From: Octopus bimaculoides
Taxonomy: Eukaryota
NCBI RefSeq assembly: GCF_001194135.2
Contig: NC_068986.1
Span: 9,417,946 to 9,481,945, forward strand
Reading direction: 5' to 3'
DNA length: 64,000 bases
Shown: positions 1 through 64,000 of the stretch, one piece after another
Position numbering within the stretch: the first letter of the stretch is position 1
How the letters are laid out: every line of letters starts with the position of its first letter
The notes under the pieces: model-generated
Seen by the model: only the letters and a program-made list of their open reading frames with translations
The model's database searches: none
Told to the model about the DNA's origin: nothing
Position numbers and translations under genes: made by a program

Positions 1-225
1 GAAATATTTTGTAGTAAATGATAATAGTTAGAATATTATTATATAAGAATGTATCTTCTTGTCTTAATGGAAAACTATTGATTTGACCAAATGATTATTT
101 TCTTAGTGAATATTTTTTTTTTTGTTTTCCTTGTTCTTTTTATTAAACATCATTTTAATAATCTCCTCTTCATGTCTTGGTTACTTTGATCATGTAACCA
201 CCACCACCACCACCACCACCACCAG

Positions 226-264
226 AAAGCAAACTACCACCACCACCACCACCAGTAACCGAGG
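226..264 (+). CDS. Microexon 1 (39 nt, phase 1/1), xSKLPPPPPPVTE
   Basis: The AG at 224-225 is the first AG after a long AG-free, pyrimidine-rich stretch. Donor is GG|GTAGGT at 265. Length is divisible by 3. An in-frame TAA at 195-197 rules out an upstream extension. TGCATG at 289-294. Confidence 0.7.
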
Positions 265-446
265 GTAGGTAGTAGTATACTGCTGCTATGCATGGTGTTT
301 TAATTAATTTGTATTCATTAAAGACCCCATTTATTATTATCCATATTCATTTGCTGCGTCATTAAAATTCTCCAAGACTTAATATTAAGAAACTATACTT
401 ATCCCAAATAGTAAGAAACCAAATTTCTTAATATTTCTGTTGAATA

Positions 447-660
447 AAGTGGCAAGCTAGCAGAATCATTAGCATGTTGGGCAAAATGCTTAGCGGCATT
501 TTGACCGTCTTTATGTTCCATGTTCAGATTCTACTGAGGTCGACTTTGCCTTTCATCCTTTCAGAGTCGATATAATAAGTACCAGTTGCGTACTGGGGTT
601 GATGTAATTGACTTACTCCTTCCCCTGAAATTACCTCTTTGTGTCAAGGCTTGAAACCAA
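447..660 (+). mobile_element. tRNA-derived SINE family A
   Basis: A/B-box-like head (tggcaagctagcagaat...gttcagattc) and body gtcgactttgcctttcatcctttc. Other copies at about 11415, 12205, 13362, 13590, 31005(-), 35880, 46330(-), 49320, 53460(-), 59700(-), 61125, 61372 and 61525(-). Confidence 0.85.
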
Positions 661-966
661 TATTTTTGTTGAGTAAAATTATTGTGGTTTATATCTATCA
701 CAGTTCCAATGAAAACTTCATTGTTTTTATTCTTGATCCTATTTAAACTTTTTGTCTCACTTGAAGGCAATATTCTTCATTGTAACGCTAGATGATCGAG
801 AGGGTTATATGCCAGCGAAGTTCATTTCTAATACGTAGCTAATATTTCTGATATCAATTTGTAACCCTGTCTGATGTTTCTGATATTTCCCCACCTTGAT
901 AAACAAACTAATGAATAATGAATTAAGGTCAAGTCAATTCACTTTCTCATTCGCACGTTGCGTCAG

Positions 967-978
967 AGCAGCTAACAA
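967..978 (+). CDS. Candidate microexon 2 (12 nt, phase 1/1), EQLT
   Basis: actttctcattcgcacgttgcgtCAG|agcagctaacaa|GTGAGT. Strong donor, TGC just upstream of the acceptor, frame-preserving. Confidence 0.5.
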
Positions 979-2899
979 GTGAGTTTTATACAAATTAACT
1001 AACCTAAAACAGCTGCCAATTTTTCTCTTTTTATAACTGCGTTCCTATGGTAACCAAAAGCAATTGAGCTTAAGGCTAAATCTTCATCTGTTCCTGAAAT
1101 ATGAAGTTCCTGTCCTTTTCCTTTATCCTTTTTCGTTCTGGATTCACTTTATTTAATCTAAGAATTTCCAGCACTATTCTGGTAGCATCCAAAGATTTAT
1201 AAATTTGAGTAATTGTCTTTTATCTTTGATTTAAGCAACATTTGTTTCCCAAGATATGCTTCTAACATGAAGAGATATTATTCCATGCATGCAACAGAGA
1301 AGTTTATACAAGATTTCTGTTGCCAAGGACATTTTTATTTGTAAAATTAGCTAATTACAAACAGCAAAGTGAACATTAACCTAATGTAATTGAATAGTAA
1401 ATTTCAATTAAGATTAAACCTTCAATGAGGAGAAATGACATCAATATAGTATTAATAATTCTGGTAAAGAAAGGTAGGGGAGATAAATGAGGGGAGATGT
1501 TATTAGATAATAATAACCTTGTCTTGTTGGTTGCTGATATCTTCAAATTTGTGTAGGATTAGGATTAAAAGAAAATGTGATTATCAGTTGATTGATACTT
1601 ATATAGATGTTGTTTAGTTACAACTCAAGCTCTGATGACATTTCAGCTTTGACCACCTCATCTTTTTTGTATGCTTTACTGTTTTAAGACTGTAAAATGT
1701 GAGTTAATGGAATTTGGTTGTCATTTCAAGCAGGTTGAATAGGGATTTAAATTGTGATCATCATCACCACCATCATTACATGTCTACTCACCCTGACTCC
1801 CCCCCCCTGTTTGCCTGGGTTAGATGTTCTTTTTCCAACCCACCTTATCCCCACTTGTGATTCCTCATCAACTCCTTCATAAGGTTTACTATTTTGAGCT
1901 CAGCCTTCACGACTTCTTCCCATGTTTTCCTTGGTTTCCTTTCAGAAGGAGCTTTTCTGCTCTCTCTTGTGAATTTAAAATATTTACTCATATTTATTTA
2001 CTATTTAAGAATTTACTTTAAAGCATTCTGTTTTTAGCTTCCTGGTTTCATTTCTTTTTCTTTATATTTTTGTCTCTTTCTATCTGTGTTTTTTTATTTT
2101 TTTTATTTACAACCACAGTTATAAAGTTGTATCCCTATTAGGTTGGTGAAGAAATTTCTGATCCGAGACTCTTTTAGCATCATGTCTTCATCTTTAGAAT
2201 ATTTGTAAACAGAACCAAACAACTTAGATAATTGTCAGGGAATTCGTTAATATAGAAAGGAGCCATTTTATTAGGTTCAGCTCCAGTTTTGAGATGCAAA
2301 TATTTTTATCTCTTCTTCTGGATGTTTATCTTAAGTGTTACGTGGTCTTTCTAACTTCTTCATTGATAAAAACTTTCTGAACAATAAGCAAAATGTCTAG
2401 AGTTTTTCATATCATAATGAAATTTGTATTTTAATTTAGAATCTTCTCTCTGCTGCAACGTATGTTATTCATGGAGGCTGTTAAGAATCTTAGATGAATG
2501 TAGTTTTGTGAATCTTGTTTGGCAGGCACCATTACTGATCAGGAATTTTTAAAGTGAAAGAAAGATGCTACTAAAGATTTCTAAATTTATACAATAATTT
2601 ACTTGAAAACAGAGAGGAAAGCTAATTATTTTGATGATTATTTAGTTGTTAACAAGCTAGTTACTGTAATAAGGAGTATAAATAGTTGCATAAAGAAATG
2701 GATGGTTTCTACTGTGTGGCAGCTTTGCAACTGGAAATAAGCAAGAAATAAAAATGATTGGGTCTAGTCATACAATGGAGGTGGTTGAGTTGAGATGCAG
2801 GAATGATTTGCGACTAAGTAATTATATTATGTGAGTTGATGCCTAAGATGTGTAAGAAAGCTCAAAGAGAAAGAAAACTGATGGCACATGTTGGACTCT

Positions 2900-3072
2900 T
2901 TAACCCTTTAGCATTTAAACTGGCCAGATCCAGCCTCTCACACCTACCCTGCAATGTCATTCTGAAGATAGACAATCACATCTTTGAAGTTTCAAAGCTA
3001 CAAGATAATGCAGAATTCACTTTAAACCATGTAAATAACTAAGCATTACATTTGGCAATGGTGAATGGTTAA
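2900..3072. mobile_element. TTAA-CCCTTT MITE remnant (related copy at about 7526-7740)
   Basis: Begins ttaaccctttagcatttaaactggcc and ends aatggttaa. Internal sequence is shared with 7526-7740. Confidence 0.6.
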
Positions 3073-4689
3073 AATCAGAATCTAAAGATCTCACTGAAAA
3101 TTCTGAATGGTTTCAATGGTGTTGCTTTTGTTGTTTTTGTTAGATGAACTTTCCTGAGAAGGAATTAGCAAGATCCCTGTCACTGGTACCCAATTTCTGG
3201 TACCCTGTAATTTCACAAACTGCCTCCATTTAGCAATGCACCACTTCCTCAGCAATGGCATTGGCAGGCTACTTATCAAGTTTTAAATTCTTGAAATTCT
3301 TTAAGAGTAAAATGTCATATATATGATAGACTATATTTCTGGGCTGAAAGATGGAAGCAATTCTTTTTATTAAAAGACTCCTTATTGAAGCCCCTTGTCA
3401 GGTTGTAGACTCTTTGCATTATTTTAAAGAAATGAAGTGCAAAGCTTTATTGATATCAATTGTGGTTAGATTATTATGATGGTAGATTTTGTATTGACTG
3501 CATCTAATTTATAGTAGGAAAATGTAAGGATTCAGCACAGTAGCTAGATACCATATGTGTAGTGAAACGTAGGATATTGAAAATAACTGATAATTGTTTT
3601 AAAGATTGTAGGAGTGGAATATTTGTTAAGCTTTAATATGGTTGTAATCTTATCTAGTTTTTATTGTCTTGAGTTGGTATAAATAGCCAATGATAGTAGT
3701 ATATTGATTTTGGTGGACTCGTTGATGATTAGATTTTATCTCCTCATCATTTTATGTCTGCCTTCCATGATGGTATAGGTTGGACAGTTGGACAAGATCC
3801 AATGGGTTAAGGGACCATGTTATGCTCTGGTGTCACAGTTGCATATTTGGTTGAGCCATGTAGTATGGGATTTTTCTAAATTTCTCTCATGTATTTTGCT
3901 AAGGAAGATGTGAGATTGTGTTGTTGGTGGAAAGTCTCCTTATTACAAGTAACTCTTATTCTGTCTTTGTGATTATTAGCATAGATTGCAGATCAAATGT
4001 TTTCGTGTCATTTGATGTTATCAAACAGTTTTAGTCAGTGGAAAATATATAGTAGGGCTTGTAATCTTTTGCCACTAAGTTGTGTTGATTGGAGAAATTA
4101 ATACAATATCATGGTCTCTGCTGTTGTATTTTCAAGCTATTTGTTAAGATCTCTACTGGACTGACCTCCTCATTGTGGAGTATTCTCATTTGAAGTATTC
4201 TGTACATAGATGAAGCCTAATGATTTCATTTCTTCTGTTAAGAATCTGTTGTGAGAGATTTCATTGCTGTATAAGCTCTTCTGAACTTGCAGGGTATGAA
4301 GTCCACCAATTATTGGTGCTAGACTTACCGTCTGCAACCCCTGAGCAAATGTTGCAACCAATCATCTGGTATAAACTTAGTGTTAACTAATTTAAGAAAC
4401 CTAAAAATCTAACTAGAAATTATTAGATACTGATTAATATTATTTCGAGACTTTTGGTAAAAATGGGAGATAACCATGGAGAAGTTTCTGTCACATTAGA
4501 TGTCCTCAGCCAAGCAGAGATTTCACTGTAATTAATGAAGTAATAAGGTAATCGTTTTGTAACTGCAAATATGCATTTGTTGCCAGAGAAAGATAGAAAT
4601 ATTCCCAGAATCAATTACTCTTTGATGCTGTCTGCATGCTCCTCTCCCTACTCTCAAACCCATTTCAACATACATCAACAAACCAAAAG

Positions 4690-5090
4690 CTTAGCAGCTG
4701 AGACAGTTTGGATATTTTGAAAGAGCACTGGTGGTCTGTTAGGGCCCAAGGCAAAGAATTGGCTTTGGACTTGTGCAGTTAGTGTTTTCTTTGGGCCTCA
4801 GCAATCCTGTTCTGTTCATAGGGGATCACACCTCTGCTAGGGCAGCTTCACCATGCTGGGTAGTTTTATGTTTGCATTTCGCAGGCGTCCGGGTTGATCT
4901 TAAAGCTCTTCAGTGAGGCCTTGAGTGTATCCTTGAAGCACTTTTTCTGTCCACTTTGCGTACACATGCCTTCTGCTAGTTTACTGAAAAACAGTCTCTT
5001 GGGGGTGTTGCATGTCAGGCATTCAAACAAGGTGACCTGCCACATATTCTATGATTAGAATCATGAGCAGAACTAAACTTTAGAAAGATG
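4690..5090 (-). mobile_element. RTE-clade LINE 3' fragment, degenerate
   Basis: The minus strand gives GHLV.MP..TPKRLFFSKLAEG....GQKKCFKDTLKASLKSF-like sequence. Boundaries are approximate. Confidence 0.7.
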
Positions 5091-5220
5091 ACTCTTCATC
5101 TATTGAAGAGTGGAAAGAAAAGAAATATCTAGTAGAGATAACTGAAAATAATATTTACTTGTAGAAGTATACTGCGAATAACATTTAAATCCTTTAAAAC
5201 TGTCTCTGGAAAAAATAGGT

Positions 5221-5422
5221 TTAACCCTTTTGTTACCAACCCGGCTGAAATCAGCTCTGGCTCTGAATACAAATGTCTTGTTTCCATAAGTTTTCAATTA
5301 AAATCTTCCTTAGTTACAATTTATGTTTCTAACACTAGCTGAATGATAACTAAATTCTTTGTTATATTTAAAGTAATTGAAAGAAACACAGAACATCTAA
5401 AATACAGTAACGAAAGGGTTAA
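5221..5422. mobile_element. piggyBac-type MITE
   Basis: TIRs ttaacccttttgttac and gtaacgaaagggttaa, with TTAA at both ends. Confidence 0.8.
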
Positions 5423-5575
5423 GAAAAAAATATAAACATGATATTTACCATGGCTTCCTACTTCTTAATGGATTGTTTTATAAATATTCCAAAATGAAAA
5501 GGAAAAATTGTATTTATGTAATCTACTTATTCATAATAATTTTGTTAATTTCATAAATTTTACCTCTCTTGGTAG

Positions 5576-5608
5576 AAGAGAAAATTGAAGCAGTTCAAAT
5601 CACTTCTG
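5576..5608 (+). CDS. Microexon 3 (33 nt, phase 1/1), xEKIEAVQITS
   Basis: tttacctctcttggTAG acceptor, TG|GTATGT donor, open in the same phase as the other microexons. Confidence 0.65.
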
Positions 5609-6738
5609 GTATGTACTTCTAATTTGTTAAAGTAGTTTTTTTATTTGCTTTTTCAAAATTTTTCTCTTTTATAAAATTAGAAATATTAAAATCATAAAAC
5701 TAGACAGGAACTTATCAGTTGACAACACAGTTGTGCACTACAAAATCTCCACACGCACACGATGAAATTGTGATGCTTATAAAAGATTAATGATGGAAGC
5801 AGTGCCCTTAACACAACACTAAAATATGCAGACAACATACATTATTCACAAACAAGAACAGCTGACTAATGACATATAAAAGTAAGGATTAAAATGCAGA
5901 TTGCAGTTTTAATATCTCCACCAATAACATTAGTCTTACCTTCGCACTGAGGGTCTAGAAACATTGATAATGTATTTAAAAATACTAATGTTACCAATAA
6001 AAATATTCAATTGTTACTGAGGATAATGTTCCCACAAAATTGTTTTAAAAACCTCGAGAAATCTTTGTGTTTTCAATATATGTCTAAAAGAAAACCTGCA
6101 TCCCAAAAATTGTGTGTGTATGTGTGTGTGTGTGTGTGTATGTGTGTGTGTGTGTGTGTATTCACATATATGTATGACAAGAATTAGATGGCAGAATTGG
6201 TGTGTTGAACAAAAATAACCTGTGAAATTAAATTCCATGCTGGTTGCCTCCCCTTATACCCAGCCAAGTTACTTTTGTCTCTGATGAGATCAACAAAAGG
6301 TCAAGTTCAATGTGAAGTCCTCAAGTTAAAAAAACAAAAAGCAAAAGAAGTTATCATTAACTGTTGTTAATGCACACACGTTCACATAGCAACCCTGACT
6401 GTTAAGTCACTACTTCTGGTAGCAACTATTCATAATACACACTCTGCCCAACTTATCTCTGAAAATGATTTTGTTGGCAAAGGGCATCTGAAAGCTGTAT
6501 TCATTCATTCATCTAATCGGGGCATTTAGATGAATGAACACCTTTCACAAAGTTGTTGTTTATTGTGAGAGTGAGAGTGTTGTGTTTTTTAAAGACTTCT
6601 AAATAACTGCAACTAATTTGGTGTAGAAGTATTTCTTAGTGCTGCTGTGAAAGAACATGGCAAATGTTAAAACTATGTCCAGACAATTCCTGGTATTTCT
6701 TTGGATATAAAAAAAGAAAAACAACCTTAATTTACATT

Positions 6739-7236
6739 TACATTATTTACATTTGATGGATATTTGTCCTCATCTTGTTTGTTGTTAACACAACGTTTTG
6801 GCTGATAAAGGACAGAGAACATCACTGGAAAATACAAAAACTAAAAGAAGCAGCACATATGTTAGGACACAACAACCTTCTAAGCAGACTAAGTGCAGAT
6901 ATGAATAGCATATGGGGGCCTGTATTAAGGAAGGATAGGAAAATATTAGATTTATAAGCTCTAAAATTCACTCCATAATTGCTCACGGGCATATGGCGTA
7001 CTGGTTAAGAGCATGGGCTACTAACCCCAAGATTCTGAGTTCGATTCCAGGCAGTGACCTGAATAATAATAATAACGAAAAGTACTTTAGGAATGAGAAC
7101 CCAGGTTTGAAATTTCCCCAAGATGAAGGCTGGAGGGTATATCAGCCGAAACGTTTTAATAAACAAGATCAGGACAAATATCTGTCAAATGTAAATAATG
7201 TACATAATTCCTCATCTCTTAAATATAGAACTATAA
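6739..7236 (+). mobile_element. Penelope-like element remnant with inverted termini
   Basis: ORF fragment EHHWKIQKLKEAAHMLGHNNLLSR...IW resembles the C-terminus of a PLE GIY-YIG endonuclease. 6739-6807 is an imperfect reverse complement of 7139-7205. Confidence 0.7.
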
Positions 7237-7863
7237 CTTCAATTTATATTTTATAAGAAAATAGGTTCAGCATAATGTTGGCTTAAACTGGTTGTCCTCA
7301 AAAATTGTGAGGAAGAGGTGTGGGTGGATGGGGGTCCTTTTCTTATACTTCTAAAAATTTCAGCAGTTTATTGTTGGCTTAAATTGTTTTTTGTTTTCTC
7401 AGTTTGATAAATAGGAATCAATCACTTAGATATTGTGAATTAGCAGCTAATGGCAATGTGTCTTCATAACAATAGTGTTAAGGCAAACAATATTATGGAG
7501 TTAAAGACTTTCTTTTTTTCCCTTTCACCCTTTAGCATTTAAACTGGCCATATCTAGCTCAGATATTTTGTTTGATGTTCAAACCAACCAGATTCTGCCT
7601 CTCACTCCTACCCTACAATGTCATTCTAAAAATAAACAATCCTATCATCATAACCTTGATGCTTTGAGATAATGCATGATTAATTAAAAACAATGTGAAT
7701 AAATGAGCATTAACATTTGACAGAATGTTAAAGAGTTTAGTCATTGCTAACTTTGTAGTTTTAAACACAAACGCGCGCACACGCACACACACACACACAC
7801 ACCAGTTTAAAAGAAAAAATCTAAATTTTTTTAAAACTTTTTTTTTGTTTTTCCTTTGTATAG

Positions 7864-7893
7864 CAGAGGAGTGTCCTCTCCCTGATATTATTG
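7864..7893 (+). CDS. Microexon 4 (30 nt, or 27 nt via NAGNAG), AEECPLPDII
   Basis: Poly-T tract, TAGCAG acceptor, TG|GTATGT donor. Paralogous to the exon at 8201-8233. Confidence 0.8.
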
Positions 7894-8200
7894 GTATGTA
7901 TTTTAAGATTCCGGACTTTTTCTAATTTCAGTGATTAAAATTTCTTCCAAATTAGGTTTTTTTTTTTTGCTTGGGAGATTTTTTTTCTCAAAGTTAGATA
8001 CATTTCATTCAATGACCATTTCTTATAATTTAACATTTCGACAATATTTAATTGGTTTAAAAAATAATTATCCGTAAAATTAAATTGAATACTGAAAATT
8101 TTTCAGTTAAATAAACATCTTTAAACTTTTTATTAACAAAAAGAAATATGCAAAAAACTATCTCTGGATTTTTTTTACTTTCCTTTACCTTAACGAAAAG

Positions 8201-8233
8201 AAGAAGATGAACGTCCACTCCCTGATGTCATTG
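8201..8233 (+). CDS. Microexon 5 (33/30/27 nt), EEDERPLPDVI
   Basis: Pyrimidine tract, CCTTAAC branch-like motif, AAG AAG AAG tandem acceptors, TG|GTGCGT donor. Shares the PLPD[IV]I motif with exon 4. TGCATG at 8265-8270. Confidence 0.75.
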
Positions 8234-8738
8234 GTGCGTACTTTCACTCTCGGAAACTGCTTATTGCATGCAGTGTATTTTCATACTTATATTTTCCCTG
8301 TTTATCTCACTGTCTCAAATTGGAAGGTGTGGTTCTGTTTAGAGATTTCTTAGATTTTAGTCACTGAAAGACATATCCTTTTCTAGATAGGATGCCAGTC
8401 TATCAAAAGCTTTATCCACAAAAAACTATGGACTAATGAAATGGTGGTAAATCATAAAAATCTTCTGGCAAATATTATGAATTGTGTCTCTTAATTTATG
8501 CTCCTGTGTAAAGTGAGCAGCAGTATAAAAAGTAGCTTTACCAAAAATATAATGATGGAATTCACATTAAAAACTCAGTTTAACTGAAATTGCTATCAAT
8601 ATTAAAAGTTAACCTTTTTAATACCAATCCACTCAAGATCGCCCTTGGTTCTATAACAGCTTCCTGTTTTAAAATGATTGAAGTTAAAACTTCCCATAGA
8701 AATTTCATGTTATGTTCTAAGCACCAACTCCATAATGA

Positions 8739-9044
8739 CAAAGTTTAGGACAAATGTTGCTGTAATTTAGCCCCATGAGACATCGTCTCCAGCTGGCTAT
8801 ATGACACGATCTGTGTCCTCATATTTTCAAACAAGGGAATCTAGCACCCCCACTCAGCTCAAAACAATATAAGGATACAGATCGTGTCATATAGCCAGCT
8901 GGAGACGATGTCTCCTGGGGCTAAATTACAGCAACATTTGTCCTAAACTAGGACTGCCATGTTATGTTGGCAAACAATCTTTACTCCAAAGTACTGTTTC
9001 TGAATATCTCTCGTGAGATTTAAAAATAGTAATTTTCCAAAGTT
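8739..9044. mobile_element. Fold-back insertion with 7-bp direct repeats, nested in a MITE-like repeat
   Basis: Inverted arms at about 8743-8820 and 8871-8948. CAAAGTT at 8739-8745 and 9038-9044. The host repeat is seen uninterrupted at about 56330-56480. Confidence 0.7.
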
Positions 9045-9086
9045 ATTTTAGTAAATCCTTCATTATTTTCATAATTTATTGGAAAT

Positions 9087-9450
9087 AGGTGCAGGCATGG
9101 CTGTGTGGTAAGAAGCTTGCTTCCCACCCACATAGTTCCAGGTTCAGTCCCACTATGTGACACCTTGAGCAAGTATCTTCTACTATAGCTTTGGGCCTTG
9201 TGAGTGGATTTAGTAGATGGAAACTGAAAGAAGCTTGTTGTGTGTGTATATATGTATGTGTGTGTCTTTATGTCTGTTTGTTTCCCGTCACCACTTAACT
9301 GATGTTGGTTTGTTTACATCCCTGTAACTTAGTGATTCTGAAAAATTAACTGATAGAATAAATACCAGGCTTAAAAGAATATGTACTGGGGTTGATTTAT
9401 TTTACTAAAAATTCTTGAAGGTTGTGCTACAGCATGGCCACAGTCTAAGG
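9087..9450 (+). mobile_element. tRNA-derived SINE family B
   Basis: ggcatggctgtgtggtaagaagcttgcttccc...ggttcagtcccact with an internal (TG)n. Other copies at about 12870, 30570(-), 39820(-), 48294, 50760, 54075/55080, 59325, 60200(-) and 60600(-). Confidence 0.85.
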
Positions 9451-10128
9451 TTAAAAATAAAATAGCAGTGTACTTCAACAGAAATATTGTAATGAAATGG
9501 TTAAACTTTTCAAGACATTCCATTTCTTAGATTGCCATTCCAAACTATGTCGGACACCGTTAAAGATATTGCTTTGTGTTTTACTAAATTTCTCGTCTGA
9601 AACAGTTTCTCCCTTTCATTATTTCTGCACTCAATTTGAATAAGTTTGATCTCTTTATTTAAACATTGCTTAACACTGCATGTTTATAGTCAGAGTTGTG
9701 TTTCTAGAAGGTTCCGTCTGTTGGTAGTGAGACTAATTTGAGATATTCTGGAAACAATGACTAATTGTAATTGTATCAACAAAATACCTACAGATGTTTA
9801 TTTTTATTCAATGAGTAATAAGACTTATATCAGATGATATGAGGGTGAGTGTACACACACACACACACACAAACACACATGTATGTATATATATAATACC
9901 TATATCAGGTGATATAGGTGTGTGTGTATATTTGAAAAAATGAGTAGAGATGGCTTTTTGTGGGGGTTAATTTTTCATTTCAATAATAATGTTTACAGCG
10001 AGGTACTCTAAGATGAGTTTCAAGCTTCAAATAACCGTTTTCAAATTGAGAAATCTGTGTTTTTATTGGTTGCTTAAATGACAAAAAAGATTTTTCTTAC
10101 AAGTATACACACGAAAAAAAAAAAAAAA

Positions 10129-10457
10129 NNNNNNNNNNNNNNNNNNNNNNNNNNNNNNNNNNNNNNNNNNNNNNNNNNNNNNNNNNNNNNNNNNNNNNNN
10201 NNNNNNNNNNNNNNNNNNNNNNNNNNNNNNNNNNNNNNNNNNNNNNNNNNNNNNNNNNNNNNNNNNNNNNNNNNNNNNNNNNNNNNNNNNNNNNNNNNNN
10301 NNNNNNNNNNNNNNNNNNNNNNNNNNNNNNNNNNNNNNNNNNNNNNNNNNNNNNNNNNNNNNNNNNNNNNNNNNNNNNNNNNNNNNNNNNNNNNNNNNNN
10401 NNNNNNNNNNNNNNNNNNNNNNNNNNNNNNNNNNNNNNNNNNNNNNNNNNNNNNNNN
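10129..10457. other. Assembly gap (N). Other gaps at 26038-26047, 36473-36893, 40545-40554, 47744-48115 and 54557-55079
   Basis: Runs of n, mostly next to (TA)n or poly-A tracts. Confidence 1.
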
Positions 10458-10462
10458 ATATA

Positions 10463-10495
<33 letters not shown>

Positions 10496-11634
10496 TACAT
10501 CATCATCGTTTAGCGTCCGTTTTCCATGCTGGCATGGGTTGGACAGTTCAACCGAGGTCTGGGAAGCCAGAAGGCTGCACCAGGCCCCAATCTGATCTGG
10601 CAGTGCTTCTACAGCTGGATGCCCTTTCTAACGCCAACCACTCCGAGAGTGTAGTGGGTCCTTTTTACATGCCACCAGCACAGAGCTGGCATCGACCACA
10701 ATCGGATGATGCTTTTTATGTGCCACTGGTACGGAAGCCAGTCAAAGCAGCAATGTATATGATTCTTATAATCAGATGGTGTGGATATATACGTATGTAC
10801 ATATGTAGTTACGCATGTATGCTTGTAATACATATATCACCAGAGGATATGTATGTATCTTTGTGCATAAGAATATATGTCCAGATCTCTGTGCCGTGTA
10901 TATTATAGAATTTTGGAAGATTCTTTTTAAGGTGTTAGTCTTTATAGTTTGATAGAATGTACAGAATTGGTTAAATATTCAAGAAATAACCAATAAACAA
11001 AGAACATACAGTTCCAATATAAACCTAGAATCTCTACCATAACTATATTTTCTAGTTGCAAAACTGTCTTTCAGTTGACTATAAAGTTTGAAGTTAGATA
11101 AAATATTCAAGTTTTTTTTTTTTGCTTTTAACACAAATATTTTCTCAGTTTCTTAATTTAGTAGTTTTTTTTTTTTTGGTTTTGTGTGTGTTGCCCGATT
11201 TTTACATTTAATAATCTTATTTTTCCAATCTTTTACCCACTTAGATAATAGATTGTTAAAGAAAAATGATTGTTCTTCAATGCTTTTAAATGTCATAAAT
11301 ATCAGATTGTTTAATTCAGTTTTGTATTTAAGATTTATATATAGTTGTGTTCCTATTAACCAAAGTGACCATGTTCCCAGTAACCTGTGTGCCTGTATGT
11401 GTGTGTGTGTGTGTGTGTGTGGTAGAATGTGCAGAGCACCTTTGTGGCATTTCATTACAACTGTTTCCATTCTGAGTTCAAATCCTGCCCTTGACAACTT
11501 TGTGTTTCATCCTCCTATGTTGACAAAATAAATACCGAGTCAATGTTAAACCCTGAAAGGTAAAGCCCCAGAATGGTCACAGTCCAACGACTGAAACCAT
11601 TAAATGAATATATCAAAGTAGGGTTTATTATCAT

Positions 11635-12090
11635 TCTTGAGTGAGAGAGCAGCGTATGCCATCAAAGTGACACTTGGGGTACAAATATACAAAGCCCAGT
11701 ATACCCATCATGACTGCCCGTCTGATAAGGGTACACCAGGCACATGCATCACAACCATATGTGCACGACATGGTGATCTTATATCAAGATTAACAGTGCA
11801 TGATCTTGCAGGTCGAGCCTATTTAAAATTTTCTTCAGGTTGAGTAACCATCCCACTCAAAAGGTCCTTGAATAAGTGTTGTTTGAGAATGCTAAATGAA
11901 ACATCCATGTATCTAGAGGTGAATTATCCAAACCCCAAAGAATTCCTCTCAACACATAGCTATTCTGCTCATGATCAGAGATGCACATATTGTCAGCCAC
12001 CAAGGGACATCACGAACTGGTTATGGTCAAGCATCTGACAATCAAATCTGTAGTATTGAGCAGAATATTTACTGTAGCCCATCTTTTCTA
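11635..12090. repeat. Interspersed repeat of unknown class
   Basis: Higher-GC block. The segment agccac.aagggacat...ggtcaagca.ctga.aa recurs at about 49846-49892. Confidence 0.55.
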
Positions 12091-13286
12091 CCATCTTTTA
12101 AGGGCACAGTGTTTCTGAACACTGTGCCCTTAAAAATTGTCACAAGTGAAGTATGCCTATTGATTATGCAACAGCATAAGCCAGGCCAATTCCATCCCAA
12201 TATGAAGACAGCAAGCTGGCAGAATCATTGCCATGCCATACAAAATGCCGAGTGACATTTCGTCTGTCTTTATATTCTGAGCTCAAATTCTACCAGATTT
12301 CACTTTGCCTTTCAGGGTCAGTAAAAATATCCCTTTTGAACACTGGAATCAATGTAATCCACTTTCCTCCTCCCTTATGATTGCTGGTCTGGTACCAAAA
12401 TTTGAAACCATTATTATTATTATTATTACTACTACTACTATTGTTGTTGTTGTCTCACTGTAAAAAAGAAATAATTTTGACTGACTTCCATTGTCACTAT
12501 CTTCAGAGTAATAATAATGGTATTACTATTCCAGAATCGTGTGAATAATTCTTGGCTTTTGGTTCAACTTTAATTACCTAATATATTTTCATGAGTTGTT
12601 TTAATTCTCTGAAATTGCATCTCGAGATTTCTTTGACCTGACTAATTTCTTTCCAATAAGCTTTCCACTTATTCTTTATGTGAAAGCTTAATCCACCAAT
12701 GCTGTTTGTTAATCTTTTAATCTGTTGGTTTCTTTAAAGTTTATTTGTCCAGTAACTCTGAGTGATATATTTATTCCAAGCTGGTGTTCCCCCTGATCCC
12801 TTTTACTCTGTTCAAGTCCATAGTTTGCTGTGGTTCTTAACGATTATCACCAAAATAACAAACGAAAAATCAGGTGTGTGTGTGTGTTCGTTTCTTATTG
12901 CTTAACAACAGATGTTGGTTTGTCTATGTCCCTGTAACTTAGCAGTTCAACAAAGAAACCAACAGAGCAAGTACCAGACTTACAAAATTAGCACTGGAAA
13001 CAATCTGATGTAAAAATTATTGAAATTTCAAAAATTGTTTTCAATTTTCATTTGTCTTTTGCATCAAAGTATATATTTTTAATGAAGTAAATTTGATTTA
13101 ACTATTAATTAATGAAAGCCAAACAGAATTGTGCATTGTTTTTGGAACAAATTTGTTCGATTTTAGACCAGGAAAATCACTTCTATTTTGTGTGTGTGTG
13201 TGTGTGTGTGTCCGTCTGTCTATATCTCTGTTTGTTTCTGAAACTTCAGTGACAGTGTATTGATATTGATTTTATTTTTCGTTCAG

Positions 13287-13316
13287 AGGAAGAAATACAA
13301 ACTACTTATCGTAAGG
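13287..13316 (+). CDS. Microexon 6 (30 nt), EEEIQTTYRK
   Basis: tttatttttcgttCAG acceptor, AGG|GTAGGT donor, phase 1/1. Confidence 0.7.
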
Positions 13317-13361
13317 GTAGGTATTGTACAATATTCTATTATTATTATTATTATCATTATG

Positions 13362-13580
13362 AAGGTGGCGAGCTGGCAGAATCATTAGCACGCCGGGCGA
13401 AATGCTTAGCGGTATTTCATCTGCTGCTACGTTTTGAGTTCAAATTCCACTGGGGTCAACTTTGCCTTTCATCCTTTCGGGGTCGATAAATTAAGTACCA
13501 GTTGCATACTGGGTCGATGTAATCGACTTAATCCCTTCTCCCCAAATTTCAGGCCTTCTCCTTCCAGTAAAAACGATTGT
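13362..13580 (+). mobile_element. tRNA-derived SINE family A, well-preserved copy
   Basis: aaggtggcgagctggcagaatcattagcacgccgggcgaaatgcttagcgg...gagttcaaattcc, inserted about 45 bp downstream of microexon 6. Confidence 0.9.
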
Positions 13581-14420
13581 TATTAGCATTTCGTTTGGCT
13601 CTTTTAAGTTCTGAGTTTAAATCCTACCAAGGCTAATTTTGCTCTCATCTTTTTGAGGGTTGATCAAATAAAGTACCAGTTATGTACTGGGATCAGTATA
13701 ATCAGTTAACCCCTTCCCCCTTTGTACCAAAATTTGAAACATTTTTATTATAATACTGATTAGATATCAATATGTGATATCACCTGGTATTCGTACAGTT
13801 TTTTTTTTTCTTTTCTTCTGTCTTTTACTGTGAGTCTCAATGCTGAGTCATGCAGAGACGAGTCTCTTCATAACAGTTTCTTCTGAAACATTGTCACCTG
13901 TTGTTGCTCAACCAACTCACTCTATCATCAAATATCAATAACCTCTTTAGAATAGGTTTTAAATTCCTACAACTTGTTACATCTCTCTGTCTCCCCCCCC
14001 CCGTCTCATTTGGCCAACCCTGAGGTTGATTGTACCACAGAGATTAGCTCCCTTTCTACCATGGGCCAACTCTATCAGAATTTCATTTATAATTGTCACA
14101 TAACAAGGGATTAGTTCCAGTTAATTTGCATTGAATTTGTGGATTATCCCTAAATTACTGTTGAACCATTGCGCTGAGAAATGTCTTTCTACTATTCAAA
14201 TGGCATTATTTTGTAAAATCAGTCAAACTCTTGTCTTGAAAGTATCATGGCAAGTTTTTCAACACAACTTAATTATAATAAACCTATAAATTTTATTTTT
14301 AATTATTATTATTATTATTTTTTTTTTTACTAAGAGATATTTTAATTTTTACTTCTGACATCCTGATTTTTGTCCCGAACCTGTCAGTATTTATTTTGTT
14401 CTATCTTTTGTCTTATAAAG

Positions 14421-14450
14421 CTGAGAATTTGCCGCCTCCTAGTTTTATGG
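14421..14450 (+). CDS. Microexon 7 (30 nt), AENLPPPSFM
   Basis: Pyrimidine tract with AAG acceptor, GG|GTAGGT donor. The downstream intron (gtaggtatcagttgtctggtttgcatg) resembles those of exons 9 and 11. Confidence 0.8.
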
Positions 14451-15012
14451 GTAGGTATCAGTTGTCTGGTTTGCATGATGTTTCCTGGAGTTTTCCTGTA
14501 GTCATAGAAGAATTCCACTTACTAAAACTTCTAAAGTCATAATTTTAGTTATCTTGATATCTAGCTGTTGTATTGGTTCAATTTAATTCATTTAATTACC
14601 TTCCTTATAAAGACAATTAAATCTTGAAATGTGTTGTTAAGATATAGCAGAAGTATACTTTAAGAAAGTTATGTATTGTTATATCAGACATACTCTAAAC
14701 GAAAACCATTTTTTGGTTGGCGTCAAGGAGAAGAGTTTGCTGCAAATACTTCGGTCCTGTAATATTTGTTCCACTCACTTTAATTTCACATTACATCAAT
14801 GGTGATGATGATTGTTACTACATTTGAGATGGAACAACAATTTCATTATTAGCTGCAAACCTCATCAGTAAAAAAAAAACAAAAAAACAAAAAACAAAGA
14901 AAAATCACAACAAAAATATATATTAAAGAATAAGGGTTAATTCAGTCTGTTGGTCCTCTTGAATAAAATGGCTGTAATACTTAAATATTTCTTGAGCAAC
15001 TGTTTGCCCCAC

Positions 15013-15014
<2 letters not shown>

Positions 15015-15084
<70 letters not shown>
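15015..15084. repeat. (TG)n microsatellite
   Basis: Direct reading. Similar (CA/TG)n tracts at about 6113, 11395, 13190, 16495, 21902, 39134-39234, 44242 and 45595. Confidence 0.98.
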
Positions 15085-15087
<3 letters not shown>

Positions 15088-15104
15088 GCACTAACAACAC
15101 TAAC

Positions 15105-15250
15105 CTTAGGAATGAGCACCTAAGTTCAAAATTTCCCCAAGACACTTAATGAAGGCTGTGGAGGGTATATCAGCCGAAACATTGTGTTAACAACAAACAA
15201 GATGAGGACAAATAATGTACATAATTCCTCATTTCTTAAATATAGAACTG
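15105..15250 (+). mobile_element. Solo Penelope-like terminal repeat, same family as 7085-7236
   Basis: Shares ttaggaatgag...aaatttccccaagac...gaaggctg..gagggtatatcagccgaaac...aacaagatgaggacaaata. Confidence 0.7.
15141..15188 (+). ncRNA. Degenerate minimal hammerhead ribozyme motif
   Basis: gacac-TTAATGA-a-ggctg(...)cagcc-GAAAC-ATT-gtgtt. Stems I and II are intact; the core and stem III are mutated. Confidence 0.45.
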
Positions 15251-16329
15251 AATTAATAAAATGTTGCATAGTTGTGTAGGAGGGAGAATTTCTTTTTTGA
15301 GATAGTTACTGCAAGAAAGGTCCGTTCATATTTAAGTGTACACAAACTTGTTCAGCTTTTCTTTTATGCTTTTAAATTAGTCTTCAGCAGTTGACAACTA
15401 AACACATTTGAGGTTCTGCAAAGTAAATCATTTTATAAAGAACCAGAATTTGTCTGTTCAATTAAATTCCGTCTGTGTATTCCTCCTTCATTTACTTTAG
15501 TTTTAAATGAGTTTCCAACTAATATATTAATTATTTTCCTATGTTATTTTAATTTGGATAAAGTTAAGTTTCATTGCTAACAAATTTACATTAACATTAT
15601 CAACCTTGTCTCTATATTTCCAATGTTTATATTTACACAGTTGTGTGATCCCTGATTGCTAGAGTTAGTGTCTCTCTCTCACTGTCTGTGAATGTAGTCT
15701 TACAATAGATTCTGACTGAAACCTTTTATTTGTAAACTAAAGATAATACCATTCTTATCCAGCAGGCCATATGTAGTAGAAGTATGGCTGTAATTCTAGA
15801 TTATTGAACTGATATCATTACTGAGTATCCTGATTGAATTTTGCTTCTTCCATTAATATCTCTATCAGTTCTGAAACTGTCAATACATGGCTGTTCATGT
15901 TTTCTTCTTTCACACTTTATATTATGTTCAGCCATTGTTCACTTTGACGTAACACTTCTCATTAAGGCTCCCCCCCCCTGCTTTGTCTTTTACTCTCATC
16001 TTAAACACTAATTGGTTTATTGTTGAGAAGACATTCTACAAATGTATCAGATGTTGTAGTTCTATCTACAATACTAAAAGGAATGAATAGATTTGAAAAC
16101 GTGTCAGATATTTAATCTACTAAATTTATTTCCCCCAGATGACCAGAATGCAATATCTTTAGATAACATCTAATAATCAATCAATTGTTGGATTCCTGAG
16201 TGTTGTTTTTAATCTTTAATATTAATCAATAACTACTGCAGTGGTTTATGATTAAACCTGTTAAGTCTTTCAGTGGATATACACCTTCATTTTATATTTT
16301 TGTTGAATTCTATCCTATTTCTGTTCCAG

Positions 16330-16362
16330 TTGAAGAAGTGGTCAATGATGCTGACATTGAGG
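16330..16362 (+). CDS. Microexon 8 (33 nt), VEEVVNDADIE
   Basis: tttctgttcCAG acceptor, GG|GTAGGT donor. Paralogous to exons 10, 12 and 13. Confidence 0.85.
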
Positions 16363-16670
16363 GTAGGTAAACCAGATGATGCTATGTATTAGTTCTGGTC
16401 AGACCCAGTCTTTTACCATTTTATTCATTGTTAGCAGGTGGGTGGGGGTACTACAGGCTCTTGTGAAGTCAAAGAATCCTTTCTCTTTGTATAATTGTGT
16501 GTGTGTGTGTGTGTGTGTGTGAATGTGTGTATAATTACATTCACACACAAATTGGCAAAGTAATATAAAATTACACTGCTATTGAATTTAATTCAGCAGA
16601 TCCATATGTTGTTTGATAATATCAATAAATGCTACTTCATTGTGAATATTATTAGAGAGAATTAATTATA

Positions 16671-17875
16671 TCGGGTCGTCCCATAAATAATGCAGTTTTT
16701 TCAATTGCATGAACTAAAAGTCGGAGGAGGACGGGTTAAACTACCTGCATCAACTTGCTATAAAAGCAAGTGGTAATTTTACCTTGCCCTTATTCTTAGT
16801 GCAAGTTTTGAAGAGTGCAGATTGATTTTAACAGTTATTTTTTTTCAAAGCCATAATGGAAGTGACAAAGCATATTTTGCTTTATGAGTTCAATAAAGGC
16901 AACAGAAGCTGTGAGGAATATTAATGCAGTATATGGAGATGGAACAATAAGCGTAAGCCAGTGTCAACAGTAGTTCCAGAAATTCTGAACCAGAAACTAC
17001 AGCCTTAGAAGATGATCTTCATTCTGGAAGATCTGTAAAGCTCGATGAGGACACCCTGGAAACCCTGGTGGAATAAGATCCCATCATAACTGTTGAGAAA
17101 CTAGCAGTGAAGCTTGAATTTGGTCATTCAACCATTCATTGCCACCTGGCGTACCATTGGAAAAGTCAGCAAATTGAGTCAATGGGTTCTTCACAAACTT
17201 TCCCAGTCTAATTGCACGCAGAGAGTGAATGAACCTTTTTTGGACCGATTAGTGATTGTTGACAAGAAATGGTTTCTCTATAAAAATGTCAAGTGCCAAA
17301 GACAGTGGGTAGGGAAAGGAGAAACTCCAGCACCCCAGACTAAAGAAGGTCTTCACCCACATAAGGTTTTGTTATCTGTTTGGTGGGATACAAAAGGTTT
17401 AGTCCACTTTGAACTTTTAAGCCTAAACCAAATGATACAGAGATCTACTGTGAGCAGTTAGAAAAATAAATGACCATCTTTGGTTTCAAGACGAAAGGTG
17501 TTCTTCCATTAAGATAATGCTCAGCCACACAGTGAGAATGACACTCCAAAGGCTGGAGCAGTTTGAATGGGAAACAATGCCCCACACACCCCATTTGCCA
17601 GACATTGCCCCCATTTGATTATTATTTATTCCACAATCACAAAATCGTTTGGACGGAAAAAGTATGAATTTTGTAGATGAGGTCAGAACAGTACTGGAGG
17701 AGTATATTTTGTCATGGACAAGTAAATTTTGGAAAAGGGGCCTTGCAAATCTACTAGATAGATGGAAGAGCATTGTAGAAAATGAAGGAGAGTATATTTT
17801 AGATTTTTAAAAATTTATCTTCATTTTGAAAAATAAAAGTACAAAAAAACCCACATTATTTATGGTATGACCCAA
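16671..17875 (+). mobile_element. Near full-length degenerate mariner (Tc1/mariner) DNA transposon
   Basis: Imperfect TIRs of about 30 bp (tcgggtcgtcccataaataatgc... / ...cattatttatggtatgacccaa), flanked by TA on both sides. Confidence 0.92.
16856..17810 (+). pseudogene. Mariner transposase pseudogene (stops and frameshifts)
   Basis: Recognisable LLYEFNKG, WVLHKL (WVPHEL-like), IVDKKW, KVLLSVWWD, DNA.PH, PDIAP and GLANLLDRW...ENEGEY. Confidence 0.9.
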
Positions 17876-19054
17876 TAGTTTTGTATTAAGGAGAACTTCA
17901 CTATCAATACTATTAGAGAGAACTACCGTTTGTTGCTAATTTTTGTATACAAGTTTGCTTATTGTAGATCTTGGTGGATTAGGGATTAGTTTATCCCTTA
18001 CAGTGTTCTTTAATGAATGTTGTTCAGTTTAGACAAAAGAATTTGTTGGATTCTTGTCTGAAAGTTTGAGGTCCCTTAGATATTCCTCACTTCAATATAT
18101 GACAAATTATAAACCTGGTTTTTCTTGTTAATCTGAAATCTCTTTGAAACTCAGGTGTAGAGTAGACATTATTGCGAATATCTTTCTGCTTAAAAATAAA
18201 ATAAATATTCAAAGGATTTTCAGTGCCCATGGATTTTTTTTTCTTTCAAACCCACCAGGAGTGAAGTTCAACTTGAATTTTTAGAGAGAAGACCTGGCTG
18301 GGAGGGATGTATCCATTCATGTGAGGTCTCAGTATTCTGCCAGGCACTTATTCCCTATTTAGTCCTTGATAGCATCATTCCAGTTTTATCTTTGTTGCCC
18401 ATGAAGCTGTTTTCTGTCCCTCTGATCACTGAGGATGCGGGCACACAACTTCTGGGTCCTGATAATATGACTAAAAAATTACAATTACTGCCATCTAACT
18501 GTGGTTACCAATATTTGATTTGCTCCAATCTTTAAGACTGAATTCCCTGTTCTACAGGCCAATCAACTGATCCACAGTGCTCCCTTGTAGCTTGTCATCT
18601 TAAATGCCATCTGTGGTCTGGTGTCAGCCACCTTTAGTCCATCCTTATCTTTAGGGTCCATGTTTAAAGAACATTAAAACTGCCAGGAGAAAATGATGAA
18701 AGCTTTAATGCATTTAAATCTTTTAGTTTCTTTTTTTTTTTAATATCAATAATTGTGCTTTTGAAATCATCTTTGTAATTGAAATATATTCTATACTTTT
18801 CACTATACCATTGTACTTTATTAATTGATATGCAGTTGATAAAATATACTTTTATGCACTTCTAAAGGTTGAACACAATCTAAAGTCTTGACTGTATTTC
18901 ACTACTCAAATGTTGACAATGTAATAAAATAATAATAATATCATATATCTGACAATGTAATATATTACATATATGATAATGTAATCACAATATATTATTA
19001 CATTCTTTAATATATTAATATTATTGATTTTTAATTTTTGTTTTACATTAATAG

Positions 19055-19081
19055 AAGATTTACCACCTCCAGTTGGAGTGG
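19055..19081 (+). CDS. Microexon 9 (27 nt), EDLPPPVGV
   Basis: ttttgttttacattaaTAG acceptor, GG|GTAGGT donor. Identical to exon 11. Confidence 0.85.
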
Positions 19082-19609
19082 GTAGGTACCAACCTTCTGG
19101 TTGATTTGCATGCTGTTTTCACTTTATTCTCTTTTCAAGAGCTTTATATATAAAAATTCTTTGCAATTTAAATAGAAAATTCTTAATACTTTTGACAATC
19201 TTTGTAGCAATTCATAAATGGTTAATTTTGGATTTTTGTTTGAGGCATATTTTTTAGAAATTATTTCTGTTTGTAATATTTGCTACATGTGAGTTTACTT
19301 GCAAAATTGTGTTTGTGTGTGACTGCACATGCTTCAGCTTTCTTTCATACATCGTCTGGCACTCTTAGAAATATCCAACAACTTTGATAGATTCAGATAA
19401 ATTTGTTATGACTACAAAAAGATGGATTAAATTGACTTTTCTATCACATTAAAACGAATCACTGTTAAGAATGAATATCATATACCCCAGATATGACTAT
19501 CTGGTGACTACAGTGTGTTCCCTGTTAATACATACTCACTACAAATCTGCTCAATTTTAATTTTATTCAAATTCAAACTCACTTTGCCGTTTTAATAATT
19601 TACAGTATT

Positions 19610-20012
19610 GACCAGATCTCCAGATGCTGTTAAACACCGCTGGTCACAATGCACTTCCAATTCTGTCTTGATTGTGCCATTCTTTTCTATCTTGAACCAT
19701 ATTGCTTAACTAGATTGTCTTCTCACCATTGTGGTAGCCTTCCAGGTGGCTTTTTTTTGATCTCATGGATACCACTTAGCATCTGCACAGGTCCACCTTT
19801 TGTCTGGAAACCCTGCAACATGTCCTGCCCAGCGGAACTTGTGCTTTTGGTATTCTGCAATCACATTGTAATCTTTGCTCCAATTTTAAATTATCTCATT
19901 TTGAATATATTCTTGTAATGATATTCCTAGCATGGATATTCCTCCATGGCCCTTTGCATCATAGCCAATCGATGTTCTATCCTCTTTGTAGCAACCCATG
20001 TCTCACTTATGT
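19610..20012 (-). mobile_element. RTE-clade LINE fragment, degenerate
   Basis: The minus strand gives HRLAMMQRAME...KHKFRWAGHVAG-like sequence. Boundaries are approximate. Confidence 0.65.
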
Positions 20013-20440
20013 ATAATCAAATAAAATCATATTAAAAACCAAGGAACTTAAATTACTTTTAACAAATGTACTTCTTTTATTTTTAAGTTCCTTTATCTTG
20101 AAAATGAATTTTGGTATATTTCACCATTTTCTTATTTTAGGGACAGCTAGAGAGTATATCTCTTGTAGTTTACTTGTGATATTTATTGACTGACAGACCA
20201 TTAGCAAAACATAATGAACTTGTTTTTATAGCCACAATATTATCACTACGACACACATAGTCCCCAGTTGGTAACATTGATTTCAAGGCCCTCCTAGATG
20301 AGAGACTGGCATTCCACTTAATGTCTATGTTCCATGCTGGCATGGATTGGAGAGTTATTAATGTAGAAATATGGTATCGTAGCTACTAACAGTTGAGGGT
20401 TGCGTAGTCTAGACAGCGTTTTTAGATTTCATTATTCTCT

Positions 20441-20473
20441 TTAACCCGGGCAAAGCCGGGTATTTCTGCTAGT
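20441..20473 (+). mobile_element. Helitron-like 3' terminus
   Basis: GC-rich hairpin cccgg-gcaaag-ccggg, followed 8 nt later by CTAG|T. Confidence 0.55.
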
Positions 20474-23453
20474 CTCAAATAAAACTTTGATTAGTATTTA
20501 AGATTTTCTGTTTGTAAATTGTTTTGTAAGTAACATTAAGACAGCTTATTAGTTTTATGACGAGTTTTACCTAAAAAAAACCTTTTCGATTTAAGGCCTA
20601 TTATATTCGTCAGCACTTGACTCAGCTTGTGATTTCTCAATTCAAAATATATATTGTAGTTTTCTGAAAGAATATCCACTGGTCACCTTGCACACTCCCA
20701 GAGGATAAAACAATACATTTGAAGAGGAATTTAAAATTTTTTTTTTTTCTCTAAATATTGTATGCAATTATAAACAACAAAGAATGAATATATATATATA
20801 TAGTCTAGATAGAGCTATGTTCAAGTTTAGTCAGTTATGTATAGTTTGGAATGGTAGCATTCCTAAATCTATGACTCTTTAAACATTTCCATACCTTCTC
20901 TGTTTTGTCATCTGAATGAAAGGTTCCTGGTAGTGGCGTGTTGTTTCCACAGTTTGCGATAGGCTTCAATGGATTCTGGGAATACTGCTTAGAAGTGACA
21001 AAACAGCAAATGTCAGCTTATAATTGAAAGGTTTGCCCCTGGTGGTGTTCATAGTTTGTGTATGCCATCTTTAAGAATTGATTTTAGATTTATATTTTAC
21101 TTCATAATGATCTGTACTCCTAGGGGATGGTGGCTCCATGAAGTCTGCCCCTAGGCCCTTATTTGTAGTATTCCTAAACAGAACTTCATCATTTACAGCA
21201 GATGTGTCAATGATATATTTATATAGAGAGAAATATGGAAGAACAGGGTTATAGTCTTTTAAGTTGACCTTGAAAATAATTCCATTCTTAAATTTACAAT
21301 CACACACAGGTCTAGCATAACAGCACTCTCTTTTGGGAAATAAGTGTAGGATAAGGAATGACACATAAAAGACTTCAGTATACACCAAAATCATAAATGC
21401 CTTTACATACCTGCTGAAAGTGATCGTCCCCACCCATAAATAAATGACTGCAACCATTGATGACACACAGCACTGGAGTAAGACTGTCGACCTGTGGAGT
21501 GAAACAAACATTGAATTGGTGACTTCACTCATGTTTGTGCTACAGTAAAATACATTCAAAAGATTCTGTAAAGTGGTAGGTGTTAAAAAAAACATCCATA
21601 CACAGAAATTGTGCTCAAAATGGATTGTGCAAAATAACTGTAAATAACTCAGACTGTGACAACCAGTCCAATCCATGCCAGCATGGAAAGCAGACAGATG
21701 ATGATGATGGTGATAAAGAAATGTTACAAGTGAAACAAACATTAATTAATAATGGATGCCTTGAAGAGATTAGTAGATTATTCTATAGATTAATATATAT
21801 TAGTTGACCATACAACACATTCACCTACATTGATACAACCAATAGAGCACTCAGTAAAAAACAAAAACCAACACATATATAGCTTATGTAGTATACTACT
21901 ACCACACACACACACACACACACACACACTAGAAGAACCAAGTGCACCTGAGTTACAGAGTGGATGAATATGTCTTAAAACAGAACATGTATCATACCTC
22001 CCCATAAACTCACTGTCAGAGTAAATTACAAAAATACTGGAATGAAAATCTTTCTGGTCAACATGAAACTAAAGATTTGCAGAACAGACGACCAGTGCAA
22101 TATAGGAATTTCAGTGTAAACATGTGAGTTGTAAACTTCATTACATCAACTGTTGTGTCAGACTTAACAGGAATGGCACTTTCTCATTGGTTGATCCTGC
22201 ATTTACAACTAGAACCCAATGCAACACAATACATGAAACAGAAGAAAAAAAAACATTTGCTGCTGGCTGGCATCACCATTCTATAGAGATTAACTGTGGA
22301 AGGTTTTACTAATAAAAAACAGCTTTAAAAAAAGTCCCCTCCCAAATTAGCTTACAGATAGAGCACACATAGAGTATTGTTCTTTGGTGCATTAATGTTT
22401 CAAGGCTTTCTCAGTTATATAGTAGCTATGGGAGCAGCCCAAGTTTTAATGCAACTGGAGCTCACCTTATTTTTAATGTTATAATATCTACAGTTTATGG
22501 GGAAATGTTAATTTATAAAATTTATGAAACTTTTGGCATCATTAGATTAATATTTAAACTATAGGTTGGATTATACTATATAGTTTCTTTCCTACCGAGT
22601 TTATGATTATTTGTGTTGTTGAGTCCTATCTTTGGAGGCACTCTCTTTTAATGCATTATTATAATAATGAGCAGCATAGTTAAGATTTCATGTCAGGAAA
22701 TAAACTGATATTTTCTTGTTAATGTTACTAGTGACATTTTTAAGAATTATTGTGCATTGAAAATGTACAAAATCCTATCAATTCACAAATCTCAGTTCAA
22801 TCCTCTGGTCCCTTAGTTACATCAACCAAAATATTAGCAAAGATTTCTTATTGATCACATCAATGCTTGAATCATCAGTTAGAATAAAATCTCGGCTAAA
22901 CTCTAAATTTTTCTGAAGAAAAGATTTCTTTATAGATAGTTAGGACCTACAAATAGAACTGTGTAAATGTATAATGTGGCCTATCTATTTTATTGTATCA
23001 TGTCCTTTTGTTGAAGTTTCTTTTGAGCAATCATTTTGGAAGATGTTTAAGGCACAAACTGTGTGAAATATTTCTTCTATTTTTTCTTTGGTGATAATTA
23101 TTCAACTAATAATCACCTTGCAAAGTTTTATAAAATCTATGGATTTCTGTTGAGCAGAAAGCTTTTATTATGAGAATAAACTCTAAACAAGATTTTAAAT
23201 ATGGTATGAAATTTAGTTAATTGTTTTTTTTTTTAAATTTGTTTTTTAGATAAAATTTAATAAAAGTTTAATTTGTCAAAGAAATCAAACTTTATTCTAT
23301 AGTTGTTGGTGAGGGGATTGAAGATTATAAAGTTTTGTTAGTCCAAAATTAAGCTAGAAATATTGCTGTGGTGTAAAGACTAATAAGTCTTTGACATAAA
23401 TGTGTATTATTCCATTGTATCTTTGTTTGAATTCCATCGTGTTTCTGTTCCAG

Positions 23454-23483
23454 TGGAAGAAGTCAGTGATATTGATGTTGATG
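23454..23483 (+). CDS. Microexon 10 (30 nt), VEEVSDIDVD
   Basis: tttctgttcCAG acceptor, TG|GTAGGT donor. Confidence 0.85.
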
Positions 23484-23761
23484 GTAGGTAACTAGTTATT
23501 CCTGATTCTCTTTCTTCACCATTTTTATTCAAAGTATGCCACATTAGTTATTTGATATCTCTGATAATTTTTAAAATCTCTTTAGAAATCGAAGTTTTTC
23601 TAAGGCAAACTCTTGTTACATGAGATTCCAGCATATTGTTGCCATTTATTCCAATTTAACTTTTTAATAAAAGATCAGAACTGTCAAGATTAGATTAGTT
23701 TTGTATAACCACAGGAAACATTCATAGCTTTTCATTGCCATTCTAATAATGCAAGCATTGT

Positions 23762-23810
<49 letters not shown>

Positions 23811-23989
23811 TGCGTGTATGTGTATGTACAGCTGCTTTTAAGTGATTTAACCTGGTGAATATTTTTGTGTGGATAACCAAGGTCCTGTGTCTAATTCAAT
23901 ACTCAAATGCTGATTGTGTAATAATATTATACATTCTTTAAAATATCAGTGTTATTTACTAATTTTTATTTTTTGTTTCACATTAATAG

Positions 23990-24016
23990 AAGATTTACCA
24001 CCTCCAGTTGGAGTGG
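23990..24016 (+). CDS. Microexon 11 (27 nt), EDLPPPVGV
   Basis: Identical to exon 9, including 10 nt upstream and 31 nt downstream. Confidence 0.85.
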
Positions 24017-24591
24017 GTAGGTACCAACCTTCTGGTTGATTTGCATGTTATTTCAACACTGCTCTCTCTCTCTCGTTTATTAAATTTGCAGAGGTTTCAT
24101 ATAGAGAAATTGATATTTAACATTTTTTTATGGAAAAGTTTTAGTACCTTCAAATATCTTTATAATTGTTCACAGCAATCACTGTTCATAAACAGTTCAT
24201 TTTGGGTAATATCTGTTTGTAGTATAAGTTATTAATATTCAAAATTAAATATTACTATTTGTTTCTGTTGAGTATGATGTCTGACTGGAGAAAAACCAAA
24301 AAAAGAGGCCCTATTAACTGTTTTCTATTGTAAATGTGACCATTGTGGTACAATCTTAAAGGATTCTTTCATTAGGATTATAGAACTTTGTCTTCAAAAA
24401 AGTTATAAAATGTAGAGAATCTCCCTTCATTTCTGTTGCATAAATGGATGAAATTATTGGGAATGATTGCCAAACATTTACTTTGTTCAAAAACTAATCT
24501 AGAAATATTTTTGTGGTTTGATACTAATCAGCTGTGTTCAGAAATTTGTTCATTTATCCATTTATTGACGCATCTCCTGTTTTTGTTCCAG

Positions 24592-24624
24592 TTGAAGAAG
24601 TGGTCAGTGATATTGATCCCGATG
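24592..24624 (+). CDS. Microexon 12 (33 nt), VEEVVSDIDPD
   Basis: tttttgttcCAG acceptor, TG|GTAGGT donor. Confidence 0.85.
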
Positions 24625-25949
24625 GTAGGTAACTGGATGTTATCTGATAATCTTGTATGTTTTAATTAATGTATGGTGATTTTTTTTGTTCCCCCACTTA
24701 AATCTCAATTATTTCCTGTCGTTGATGTAATTGTGATAATATCTTACTTCTAATCTCTATCATTTATTACAAACAACCTCATTCATAATTTTGAACTTTA
24801 CCATATTTACCTTCTGTAGCAAAGTCCTTTTTTTAAACCTCATTGGTCTTGTAGCTCCACCAAGTTCTTTCTTTTACCAAATTTTTCTGTAAGTATGCAC
24901 ATGAAACAAAACTTGGTTTTGATACTGCACTGAAAGTTCTTCTAGAATAATCTAACACAATTGCCTTTAGATGTTAAATTCACTACAACTTTATTTCCAA
25001 CTGCTATGGTATTTGTTCTTGTGATCCAATTTTACAATTACCATATTTATTCTTGCTGCCAAGTTTTACAGTAGCTTTTTTTTAAACCTTGTATCTCAGT
25101 GTTTTCGTTTATGGTAAAATTTGAAGGTAACTATAATAGTACAACTATATTGATGCTATTTTAAGGGTTATATCGTTTTACTTCCAGTAGAATTTCTGAC
25201 TGTAATAAATTGTCTTGAAGGAAAACGATAAGCACTTTCGAGAGAGGTTTATGAATTTAGTGTTTGAGAGTTTCTCTTTGTATGTGTGCGTGAGAGGAAT
25301 GGGTCTATTCTTTCATTTCCTTTAATTAACTCTGTTAAGTTATTTACTAAATATTTGAACAAACTGCTACTTGAAGAATATAAATTCTCCAAGAATCTGA
25401 CAAAACTTAGATTCTCTGAGAATGCTTTAAATAGATATTTCTTTTTCACTGACCTACTTCTGAAAGCTTGTCATTCATAACTGGTTTATAGAAGTATTTG
25501 GAAAGAAATGTCATTATTCAGACTGACTTTCAATAGATAGGAAAAAAAAAAAACAGGTTTGATGGCTTCACTGGATTTGTAGCCTGTAGCTTTCATAGAA
25601 CACATGATTTTTAAGGTGGGTGTTGTATAAGAGCTTTAATTTTGATCTGGAAAACTTCAAGAGTATGTTCAATGCCTAGCATTTTATGATTCCTTGAAAC
25701 CTGGGTTTGTACAATGTCTTTTATTGTACTTTTGCTTGAAAGAAAGGGTATTTTTATGGCAGTGTGATCAGTAACAAGGAAAATGTAGTACACATTGGTT
25801 TCTGGAATATTTTCTTAGAGTTCCATAAACAAAACTGATTGAAATTAGTTGTGAGATCCTCATTTAAATGTCTCTATAAAACAAAACTCATTTTTGAAGA
25901 ATCTTGCCAATCACTAAAAACATTAAATTTTCTTTTTTCATATTTTCAG

Positions 25950-26173
25950 TTTCTTCCTTCCTTTTCTGTAACTCTTTCATTTTCTTATCCAAGTTTCTTC
26001 CTTCCTTTTCTGCAACTCTTTCATTTTCTTATCCAAGNNNNNNNNNNATTTCCTTATCCAAGTTTCTTCCTTCCTTTTCTGTAACTCTTTCATTTTCTTG
26101 AATTTCCTTATCCAAGTTTCTTCCTTCCTTTTCTGTAATTCTTTCATTTTCTTGAATTTCCTTATCCAAGTTT
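25950..26173. repeat. Pyrimidine-rich minisatellite (44-54 bp units, about 4 copies, with a 10-N gap)
   Basis: Repeated tttcttccttccttttctgtaactctttcattttctt(gaatttcctt)atccaag. Confidence 0.9.
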
Positions 26174-26480
26174 TCTTACAAATCCCAAAGCTCTTTCAAA
26201 GTACCTTTATAGGTTCTAGTTTTCTCTGGTTTGTTTTTCTGGTATCAACTGTGAGAAAACCAATAACTTTATCACACTGAAATAGGAAAAAACATCAAAA
26301 ACCATAACTTTTGTTTATTATTTAAACAAATCTATTCCCTTAGGTTTCTAGTGATGAAACAATTGTACTTTGCTCTGTTTAAAACAATCATCTTTGATGG
26401 TAATTAATAGTTTATTTGTAACTAAAAAAAAGTCTTTTATTTTTGTATTTTTTCTGAAGTCTGTACCATTTCTGTTCCAG

Positions 26481-26513
26481 CTGAAGAAGTGATCAGCGAT
26501 GCTGATATCGATG
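26481..26513 (+). CDS. Microexon 13 (33 nt), AEEVISDADID
   Basis: tttctgttcCAG acceptor, TG|GTACGT donor. Confidence 0.85.
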
Positions 26514-26749
26514 GTACGTAACTAGACAGTCCTGATCATTTCATAACCATACTTGCTTCTAGTGATTAATACTATTTGATTAGCTCGTAGAAAAATACAA
26601 CTGTAATACCTCTTTGAACCTTGCAACCCCAAAATTTATAAATGCAGTTTACAAAAGATCTTCATTTAAATATAAATAATTTAAGTATAAATAGCCAAAC
26701 AATTATTCTGTGCTGATGAAGGGAAATAACCTGGAAATCGCGATGCACA

Positions 26750-26970
26750 GATATTGTTTCGAGCTGAGTTGGGGTGCTAGATTCCCTTGTTCAAAAATAT
26801 AAGGACACAGATCATGTCTTATAGCCAGCTGGAGATGATGTCTCCTGGGGCTAAATTACAGCAACATTTGTCCTAAATCAGGACTGCCATGTTATGTTGG
26901 CAAACAATCTTTACTCCAAAATACTGTTGCTGAATATCGCTCGTGAGATTTACAAATAGTAATTTTCTAA
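26750..26970. repeat. Single-arm copy of the element at 8.7-9.0 kb
   Basis: About 200 bp highly similar to 8871-9037, preceded by the reverse complement of the 8821-8860 loop. Confidence 0.8.
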
Positions 26971-29642
26971 ATATAAATAAACCTACATATTCAAATATAT
27001 ATAGTCCTAAACAATAATCTAAAATATTTTGTTATCCCCAGTTCGCAATGTTGCTGTTAAATTAGACATTAATTCTTGATTCATAAAAAAAATACCAATA
27101 TAGATGAGAAGTTAGACAAGATATGTAAGGTGATGTCAATGAATAAAGACAAAGGACAAGATATTATATCACTCTATGTTGAATGCTTCTTTTATATTTT
27201 GGGAAAGCATTTCTTTAGCAAATACAAGACAGAAAATAACCCAGTAGTTCATAGAAAAAGTGTAATTATTGGCACGTCATTCTGGTGTATTGTGATTCTT
27301 AAAGGAAACTATTCTGAGATATAACCAAAGCATTAAACAATCTACATAGGGTGATATATCATCTTGTCTTTATTTATTGACATCATTTTACATATTTTGT
27401 CCAATTTATCTGTATTGTTTAAAGGTTTTCTTAAATATACTTACATCAATTAATAATCTATGTAACTATTTTCTCATACTGAACTTTTGATAAATTTTTA
27501 TAGCAATAATAATACTTCAAATATATTTTCAATGAAAAGTATTGAAATTTCTTATATAGTTAGATATAATTCAAAGACAGTGAAATTTTGATGCCAAAAC
27601 AATAAATCAATAATATTTATCTTTATTAATTAACAACATTTTACAAAATTTATGTATTTATATATGCTTGTGGTTTTAAATATCATATAATTTAGTTACT
27701 TTTTTTTAGTTTAAATCTGGCTGGAGTTGATAAAAAAAATACCAGAAATATATCGATTGCTTGCATTAATATTGATAATTATTTTTTATAACTATCATAC
27801 ATTGCAATCACTTTTATCAGTTTTAATTTTTCTGAGAAAGCTTTTGACAATTTTTACATAGAATGCTGTTTGGTAATAATTTTTGTTGAACATTATATCA
27901 TGACGTAGTTTACAAGGATTGTTATAAATTCAAAAAAATGCAAAATAATCTAGTTTTATTTATTCAAATTGTAAATGTCTATTGACTCTTAACTTCCTGT
28001 AAGACCTAATAGCATTTGGAGACTATATCAGTCAACTACTCCTGAAACACAGGATGTCACAAGATTCATACTAACCTTGTTCACATTCATTTTGAAGGGA
28101 GTAAGGAACTCTCTAATGCAAGGGAGAAGACTCTACTCTCTTCCTCTGTTAATTTATTGTTCTGTAATGGCATTATTACAGGAATGGGGTTTTCAAGAGG
28201 ATGTTGTTTAGAGTTAAAATAATTAGTTTTACTGTAATTATCCTCTAATGCAGTGGTTCCCAACGTGGAGCCTGAGAAAATTGTGGCAGGGCATGGTGCT
28301 GTGGTCACCAGGCACAAGGTTCTCATTAAAGTGATTCGCTTTTTTTTTTCTTAGTCAATAATGTACATTTTTTTGTTTGTATTCAGTACTTAATAAAAGC
28401 GTTGATAGATTCTTTTGTAGTAAATAATTGATGTAAAATATCAAAAATAAAGTTGTTGTTTTTTTCCCAACGACTGGTGGGGGCATACATTTTCCTGGAA
28501 AGTTATAGTGGAGCCTGGGGGGAAAATAGGTTAGGAAATAGCTTCATCTTCAAGCCTTTCTTCTTAATCTTAATACTTCATAGTGTTGCAAAAGAGGTCT
28601 GCTTATCTGACTGGATGATGATCATCTGGTGTCTTATTTTAGAATTGGTTAAGAACCATGAAAAATCCTTGGAAGGGTAGACTTGTGTTGTTGGTTCCTA
28701 ATTAGTTAGTTTCCAGGACAATAGAGTGTAATCTCCAAAAAAAAAAAAATGGTTTTGTTAGGAATGCAAGAAAGAAGGAAAAACAGGAATGTACTGTTTT
28801 ACATTTCATGCAAACAATGTCCAAGTGGTGCACTTCACTGCATAATAATATGCAGTGAATAATTTCTTTAGATGTAGTGAAGTATTATTACTTAAATGGT
28901 AAACTTAGAATTTCAGCTGTGACTATGACCTGCAGAGGGAAAGTTTAGAGAAGTGTTATTCTTGTTGACATTTGGTTGAGATTTCTATAAATCTTATACT
29001 GTACAACAGTGGTAGTGAGTGGGCATAAAAAAACCTACAGCAGTTGCCTAACAGCAGCTTCTGCAAGGCCTGTTTTATTGGTGTCAACAGTTATTGGAGA
29101 GAGAATGGTGTATGGAGGGGGGAGTTGTTATCACTGGGGTCCGTTATGTTGAATCTGTTACTATTGTCATTACTATAGATTATATAAACTTGAAGCTATT
29201 TCTATACTGACACTCCAATATCAGTCTGGGTGTGTGTATGTTACATTTGGAAACAAAGTATAACAAGACTCTATCATTCTATCTACAAGAACAATTATTA
29301 GGAAGAAAATTTACCATTTTGGGTGTGTGAGCAGTGTTCATTCGGTGGGCCTGGAATATATATTCCTGATAACCATGTGACTGCCCTAATTAAGTTGCGC
29401 ATGCTAGGTGGAGGTGAATTGTTTCTGTTGCAAAGATAGATCACAAGAAAAGAAATCCGATATGGCAACTTTGGTGACCATCACAAGTGAGATGATAAAG
29501 GATGAAGAAGCATCGTAAGATGCAGTCTTGCTCACCAATACAACCCGTATCAGAATGGTAAAACTTGCCATAAAAAGGGAATAATGTTAACATTACAATT
29601 AAATTTTAATCTTATAATAAATTTCTAAATTCTAAGTTGTTT

Positions 29643-29679
<37 letters not shown>

Positions 29680-29760
29680 GCTCACAATAATTTGTGCTGT
29701 GTATAAAATAGCTGACACTTTTTATACATATATATATAGATATCTTTTTTTTCTTATCAG

Positions 29761-29790
29761 AAGACAAATTTTCGGCACCAATTATTGTTG
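29761..29790 (+). CDS. Microexon 14 (30 nt), EDKFSAPIIV
   Basis: tctttttttttcttatCAG acceptor, TG|GTAGGT donor, GCATG at 29815-29819. Confidence 0.75.
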
Positions 29791-31269
29791 GTAGGTATTG
29801 AGTTGAAGCTTCAAGCATGGTGTTCTCCTACTTAAAAAACTATTTTGTGTAGTTTTTTTTTTTTTGTAAACTGATTAATTTTGCAGCTGTTTCTTGTATG
29901 TCAAAGATTTTGGGCTTATCTATCAATCTTAGAAAACTTAAAATGGTTTTATCATAAGTTTAATTATGCATGCAAATATTTTTAATCACTTAAAATCTTG
30001 ATGACTTTAAAATTACATTTCATATTAATATTACAACAACAACAAAAAACAAACAAGTAGAACACACACACACACACTCACTGCTTTTTTTAAAAAAATG
30101 TAGTTAAGACTGTTCCACTAAGAATGTTTGTGAAGAATGTTTGTCTTATTCAACAGAATTGATGTTTCTGTGGGTTTGCAATAATAATACTTTTATTAAT
30201 TATAGTAATGATGTCATTATCGTTACTGTGCTGTCATATATAATTTTTTCTTTATCAATTTCTGATGTTTCGTGTTAGTTAACAGTGATCTGTTTTATCA
30301 ATGAAGTCTTTAATCATAAGTCTTTAATCAGCACCCATTTGTGACACTTGATTAACATCTTATTTTCCTTACTAACCCAGTCTTCAGAGAGCAACAGCTG
30401 CATATTTGCTTAAGTAAAAGTTGGTCTAAGTTTCACACTATTTATTTATGTCTGTTTTTTCATGCTAGCATGGGTTAGATGAATATAATATTGAAGCGTT
30501 GTTTAATAGGCCAAAAGAACTGACACCCTTTCATAACTCACAACTCACAGAGCCCAAATGTAAACACAAACCTACACATATATGATAGGCTTCTTTCAGT
30601 TTCCTTCTATCAAATCCTCTCACAAGACTTTGGTTGGCCTGGGGTTATCATAGAAGACTCTTGCCCAAGGTACCACACAGTGGAAATGAACCCTTTGTTG
30701 TTTAACCTTTTGCACAGTATCTCTCTAGTTTTTCACTAATTTTCTGCTATTTTTTACACTTTCTTGTCAATAGTATCAACATTCTGAGACTAAACGTTGA
30801 TCTGCCTTTTCTTTTGCTTTCATTGCACTGCAGTCACGTGTGAAAGGTTTTACTCAAACATATCAACAGCAGTACTCATTTCTAAATCTGGTGCTTAATA
30901 GTCTCTGTTTGTTGTACTGCTAAGTTACAGGACAAACAAAACCAGAATTTGTTTTTTACAAAGCAATGTCAACATGCAGATATATATTTCTTTATTGGCC
31001 ACAGGGGTCTAAACACAAAGGGGACAAACAAGGACAGACAAAGGGATTAAGTTGATTACATTGATCCCAGTGCGTAACTGGTACTCTATTTATTGACCCC
31101 AAAAGGATGAAAGGCAAAGTCGACCTTGGTGGAATTTGAACTCAGAATGTGTGTGTGTATGCCTCTCCCCTCCCAACTGCTGCAGCCCAACACTGCTCTC
31201 TTAATTCTCTCTCCCTCTCTCCTGTCCTCCCTCTGCTAACTGTATCATTACTGTCACTTCTTTTCTATC

Positions 31270-31668
31270 TTTATATACCTGGTGCCAGTGGCATGTAAAA
31301 AGCACCATCCGAAAGTGGCCGATGCCAGTATCCCCTGACTGGCTCCAGTGCCGGTGGCACATAAAAGGCACTATCCAAATGTGATTGATGCCAAGGCTGC
31401 CTGATTGGCTCCTGTGCCAGTGGCACGTAAAAAGCACCATCCGAGTGTGGTTGATGCCAGTGCCGCCTGACTGGCTCCCCATATCAGTGGACATAAAAAG
31501 CAACCACTACACTCTTGGAGTGGTTGGCATTAGGAAGGGCATCCAGCTGTAGAAACACTGCCAGATCAGATTGGAGCCTGGTGCAGCCGCTGGCTTTCCA
31601 GACCTCAGTCAAACCATCCAACCCATGCCATGATGGAAAACAAATGTTAAACGATGATGATGATGATT
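31270..31668 (+). mobile_element. Repeat family C copy with about 3.5 units of 66 bp
   Basis: Unit starts at 31282, 31348 and 31414, followed by the family C body and (GAT)n tail. Confidence 0.85.
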
Positions 31669-31817
31669 TCATCTCTTACTGCATTCCCCACACCCTTTTG
31701 TACCTACATGAGCTCCTTACTCACATACCCTGAGCAATCCTTTATATCTACATCCTTTTACCTTGAGAGCACATCCTGGCACATTGTCACCATTTCTCTC
31801 ACTGCCCCTTACTCTTC

Positions 31818-31854
<37 letters not shown>

Positions 31855-33594
31855 TGGGGTAACCATGTATATCTCCTCTAGAGCAAGAGACCTGTTTCTG
31901 TGCCCCTATCCTAAGCTCTCCTCACCTGGCACAAAGCCATTTCCTTTAATACCACTTTTCCCATCTCAGCTGAGGGATCTTTGTCTTGCAAGTTATGTGA
32001 TCACCTCACCAGTGCCAGTCCGCTCTGTAAAATGGTTGGCTTTAGAAAGGGCATCCGGCTGTAGAAACCCTGTCAAGGCAGACAGTGGAACTTGGTGCAG
32101 TTCTCTGGCTTACCAGCTCCTGTCATGTATTGGTCAGCCCAAGGCCATCATTGTAGACTCTTGTTAAAGATTCCATGCGATGGAAGTGGCCATGTCTGCA
32201 TCCAAACACATATTTTACTTATTTTATTTCAATTTTCTTTGTAAGTGGAAATGAATGTATGCTGTTACTCTTCTGTAGACGTTGGAAGAACTTCCCTTCT
32301 GCTATGTCCAGGGGGTCTGGGGTTGCTTCCAATTCCTGACCTCAATTTTGTGTTTTTTATTGCTTCTGTAGTAAAAAATGGATAAAGCAGCTGCTCCATA
32401 CAGTTTATACAAAAAAATTATCTTTAAAGAGTTTGTTTTACCAAACTGGTTTCTGTAACTGATGCCGTGTTTATTTTGCATGATGATAATTACAATTAAT
32501 TAGTTGTTAATGACTGGTATTTTTGTTTAGTTTGGGTTTAATGTTTTTGATCAATTTATATTTTGGCATTTACTGTCATTGTTTTTCATCAGTTTTCCTG
32601 CAAAAATATCTCTTATGACTCTGCAAAATATTTCATTCGTGTTTGTCCATTTGTCAATTGAAACCAAATTGTGGCATCTTTTGAAAGTCATTTTGGCATC
32701 TAAATAGGTCTGATGATGATGAGAATTTCTTTTTGGTGAAGCAGTTTGGAGAGAAGAGATATTGAGGCAGTCCTTCAGCTGTTTGCAATTGTAAGGGGAT
32801 TAAGCATCCTTGCTCTAAGATATTCCTTTTCTGATTTCAGATTTTTTTGTTCTTTTGTTGCACCATTCCTCTTCATTTAGAAACTGGATTCTTGGTATTA
32901 TAAACTCAAATTGCAGCTAAAATCAATTTACAAAAAGGAAAATTTAGAAATTATTTTCTGAAAGTAGTGTATGACATCTGTCACAGATGTTAGTGAATAT
33001 TTTCTCTCTAAAATTGCGTGGCAATTTTGATGGATAGAATTTCTTTAACAAAATTTTCATTAATACTTTTGTCACCATGTTTCTGTTGAAATGCACTGTC
33101 TTTGTTTCAATTAATTTTGAAAATAATGAAGAATTGAAATGACTTTGCCATTATTTAGCTGCTGTTTGAAAAATGAATTAGCATGAAATTTCTGTAGATT
33201 TTAATTTAGATCAAGTTTTGAACAGGAAGTTTTTTATCATAAAAACAGGGGCAGCACCATGCAGGTTGGTATCAAAAGAACTAAACTGTTAATTGAAATT
33301 CTAAATTAGTTTTCATAATTTAGTTTATCTTTTAAAATTCTTTTTGCTAGTATACCTTTTGGTACAAAATATAACACAGTACATTCTTCTATTTTACTCC
33401 AGTTTGACAACTTTGTGACCAATAGAACCAATTCAGTTTTGGTTTTGTCAATTCTTATTTAGTTTCACTGAATATTGGAACCTAAAGCTTAAACTTCAAT
33501 TTCTTTACAAATCTGATCTTTTTTTTTTTTTTTGAGGAGACCTATTGAGTCAAGTACATCAACATCAAAATGAAATGAAATCACAATCAAATGG

Positions 33595-34002
33595 AAATTG
33601 TAGTTGTGTTCCCTGTGCCAGTAGCACGTAAAAAGCACCATCCGAACGTGGTTGATGCCAGCCCCCTCGACCTGACTGGATTCTGTGCTGGTGGCATGTA
33701 AAAAGTACCATCCGAACATGGCCGATGCCCGCACCACCTTGACTGGCTTCTGAGCCGGTGGTACGTAAAAAGCATCATCCGATCATGGTTGATGCCAGCC
33801 CCCTCTGGCCCCTGTGCCGGTGGCACGTAAAAAGCACCTACTATACTTTCAGAGTGGTTGGCATTAGGAAGGGCATCCAGTTGTAGAAACACTGCCAGAT
33901 CAGACTGGAGTCTGGTACAGCCTCCTGGCTTGCCAGTCCCCAGTCGAACTGTCTAACCCATGCCAGCATGAAAAACAGACGTTAAATGATGATGATGATG
34001 AT
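33595..34002 (+). mobile_element. Repeat family C (SINE-like, (GAT)n tail) with an internal 62-70 bp minisatellite
   Basis: ggttggcattaggaagggcatccag...aacccatgccagcatg..gacgttaaatgatgatgatg. Other copies at about 10497(-), 21660, 31270, 32020, 41590, 46745, 49955(-), 52815(-) and 56025(-). Confidence 0.85.
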
Positions 34003-34170
34003 ATTATAGAACAATATTGTCCTGGTAGTTAATGTCTTTAATTAACCAAACCTGTAATTTAAATGGTTGTGCTAACAAGAAAAGTTATCCTTGTTTCGTA
34101 ATTCAAGAATATACAGATCAGACCTAAGAGTTAGGAACTTCTTCCTATCAGTAGTTGGCTTTGTGCTCCC

Positions 34171-34211
<41 letters not shown>

Positions 34212-36419
34212 GTATAATTATTATTATTATTAAACTCTTCTCACTCTTCATGGCAGAAGTAGAGACAAGGAGAGAGTAAATATAAAACTCAATGATGGAA
34301 TTAATTCTTTCTTGATTTAGAAATTTGTTTAAATTTATGAAAGACAAACATTTCGTTAGACAAGGCAACAGTCTTTCCAGATTAACTTTACCAGAAAGTC
34401 TGCTATATATTGCCAAACTCATTAAACCAAGGTAAATCGAAATATCAGCAGTGAGGTTTGTGGCTCTAAAGCTGACAACATAATACTTTAATCAACTCAG
34501 TCATTTTTAAATGAAAATGTTTCACATCAATCTCATACTTTTTATAAAGTTAATAACAATTTTCTGTTTTGGTGATTTTTTTTTATCCAACACTGGGATT
34601 TTCCATCAGCATAGCCATGGGAGTCTCAGAGATAGCAAGTATTTAGCTGTAGCAGATAGTGCCTGCCATGAACTAAGAAAAGTTGGGCTGGCACCATTAA
34701 TTTAGTCACTTGGGAAAAAATGAATTCTATGGAAGATGTTTTCCAATAAACATTTCTTAAGCCTGCTACCTCCGTAACATCTTGAAAAATGGCTGAGTAG
34801 ACACCAGTTAGTATTCCATCAAGATTCTGTTAAGAACCAAATTAATGTTTGGATACTGACAGGAACCTTTAGTAGGTATTGAGGGAAATATTGTTATGAA
34901 GGAAGGCTATCTCAAAGATTTTAAATTGGGAAAAAGGTGTTTGATATATTTCATTCTTGAAAGAATTAAATATTTTTGTTTCAGAAGAGACTAGCTGCAC
35001 TTCAGATGTTTCTGTTGGTAAAATGGAATAAATTTTTTGGAAAAATAGCATTTGACTTGCTGAAGTAAATTACTTCTTGACTTTAGTTTAAGGAGAAGAA
35101 CGGGTTTGTTTCTTTACTCATAATTGCCCAATTCTCAAAGATAGGGGTTCTCAACTGCAGCCCTCAAGCATTCTTCCAGCAGCCCTTGATGGTCTTCCCT
35201 CTATAAATAGATTTTTCTTTAACTGACTTGTGTTTTATTTTTCTTTGGTGTACCCCCCAAAATAATCCAGGTTTTGGATCTAGCCCAGATATTAAAAAGG
35301 TTGAGAACCACTACTCAAAGATGTACGGACCTTATAGGTATTTTTGTAAGGAAGAAATATTTGGAAACAGCAAAGGTTTTCATATGAATAGGAATGAAAA
35401 GAAAATTGCAAGGACCACACAGGTAAATATACCAGGTAATAATCTTGGTAAACATACCAGGAGCATCAGGTAAATATATCAAGTAGATACCTTCTCTCAC
35501 AGAATCTATATAACATGTTTATTTTTTTAATTGATTGCAATATACTTTTGTCAACTGAAATATTTTTGTGAGCGACTTTCAATGTCTGTCGCAGAGACTG
35601 GTTTTTATTACAAAGACAAAAATGTTAGTCATTCAAATGATAAAAGACTATATGGACTTGTTTCATATCAATCTCATTAAAATATTTCAAATACTTAATT
35701 ACAGACTAAATTATCTTGGATGTTGTTAACTCTTTAATTATATTAATTAATATTAGTCTGACAAAGAGATCTGTCTCTCTATTGATTTTAATTTCTTGTA
35801 ACATCATAAACTATGTAAATTGTAAGTCGTTAGAATATATAATTATTGCCTCCCCCTATTAATAAAATTATTGTTATTAAAGTAGAAAGCTAGCAGAATA
35901 GTTAGCATGTTGTACAAAATGTTTACCATCATTTTGTCCATCTTTACAATCTGAGCTCAAATTCCACCATGATTGACTTTGCCTTTCATCCTTTCAAAGT
36001 TGATGGAATAAATACCAATTGAGCTCTGGAATCAGTGTAATTGATTAACCCCTCCCCTAAACTTTCAGGCATTGTACTTATAGTAGAAAAAATTATTATT
36101 ATTGAGGTGAGCACCATAAGAATAGCAGTATCAACATCTCAGAAAACCTAGTTAAACGTCTGGTCATTTCACAGATGTTAAAGAAAACACCATGAATATC
36201 ACTCCACATTTCTCTTTAGTTAAAATTCTCACTTTTTTTTAGAAATGCTAAACAAATGGAGTAGGGGAAAACAGTAGAGCACTGGCCTAAATACCATGCA
36301 ACATTGAGTTTTCTTTTTTGAATTTAAATCTTAAAGAGGGTAGCTTTCTTTTATCCATTATGGTTTCATAAAGTAGCTGTTATTTATTATTTTTACCTTC
36401 ACCTATGTAATATATATAT

Positions 36420-36472
<53 letters not shown>

Positions 36473-37555
36473 NNNNNNNNNNNNNNNNNNNNNNNNNNNN
36501 NNNNNNNNNNNNNNNNNNNNNNNNNNNNNNNNNNNNNNNNNNNNNNNNNNNNNNNNNNNNNNNNNNNNNNNNNNNNNNNNNNNNNNNNNNNNNNNNNNNN
36601 NNNNNNNNNNNNNNNNNNNNNNNNNNNNNNNNNNNNNNNNNNNNNNNNNNNNNNNNNNNNNNNNNNNNNNNNNNNNNNNNNNNNNNNNNNNNNNNNNNNN
36701 NNNNNNNNNNNNNNNNNNNNNNNNNNNNNNNNNNNNNNNNNNNNNNNNNNNNNNNNNNNNNNNNNNNNNNNNNNNNNNNNNNNNNNNNNNNNNNNNNNNN
36801 NNNNNNNNNNNNNNNNNNNNNNNNNNNNNNNNNNNNNNNNNNNNNNNNNNNNNNNNNNNNNNNNNNNNNNNNNNNNNNNNNNNNNNNNNNNNNTTTATAT
36901 TGAAAGAATAATAATTTTTAAAAGCAAGTCAGTGATATTAATGAAAACTAATCAGTGAAAATTCTTGTTTTCTTTCTTTAATTTATGTAAAAATCTTTGC
37001 AAGATGTATTTATAATGAAAATATAAAATTCTTTTATGTATTTTTCTTTTTTATCATTGAACGATGCCATTGTTGTTGTTGATGTTTAGCTTCAGGTTGT
37101 CCTAATCAAGTTGACAATCAAAAGCATCCTATCTTTTTCCTAGGTACACTGAATCCAGGAGACCACCTTATCCAACATGTCCCTTTTTTTTTTTCCCTTC
37201 CTCTAAGATGTTAGGGCATGGTATTTAACAATTATTTCTAGCCACCTGAACTACCACAGAGAGGTTTTTTCAGTGGGCTGGCTATTGAAAAACATTTCCT
37301 TGTTGATGTTGTCTTTGACTATCTCTGATCAGTGCTAATTTAAAACTGTTAATATTAGCAAAAAGGATGATAGAAAAAATGAAGTGGTTGGTCAATAAGA
37401 GTTTATCTTTGAAACCTTAACTTTTTTCAATTGAAGTCTGTGTATGTTTGTATGTATATGTATCTATGTATATATCTATATAAATAAAATACGAATATTT
37501 GTGGTGCGTCTGTTGAGCTAACATTCACACTCTTTATTCTCTACTTACCATGCAG

Positions 37556-37570
37556 GAATGACTGCAGACG
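37556..37570 (+). CDS. Microexon 15 (15 nt), GMTAD
   Basis: GCTAAC branch-like site, pyrimidine tract, tgCAG acceptor, CG|GTGAGT donor, TGCATG at 37587-37592. Joins in frame to the exon at 43536. Confidence 0.75.
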
Positions 37571-39132
37571 GTGAGTAAATGACTCCTGCATGACGCCTTT
37601 ACCATTATTGCTTTTTTTACCATTTCTATTGCCCCTGATATTTTTATTCTTGCTATTTGTTGTTGTGTGTTTTGTTTAACCCTGCTCCTGTCATCTGTTT
37701 CAATTCCATTGTTGCTTATTATTAAAAGTCATTGTTAACACAATGCTTAACTGTTTCATTATGTATTAAAGGAATTATCCACAGGATCAGGGTTGACATA
37801 TAAAGTCGCTGTTCAAGTCTGATATTGTAAAATATCTAAATATTCTGGTTGTCAAATATTCTATTGTTGCATGTTAATGTTGTCATTGTAATTCTGTTTT
37901 ATTTATTCAATTTATTTTATTTTATTTACCATTTTATTGCTTGATTTATTTATATAGCCAGAATCACAAACATTGCTCTTCTTTTAACTTCTATTTTTCA
38001 ATATTTTTTTAAAAATTTTTACATTCAAAATAAGTCTTTAATATATTTTTTTCATGACTTTCTCACAGTAGTTTTCCTACTTTTTGTGAAGAAGCAGACC
38101 TGATTCCATTTCTTGTTTTAATTTCCCACTTTAGACTTTATGGCAAATAGAACAATACACTTGATACGTCACTACAAAATACATAAGGACTATGTGCCTC
38201 ATTGCTTGGTTTGTTAGGTTTTTTTTTTAATTAAAATAATCTTGGACAAATTTGTTTTTGAGATTTCCCATACTCCATCTTTTTGGAAGTTTTCCTGGTA
38301 TGTTATTTTAACTATTGGGGTGACAGCACTAAGCAGTGATGTGTTTAAATACAAACAATAGTAAATTATAATGGTGTACTTCAATTTGACCAGCCGTATA
38401 CTTCAAGGATGCCTACAGGAATTTCCAATGATATAATTCAGTTTCTTTAAATAAGATAAGTTAAATAAGTCCGGTTTCTTTTATCAATCAGATTCCTATT
38501 AACGATAATGATATTTATGTCGTTTACTATTTACAATTCTTCATAATTATGAACTCTTTGTTCATTACACTCAAAATCATTGATAAAGTAATTTGATGCA
38601 AAATAATTATTGAGTGACTAATTAACTTGTTAATCACTATGCTAGTGTGATGCCTGTTATATGAATTAAGCATATTTACCCTAATATGCTATGTAAGATT
38701 AAAACCATACCATGTTATTTGAGTAGTTCTATTTAGAATAACATTTAAAAGTCAACCATTGTTATGTATACTTGGAAATATTTCCATTTTGGAGTACATT
38801 AAGTGTTCAGAATGGCTTATCAGTGAGTAGAATAACATTTTTTTAAAACTCCTCAAAACGAACCCTAAACCTTACTTTCATAAGGTTTCACTTCATAATC
38901 TCCCTTCATTTTTATTAGGGATACCAAAGGATTCTTATATTGACATCACTTGAGTTGTGTTCAGGTCTTCATTGCTATCAAATATTATTTTAATATTGTT
39001 ACTTTATTATTATTGAATGATATCTTAATAGTTTTTGTGAAATAGTGTTTAGTCTTTTGTTAATAATAATGTCCATTTCAAAAATTGGATTACCAACATT
39101 GTACAATGGAATCATAGCTATTTACAGTGTAT

Positions 39133-39236
<104 letters not shown>

Positions 39237-40503
39237 ACGTATATGGTAGTATAAGTCTTTGATAGTAGTATATGCTATGTAGCAAACACTCTTCAACTAT
39301 ATTCTGCTACCAGTCTTTGATATAAAATGTAATTCCTTGTCTGACCAAAGAAGAGATTCTTCCAACTCTACAAGAACCTAGTTTTAAGTTCTGTGCTATT
39401 TATTCTGTGTGTGTGTGTGTGTGTGTGTGTGTAGAAAGGTGATTGATTGCGTTTTTGATGTGACTTACACATATTGATTCCATAAACTACATGATGTCTC
39501 CTGATAACATTAAATGGATGGGAAACAAATGTCAGTAGCTAGCTTGAAACAATCTTATATTTCCAGCCAAGCGGAGTTCTGACTACAACAAAGTTAAACA
39601 ATAGAAACTTGCAATCAATTTGCTAAGTAATGCAGTAATTTAAGTGCCAGCATCTGATTCATTCAGCAATTCAACTTTGTTACCAAGATGGCCATCACTT
39701 TTATCTGGAAAAGAAATTTGTTGCTTTTGATGATGAATGTTCACTTGTTCTTGATTGAATTTGTGTCTAATTGGCTATTTCAGACATGTGCTCTCTGAAT
39801 GTAATTCTGAGACAAAATCAGCATGACGTAGTGTGTTATCAGTCTCCCCTTTGAATTACATGTCTAATCCACCCAGCAGGCTTCTGTACACTTTCCCCTC
39901 AACCCAGTTTCATTCACAAGATTTGGGCTGACCTGAGGCTCTAGAAAATGATATTTGCCCAAGATGCCAAATACTGGGATTGAACTGCTGGCTTTGTAGT
40001 TTGTAAGCCATGCTGCATCTACACTTACATGCATACATGATAGGTAGCTGCATTCTTATCACACACACACACGATAGGTAGGTGTAAAAGAAAGAGCATA
40101 AAATGGTTAATGTTTTGCTATTCTCAATGTTCGTTATGCATGAATGTTGTCGATGTTCTCACTTGGCGCCATTTAATGACATTCTTGTGTTATTCTTCAG
40201 ATATGTGTGTTTTGTTTTAATTCTTTGTTTTTATTTTTGTCAATGATTCTCTTTGATGTCTTGGCATGAGTTAGCATTATTATTATTATTATTATTATTT
40301 TCAGTTTGACAATCAATGCTGTCATTCAATTTAGTCTTGAAATTATCTGAGAAAAAGCGATTCCCTAATTAATTGTATCCAAATTGGTTTGGGGGAATAA
40401 TGTCAAGTTGTCTTTATATCAGACACATTAAAAGTATTCCATTAAAAATTTTCTGAAGATTTTGTCATATTTAGGAGGAGACAAAGTACTGACCAGATTA
40501 TAA

Positions 40504-40544
<41 letters not shown>

Positions 40545-40554
40545 NNNNNNNNNN

Positions 40555-40593
<39 letters not shown>

Positions 40594-42122
40594 TTATAGC
40601 ATATTCTATTAAGAATGTAGTAGAATTCAATATAAAGTGCTCGTTCACCTTCAGATTTCCTCCTGTGTTATCCAGTAGTAGTTGTATTATACGTACTTCC
40701 AGGTTTGTGTTTGGGTATCTGTCATGTGTGACTAGGTAATTGCAAAAATTGGAGACATTTTTTTTTTACTTTTTCAATCACTACAATTGTTTCCATGCAA
40801 TATAATTCTCCAGATGCAGGTATTTAATTATGCAACTGTTTCCCTGCATTATGTGATCTAGTTGTGTAAATATTGTCTCCATAAGTTTCAATTATATTTT
40901 TAAAATTATATGGTATTCTTTGAAATCTACAATACTGAATATTTAGTATGACCAGTTTCTTTATGAATTCTTCTGTTGAGGAATAATTCATTTGGTGGGA
41001 ATATGATAATTAAAATTTCCGTTTGACAATCATGTTTACAACTTTGCCTCAATCAATAAATTGTAATTTACGTTGCATCAGGTGTACAGTCACTGGATTA
41101 GTATAGATAAACGTCTAAATATACAGTTTTTCATAAACCCATATTTGACCAGATCTAAATCTGAATTAATACAACTATTGTTGTTGTTCTATCATTTGAT
41201 TTGAATAAAATGAATCGGTGCTAATTTTAAAATAACCTAAAAATATGGAGGCCAAAGACAACAGGGAAAAGAAATGCCAACGAATCATAGCCATCTGCCA
41301 GTTCTTCTGTTCTTACTCGTTCCTACTCAGCTTGTGCATTTTTTCATGTGGCACCCTGATACCTCATCACCACTATTTTATTTCTTTCCAACTAACCTCC
41401 TACCCTCCCCAATCACCCTCTCTCTCTCTTCTATAGTGGGATTAGCCATGTAACTCCTATACAGCCAGAAACCTTTTGTTCTGGCCCCTTTCTTCTCGTC
41501 TCCTAACATAGAGCTGCCTCCTCAATCTACTGTACTCCCACTCACTTGAAGGAAGTGTTATTCTTGCAAGTTGCATGGTGACTGACTGCACTGCTGATGG
41601 TGTCATGTAAAAAGCACCCAGTACACTCTGTAGAGTGATTGGCATTAGGAAGAGCCTCCAGCTATAGAAACCATGCCAAAACAGACATCGGAGCACTATG
41701 CAGTTCTTAGAGCTGTTGTATCCATCCAACCCATGCTAAATGGAAGTGGATGGATATTAAAAGATGATGATAAGAACAAATGGCTCTTCAGATTAACTGG
41801 TGCTCCATTGGTTACAATGACAACAAGAGTTCCAGTTGATCCAATCAGTGGAACAGCCTGCTTGTGAAATTCAGGTGCAAACAAATGGATGAACACCACA
41901 GAGATAGGCACACCCTTAGCATAGTTCTCAGGGGGAGACAACATGGCACAGAATGCGACTAGGCTGGTCCCTTTGAATTACAGGTACTACTCGTTTTTGC
42001 CAGCTGAGCAGCATGAAATAAAGTGTCTTGCTCAAGGACACATGTTACCTGGAATCAAACTCACAACCTTGCAACCATTAGCCAAATACCCTAACCACTA
42101 AGCCATGCATTTTCAGATAAGT

Positions 42123-42159
<37 letters not shown>

Positions 42160-43535
42160 ATGTAATAGGTTTACATTTTACATAAGCATGAAGTACACAC
42201 ATAGAAGGCAGATGAGAGAGAGATGACTTTAGATGGAATAAACAATCTATTTTGGAAGTAATCATTAACAACAGTAATATTCTTTGTTAGTAGAGCTGAA
42301 CCTTCATTCAAACGTTTTGATTATAGCTTTGGTTGTTTTTGAATGATGAGAGGAGGTTCTAATCTTCTTATGATCTTTAAATATTAGAATCTGTTATTAG
42401 TTTGATATTAGAAACCCTCCTTAAGAGAATTAATTAGTTTAACACTACATGATTGAGAGATTGTTTTAATTAGATGATTAGTAGTGGAATGGTAAGGTGG
42501 GGAGTCAATGAAATGGCTCAATAAAAAATCTCTTCAAATTCCTTCAGACAATCCTTTTGTTAGTCTTTGTTTCTCTCAAGTAAACTTTGAACTCTCCAAT
42601 TCCATCCACTTTGTGGCTATTTCTCCACAGTATTTTCTTTTATTATAGACTTGTACCAAAACCAATGAATAAATTCTTGTGAGAAATCTTTGCACTTTCG
42701 TACCCTTTTCCAAAATTTATTCATAAGAAATGCTCTCAATGTCAAATAACTGAACACGTTTTAAAATATGTGAAAATGTTCTCCAATTTTTTTTTTTTTT
42801 TTTTTACAAAGTCAGTTTTATTGCATTCTAAGTTATTTGTTTGCATGCTTATGCATCCACATGTGAATCTACATGTGCATGTGATCCCACATGTGTATGT
42901 GTTCATATAGAAACGCAAATACATTTAAAATGTTAATTATTCTCAAGACATAATCTTTCCTTTTCATTTTGCTTTCTATATACGCACAACTGAAGTATGT
43001 ATAATATATGTATTAATTTCTTTTATTTAATAATAATGATAATAATAATACATTACGGAATTCTATATAATATATTGATATATTTCATTTAATACAATTA
43101 CTGCTGCTAATAATAATAATAATAATAATGATTTCTTTTGAGGAAGTTAACGTTATACCATTGTGTGCTTATAGATATAAAGAATGTCACAAATTCTCAG
43201 GAATAAAATCAATTTTTCTTCTCATGGAAACCTTTTAACAGATCTAACATAGCTTACAGATTGGACAAAAATAAAATTATTGCCAGCCAGCAAATATCAT
43301 TTAATCTAAAATTTATTTATTTTTTTTTCAATGTAATTTGATATTGATAAATTTAAATAATTATTATATTTTTTAAAAAATCAATATTTTTTTCTATTTC
43401 TTTATAGAAATACATAAAATTATTCTTGTTATAATTTAAAAGAAAAAGAAGTTTTTTCAGACGTTTCAATCCAGATGAAGCTGATTCTGTTGGTCCATTT
43501 TATACTATTTTTAATGAATGAAAATTTATTTTCAG

Positions 43536-43644
43536 GTTTACCCAAAATAGACAATCGACCTAAGGATGAGATTCTCCGGGAAAAGATGTTGCACATATTG
43601 GAATCTGCTTATCCCAACATTTTGGCAGTTGAAGATATCTGCCG
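43536..43644 (+). CDS. Conventional exon, start of winged-helix-like segment (GLPKIDNRPKDEILREKMLHILESAYPNILAVEDICR)
   Basis: ttttCAG acceptor, CG|GTGAGT donor. Phase 1 to phase 2, matching the next exon. Confidence 0.9.
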
Positions 43645-44239
43645 GTGAGTTTATTCCAAATGTATATTTAGTTTGGTTTTCAACTGATGTCTTTTAGTTT
43701 AGCAAGGTGGAATATTTTCTTTAAAATGGAACTGATTTCATACAGTACAGGACCCAAATTCATAATTTAGTCTTCATTAGTTGTAGTTTGTTGCTTCATT
43801 AGCATAGGTTAATGAACATTTGTTCATTTTCCTCTCTCTTTCACATTCATCATTCAAATCTATTTCGCCAAACTTTCTAAGGATCTCAGATATTCTTTGG
43901 CACATCTTTGTAATGGAAACTGTTACTTAGAACTTGTTATGTATCTAGGACTGTCCTACCTCGTAATGTACTAATGACCATCACTTTCTCCACAAACTCT
44001 CAAGTTTGCATTTGATATTAATCAATAACAAGTTCATTCTTAAATGAACCTTGTCTGTCTTGCTAATTTACTGATTATTCTAACCGTTTTATTATCCAGG
44101 AATCAACAACTCTGTTTTAGCTTTTTCTGCAGTTGAGGAATATTTATCTCTGCTAGAATTCTTTTATTATTCGACTATATTTCACCTATGTGTCATACAG
44201 CACCATACAATAATACACACAACTCCCTTATTGCTCCTC

Positions 44240-44288
<49 letters not shown>

Positions 44289-45592
44289 ATACTGAGTATA
44301 TATATAAATGCTGTTTAAAGATGTTTAACTTTTTTTCTGTTAGTGTTTTGCTTCTAAGACTGATTTGTTCCAAAGTCACTAACCTTAAATCTTCTATGAG
44401 GTTTATACAATTAGTCATCTGTCAATAATTACAGACAGATGGCTAATTGATTGGATAATTTATGAAGTTTTTGTTGCATCAAAGTGATTTGAATCTTCAA
44501 ACTCCAAAAGTTTTAAAATCTTGCCATTTCATCTGCCAACCATCTCTGATAACAGGCAGCAATTCTTCTGATAATCTCCTCAATGATGTCAAAATCCTTT
44601 TGCTCAGTCATTAATTGTACCTGGGGGCCATCAGTAGAAATAATCAATGTAGTGAATGATAATTATTACTGTCTTACTGCCATGGAATCAGCCAACCTTC
44701 ATTATTCTACCACCTCTCACTGCTACTTCTGTCTTTCATTGTTCACAGATGTTATTTATTCAGTGAAAATGAGTTTCAAGATATTTTAATAACAGTTGTA
44801 CTGTTTCCTGTTCAGTGTTTAACATGTATTAATACATATGATTATTTAGTTAAATCTCATCTTCTCAGTTGGAAAATAAAGACTTGACTTCTTCAACACC
44901 ATTCTGACAGTCTTTAGCAACTCTCTACAGTGCCATATTCTATGTATAAGACATTTCTCTCAGTTCACCTTCCACCATTCCAAGCCAAATGTGCCTCCTG
45001 CCATCCCTCCTCCTTTTACTCTCCAAGCTTTGATTTTCCCAATCAGTGTCCATCTTAATGCTATCTTTGGTATCTTGTCTCAATGTGTGAAGACCAAACA
45101 ATCTGAGCTCCTGGTTTTTTTCTTCTTTGAATTGTCACATTTATTCTAACAGCTGTTCAATTGATATTTTATAAAACCAGAAAAGGCAGCAGATATTCCT
45201 TCTCTGGCAAAATATAGTTCTTATTCTTGTTTCCTTTTATCATTTGCCACCATTAAAACAGACTTGGTATTACTGCTATAGAATCCAGTCTTACTCCTGA
45301 CACTGGAATGCTTAGAATTCCAGATCAACTGAAGTCTTGCCAATGTACCAAGACTTTGGGTTAACCCTTACTTAGATGTCCTTTTTTTTGCATTCTTGAC
45401 TTTGCCAAAATAGCTTCCTTAATATTTTAGTCTTTTGGGTAACCATTGGCAGTGATAGGTACCCGACTGGAACCTATGTATCTATCATGAGTTTTATTAA
45501 TTCTGAAATTGCAAAATTATAAAATTTTCTTCTGGTATACTGATTCTTTGCTATATTTCTTGGAATGCCCTCTTATTTTATATACCTTCATA

Positions 45593-45626
<34 letters not shown>

Positions 45627-45984
45627 CATGTGTGTGTGGAGGTATGCATGTTCCATAGTGTTAATGTGTATGTCAGGGCCTGTGGTTTCCGGCATGTTAA
45701 TGTGTTTTTTAGTAAGTAGGGAGGAAGACAGTATCACGAGAACATAAAAGAAATGGCCATGTTCAGTATGCAGAAAGGATTCTATAGAAATGCTCTAAGA
45801 TGTACCCAATGAAAACAATGGGCACACAAGAGGGGTGATAGGATCCCCTGCAGGCTAACAGAGATGGTAGAGTTCATATGCAGCTGATGCACCAAGGCAA
45901 TAAGCCTTAGAAGTGCTCAGGAAATAAATTTTCTTAAATTCCCAGATGACTCCCTAAAAATAATTAATAGGTTTTTATTTTTTA

Positions 45985-46175
45985 TCCAGGTGACCAAATT
46001 AGCAGTGGAGGTAATTGTTCTGAAAGTGTGGTAGCTAGAATATAAGCTCTAGAAAGCTTAGGGGTCTATTACCTCTGCTGGCAGCAAAAAGCTTATTCTT
46101 CAAGGTCAAGGTCTGATTGTAAGATGTTTGTGTGTAGTGTTGCACGATAGCAAGATGTGGGCCTTAGATGTGGAA
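45985..46175 (+). mobile_element. RTE-type LINE fragment, degenerate
   Basis: GDQISSGGNCSESVVARI..LRGLLPLL-like sequence with stops. Boundaries are approximate. Confidence 0.55.
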
Positions 46176-47518
46176 TACCAGATTGGCAGCTGCGCTTGCA
46201 TTCACGTTTTCTCTCTTCATGATACACATGTTTATCTAAGAGTAAGGCTGCCAACAGGTTCAGTTTGGCACCAGTAATGTCAAAGGCACTACTCTCAGAA
46301 CAAAACAGCCAGAAGAGACACTGCAAGGCATCATTTTTCCTCCCACAACCTTGGGTTTGCCCCATTTTTATTGACCCCTTAAAGGATGAAAGACAAGTTA
46401 TCTTTAGTTTGATTTGATCCCAGAATACCACAAGGTATTCTATGTAAATGACTGAGCCACTGCATGGACTCAGTCAATTAGATGCCTTCGTACATGAGTG
46501 TCAAGTTTAATAACCCAGGTTCACTGGCCATCTTGGGCTGATATTTATTTGTGCTTCTGTGAAAAAGGCAAAACAAAGGAAATGGAAACCAACAGAATAT
46601 GGACCCTGGAAATCTTCACAACTGGAAATACAAATTCTTGAGAGGGTATTTAGTGTATGCTATCACATAAATAAAACTTTATACAAACAGCATCATCTGC
46701 TCATTACATGTTAGAGAGAGAGAGAGAGATGTTAAAACAGTTTGATATCTGTTGTGCTGGTGCCACATAAAAAGGCATTGGTGATAGTGCCATATAAAAA
46801 GCACCCATTACATTCTGTAAAGTGGGTGGCATTAAGAAGGGCATCTGGCTGTAGAAACCAAGTCAAAACAGACTATGGAACCTGGTGCAGCTCCTGTCGA
46901 GCTGTCCAACCCATGCCAGCATGGAAAACAGATGTTAAATGATGAAGATGATGTGTAATTAAAAGTTGTGTGAACTCTGTCATAATGCCGAGGATGTTGA
47001 CCTTCCATAGAAATATCAGCAACATAAATTAGTCAGTAGTTTTAATGCATTTATAATCTTAAACACATGAAAATAAGTTTCTTGTCTGCTAGTATTTCAT
47101 GGCTTAAATATCACAACCGATATGTCCTTTTGCCACATTGTCTGATCCACTTCATGTCATGACCCTTTTGGGGGTCAGAAGCTTGGATTTTCTACTTCAA
47201 AATTAGAGCTTGTCAAAAATGAGATGTTGAATAACCAACTTTGTGTTGTGTAGTGATTTTCATTACTTTCCTGGTTTATTATTTTATAGAATAGAATAGG
47301 AGCAAATCAGAAATACTACCATACTGACAAATATTAAATATCAGCTCTAAGTTTTTACTTTAAGTTCTACCATCAAATTTTGGGCCCAGGTGGAAGAAAA
47401 GTCCTTCTGGACTCACTATAATTAAGTACAAGTTATATACCAGAGTTTGGTTGGTTTCATTCCCCACCACGCCCTAAAAATGTAATATTGTCTCTAACGA
47501 ACTGTTGTTAATTTCTAG

Positions 47519-47637
47519 AATTACTGCTGCTGATGAAGTAATGGTCCGTGAACAACTGAAAGAACTCCATACACGCAATTTGGTCACAGAAATGGAGCAG
47601 GGTGGATTCATGAGACATGTATTAGACGAGAAATCAG
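47519..47637 (+). CDS. Conventional exon, winged-helix-like segment (ITAADEVMVREQLKELHTRNLVTEMEQGGFMRHVLDEKS)
   Basis: CTAAC branch motif and ttcTAG acceptor. In frame with the flanking exons. The donor CAG|GTTACA is weak, so the 3' boundary is less certain. Confidence 0.85.
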
Positions 47638-48293
47638 GTTACAATTTGATTTTTATGTTATACAACTTTAAACAACAACTTTACAGGACTTTTCTTTTTC
47701 CTTTTAATTGTAAGATAAATATTTTTGGAATTAATTATCTTATNNNNNNNNNNNNNNNNNNNNNNNNNNNNNNNNNNNNNNNNNNNNNNNNNNNNNNNNN
47801 NNNNNNNNNNNNNNNNNNNNNNNNNNNNNNNNNNNNNNNNNNNNNNNNNNNNNNNNNNNNNNNNNNNNNNNNNNNNNNNNNNNNNNNNNNNNNNNNNNNN
47901 NNNNNNNNNNNNNNNNNNNNNNNNNNNNNNNNNNNNNNNNNNNNNNNNNNNNNNNNNNNNNNNNNNNNNNNNNNNNNNNNNNNNNNNNNNNNNNNNNNNN
48001 NNNNNNNNNNNNNNNNNNNNNNNNNNNNNNNNNNNNNNNNNNNNNNNNNNNNNNNNNNNNNNNNNNNNNNNNNNNNNNNNNNNNNNNNNNNNNNNNNNNN
48101 NNNNNNNNNNNNNNNAGATAAGAAAAATAATGAGATTTGTGAAAAATAAATTGTCAACATTTTACAATGTTTAATACACATACAAACATTCTAATCACCA
48201 TCGTATCAATTTATCTGTGGCAATCTTTATACTCAATGTGGATGTAGTGTTAGAATGTTGTATTACTGATTATCTCGTATAAAAAACCACAGG

Positions 48294-48640
48294 AATGGCT
48301 GTGTGGTAAGTAGCTTGCTTACCAACCACATGGTTCTGGGTTCAGTCCCACTGCCTGGCACCTTGGGCAAGTGTCTTCTACTACAACCTCAGGCCGACCA
48401 AAGCCTTGTGAGTGGATTTAGTAGACTGAAACTGAAAGAAGCCTGTCATATATGTATGTGTGTGTCTGTATTTGTCCCCCTAACATCACTTGACAACCGA
48501 TGCTGGTATGTTTATGTCCCCATAACTTAGCAGTTCAGCAAAAGATACTGATAGAATAAGTCCTTGGGTCAGTTTGCTTGACTAAAGGCAGTGTTCCAGC
48601 ATGGCTACAGTCAAATGACTGAGGCAAGTAAAAGAATAAA
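48294..48640 (+). mobile_element. tRNA-derived SINE family B, complete copy
   Basis: Head ggctgtgtggtaagtagcttgc, tail gcagtgttccagcatggctacagtcaaatgactgag. Confidence 0.88.
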
Positions 48641-49635
48641 AGTATATCATTAGCAGATGAGAATCGTCTTGCATGCGTGAGAGAACTGCTAGATCACATG
48701 ATTTCAGCATACATGTGCTTCATCAAGAGCAAGCATTTACTGACTACATGCCAGCAAAATTCCACCACCAATGATGTTGAAAAATAGTGACTGTTCAATC
48801 ACTGATGTCACAAATAATGAGCAGGCTCTTTAAAAATAGGTATCAGTGACAGCAGCACTATTAATATTGAATGATACACACACACATGCACGCACACACA
48901 CACACACACGTTTGTGTGAGTATAAAATTTAGATTATGCTGTAGAAGCATCTCTAGAATAAAATCTTTATCTATATAACATAATTAATGTATGTGAATTG
49001 TTAAGAAACCAGAAGCCGCAGTTTTTGTGTGCAAATAATCATTTCATAGATATATTGTATTAAACAACACTATATACATCATTGCTAAAACGAAATTTGC
49101 CCAGAAGTGACCATGAGAGTGACAGATGTGCATTTCACTATCGTTACAGCTTGTCAATGTTCTCTGTACTTGTGTCACTTTCAGAACAAGATAGAATCAA
49201 CCAGTCTGAAGAGACAATGTATAAACTATGCATTGGTTTGTGAGAATGCTGCATTAGCTGACCATAATGCTTCCCACTCATCACTTTTTGCTAATTGTTA
49301 TTAGTTAATATTTCCTTAATTTAGGTGGCAAGATGGCAGAATTGTTACTTTACCAGACAAAATGCTTAGTGGCATTTCTTCCAATTTTGCATTTTGAGCT
49401 CAAATTCTGCCAAGGTCAACTTTGCCTTTTGTCTTTTTGAGATTGATAAAATAAGTACCAGTTAAGTACTGGGTCCATGTTATCAACTTATCCCCTCCCT
49501 TGAAATTGCTGGCCTTGTACCAATATTTCCTTAACTTTCTACAACCTTTGTCATATTTATTCATTCTTTCATTGGAAAGAGATTCTTGTGTTTGTTGTAA
49601 ATTCTCACACCATGCTTTCATGGATTCTCTTGTAG

Positions 49636-49779
49636 AGGTACAACTTGTAAAACAGATGCCAACGATTGCTGCCAACCAACAGCCAACCATTGCTATCATC
49701 ACTGCAATGTATTACGAAAAACTTGCTGTTGATGCTATGATGGAAAACAAGACAACATACATGAAGTATAAAACAGAAG
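49636..49779 (+). CDS. Conventional exon, start of nucleoside phosphorylase domain (EVQLVKQMPTIAANQQPTIAIITAMYYEKLAVDAMMENKTTYMKYKTE)
   Basis: cttgTAG acceptor, AAG|GTCTGT donor, 144 nt. 'IAIITA..E..A' matches the PNP_UDP first strand and helix. Confidence 0.9.
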
Positions 49780-52700
49780 GTCTGTTAGTTCAATTTTATT
49801 CTTTTTAATGTTCTGAATTGTTTGTGAAAAAAAAAAAAATCTTTTCAGCCACTAAGGGACATGCTCAAGTGGCTATGGTCAAGCAACTGATAAGTGGTCA
49901 TTTCCTTTGATTTCTAGATAGAAGCAGATAAGAAATAACACTTAGTGGTCAAATCATCGTTGTTTAATGTCTGCTTCCCATGCTGGCATGGATTGGACGG
50001 TTTGACTGAGGACTGGCAAGCCAGAAGGCTGCACCAGGTTCCAATCTGATCTGGCAAAGTTTCTACAGTTGGATGCCCTTCTTAATGACCCACCACTCCA
50101 AGAGTGTAGCCTGAATGCTGCCCAAAGGGCAGCTTCAAGGCTAGTATCGTAATATTTACATGAAGCTCTAAGCAAATTGATTGCTTGATGCTTCATGAAC
50201 AGGCTTCGGAGAAATCAGTTTGTGCCATTTCTGTGAATATTTTGGGTTTCAGGAAATGCAAAAACAAAGAATGGTTTGATGAAAATATCTCGGAAATATC
50301 TCAGCTTCTGGACATCAAGGCATAAATAACAGCAGAAATTGCTGGATCTTAATTTATCTGGAATGAATTGCTAGTAGGAAGAGGAAGCAAGTTATTGGAA
50401 GGACCACAAATCAGTGGTAGAATGCATCAACTGGAGATGCTTATATTTACAGAGCTCCAACAATACAAATAAACCACTGCCATTCAAAGCTGTATTCATT
50501 GGCTGCTGGGGTAGAAATTCATTTTGGATTAATGCACAAAGATGAAACTACTGTTGGAGTAATCCTTGACCAAATTATATCCCACTTTGATCACAAAAAA
50601 TGTCTTTAAACGTCAGAGCTGAAGACCCATGATGGAAATGCTATGAAATGTGTTACAGTCTGATGCCTGCAATGAGAATGTGGTTCTGTTTGAACCCAAG
50701 ATAGACAACCACCTCTCTCTCTCACTCTCACACACACACATACACTTGGGAGAGACTAAGCAGAGGCATGGCTCTGTAGTACAAAGTGTGCTTCTCAATT
50801 GCATGGTTCCAGGTTCAGTCCCACTGTGTGGTACCATAGGCAAGTGTCTTCTACTATAGCTTCTGGCTGATCAAAGCCTTGGGGGTAGACTTGGTAGACA
50901 GAAACTGAAAGAAGCCCATCATATATAGATTTTTATAAATTTGTAAATAACACCCAAAGGCTGTAAATTTTGGAGAAAAGTGACCACACAGGTCTTTTTA
51001 TAATAACTGTAATTGTATATTATATTTTTATAATAATAATAATAGAGGCTCCAATTAAATCAACTAAACCTAAACAAATGACTGAAAAAAGATTGGCCTA
51101 TATTATTATTATAAAAAATGATATATAATTTACAGTTATTTTATATATATGTATGTCTGTGCATGTGTGTAACTTTGACATGATACTTATGATTGCCTCT
51201 GCCATGCAAGCAGTGTCGTTCATTTCCAATGTTCTATGGAAACATGTCTGGCCGTGTGTGCATGTGTGTGGGGATATTACTTTGCTTGGAAACTGATGAG
51301 GGCTGGTGACTGGAAAGGTGTCTCACCATAAAAAATCTGCTTTGGTAAACTCCATCTAACTCATGCAGGAATGGGGAAATGGATGTTAAAACGATACTGA
51401 TGATTATTCTACACACACACACACAACTATGTATGTTTATGTGTATACACAGAGATACTTGTGAATAACTTTCTCCTGGATTCCTTGAACAGTCTACTCT
51501 GTTGCAAACACATCCGCAAGGTTTCTTGTGGGAAGCTGTCACAATATCTTCCCACACCAAGCCCACAGCTTTCTTTCCTCTGTGTGGTATCACAATTTGT
51601 CAGAAGAGCTTCTACTCAAGGGAACCAGATCATACATAAGGAGCTAGGAATTTTAATACAAACATGCACACATGTGTCTGTATAACATATTTATGATGTT
51701 TACACATATTGGCATAAGTTATAATATACACATCCATATTGTCCAACACGATAACCTACACATACATACACCGTGTACACATGCATGCTCACACACTGCT
51801 AGCTGAAGGTACTGATAACTTGGGCAGTCGCTAGGGGGCGCCGAGGAGGGCGTGACAAAGACAAAATTTCCACAACTGTCAGCTTGTACATACCAAAGTT
51901 CAGCTTGTCCAGGGAATCAGCAACCCTAGGGCCAGCCTTACACACACACACACACACACTTACCCATACATACATACATACACACTGAAAGAGAAGAGCT
52001 GAAGGACCCTCCCCACCATCTCATCTATTCTAAAACACAGGAAATAATTACATTTAAAATGGAGGCTGTTGGTTAGATTTTTAAAAAAGTAAAAAATGTT
52101 TTAGATAAAGGGAAATAATCAACTAAGTTACAGCTAATTTGTTATCCATTTGCACTGATAGAATTTCTCTCTCTCTCTCACTCTCACTCTCTGTTTATGT
52201 GTGTGTATGTATACACACACTGATATAATATATGAAAATAGATTGTTTTAATTTTTAAGTATTATGTAAAATATTTTATAAACATAATTGTGGCAAATGT
52301 ATGTCGACTTAGATTGAGTTACTAATTAGTTAAGATAGTAACAAATTAAGGTGCTGTGTTTGGTGTCTAATTGTGATATTAGAGTCTAAAGAACATAATT
52401 ACAACTTATATTAGTACTTTCCATTAAGTCATAGTGGTACACATTTGTTTGCAATGGGAATCCAGTAGAATAGAGATGTCGCCTGGTTTTGGCTGCTAAA
52501 TTCAATTGGAATTTTGTGGTAGCACCATCAGGAAACAGCTACCAGACTGCATGTTGTCTGTACTAGAGGAAATAAGAGTAAAGTTGTTGGAAAACAGCAT
52601 TCCGTTCATTACTGTATGTAGTATTTATTATATTAGCTTTGATATGTGTGACCATTTAAAATGGTTAGCATTAGGGTCTTGTCTTTATGTGTGTGTGCGT

Positions 52701-52814
52701 GTCCACACACACATATACTTTCAGTTGAATTTGTGGAATGAGCACTGCTGACAGGTAGCAGTCTTGGCACAAGTACACAGCCTTGACTGTAACAGGTCTA
52801 TAACACTGGTATTC

Positions 52815-53260
52815 ATCATCATCGTTTAACGTCCGTTTTCCATGCTGGCATGGGCTGGACGGTTTGACTGAGGTCTAGAGAGCTAGTGGCTGCACCAGGC
52901 TCCAATCTGATCTGGCAGTGTTTCTACAGCTGGATGCCCTTCCTAACGCCACTCTGAGAGTGTAGTGGGTGCTTTTTACGTGCCACCGGCACGGAAGCCA
53001 GTCAAAGCGGCACTGGCATCGACCATGTTCGGATGGTGCTTTTTACATGCTACCAGCACATAAGCCAGTCGGGGTGAGGGGGCTGGCATCAGCCATGTTC
53101 GGATAGTGCTTTTTACGTGCTACCGGCACGGGGGTCACAACTACAATTTCCATTTGATTTGATTTTGATATTGATGTTGATGTTCTTGACTTAATAGGTC
53201 TCCCCAAGCACAGCATGTCGCCCTATGATCCAAAGTACTTTTGAGTGGGCTGGTGTACAG
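52815..53260 (-). mobile_element. Repeat family C copy in reverse orientation, with the same upstream extension as the 33.5 kb copy
   Basis: Reverse complement of 33535-34002, including gacctattgagtcaag..catcaacatc..aatcaaatggaaattgtagttgtg. Confidence 0.8.
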
Positions 53261-54287
53261 CTTGTATGTTATAACCATTTTCTTTCATATTGTCTGTTAT
53301 GGCCTGTTTTCATGATATTCTTCATAAGAAGTTGCTGTGACCAAAGTCTCAAATGCCATTTCTTTAGCAGTATTACTTTGGATCTTCTATCATAATTATT
53401 ATTTAATAATCTTAGCTCTTTTTTATGTCTTTAATAGTCAAAAGACAAAAAGCAAATAATAATAATGGTTTCAGATTTTGGCACAAGGCCAGCAATTATG
53501 GGAAAGTGGGTAAATTGATTACATCAATCCCAGTGCTTGACTGGTACTTATTTAATCGACCCTAAAAGGATGAAAGGTAAAGTGGACCTTGGTGGAATTT
53601 GAACTCGGAAAGTAAAGACCAATAAAATGACACTAAAGATTTTGCCTGGTGTGCTCACAATTCTAAAACACAGCTCACTGCCTATTGTGCTTATAGTATA
53701 CAGTGCTCAGGTGCACTACATCTCATTGGAAAAGGTTAAAAGAGAGGAGAAAAAGCAGCAATAAGTGAAATAAAGAAGAAAAAAGAAACCCAACACTGTA
53801 AACCAGAAGTACACACTTGGGGCAGAGGATGAAACCCAGAAAGAGAGAAAAATAATGAGTAAAAGTCATAAAGAGGAAAGGGGTCGTAGGCGTGTCAGAT
53901 GAAGTGTTGCTGAATTCCAGGAAGCATGGAATTTTCAAAGGATGCATTATCTTGACAGCTAACAACTCATGTGGATAATTTGTTCCATGCTTTGACTATT
54001 TTGAATGTGAGAAAAATGTCATGGGGCTCACATTTTTTTTATTTAAAAAATTTTTTCATTTTAATAATCATGAATTGGAGTGGCTGTGTGGTAAGTAGCT
54101 TGCTTACGACCCACATGGTTTCGGGTTCAGTCCCACTGTGTGGCACCTTGGGCAAGTGTCTTCTACTATAGCCTCAGGCCAAATAAAGCCTTGTGAGTGG
54201 ATTTGGTATTTGGTAGACGGAAACTGAAAGAAGCCCATCGTATATATGTGTGTGTGTGTATGTATATATATGGGAGAATATACAAAT

Positions 54288-54556
54288 AATAACAACAGAC
54301 GAGGACAGGTGGTGTAAATAACAAAAGTATATATTAGTATGACGCTCGGGAATACGGAAAGTCTTTGACGTTTCGAGCTACGCTCTTCAACAGAAAGAAT
54401 ACGGAGACAAGGAGAAAAACACGGAGAAAAAAAATTGAATAGTGTTCAGTCAACGGTCAATCGTAATAATGGCCGATCATAACAATGACTGACCGGAATT
54501 CTTATTTCAGGAGAGCTAAGAAAGGGGGAGATAACAAACGGTGATCGGGAACGAGG
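54288..54556 (-). mobile_element. Penelope-like terminus of a second family, inserted in a SINE and running into an N gap
   Basis: CpG-rich (young-looking) block with a hammerhead-like 'ctgttgaagagcgtagctcgaaacgtc' on the minus strand. Confidence 0.55.
54362..54398 (-). ncRNA. Minimal type I hammerhead ribozyme-like motif (variant core)
   Basis: Minus strand reads tcttt-CTGTTGA-a-gagc(gta)gctc-GAAAC-GTC-aaaga. Stems I and II are perfect, stem III is a palindromic mini-stem, and the cleavage triplet is GUC. The core has U in place of A6. Confidence 0.5.
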
Positions 54557-55486
54557 NNNNNNNNNNNNNNNNNNNNNNNNNNNNNNNNNNNNNNNNNNNN
54601 NNNNNNNNNNNNNNNNNNNNNNNNNNNNNNNNNNNNNNNNNNNNNNNNNNNNNNNNNNNNNNNNNNNNNNNNNNNNNNNNNNNNNNNNNNNNNNNNNNNN
54701 NNNNNNNNNNNNNNNNNNNNNNNNNNNNNNNNNNNNNNNNNNNNNNNNNNNNNNNNNNNNNNNNNNNNNNNNNNNNNNNNNNNNNNNNNNNNNNNNNNNN
54801 NNNNNNNNNNNNNNNNNNNNNNNNNNNNNNNNNNNNNNNNNNNNNNNNNNNNNNNNNNNNNNNNNNNNNNNNNNNNNNNNNNNNNNNNNNNNNNNNNNNN
54901 NNNNNNNNNNNNNNNNNNNNNNNNNNNNNNNNNNNNNNNNNNNNNNNNNNNNNNNNNNNNNNNNNNNNNNNNNNNNNNNNNNNNNNNNNNNNNNNNNNNN
55001 NNNNNNNNNNNNNNNNNNNNNNNNNNNNNNNNNNNNNNNNNNNNNNNNNNNNNNNNNNNNNNNNNNNNNNNNNNNNNNNGGTATTTGGTAGACGGAAACT
55101 GAAAGAAGCCCATCGTATATATGTGTGTGTGTGTGTGTATGTTTATGTGTCTGTCCCCCCCCAAACATTGCTTGACAACCGATGCTGGTGTGTTTACGTC
55201 CCCGTAACATAGTGGTTCGGCAAAAGAGGCCAATAGAATAAGTACTAGGCTTACAGAGAATAAGTCCTGGGGTCGATTTGCTCGACTAAAGGCGGTGCTC
55301 CAGCATGTCCACAGTCAAAATGACTGAAACGAGTAAAAGAGTAATTCAAAAAAGTGTTTGGAAGAAGAATCTATTAAGTCATCTGCTGTATAGAAAGATG
55401 GAACTAGAATGATAATACATAATGTATCTCTGTTGCCATTCAGAAACTATTTCAAAGTCAGTTTACCATTCCTTATATTGTTTCAG

Positions 55487-55612
55487 GTGAATCCAATGTG
55501 TACACAATTGGTTTCATTGGAGAACACAAAGTTGTTTCAACTAAACTCCCCGCTATTGGTCATGCAAGATCTGCTCAGATTTCTTCTGGAAACACCACAA
55601 CAAGATTACTTG
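55487..55612 (+). CDS. Conventional exon, PNP/UDP domain (GESNVYTIGFIGEHKVVSTKLPAIGHARSAQISSGNTTTRLL)
   Basis: tttCAG acceptor, TG|GTAAGG donor, 126 nt. 'Y..G.IG.H.VV' is typical of the fold. Confidence 0.92.
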
Positions 55613-57597
55613 GTAAGGAAAGAAGTTGGCTTTTTTTTTTTAATTATCCTTAAATTGTTAAATGTATTTATTTATCCTGGTTACAAAAGTATAATTCTAA
55701 CATTTTGTGTTAAACCTCTTTTAGTATTTGTTTTCTATATTGTTTTATATTATTACCTGTTGAGAATTATTGGTGGCACCAATGTAATAAGAAGCAAAAC
55801 TAAGTTGTAATAGGAATTACAAAACCCTCAATAATAAGAACGAAGCAGCTTTATTTAATACGTGACAATGCACGATCATGTTTTGTTTCTTTCTATGAAA
55901 GCCATATAATGTTAATGGTGTTTAACATGAAAAAGACATTAGCTACAAAAGGTGGAGAGGAACAGATTGAACAAGATGACGGTCTGTTGTTGGATGTGCA
56001 TTGTTGATTCAAAAGGAAGATAATTTCATCATGATTTAGCATCCATTTTCCATGTTGACATGGATTGAACATTTTGACAGAAACCGACAAGTGGGACAAC
56101 TGCACCAGTTGTCTGTTTTGGTGTGATTTCTACAGCTGGATGTCCTTCCTAATGCCAACCACTTTCCAGAATGTACTGGCTGCATTTTTATGTGGCACCA
56201 GCACAGGTGCTTTTTATGTCGTGCCAGCATGTCTGGTTTTTACATGGCACCAACACAGCTGCTTTTTACATGGTGCAATCCATTATATACCAACCTGCCT
56301 GAAACTGTCCCTTGTTCTTTGACTCAATCTTGTTTTAAAGTGATCCAAATTAAAATCTTCCCTTGAAATAATGTTAATTTGTTCCAAAAACCAGATTAAT
56401 ACTGACAAAATTATTTTTGTAAATTCTTCATTATTTTCAAAATTAATTGAAACAAGGGTCATATCTTTCAACAGAAATACGATACTGAAAGGGTTATGGA
56501 TGTTGAAGGCATTGCTCAGTGCCTCATACCAAAGACATTGGACAGTATTACGTACTGGTAATATTTTTTATGTTACCACATTCTATCTGGAAGAGTGCCA
56601 TCTCGTAGCACTAGCCAAGACAGAGAACAGCAGATTCAAAAACAAAGCTATTTGTTTATGGATTCCTTGAGGAATTGGCCCAGCATTGAGAAATATGAAA
56701 ACATATTGCACTACAGATTTGTTCATATTTTCTATTTGAGAAACATACCTCTATCGATATTGTTAGGACAATGTTGAAGAATTCAGCAATATAAGGATGG
56801 CATTTCCAAAATAAATTAACACTTTTATTCCATTATTCTTTAATGAAGCAAAAAGGTAGTTTTACAAAGAATGGAAGTTCACTGAAATCAAGCTCTCTTC
56901 CATTTGTTTATGATGACCAGGACTATCTTGTTTATTTGTTAACAAATGAATGATTTTCTAGTCAGTTTAATTGCCTGAATGACTATAAATCAAGACATAA
57001 ATAATTGTAATTGTGTTCAGCTCACTAATGAGAATTTATAAGTGATCAACTCATTGTTAGAATAATGATCAAGGGTTAAATGTTTCATATCTTGTCACTT
57101 GTGCTGCCCTCTATATCTGTGATCGGACATTTAACCATAAATAGATACCCATGGGTAGATACTGCTCACTCTACAAATTGATGAGGAAGCATCCATACAA
57201 TCACACAAAATGCTAGAAAGAGCAACCAAGTATCCCTCAGACTTGATCCTACCAACATTAAAATTGTATAACTGAATTGAGATATATAATGTTCCAGAAA
57301 AAAAATGTAAACTAGTAAATTCTGACTGCCTTAACCCATTTGATATCATTTTTCTTTTGAAATCTGCTGCCTTTGTTTCAATTAATTTTGGAACTGAATT
57401 TAGTAAAATATCTTTTGTTGTTACTAAGCTGGTATTTGGAACACAATTCAATGAAACTTTGATAGAAGATTTAAATTTAGATCACTTTAACCCTTTTGTT
57501 ACCATATTTCTGTTGAAATACACAGCTTTTGCTTCAGTTAATTTTTAAATTATTAGACTAACTGAAGACACAGTTCTTCAGAGCAGTTGTGTAATCT

Positions 57598-57879
57598 GTG
57601 CTTGTATATGGATCTCCAACTTGGACCCTCACCTAGAGACTCAGGTGCATGCTGGACAGTGCCTACACCAGAATGTTACGTGCAGTGCTCAACATCTCTT
57701 GGAGGGAGCACCCAACAAAACAACGGTTATATGGGAATGTACTGACTCTCTTGTCAACACTCCAAGAGCGGAGATTGAGGTTTACTGGCCACTGCTGGAG
57801 AAGTAAAGAAGAACTTGTGAGTAATGTGTTGCTGTGGACACCAAATCATGGTACCACAGCAGCTGGAAGACCATAGAGG

Positions 57880-57916
<37 letters not shown>

Positions 57917-58052
57917 ACAGCTTGCAGAAGATATTGGATGCCAAGTTGAAGACCTAAAAACACTAATGGAAGATTGGGGGGGATGGAGAGGGGTAGTCAG
58001 GCTGGACAGGCAATTAGCTTGATTGGATGATGCCTTGAAAAAAAAAAAAAAA
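57598..58052 (+). mobile_element. RTE-clade LINE 3' fragment, interrupted by (TA)n and ending in poly-A
   Basis: LVYGSPTWTLT..LDSAYTRMLRAVLNISW...RRLRFTGHCWR...GRP, then poly-A at about 58038-58052. Confidence 0.85.
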
Positions 58053-58315
58053 GACAAAGGAGTGTGTTGAGCATAAATTAACCTGGAGTTTTGATGAAAG
58101 GTTTTTATTTAGATCACTTTAAAATCGGCAATATCAGGTGGGCTGGTATCAGAAGGATTATAGATTCTTTTTGAAACTGTTGACACAAGGTTATATTATA
58201 GCAGGGCCACCCTCCCCTCCATCAAATCAGACAGGAAATTCTAGATTTCATCATTCCATTAATTTGTATAACTACAAATCAAACCTCAAGTGCTATTAAG
58301 TAGCTGACACTATAC

Positions 58316-58396
58316 CAGTGGTACCCAACCTGGGGTCTGTGGATCCCTGGTTGTCCACAAAGGTAGTACTGGTGGGGTCCATGAACTAAATTCAAA

Positions 58397-58428
<32 letters not shown>

Positions 58429-58491
58429 AAGACAAGCATATTAAAAGGGGTCCATGGGAAAATTCATTTAAATAAAAGGGCTGCGAACCAC
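58316..58491. mobile_element. hAT-type MITE (similar ends at 35144-35312 and about 28250)
   Basis: cagtggtacccaacc ... gaaccactg imperfect TIRs, with an internal (TA)n. Confidence 0.55.
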
Positions 58492-59277
58492 TGCACTACA
58501 CAAAGTATTTATTTAATTCTATTATTATTACCTCATCTAAGAGATGGTGACACTGAATGAACGGGGTGTTTTCACACCTTTTTTACCATCAGAGATATTT
58601 CTTTCTCCATGGTAACTGATGTGTATTTGCCTTTAGCAGTTGAAATATGTGACAAACATATTTCAGCTAACCTAAATTCTGCTCAAATTTTGTTAAGTTT
58701 TCTACCAGACCAATTACTAGTTGCATCCATTTCTGACAACAACAGTGTCAAGGGAGTATCTGTAAGTCAGTGTAGAACAAATACTATACAGGATATATTT
58801 GAAAGTACTGGATTTTAATTTTTTTTTTTTTTTCTGGTGATGTTTGTACCTTATTAACTACACCTCACATCTAACTTTTTGTTTAGCTACCAAATAATGT
58901 CTCTACCCTCCATTCTTCCCAAGCAAGTCTCATAGTTTTTATGGCACCATCTCCTATACCATTCCGTGATCATGTCATTTCCATCCATCTAGAACATTGT
59001 TCCATCCATTAACCTGGTCTGTGGTTCACAACTGATTGTTCCAGTTGTCTTCTGTCTTATAGGTCGCTACCTTACCTAATATTTCTTAGAAGCTACATCG
59101 GACTGAGGGATCTTTCAGCTTCCACACCATCTTTCTGAAGGTTGTCTTGTGCCTCCCCCACCCTAAGAGGTCATCAATTACTAATCTTTGTAGAGTGATA
59201 GTTTTCATTTAGGACAAGACTTAAGGTGCATAAGCAACTGTATGTCCTATTTCCTGGTGACTATGAAGTCTATCTGG

Positions 59278-59308
<31 letters not shown>

Positions 59309-61124
59309 CTCTGAATATGCAGGGCTGGTTGTGTGGTTAAGAAGTTCACTTCCCAAACACATGGTTCCAGGTTCAGTCCCACTGTATGACATATTAAGCA
59401 AGTGTCTTTTACTATGTTTCTGGGCCTGAACCTTGTGAATGAATTTGGTAGTTGGAAACTGAAAGAAGCCCATTGTATATATGCATATATGTGTGTACAC
59501 ACACACACACAATGCATGTATGTGTTTGAGTTTGCATTTGTTTACATTTGCACATTTGAAAATCACTAAGCTACAAGTGGTGATGCTGTTGTCATTACCC
59601 CTGTCAACAAATTGTTTGTTTGTTTTTCACCTTCAAAGATGTTATGGAACTTTTTAAAAAATGCCTTGATTTTAAAACAGGAAAGGGTTCGTGACAAGTT
59701 CTTTTTGCACGTCTTTCTGCAGTAGAGTGCTGCCAAATCTGAATTCTGAGAAGGAGTAAAGAATTGATTCCAGCATTTGACTGGCACTTTAGTTATCAAC
59801 CCTGGATGAAAGATAGTGTTGACCTCTATTTGATTTGAACTCAAAGTGCATTTAACTAAAACAAATACCACAAGGTGTTCTATCTGGCACCATAATAATA
59901 TGAATTTCAACTCTTTATCTGAGCATTAAGGATGTGAAAACGGGGAAAACAGCAGAACCAATAATGGATAGTCAGAAATATGCTATGTTGGACTTGTGTT
60001 AGATACTTAGATGCTATAGGGAGAGAGTGATCCACAGTAACTGGCATGATCATCATCAAATATTAAAAGGACACCTGATGTAAAACAAGGCCCCGATAAT
60101 AGATTCATCTAACCCATACTAGCTTAGAAAAATGAACATAAAAATAAAAGTATATATATATATTTGACTGGTTTCAATCCTTGGGTTTTAGTCAGACAAA
60201 TTGACACCAGTTCTTATTTTTGAAGCCTGGTACATACTCTATCAATCTCTTCTGCCAATCTACTCAGTTATGGGGATGTAAACAAACCAATACCAGTTGT
60301 CAAGTGATGGTGGTAGTCACACACACAAACACGACATACTTATCTCAGTTTCCTTCTACCAAATTCATTCCCAAAGACTTTGGTTGACCCAGAGGTATAA
60401 ATAGTAGACACTTACCCAAGGTGCTGTGTGGTAGGACTGAACCTAAGACCATGTGGTTGGAAAGCAAGCTACATATGGCTCAAATGATGCTAAAAGATGT
60501 TGCACTCTCCTGAGTACAATGCTTCTTGAAGCAGAAACAGCTGTAAGCTAATGAAAGTTATTATGTAACTCCTGTTCTTTTGTCAATCGTATATGTGTGT
60601 GCACACATACACACACAGTTTCCATCTGCCAGAATCCACTCATAAGGCATTGGTTTGTCCCAAGTTTTATAGAAGACACTTCCTCAAAGTGTTCTACAGT
60701 GGAATTGAACCTGGAATTCTGTGGTTACAATGTAAACACAGTCATACCTGTTCCCATTTGCAGTGAGATCTATTTTACAACAGTTTTCTGCATTTAAAGC
60801 CAATACACCTGGCATCATTCCAAGCTGTCTTTTTAAGTGAATGCTTAGCTTTTGTTTTGCTATCTCCCTTCTGCTGTATACTGTTACATGTATCAAATGT
60901 TGTTGTAAGGTTTACTGGTATTGAGCTTAGCTGTTATACAGAGGTTAGTCTGTACTGTTGATGTAGATATTTACAGGAGTGCTTCATTTTCTCGGTTTAC
61001 AAACATCCTGTAGTTAACAATCAGAAACTTGTTGTTTTATATCACACGTTTCAATATTAGATATCTGTGGACAGAAGATTGTCTAACACTCTACTTTCCT
61101 GTTGTTGTTATTATTAGAGAGTTT

Positions 61125-61622
61125 AAGGCAGTGAGATGGCAGAATCGTTAGCACGCCGGGCGAAATGCTTAGTGGTAATTTGTCTGCTGCTACATTCTGA
61201 GTTCAAATTCTGCCAAGGTTGATTTTGCCTTTTATCCATTTGGGATTGAGGAAATAAGTACCAGTTATATCACTGGGGTCGATGTAATCAACTTGCCTCC
61301 TCCTTGAAAATGTCAGGCCTTGTGTCTTCAGTAGAAAGGGTTATTATTAGAGTTTGTTGCTCAATTTGTTAAGGTGGTGAGCTGGCTGATCCATTCGCAT
61401 GCCAGGCAAAATGCTTAGTGAAATTTCATCCATCTTTATGTTCTGAGTTCAAATGCTGCTGAGGTCGACTTCAACTTTCATCCTTTTTGGGGTTGATAGA
61501 ATAAGTACCAGCTAACTAGCAGTTGTTTACATCAACCCCAGGTGCTCAACTAGGGCCTATTTTATTGACCCTGAAAGGATAAAAGAAAATTTTAATTACA
61601 GCAGAATTTGAACTCAGAACTT
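61125..61622. mobile_element. Cluster of three family A SINEs, the last two in opposite orientation
   Basis: Plus copies at 61125-61345 and 61372-61511; minus copy at 61525-61622. Confidence 0.85.
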
Positions 61623-62420
61623 AAGGTCAGAACATTGATTCTGTGTTTCAGGACATATTTACAGCAACCAAAAGAGTGTCTCAACACCAGTCAGTGCTTA
61701 TGTCAGGACAAGAACCAACAAACCCCTCTTGCTTCCTTGTCTACTACTCTTTCAACCCAGACATTTTCTTGGGTATGGTGGTCAGTTATGTTCTTAGAAC
61801 AATCTGGATTCTTCTTCTCTTCTCTTCTCTCAGCTGTTTTTAACAAATCTGCAGAATTGAAGCATTGAGCTGACTTAACATTGAAACTGACTTTGTAATT
61901 AAAATACTGTGTTATTTTGTTTCCTATTGTCTTGTCGGGTAATTTATTGAGCATTTTAAAAAAGGCTAAGGGAGCAGACCCCTACAAAAAATCTGGAGGG
62001 AAGGGACCGTAAAGCAGATATGGTTATACTAAACCAATATCTGGCATCCCCTGAGGCTGTGCAGATGCCACAAACGTATTGACTTATCATTCTTTTATGG
62101 CATTTTCATGAGTGGAGACATGGTAAGTGTACCCAAGGCTAGGCACTTGCTTCTGGACACAGCCCAGGCACAGCAGAGCAAGTGCTTAACTTACTGGTCT
62201 CTCTAATACTACCAACCAAAATAGGAAATGGTCAATCATTATTTTAATGGGGGGGGGGGGTAAAAGAAAAAAAAATATTTTGTGTAAATTTTCTTTTTTC
62301 TTAATTCTTTGCATTATTTCAGCTTCTTCAAAAAATTTCAATTCATGGAATGTATTTTCTAGAATTTGTGAAAAGATTTAATGTAATGCAGATGTGTTTA
62401 TTGACTTGTCTCTATTTCAG

Positions 62421-63166
62421 GTACATTCCAGAACATAGAGCATGTGTTTGTCGTCGGTGTTGCAGGTGGTGTTCCTTACTACACAGACTATTATAAACAC
62501 GTTCGTCTAGGGGATGTGGTGATATCTCGAGGAGAAGACAGAGATGTCATCTATTATTATTGTGAAAAAATCATGAAAAATAAAAGTGGAGACTTGCAGT
62601 ATATTCACAAGACATTTGCTCCTAAAGATAGTAGTTTACAACAAACAGCAAGGAAGATTGTTGAAACCAGTGCAAGTAATCCCGAATCAAAACCATGGGA
62701 ACTCTATCTGGAGGAAGGTCAGAAATTATTGCAAGGTCAAGAAGTTCACTTTATGCGTCCATCTTCCACTACTGACCGTCTTTATATGAATATCGGAGAA
62801 GATAACGTCATTGAAGTTGAACACCCACAACCACCAGAGGAGATTGCTTCCACTTTCGATTCAGACAAGCCGAGGGTTCATTACGGTGTCCTTGGTTCAG
62901 GCCGGCCTGTTGTCAAAAGCGATGCCATTCGGCTTGATTTTGCTGGAAAATATAATATCAAAGCTTTCGATACTGAATTTGATCAAGTTCTTGAGTCAAT
63001 AATTGGCAATCGGAAAGACAGTTTCATGTTTATTCGTGGCATATCTGATTATACTGATGGCTCTAAGAACAAAGAATGGCAACCTTATGCTGCTCTTACT
63101 GCTGCTGCTTTCATGAAAACAATTATAAAGGCCTTATCCAATCCTTTAGTAGATGAAGATTTCTAA
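62421..63166 (+). CDS. Terminal exon of a winged-helix plus PNP/UDP nucleoside phosphorylase-family protein (resembles the Drosophila CG12065 family, recalled and not verified)
   Basis: tctatttCAG acceptor. Long ORF with FVVGVAGGVP, VRLGDVVIS, FDTEF and IRGISDYTDGSKNKEWQPYAA. TAA stop at 63164-63166. Confidence 0.95.
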
Positions 63167-63331
63167 ACTTTTTCTTTTTTTTTAGTTCTGTCTGCATGAT
63201 TCCTTTTCAACTGACTCTTTTTAATCTTCTCCTAATTTTAAAATGCTCATTTTTTAATGCATTCCATCTTTCTAAAGTCTCCTTTGATAATTTCCCTGAT
63301 CCATGCAGCACGTTAAGGAAAAACCTGACAA

Positions 63332-63482
63332 AATAAATCAAGTAGCTTTCCTATAATTATGGTCTGCAGTGCTAAATTTTCTTTAAACAAAGTGTTGAGA
63401 AAAAAATACAATAAATATTTTTGAAGTTATATTATTTTTTCGAGATTTTTTTTTTCATTGAATTCAGGCTTGTTTCAATAAA
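63332..63482 (+). promoter_or_regulatory. Candidate polyadenylation signals in the 3' UTR
   Basis: AATAAA at 63332, 63410 and 63477, downstream of the stop. The background is AT-rich, so which one is used cannot be determined. Confidence 0.35.
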
Positions 63483-64000
63483 ATTTGGGAAATAATTTAT
63501 ATCTTGCTAAAATATTCCTAAATAATTTTCAATTTTGTTTATTTATCAAAGCATTCTAAGTTTATGATTAAAGAGTTAATTTCATTTTTGAAATAATTTT
63601 TCCCATTTATTTATCCAGGTATGAGCTTATTTTTTAATTCTTTGTATCCACAAAGGAAAAAAAACAGTTTAACACAAAACCTTAATTGATTTAAGAAAAC
63701 TATTGATATTTGTTTTTGTTAGTTTGACAAAATTTTTGGAAATGCAGTAATTTTTCATTATCGTTAAGCCTATCATTATTTGTTAAGCCTATATATTTTG
63801 CATAACTAATTTATGCTGTCTGTTGTTTTACTTATAAATTTCTTCCTTAAACTGTGGCGCAGCTAAAAATCATAAAGTATTTGAGCAAATGGACATTTTC
63901 GATTGCTATTAAAATACATCACACTCTCACACTTGTTATAATAAGTCTTCCATGCTGTGTGCCCTAAAACCAGGAAAAGGTTTCATAATTTCCAATTTAT

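Follow-up and report, generated by a model that had tools for sequence, protein, structure and literature searches.

Does the long intron that precedes the winged-helix exon of the Octopus bimaculoides gene LOC106873546 hold a series of genuine, alternatively used microexons, and what would such a series do to the encoded protein? The question arose from one 64,000-nt stretch of genomic DNA (NC_068986.1:9417946-9481945, assembly GCF_001194135.2; hereafter the window), for which the original prediction proposed a hidden array of 15 symmetric microexons, acting as an N-terminal combinatorial code on a protein of the nucleosidase family. LOC106873546 is an uncharacterised, widely conserved invertebrate gene, whose protein begins with a conserved N-terminal domain of ~170 aa (encoded 5' of the window) and continues with a linker, an HTH_69 winged helix and, last, an MTA/SAH-nucleosidase-like domain. 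Constitutive exons of the window, all on the plus strand, encode the first (43536..43644; Pfam HTH_69, GLPKIDNRPKDEILREKMLHILESAYPNILAVEDICR) and second part (47519..47637) of the winged helix, the start of the nucleosidase-like (PNP_UDP_1) domain (49636..49779), its continuation (55487..55612) and, in the last coding exon with the stop codon (62421..63166), its RGISDY motif; the latter exon is 100% identical to protein P0001, and the exon at 43536..43644 takes phase 1 input from whichever exon precedes it. When the microexons were spliced to these exons, the products matched RefSeq isoforms X5-X11 residue for residue. The winged-helix/PNP host that had been proposed was recovered, whereby HTH_69 scored 36.1 bits in protein P0130 (Pfam cut-off 27; 23 bits from the window exon alone), PNP_UDP_1 was borderline (25.5 and 22.9 bits, cut-off 25.1) and Foldseek matched MTAN structures with an E of 3e-12 and a target TM of 0.76; the borderline Pfam and the Foldseek matches together assign the host protein to the nucleoside phosphorylase/nucleosidase fold. 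In a profile match that is weak (E 0.03), the invariant Asp of RGI[SA]DY, the motif of this family, coincides with the catalytic Asp of the MTAN RAISD motif. The N-terminus of the host protein (MADTQEDIVMTPTKKGE) is without a hydrophobic leader or signal peptide, and the protein is apparently intracellular.

The 16 peptides of the original prediction were all located on the plus strand where it had placed them, and for 14 of its 15 microexons the boundaries are exact, while the remaining one, a 12-nt segment encoding EQLT, does not stand. The exons are numbered here from e1, with e1 and e2 lying upstream of the window. The first within it is e3 (226..264, 39 nt, ESKLPPPPPPVTE), a phase 1/1 exon with the donor G|GTAGGT, whose acceptor is preceded by a (CCA)n run and whose ortholog in Argonauta is EAESELPPPPPPEPE (locus L001, 40165-40209). 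It is followed, likewise on the plus strand, by e4 (5576..5608, 33 nt, EEKIEAVQITS; Argonauta EEKIETVTQITI), e5 (7864..7893, 30 nt, AEECPLPDII; Argonauta EEECCLPDVV) and e6 (8201..8233, 33 nt, EEDERPLPDVI, donor GTGCGT; Argonauta VEEDEYPLPDVV). Both e5 and e6 have tandem AG acceptors (7864/7867 and 8201/8204), the second of which yields the O. vulgaris form in each case, i.e. the 27-nt EECPLPDII and the 3 nt shorter EDERPLPDVI. Next come e7 (13287..13316, 30 nt, EEEIQTTYRK; Argonauta EEEIQTTYHK), which forms a block with its flanks that is 93% identical to Argonauta, and e8 (14421..14450, 30 nt, AENLPPPSFM; Argonauta AEESVPLQTYV), whose ATG (14447-14449) is annotated as the start of translation in RefSeq X5-X10; all exons from e3 to e8 are present in the O. 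vulgaris protein P0121. The acidic VEEV class begins with e9 (16330..16362, 33 nt, VEEVVNDADIE; Argonauta VEEVGSDSDID), whose inclusion is variable across X5-X10, and a first copy of EDLPPPVGV is encoded by e10 (19055..19081, 27 nt). Thereafter, e11 (23454..23483, 30 nt, VEEVSDIDVD; Argonauta VEEVINDIDVD) is included in X5 and X7 and skipped in X6, X8-X10 and P0121, e12 (23990..24016, 27 nt) encodes the second copy of EDLPPPVGV and is identical to its Argonauta counterpart at 27/27 nt, and e13 (24592..24624, 33 nt) encodes VEEVVSDIDPD (Argonauta VEEVVSDIEAD). The series ends with e14 (26481..26513, 33 nt, AEEVISDADID, donor GTACGT; 33/33 nt identical in Argonauta), e15 (29761..29790, 30 nt, EDKFSAPIIV; 30/30 nt identical, within a 172-nt block of 85% identity) and e16 (37556..37570, 15 nt, GMTAD, donor GTGAGT), which is GMTAD with the same acceptor (...ccaUGCAG) in Argonauta.

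The shared features that had been claimed for the segments hold for these 14 exons, which are 15-39 nt long, all divisible by three, all of phase 1/1 and in frame into the exon at 43536, and all end in G|GT; an AG precedes each of them, with a pyrimidine tract at 13 (the exception being e3, at 226), and nine have the donor GTAGGT. The introns between them measure 0.3-7.8 kb. A reading of the segments as neutral exonisation, splicing noise or chance matches to a splice pattern could point to EQLT (967-978), one of the 15 segments, and to an additional pattern match at 29290-29322, both of which look like chance. The EQLT segment ends in A instead of G, is absent from P0121 and has neither acceptor nor donor in Argonauta. 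For the 14 exons, a strict exon pattern was found 12 times on the plus and 0 times on the minus strand, a loose one 25 times (14 real donors and one other) versus four times, and GGTAGGT 11 times versus once, and the 14 microexons are far beyond chance. Moreover, they are found in the annotations or loci of three species, and between two octopod families their conservation is on a par with that of constitutive exons, while introns outside the microexon blocks are unalignable. The gap-free Argonauta hians locus holds 16 collinear microexon orthologs, P0121 being collinear as well when the peptides were compared with other cephalopods as had been proposed; microexon identity between Octopus and Argonauta amounts to 81%, that of the flanking 50 nt to 60-68% and that of the 51-150 nt interval to ~39%, as compared to 84-90% for constitutive exons. 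Across 43 kb, the conserved blocks are nearly all microexons and are centred on the exons. The noise reading is hence highly improbable overall and already contradicted for the 14 exons, which are confirmed as real, conserved and alternatively spliced. Six assembly N runs lie within the window, all of them intronic and none touching an exon, and the exon order across them agrees with P0121, which comes from a different assembly, and with the gap-free Argonauta locus; no further exon at the gap positions was seen in either.

With two more microexons upstream, the array occupies one single intron, flanked by the exon of the N-terminal domain (...APLSP|G) on one side and the winged-helix exon at 43536 on the other. 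The suggestion that it may continue upstream of the window was correct, as P0121 and Argonauta contain the two further peptides EVKVETTVMR and DHEIPQTIVY. Its description as N-terminal has to be given up: in P0121 (723 aa) the ~170-aa N-domain is followed by 15 microexons, in the same order as in O. bimaculoides, and then by the winged helix, so that the array has an internal position. The AF2 prediction for the short isoform shows pLDDT values under 50 in just two places, residues 1-8 and residues 165-183, the latter being the insertion site of the array and the sole internal stretch of low confidence. The complete array adds up to 161 aa, of which 30% are D/E and 14% P, with a net charge of -40; it is P/E/V/D-rich, carries repeated LPPP-type and EEVxSDxDxD motifs and lies beyond the Uversky boundary, on its disordered side. 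The segment is thus predicted from its composition to be intrinsically disordered and strongly acidic (net ~-40). No verifiable ligand consensus was matched by the LPPP and acidic motifs.

In O. bimaculoides, the continuity of N-domain and array is deduced from the O. vulgaris protein and the conserved reading frame, no annotated model of this species joining the N-domain to the exons at 226-29790 (e3-e15). This, and the fact that X5-X10 (start 14447) and X11 (start 37558) translate exactly from the ATGs of e8 and e16, would fit an alternative in which the array is mainly used in transcripts from internal promoters, yielding truncated proteins that start within the array and are devoid of the N-domain. 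We regard this as unlikely, since P0121 unites N-domain, array and winged helix in one continuous ORF, both frame and peptide of e3-e7, and of e1-e2 outside the window, are preserved in Argonauta, which is unexpected for a 5' UTR, and the internal starts may reflect 5'-incomplete models on a gapped assembly.

The array had been thought to be hidden from gene predictors; the automated annotation already includes its microexons in 11 isoforms of LOC106873546, and the name of an ortholog record includes "isoform X43". These isoforms are automated models, whose long-distance exon connectivity may be partly inferred. Among them, X1-X4 skip 226-29790 entirely and vary at 37556, whereby e16 is alternative even among the short isoforms (X1-X3 versus X4); the differences between X5-X10 are confined to 16330, 19055/23990 and 23454, and e13-e16 are constant in the long forms. 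The block is therefore either skipped as a whole or mostly included with single exons varying, and variable usage is local, at three to four exons. At the level of these models, the microexons are supported as cassette exons, in agreement with the idea that they can be skipped in frame: as each has a length divisible by three, phase 1/1 and a final G, any subset stays in frame and the downstream exon alone sets the junction codon. From this symmetry, it had been extrapolated that ~15 exons are chosen independently in an N-terminal combinatorial code of up to 2^15 protein variants, and the three near-freely variable positions of X5-X10 (six combinations) and the ortholog named "isoform X43" would be compatible with it. 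Such a code is nevertheless very unlikely, as the array is internal in P0121, the skipping of the block in short forms and the retention of e13-e16 in long forms suggest coordinated inclusion, and the numbers of models, 11 and at least 43, fall far short of 32,768.

The exons e9, e11, e13 and e14 share acceptor and donor flanks and are hence paralogous, and e10 together with ~45 nt of each flank is nearly identical to e12, with an identity of 94.5% to Argonauta e12, which exceeds the 82.8% to its own positional ortholog. Contrary to the original assumption that the architecture had not been described for the family, many mollusc isoforms carry inserts at the same junction. In annotated or assembled isoforms of oysters, mussels, scallops, gastropods, a chiton and a more distant cephalopod, one to three short inserts make the difference at APxSP|G(L/F)xKED, as compared to ~16-17 in octopods. 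In Saccostrea, these are GSGISPEMLMM and GSNVDDYF, and transcripts of the distant cephalopod carry EYIIEPTV, the e4-like EEKLEATINV and GLTAD (compare GMTAD of e16) at the array junction. The LPPP and VEEV exon classes were found in Octopus and Argonauta only, among the sequences examined. Judged from these sequences, the array would have expanded in the octopod lineage by tandem duplication of one or two ancestral alternative inserts.

Downstream of the microexons, a further conserved element was identified. The core motif of Rbfox, GCAUG, occurs 13-33 nt 3' of 7/14 Octopus and 9/17 Argonauta microexons and is kept at six orthologous exons in spite of indels; its occurrence at these exons is a new observation. 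In Octopus, it is found on the plus strand at 290..294 (within UGCAUG, a putative Rbfox-type intronic splicing enhancer; 26 nt after e3, +13 in Argonauta), 8266..8270 (33 nt after e6; Argonauta +33), 14473..14477 (23 nt after e8; Argonauta +23), 19108..19112 (27 nt after e10), 24043..24047 (27 nt after e12; Argonauta +24), 29815..29819 (25 nt after e15; Argonauta +25) and 37588..37592 (18 nt after e16; Argonauta +16), whereas it is absent from the +13 to +33 interval of e4, e5, e7, e9, e11, e13 and e14. The binomial P is 4e-8, with counts that are not independent, the exons being paralogs and orthologs, and an unbiased scan returned GCAUG as the top downstream 5-mer (16/31 versus a background of 5.1%, P 3e-13, again for related exons). 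Inclusion of the microexons thus appears to be actively regulated. Via the conserved (U)GCAUG, Rbfox would enhance inclusion of the LPPP-type exons, EEDERPLPDVI, EDKFSAPIIV and GMTAD, while the acidic VEEV-type exons, which are without GCAUG, would be under other control; the Rbfox-enhancing position of the motif predicts long isoforms that are enriched in neural tissue, muscle or both.

Considering these findings, it is probable that regulated cassette microexons in a conserved gene tune a disordered acidic linker, and that the array grew by tandem exon duplication. Splicing would then adjust the length of the spacer between the two protein halves, its charge (to ~-40) and the valency of LPPP or other short linear motifs. 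Acidic disordered tails are an established means of competing with DNA in other DNA-binding proteins, and as the insert is directly N-terminal to the winged helix, is 30% D/E and forms a linker that the structure model suggests to be flexible, it may be imagined to mimic a nucleic acid within the same molecule and thereby to autoinhibit the winged helix, with a strength set by splicing. This is a doubtful proposal, as nucleic-acid binding by this winged helix is hypothetical and the mimicry would leave LPPP and PLPD, which are conserved motifs, unexplained. A bolder version of the linker-tuning reading, to which we give little credence, holds that octopods expanded an ancient linker of one or two exons to 16-17 exons of two classes, Rbfox-motif and motif-free, which are combined by cell type. 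If this were true, dozens to hundreds of linker variants would exist for one winged-helix-nucleosidase protein, and a graded, multivalent module of LPPP and acidic interactions would diversify one enzyme across neural and muscle cells.

The type of splicing is already known, and the array is present in public gene models; several systems invite comparison. Breitbart and colleagues (1985, Cell 41:67, as listed in PMC5840707) are said to have described 5' mini-exons of fast skeletal troponin T that are spliced in many combinations and encode an acidic variable segment. Troponin T is a muscle protein with about five mini-exons, which encode its actual N-terminus. Adjacent tiny in-frame cassettes and an acidic variable segment modulating a conserved core are common to both, whereas the octopus array has about three times as many exons, is internal and belongs to an uncharacterised winged-helix-nucleosidase-like host. 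The PEVK region of titin, a mechanical spring, is built of basic/acidic units of ~28 aa and resembles the array in its many tandem-duplicated short symmetric exons, which encode a P/E/V-rich disordered spacer whose length is set by splicing; a mechanical role of the octopus protein is not implied.

The closest parallel is provided by vertebrate micro-exons (≤51 nt) of brain, heart and muscle, for which TGCATG was reported to be enriched 3' of alternatively spliced symmetric exons, where RBFOX binding promotes inclusion, and which have conserved flanks and encode disordered protein regions (Li et al. 2015, PMC4317164). The octopus exons are likewise short (≤51 nt), symmetric, alternatively included (at model level), bordered by strong splice sites and by intronic sequence that is conserved, and located in a disordered region with downstream (U)GCAUG. 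Vertebrate RBFOX micro-exons are usually one per gene, while 16-17 share one intron in octopods, and unlike the vertebrate set only half of the array (7/14 in Octopus, 9/17 in Argonauta) has the motif; a role of Rbfox is putative. The micro-exon genes of Schistosoma have symmetric exons of 3-81 bp, set apart by long introns, and vary by exon skipping (bioRxiv 10.1101/2023.06.21.545858), and the octopus array has such exons and introns; their products are, however, secreted, schistosome-specific and almost entirely encoded by micro-exons (bioRxiv 10.1101/2023.06.21.545858), whereas the octopus array is an insert of ~160 out of 720-740 residues (723 in P0121) in a conserved multi-domain protein, the rest of which is folded domains and which is not a small secreted one. 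The 3-27 nt length range of SRRM3/4 (eMIC) targets covers three of the 14 exons, namely GMTAD (15 nt) and the two EDLPPPVGV copies (27 nt), the others measuring 30-39 nt. Absent at the other 13 exons, a UGC just before the 3' splice site occurs at GMTAD (ccaUGCAG) and is kept in Argonauta.

The predicted segments, with one exception, form an array of symmetric microexons that is conserved and alternatively used, set in a disordered inter-domain linker. The window, which contains six N gaps, is AT-rich eukaryotic DNA, and searching with the downstream exons led to a family of invertebrate proteins of 560-610 aa, the best matches being isoforms of O. bimaculoides LOC106873546, whereby the last window exon was identified to be 100% identical to XP_014776443.1 (isoform X6). 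Joining of the window exons regenerated isoforms X5-X11 residue for residue, and thus the window belongs to LOC106873546, whose conserved N-terminal domain (~170 aa) is encoded upstream, outside the window. Within the host protein Pfam detected HTH_69 (36 bits) and, as a borderline match, PNP_UDP_1. A PDB sequence search with the full-length protein returned nothing useful; in the fold search, Foldseek found MTA/SAH nucleosidases to resemble the C-terminal domain (E 3e-12, TM 0.76), and in a weak profile match the invariant Asp of RGI[SA]DY lines up with that of MTAN RAISD. For the short isoform, AlphaFold2 gave a confident model (pLDDT 82.7), in which the sole internal low-confidence stretch (165-183) is the insertion site of the array. 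The array exons are already present in the public automated annotation; a literature search for this gene, for Pfam HTH_69 and for this array found no paper, and the text of a tissue-splicing survey preprint covering O. bimaculoides is silent on this gene.

Every peptide listed in the original prediction was located at its predicted place on the + strand, and 14 of the 15 proposed segments (226-264 to 37556-37570, here e3-e16, following e1 and e2 upstream of the window) were found to possess unambiguous boundaries, the remaining one, 'EQLT' (967-978), being dismissed. The 14 microexons are 15-39 nt long, all 3n and each preceded by AG, with a pyrimidine tract at every acceptor except that of the first; all of them end in G followed by GT, the donor reading GTAGGT in nine cases, and for all 14 the anticipated phase 1/1 and in-frame entry into the first constitutive winged-helix exon at 43536 were borne out. 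A mechanical scan for an acceptor, an open 3n segment and a donor yielded 25 matches on the + strand (14 real donors and one other) versus 4 on the - strand, its strict version 12 versus 0, and GGTAGGT occurs 11 times on the + strand and once on the - strand; the array is no chance product. No isoform contains 'EQLT', the orthologous sequence of Argonauta hians lacks its AG and GT, and its last base is A, whereas every other exon, like the constitutive exon upstream, ends in G. Directly 3' of it, a conserved intronic stretch (TTTAACTAA..TAAAACAGCTGC) was observed at ~985-1035, corresponding to 40737-40778 of L001, the gap-free orthologous Argonauta locus; the candidate exon itself is unconserved. 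A further pattern match at 29290-29322 (EQLLGRKFTIL, donor GTGTGT) was rejected, having no Argonauta counterpart and being absent from all isoforms. Tandem AG acceptors were found at two exons (7864/7867 and 8201/8204), and as the shorter forms are used in O. vulgaris, the predicted AEEC and EEDE may be EEC and EDE in some transcripts. All six N runs are intronic and touch no exon. Since the RefSeq models were built on the same assembly, they do not test continuity across these gaps; the exon order is the same in P0121, a 723-aa O. vulgaris protein from a chromosome-scale assembly, with nothing additional between exons, and the orthologs in gap-free L001 are collinear.

In Argonauta, 1:1 counterparts were identified for all 14 window microexons and the two upstream ones. 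Mean nucleotide identity of the microexons between both genera is 81%, three of them being at 100%, and drops to 60-68% in the 50-nt flanks and to ~39% at 51-150 nt, the constitutive exons being 84-90% identical. Comparison of the 43.5-kb array region with the Argonauta array by blastn returned the microexons (12 of 14 recovered), two short blocks that are not exonic and one dispersed repeat; no additional exon within the window was overlooked by the original prediction. The conserved block at 36918-36979 (L001 62560-62621, 79% identical) was rejected as an exon, as every frame is interrupted by stops and splice sites are lacking. It includes ...AATGAAAACTAATC..., sits ~580 nt 5' of the GMTAD exon (e16) and may represent a distal branch-point or regulatory element. 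Within the Argonauta locus, a long exon-like ORF at L001 47835-48044 comprises seven tandem 30-nt units, (R)DLPPPVEE(G/V); it shares its acceptor with the EDLPPPVGV exons, its donor reads GTAGGT, and GCAUG follows at +23. Its unit boundaries read GAG G followed by GTAG AGAT, resembling a fusion of 27-nt exons that left only GTAG in between, and the internal GGTAG(G/A) sites could act as alternative donors; no counterpart was found in Octopus between 14450 and 16330.

The original prediction placed the array N-terminally, which does not hold true, as in P0121 it lies internally, with the N-terminal domain before it and the winged helix after it: ...QLDQSEAPLSP-EVKVETTVMR-DHEIPQTIVY-ESKLPPPPPPVTE-EEKIEAVQITS-EECPLPDII-EDERPLPDVI-EEEIQTTYRK-AENLPPPSFM-VEEVVNDADIE-EDLPPPVGV-EDLPPPVGV-VEEVVSDIDPD-AEEVISDTEID-EDKFSAPIIV-GMTAD-GLPKID... 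The suspicion that the array extends upstream of the window proved correct, with two more microexons there. VEEVSDIDVD is missing from P0121, whereas X5 and X7 of O. bimaculoides include it. The full insert amounts to 161 aa (30% D/E, 14% P, 14% V, net charge -40) and its charge-hydropathy values place it on the disordered side of the boundary. For LPPP, PLPD and EEVxSDxD, the EVH1, SH3, WW, SIM, LIR and CK2 ligand motifs were considered, the fit of none being good enough to claim. Word-indexed protein searches with the acidic, proline-rich microexon peptides gave no match despite exact matches in the collection (P0121-P0126 and the O. bimaculoides isoform protein P0001); as local phmmer with the same query recovered P0001 at 6e-49 and P0121 at 9e-81, these word-index nulls carry no meaning for this low-complexity region. 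In the MAFFT alignment, the P0001 microexon segment was wrongly matched with the homologs' N-terminal domain.

Eleven isoforms (X1-X11) are annotated in O. bimaculoides, and the transferred name of the O. vulgaris protein reads 'LOC115212809 isoform X43'. X1-X4 wholly skip 226-29790 and differ from one another in the upstream EVKVETTVMR exon and GMTAD, whereas X5-X10 include e8-e16 in six combinations varying only e9, e10/e12 and e11. On these isoform models cassette use of the array exons is real, but free choice at 15 sites, which the original prediction raised for the case of independent exons, is not what they display: the block is in or out as a whole, with local variation. The start codon of X5-X10 is the ATG of the AENLPPPSFM exon, which may reflect an internal promoter or 5'-incomplete models; against an internal start and in favour of a linker, frame and peptide of e1-e7 are conserved in Argonauta, and in O. 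vulgaris there is one continuous ORF. A second small alternative segment was observed near the N-terminus, outside the window, in both Octopus species (MADTQE-GSN(V/F)DY-IVMTP versus MADTQE-D-IVMTP; proteins P0130 versus P0131, P0003 versus P0002, P0007), with GTNSDY in a more distant cephalopod.

With respect to regulation, GCAUG was found 13-33 nt 3' of seven of the 14 microexons (e3, e6, e8, e10, e12, e15, e16), as UGCAUG in six of these, and is absent downstream of the VEEV-type exons, e4, e5 and e7. The binomial P, for 68 occurrences of GCATG in the 64 kb, is 4e-8. In Argonauta, 9 of 17 exons are followed by GCAUG, which is retained at six orthologous exons, three with the same offset and three indel-shifted. 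An unbiased scan returned GCATG as the top downstream 5-mer (16 of 31 exons versus 5.1% of background windows, P 3e-13, counts which are inflated by paralogy) and TGCATG as the top 6-mer. Despite paralogy, retention of GCAUG in sequence otherwise only ~60% identical argues for selection. UGC adjoins the acceptor only at GMTAD, in both species. Vertebrate alternative micro-exons are described as symmetric, located in disordered regions and conserved in their flanks, with TGCATG enriched downstream, where RBFOX binding raises inclusion (PMC4317164); the octopus array matches this description. Rbfox-type enhancement of one exon class would thus be expected, which in turn would imply a neural or muscle bias. 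An extension of GCAUG to GCAUGGUGUU(U/C) is frequent, in the window 3' of e3, e8 and e15 and in L001 3' of several exons; this GU-rich tail may be a second factor's site or mere common ancestry of exon units.

Regarding the origin of the array, the segment between FIKKCMKQM and LESAYP was compared among 48 homologs. Short inserts exactly at the junction of APxSP and G(L/F)xKED were found in oysters, mussels, scallops, abalone, sea hares, whelks and a chiton, and EYIIEPTV, EEKLEATINV and GLTAD are encoded by RNA-derived contigs of a more distant cephalopod. The alternative linker at this junction is old, the number of its exons in octopods being about 16-17. Both flanks, on the acceptor (TTTCTGTTCCAG) and the donor (GGTAGGTAAC) side, are common to the four VEEV-type exons, and the LPPP-type exons likewise have acceptor and donor flanks common within their class, which points to tandem exon duplication, by which the array would have grown. 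The EDLPPPVGV exons at 19055-19081 and 23990-24016 are identical, with ~45 nt of near-identical flank on either side and ~55-60% identity beyond 200 nt. As the first copy is closer to Argonauta's second copy (94.5%) than to its positional ortholog (82.8%), gene conversion in the Octopus lineage is suggested.

Functionally, the array would tune linker length, charge and the number of LPPP and acidic motifs, a plausible variant being that the acidic insert masks the adjacent winged helix. In working principle it resembles the troponin T 5' mini-exons and the titin PEVK exons, in regulatory marks the RBFOX-associated micro-exons, and it fits the SRRM4 class poorly; unlike schistosome micro-exon genes, the octopus gene encodes a protein that is neither secreted nor built mostly from micro-exons, and hence it is not of that type. 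No new kind of mechanism is revealed. The array is a checkable case of a short alternative linker becoming a long tunable disordered spacer by symmetric-microexon tandem duplication, the cephalopod locus is suited to testing a conserved downstream-GCAUG rule of Rbfox-type control on many exons together, and attention is drawn to a protein (N-domain, wHTH, MTAN-like nucleosidase) widely conserved among invertebrates, in which alternative splicing recurrently targets the linker.

Next to the array, no tRNA or Rfam matches were found within the window. A degenerate mariner-type transposase remnant (17111-17458, + strand, broken frames to ~17807; Pfam Transposase_1 E 4.7e-17) resides in the e9-e10 intron. 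A dispersed SINE-like repeat of ~200 bp occurs on both strands at 10458-10700 and at least 12 other places (e.g., 31494-31662, 33812-34008, 49953-50109 and 52810-52995), its longer copies being 71-88% identical. It also matches several Argonauta introns and accounts for the recurring six-frame pseudo-peptides (...GIRKGIQL..., ...NPCQHGKQ..DDDDD).

Follow-up and report, generated by a model that had tools for sequence, protein, structure and literature searches.

In mammals, Rbfox motifs are known to lie downstream of microexons, and a study of alternative microexons in human reported TGCATG as the sole motif enriched on their downstream side (PMC4317164). The array of small exons described here, in a gene of Octopus bimaculoides, resembles the mammalian RBFOX-enhanced microexons (Li et al. 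2015, PMC4317164) in exon length of at most 51 nt, alternative use and TGCATG enrichment in the downstream intron. It differs in comprising 16-18 paralogous exons within one linker of a mollusc gene, in the confinement of the motif to +18..+33 and in an inclusion that looks block-wise, with a role of Rbfox that is predicted.

Three further systems share part of this architecture. The PEVK region of titin (PMC8553726) likewise has many short alternative exons, a P/E/V/K-rich spacer with proline- and acidic-type units, and a length set by splicing, a likeness suggested by composition and exon structure. However, the octopus host protein is PF22979/PF01048-like, is not of the titin family and lacks immunoglobulin repeats; its units span 5-13 residues versus 26-28 for PPAK, and its linker carries a net charge of -49 with no basic units. 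Titin is regulated by the repressor RBM20, whereas the candidate regulator here is Rbfox. The locus was thus not assigned to the titin-type springs. Schistosome MEGs and VAL-6 (PMC4350168) offer a lophotrochozoan parallel with runs of tiny symmetrical exons and many near-identical isoforms, and in VAL-6, as in the octopus, the run sits within an ordinary gene (PMC4350168). MEGs are mostly microexon-coded, secreted or gland-associated parasite proteins, in contrast to the octopus array, which encodes only 188 of the 766 residues of the long isoform of a protostome-conserved protein rather than most of a coding region; a schistosome-type micro-exon gene was accordingly rejected. The neural microexons controlled by eMIC/Srrm234 (PMC8797185) are also short, frame-preserving bilaterian exons. 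Their signature is a UGC shortly before the acceptor; 0/15 assembled acceptors have one at -25..-5, and membership in this class was rejected on that basis.

In the octopus, the host gene encodes an uncharacterised protein of winged-helix/nucleosidase-like type that is kept across protostomes, and all array exons belong to this gene. A PDB sequence search returned weak nucleosidase matches only (best E=0.017), and single array exons gave zero matches in Pfam. The array consists of at least 16 alternative microexons in this single gene, each 15-39 nt long and frame-preserving. Exon-level counts below refer to 16 array microexons and counts over assembled array donors to 15. The features within the window, meaning the whole stretch of 64,000 nucleotides that was analysed, are as follows; array exons were placed by isoform mapping, together with spliced reads where stated.

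226..264, + strand: array microexon, 39 nt, proline-rich, motif-bearing; its acceptor is an ACC repeat without a T tract; maps to octopus isoform P0123
289..294, + strand: TGCATG at +25 from donor 264
5576..5608, + strand: array microexon, 33 nt, without proline, without motif
7864..7893, + strand: array microexon, 30 nt, proline-type, without motif; acceptor rich in pyrimidines, with a tandem site at 7867; exon 8201 is its paralogue
8201..8233, + strand: array microexon, 33 nt, proline and acidic, purine-rich AAG acceptor, motif-bearing
8265..8270, + strand: TGCATG at +32 from donor 8233
13287..13316, + strand: array microexon, 30 nt, without proline, without motif
14421..14450, + strand: array microexon, 30 nt, proline-type, AAG acceptor, motif-bearing
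14472..14477, + strand: TGCATG at +22 from donor 14450
16330..16362, + strand: VEEV-type acidic microexon, 33 nt, without motif; no joint for it among the RNA joints listed
19055..19081, + strand: proline-type microexon, 27 nt, motif-bearing, identical to 23990-24016
19107..19112, + strand: TGCATG at +26 from donor 19081
23454..23483, + strand: VEEV-type acidic microexon, 30 nt, without motif; also spliced reads
23990..24016, + strand: proline-type microexon, 27 nt, motif-bearing; also spliced reads
24042..24047, + strand: TGCATG at +26 from donor 24016, ending the identical block shared with donor 19081
24592..24624, + strand: VEEV-type acidic microexon, 33 nt, without motif; also spliced reads
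26481..26513, + strand: VEEV-type acidic microexon, 33 nt, without motif; also spliced reads
29761..29790, + strand: array microexon, 30 nt, one proline, motif-bearing; an upstream acceptor in O. sinensis models gives +7 residues; also spliced reads
29815..29819, + strand: GCATG at +25 from donor 29790, preceded by A
37556..37570, + strand: last array microexon, 15 nt, without proline, motif-bearing; used alone in short isoforms
37587..37592, + strand: TGCATG at +17 from donor 37570
43536..43644, + strand: first constitutive exon past the array, where the winged-helix region (PF22979) begins
near 47518-47637, 49636-49779 and 55487-55612, + strand: further constitutive exons of the host gene
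62420..63166, + strand: final coding exon of the host, with a nucleosidase/PNP-like domain

Two additional TGCATG-bearing array exons lie outside the window: the first is 7.8 kb upstream of it and has GCATG at +28, the second is on an unplaced contig and has GCATG at +23. On the upstream side the array is flanked by a constitutive exon of 120 nt, about 10.3 kb before the window. Two array exons are missing from the assembly, and neither a mismatch scan of the available DNA nor a search at DNA level, using a VEEV exon plus flanks as query, recovered a new copy of them. N gaps just upstream of the window coincide with the expected place of one of these exons. The units encoded by the array are 48% PEVK in composition, from which the linker is predicted to be disordered. 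The insert measures ~190 residues in octopus and ~470 in probable cuttlefish or squid; other protostomes have short inserts at the same position of the protein. Decapodiforms have roughly 40 such units, and one near-identical to the 37556-37570 exon is present in probable decapodiform proteins.

The six TGCATG and one GCATG reported in the first-pass annotation were all recovered at their positions and donor offsets, and the 300 nt that follow each of the four VEEV-type exons (16330, 23454, 24592, 26481) contain no GCATG, in agreement with the motif-free proximal introns noted there. The same holds for the motif-less exons 5576, 7864 and 13287, but one further motif-less exon numbered there may not be real, since no isoform record examined contains an exon between 264 and 5576. 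Overall, 9/16 array microexons have GCATG between +18 and +33. The chance of TGCATG per 40-nt window, put below 1% earlier, had been underestimated: the empirical frequency is 2.0% in the gene and 3.6% (24/675) behind GGTR sites. The excess of GCATG is far above chance, with 7/11 duplicate-collapsed lineages carrying it (binomial p ~1e-7 to 7e-7). It follows 8/15 assembled array donors versus 0/45 look-alike G|GTRNGT sites in the same gene (p=2.5e-6); the constitutive donors of G|GTRNGT form in the 132 kb of gene scanned have it in 0/4 cases, and 0/8 constitutive donors have it within +45. Among 1024 5-mers scored over the 11 lineages, GCATG ranks first (Bonferroni 4e-5), and solely this core and the overlapping TGCAT survive correction. 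Secondary Rbfox 5-mers showed no pattern in the motif-less introns (GTATG in 2/7). A genome-wide strand test, in which AGGTAAGT followed by TGCATG at 10-28 nt gave 465 matches versus 383 for CATGCA, was set aside as uninformative because the reversed controls differ more (374 vs 232) and many matches fall in simple repeats.

Paralogue comparison within the gene indicates that the motif is kept beyond the neighbouring intron bases. Donors 19081 and 24016 are identical at 31/31 bases through the motif and then agree at 11/19 and 57/100; the end of identity at the end of the motif points to selection. Over the same downstream zone, the six pairs of VEEV exons match at 7-16/23 bases. Masked flanks of different lineages are nearly unrelated (z mostly <3). 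The motif could in principle be a functionless passenger, copied along with an ancestral unit of exon plus flank or homogenised by gene conversion. Three of the exons are clear duplicates, the motif-bearing 226, 14421, 19055 and 29761 are alike (z 4-5), and the first six bases are common to 11/16 donors, all in line with such copying. It would not readily leave the 5-mer intact at spacings that vary from +18 to +33 where flank similarity between lineages is gone, nor stop the identity of the duplicates exactly at the motif, and both the upstream exon and 37556 carry the motif without clear kinship to the proline group. A passenger origin is therefore very improbable, and the motif at its near-fixed position is apparently under selection, judging from these alignments.

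The first-pass annotation had further read the motif as a mark of proline-type exons that Rbfox would switch tissue-specifically against a constitutive acidic backbone. Most motif-marked exons are indeed proline-type, but 37556-37570 has no proline, 29761 has a single one and 7864 has proline yet no motif; in all, three motif-bearing exons are not proline-type and one proline exon lacks the motif. Counting exons with at least two prolines, the motif occurs in 6/7 proline-type versus 3/9 other exons (Fisher p=0.06), and its absence at all four VEEV-type exons fits the same reading, but by lineage the figures are 4/5 versus 3/6 (p=0.55). The paralogues 7864 and 8201 (z=8.7) differ in motif and acceptor quality while sharing their amino-acid class. 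Isoform records also speak against a switch. In the records examined, acidic exons never occur unless proline exons do too, and no acidic-only isoform occurs among the octopod records listed. Interior array exons are present in 0/9 of the short full-length octopod records listed, so that both classes are skipped together; of the array, these isoforms retain no more than its first and last exons, which carry the motif and lack proline. Both classes occur in 19/19 long full-length records, a set of automatic gene models (18 from O. sinensis, of at least 48 isoforms, and one from O. vulgaris) rather than PSI values. Some O. sinensis models skip one proline unit, for example P0005, as a switch would predict, but acidic units are singly skipped too, and the unit most often skipped in the long models is the acidic 16330, present in 9/19.

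RNA reads from three raw runs of one study with the same species label, over a stretch without a constitutive exon, show proline and acidic exons joined one after another at similar counts: four successive junctions through both classes received 28, 41, 28 and 31 reads (chi-square p=0.31). An acidic-to-acidic skip over 23990 is absent among the joints listed, and a loose contig end obtained with the RNA runs leads from 29790 through 37556-37570 to 43536. The array exons, at most 51 nt long, present in long records, absent from short ones and joined in RNA reads, can thus be classed as alternative microexons, and the motif downstream of nine of the 16 is the documented Rbfox signature of such exons. 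That observation holds; the interpretation as two regulatory classes divided by proline and acidic content does not. A proline switch appears quite improbable, and a minor class effect may exist in some tissue.

We consider it likely that putative Rbfox enhancers bring about a largely block-wise inclusion of the chain, by which the protein would gain an acidic linker of ~190 residues that is predicted to be disordered. The (T)GCATG elements downstream of nine exons would be Rbfox splicing enhancers, and the motif-less exons, with stronger acceptors of their own, would be carried along after definition of the exons next to them. The motif probably compensates for weaker, purine-rich acceptors, for which the evidence is suggestive only: on a measure chosen after looking, acceptors of motif-bearing exons are weaker over 16 exons (p=0.014) but not significantly so by lineage (p=0.14), the other two measures (pyrimidine or T count) reach no significance (p=0.10, 0.83), and strong acceptors occur at two of the motif-bearing exons. 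The long form would be enriched where Rbfox is high, in neurons or muscle, and the linker would set how far the N-terminal domain stands from the winged-helix/nucleosidase-like part.

That Rbfox is both the binding protein and an activator here is our inference. Drosophila Rbfox1 reads the same motif (10.1101/2021.05.09.443278), and an RBFOX3-like transcript has been reported in O. vulgaris via BLAST (PMC5736919); a search of the octopus genome with Pfam Fox-1_C (PF12414) gave no match, and controls were equally without match. The element could be functional yet be read by another RNA-binding protein, act as a repressor or belong to a longer element. Behind several copies the sequence continues into a TGTT-like tail, and a genome-wide scan for donor + TGCATG + N + TGTT gave four matches, three of them in the array. 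Rbfox sites can repress in some paralogues (10.1101/2025.08.16.670673). The fourth match of the scan has a poor acceptor context. Against these options, nothing beyond the core and TGCAT passes correction in the unbiased scan, the downstream position agrees with activation, and the specificity is common to vertebrates and Drosophila, which leaves them unlikely when taken together.

Literature searches turned up neither a report on this gene nor one on a comparable signature in a cephalopod, and the available parts of PMC11703226 and 10.64898/2026.09.05.749416 name neither this gene nor Rbfox in octopus. As a compact natural experiment, the locus holds 16 paralogous microexons in a single gene, some with the site and others lacking it; it allows a direct test of Rbfox logic in molluscs and bears on the retention or loss of enhancers after exon duplication and on block inclusion of a long microexon chain. 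More tentatively, it is possible that coleoids made one ancestral protostome hotspot of alternative exons into a rheostat of Rbfox dose, in which low Rbfox would give the two end exons and high Rbfox the whole chain, with a titin-PEVK-like acidic spacer of 0 to ~190 residues in octopus and ~470 in decapodiforms arising from two largely separate runaway expansions. The array represents a protein innovation restricted to cephalopods, in which an unstudied protostome protein, conserved in its other parts, has acquired a spacer tuned by splicing.

The 16 array microexons are all 15-39 nt long, multiples of three and in phase 1. The window contains fourteen of them; another lies 7.8 kb upstream, and the sixteenth sits on an unplaced 616-nt contig. 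The two outside the window are as follows.

L001:2197-2226 (7.8 kb before the window starts): 30-nt exon that opens the array, proline-free; the GCATG of its TGCATG starts at +28 from the donor; included alone in short isoforms
L020:40-66 (G000:C119117, the unplaced 616-nt contig): third copy of the 27-nt proline exon; TGCATG, with GCATG at +23

The end of the L020 exon is joined to 23454 in one contig and in reads from two runs, and the exon has a matching unit in O. sinensis isoforms; a piece of the array between 19081 and 23454 is thus missing from the chromosome assembly. Eighteen units make up the longest O. sinensis model examined, and two of these were unmatched in the DNA searched. A further VEEV-like exon, resembling 24592-24617, is joined to a 27-nt proline exon in an X1 contig; it had no counterpart in the DNA searched and is probably O. 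sinensis unit 11. Tandem NAGNAG-type acceptors occur at 7864, 8201, 19055 and 23990, with one-residue variants at 7864 and 8201 present in O. sinensis models, and in several VEEV exons another GT lies 4 nt past the donor. A decayed DNA transposon remnant with inverted ends, presumably mariner-like, occupies 16670-17880 within an array intron, where multi-copy reads pile up.

The seven motifs reported by the first-pass annotation were all verified in the sequence: TGCATG at 289 (+25), 8265 (+32), 14472 (+22), 19107 (+26), 24042 (+26) and 37587 (+17), and GCATG at 29815 (+25). Across the array, 9/16 exons have a GCATG whose first base falls between +18 and +33, with the leading T in eight. The annotation's chance figure of below 1% for TGCATG in 40 nt was too low: the + strand of the window holds 32 TGCATG and 68 GCATG, the empirical chance per 40-nt window of the host gene is 2.0% and 4.5%, respectively, and the rate behind GGTR sites is 3.6% (24/675) and 5.9% (40/675). 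The excess behind array donors is real despite this higher background. GCATG follows 8/15 assembled array donors versus 0/45 look-alike donors across 132 kb (Fisher p=2.5e-6), and 0/4 constitutive donors of look-alike form in the same span. With duplicates merged (three proline, four VEEV), 7/11 lineages carry the motif (binomial p 1e-7 to 7e-7). GCATG ranks first of 1024 5-mers (Bonferroni 4e-5), and besides it only the overlapping TGCAT passes.

Once the motif is masked, flank similarity between lineages is mostly no higher than in shuffles. Donors 19081 and 24016 are followed by 31/31 identical bases ending with the motif, and then by identities of 11/19, 37/50 and 57/100, the last of these close to alignment noise. 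In the unplaced 27-nt copy the motif is retained with a shorter spacer, and VEEV pairs match at just 7-16 of 23 positions at +9..+31. Retention of the motif within diverged flanks argues for selection, while in the single pair 19081/24016 a gene-conversion tract ending at the motif by chance could also have left this pattern. Some proline-type exons resemble each other at z 4-5 and are probably distant paralogues, so that independent gains of the motif may number as few as three.

The first-pass annotation had proposed that the motif marks proline cassettes switched against an acidic backbone, a reading that we now consider unlikely. Defined by at least two prolines, proline-type exons carry the motif in 6/7 cases versus 3/9 of the others (p=0.06), and by lineage in 4/5 versus 3/6 (p=0.55). 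The proline-type paralogues 7864 and 8201 lie 307 nt apart; of the two, 8201 alone carries the motif, and its AAG acceptor is purine-rich. Short isoforms drop both classes: all nine short full-length octopod records (579-594 residues, and one of 573 from Argonauta) lack interior array exons, keeping at most the first and last, both proline-free and motif-bearing. Both classes are present in each of the 19 long models (18 from O. sinensis, out of at least 48 isoforms, and one from O. vulgaris), and also in six N-truncated long O. bimaculoides records, left out of both counts together with one fragment. As counts from automatic gene models rather than PSI values, motif-less 7864, 13287, 16330 and 23454 appear in 17, 17, 9 and 12 of the 19, and the motif-bearing first 27-nt copy (assignment ambiguous), unplaced copy and 37556 in 12, 11 and 16. 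Raw RNA reads came from three runs of one study that carry the same species label (roughly 6% of every run read; tissue not given). They support four serial junctions: from 23483 to the 27-nt proline exon (6, 16 and 6 reads), from there to 24592 (8, 22 and 11), from 24624 to 26481 (7, 12 and 9) and from 26513 to 29761 (10, 15 and 6), rows for 19055 and 23990 being summed because these exons are identical. The totals of 28, 41, 28 and 31 are statistically indistinguishable (p=0.31). A single contig connects 29790 > 37556 > 43536. Among the 15 joint rows listed (six others fell outside the listing), none involves 16330 and none skips a single class.

Rbfox is established to bind (U)GCAUG in both vertebrates and Drosophila, its effect depending on position (10.1101/2021.05.09.443278). 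TGCATG was the sole motif over-represented downstream of human alternative microexons, and binding there raises inclusion (PMC4317164); an RBFOX3-like transcript has been reported, by BLAST, for O. vulgaris (PMC5736919). The array motif is likely an Rbfox-type enhancer. In this scheme, octopus Rbfox sitting 17-33 nt past roughly half of the donors would reinforce exon definition across the chain, which exons with clean pyrimidine-CAG acceptors would then join; near-block inclusion of the array through such enhancers is, in our view, reasonably probable. Motif-bearing acceptors have more purines at -11..-4 (p=0.014; by lineage p=0.14; post hoc), and two other acceptor measures showed no significant difference from motif-less ones. 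The UGC near the acceptor, the neural eMIC signature (PMC8797185), is absent from 15/15 array acceptors. The array shares the sequence features of an Rbfox-enhanced microexon set and probably works like one. Its layout resembles the titin PEVK region (PMC8553726) and schistosome micro-exon genes (PMC4350168), although it belongs to neither group. The locus is undescribed in the literature covered on octopus and cephalopod microexons, Rbfox, microexon clusters, and the host gene and its family, a coverage outside which most subscription papers fall.

The last exon (62420-63166) matches the O. bimaculoides LOC106873546 record at 100% and O. sinensis LOC115212809 at 97%. It has 539 relatives at E<=0.001; among the 120 listed, the named ones are molluscs, annelids, arthropods and other protostomes. 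Full-length proteins combine a winged-helix domain (PF22979) with a weak phosphorylase/nucleosidase-like domain (PF01048), which falls below cut-off in the octopus protein. The best solved relative, through a weak alignment of the latter domain, is an MTA/SAH nucleosidase (E=0.017), and atlas matches are solely arthropod clusters of the same family. At the EME motif (domain in 62420-63166) the family profile departs from the MTA/SAH enzyme, so nucleosidase activity may be altered or absent. Stored isoforms were mapped to the window and the 140 kb preceding it, which put the start codon some 69.7 kb before the window and the array in a single ancestral intron, flanked by a 120-nt exon (10.3 kb upstream) and exon 43536. 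Near the N-terminus, about 49.4 kb upstream (L005), lies a separate alternative microexon of 15 nt whose use varies in octopus as well as in probable decapodiform records. GCATG is absent downstream of it up to +171, so the host gene receives a second regulatory input.

The array product is a 188-residue insert, 48% P/E/V/K with a net charge of -49, predicted from composition to be disordered. Most relatives in a 93-sequence alignment lack an insert here. Many molluscs (bivalves, gastropods, a chiton) and arthropods carry one of about 6-36 residues, isoform-variable where several are listed, and one clam insert is similar to the last array exon (alignment A1). Non-cephalopod isoforms listed in eight clusters (9-15 per cluster) reach at most 635 residues, and one Haliotis paralogue (P0113) has a different, longer region there. 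Seven Logan proteins (P0015, P0016, P0135-P0139), probable cuttlefish or squid orthologues given their near identity to a cluster with a Sepia pharaonis record, carry an acidic linker of about 470 residues (a 476-residue insert). Their variants differ by 7, 11, 12 and 23 residues, steps that, at the protein level, imply about 40 small exons. Logan short forms keep the first and last units only, as in octopus. Their interior units are unlike those of octopus, which suggests that the octopus and decapodiform expansions were largely separate.
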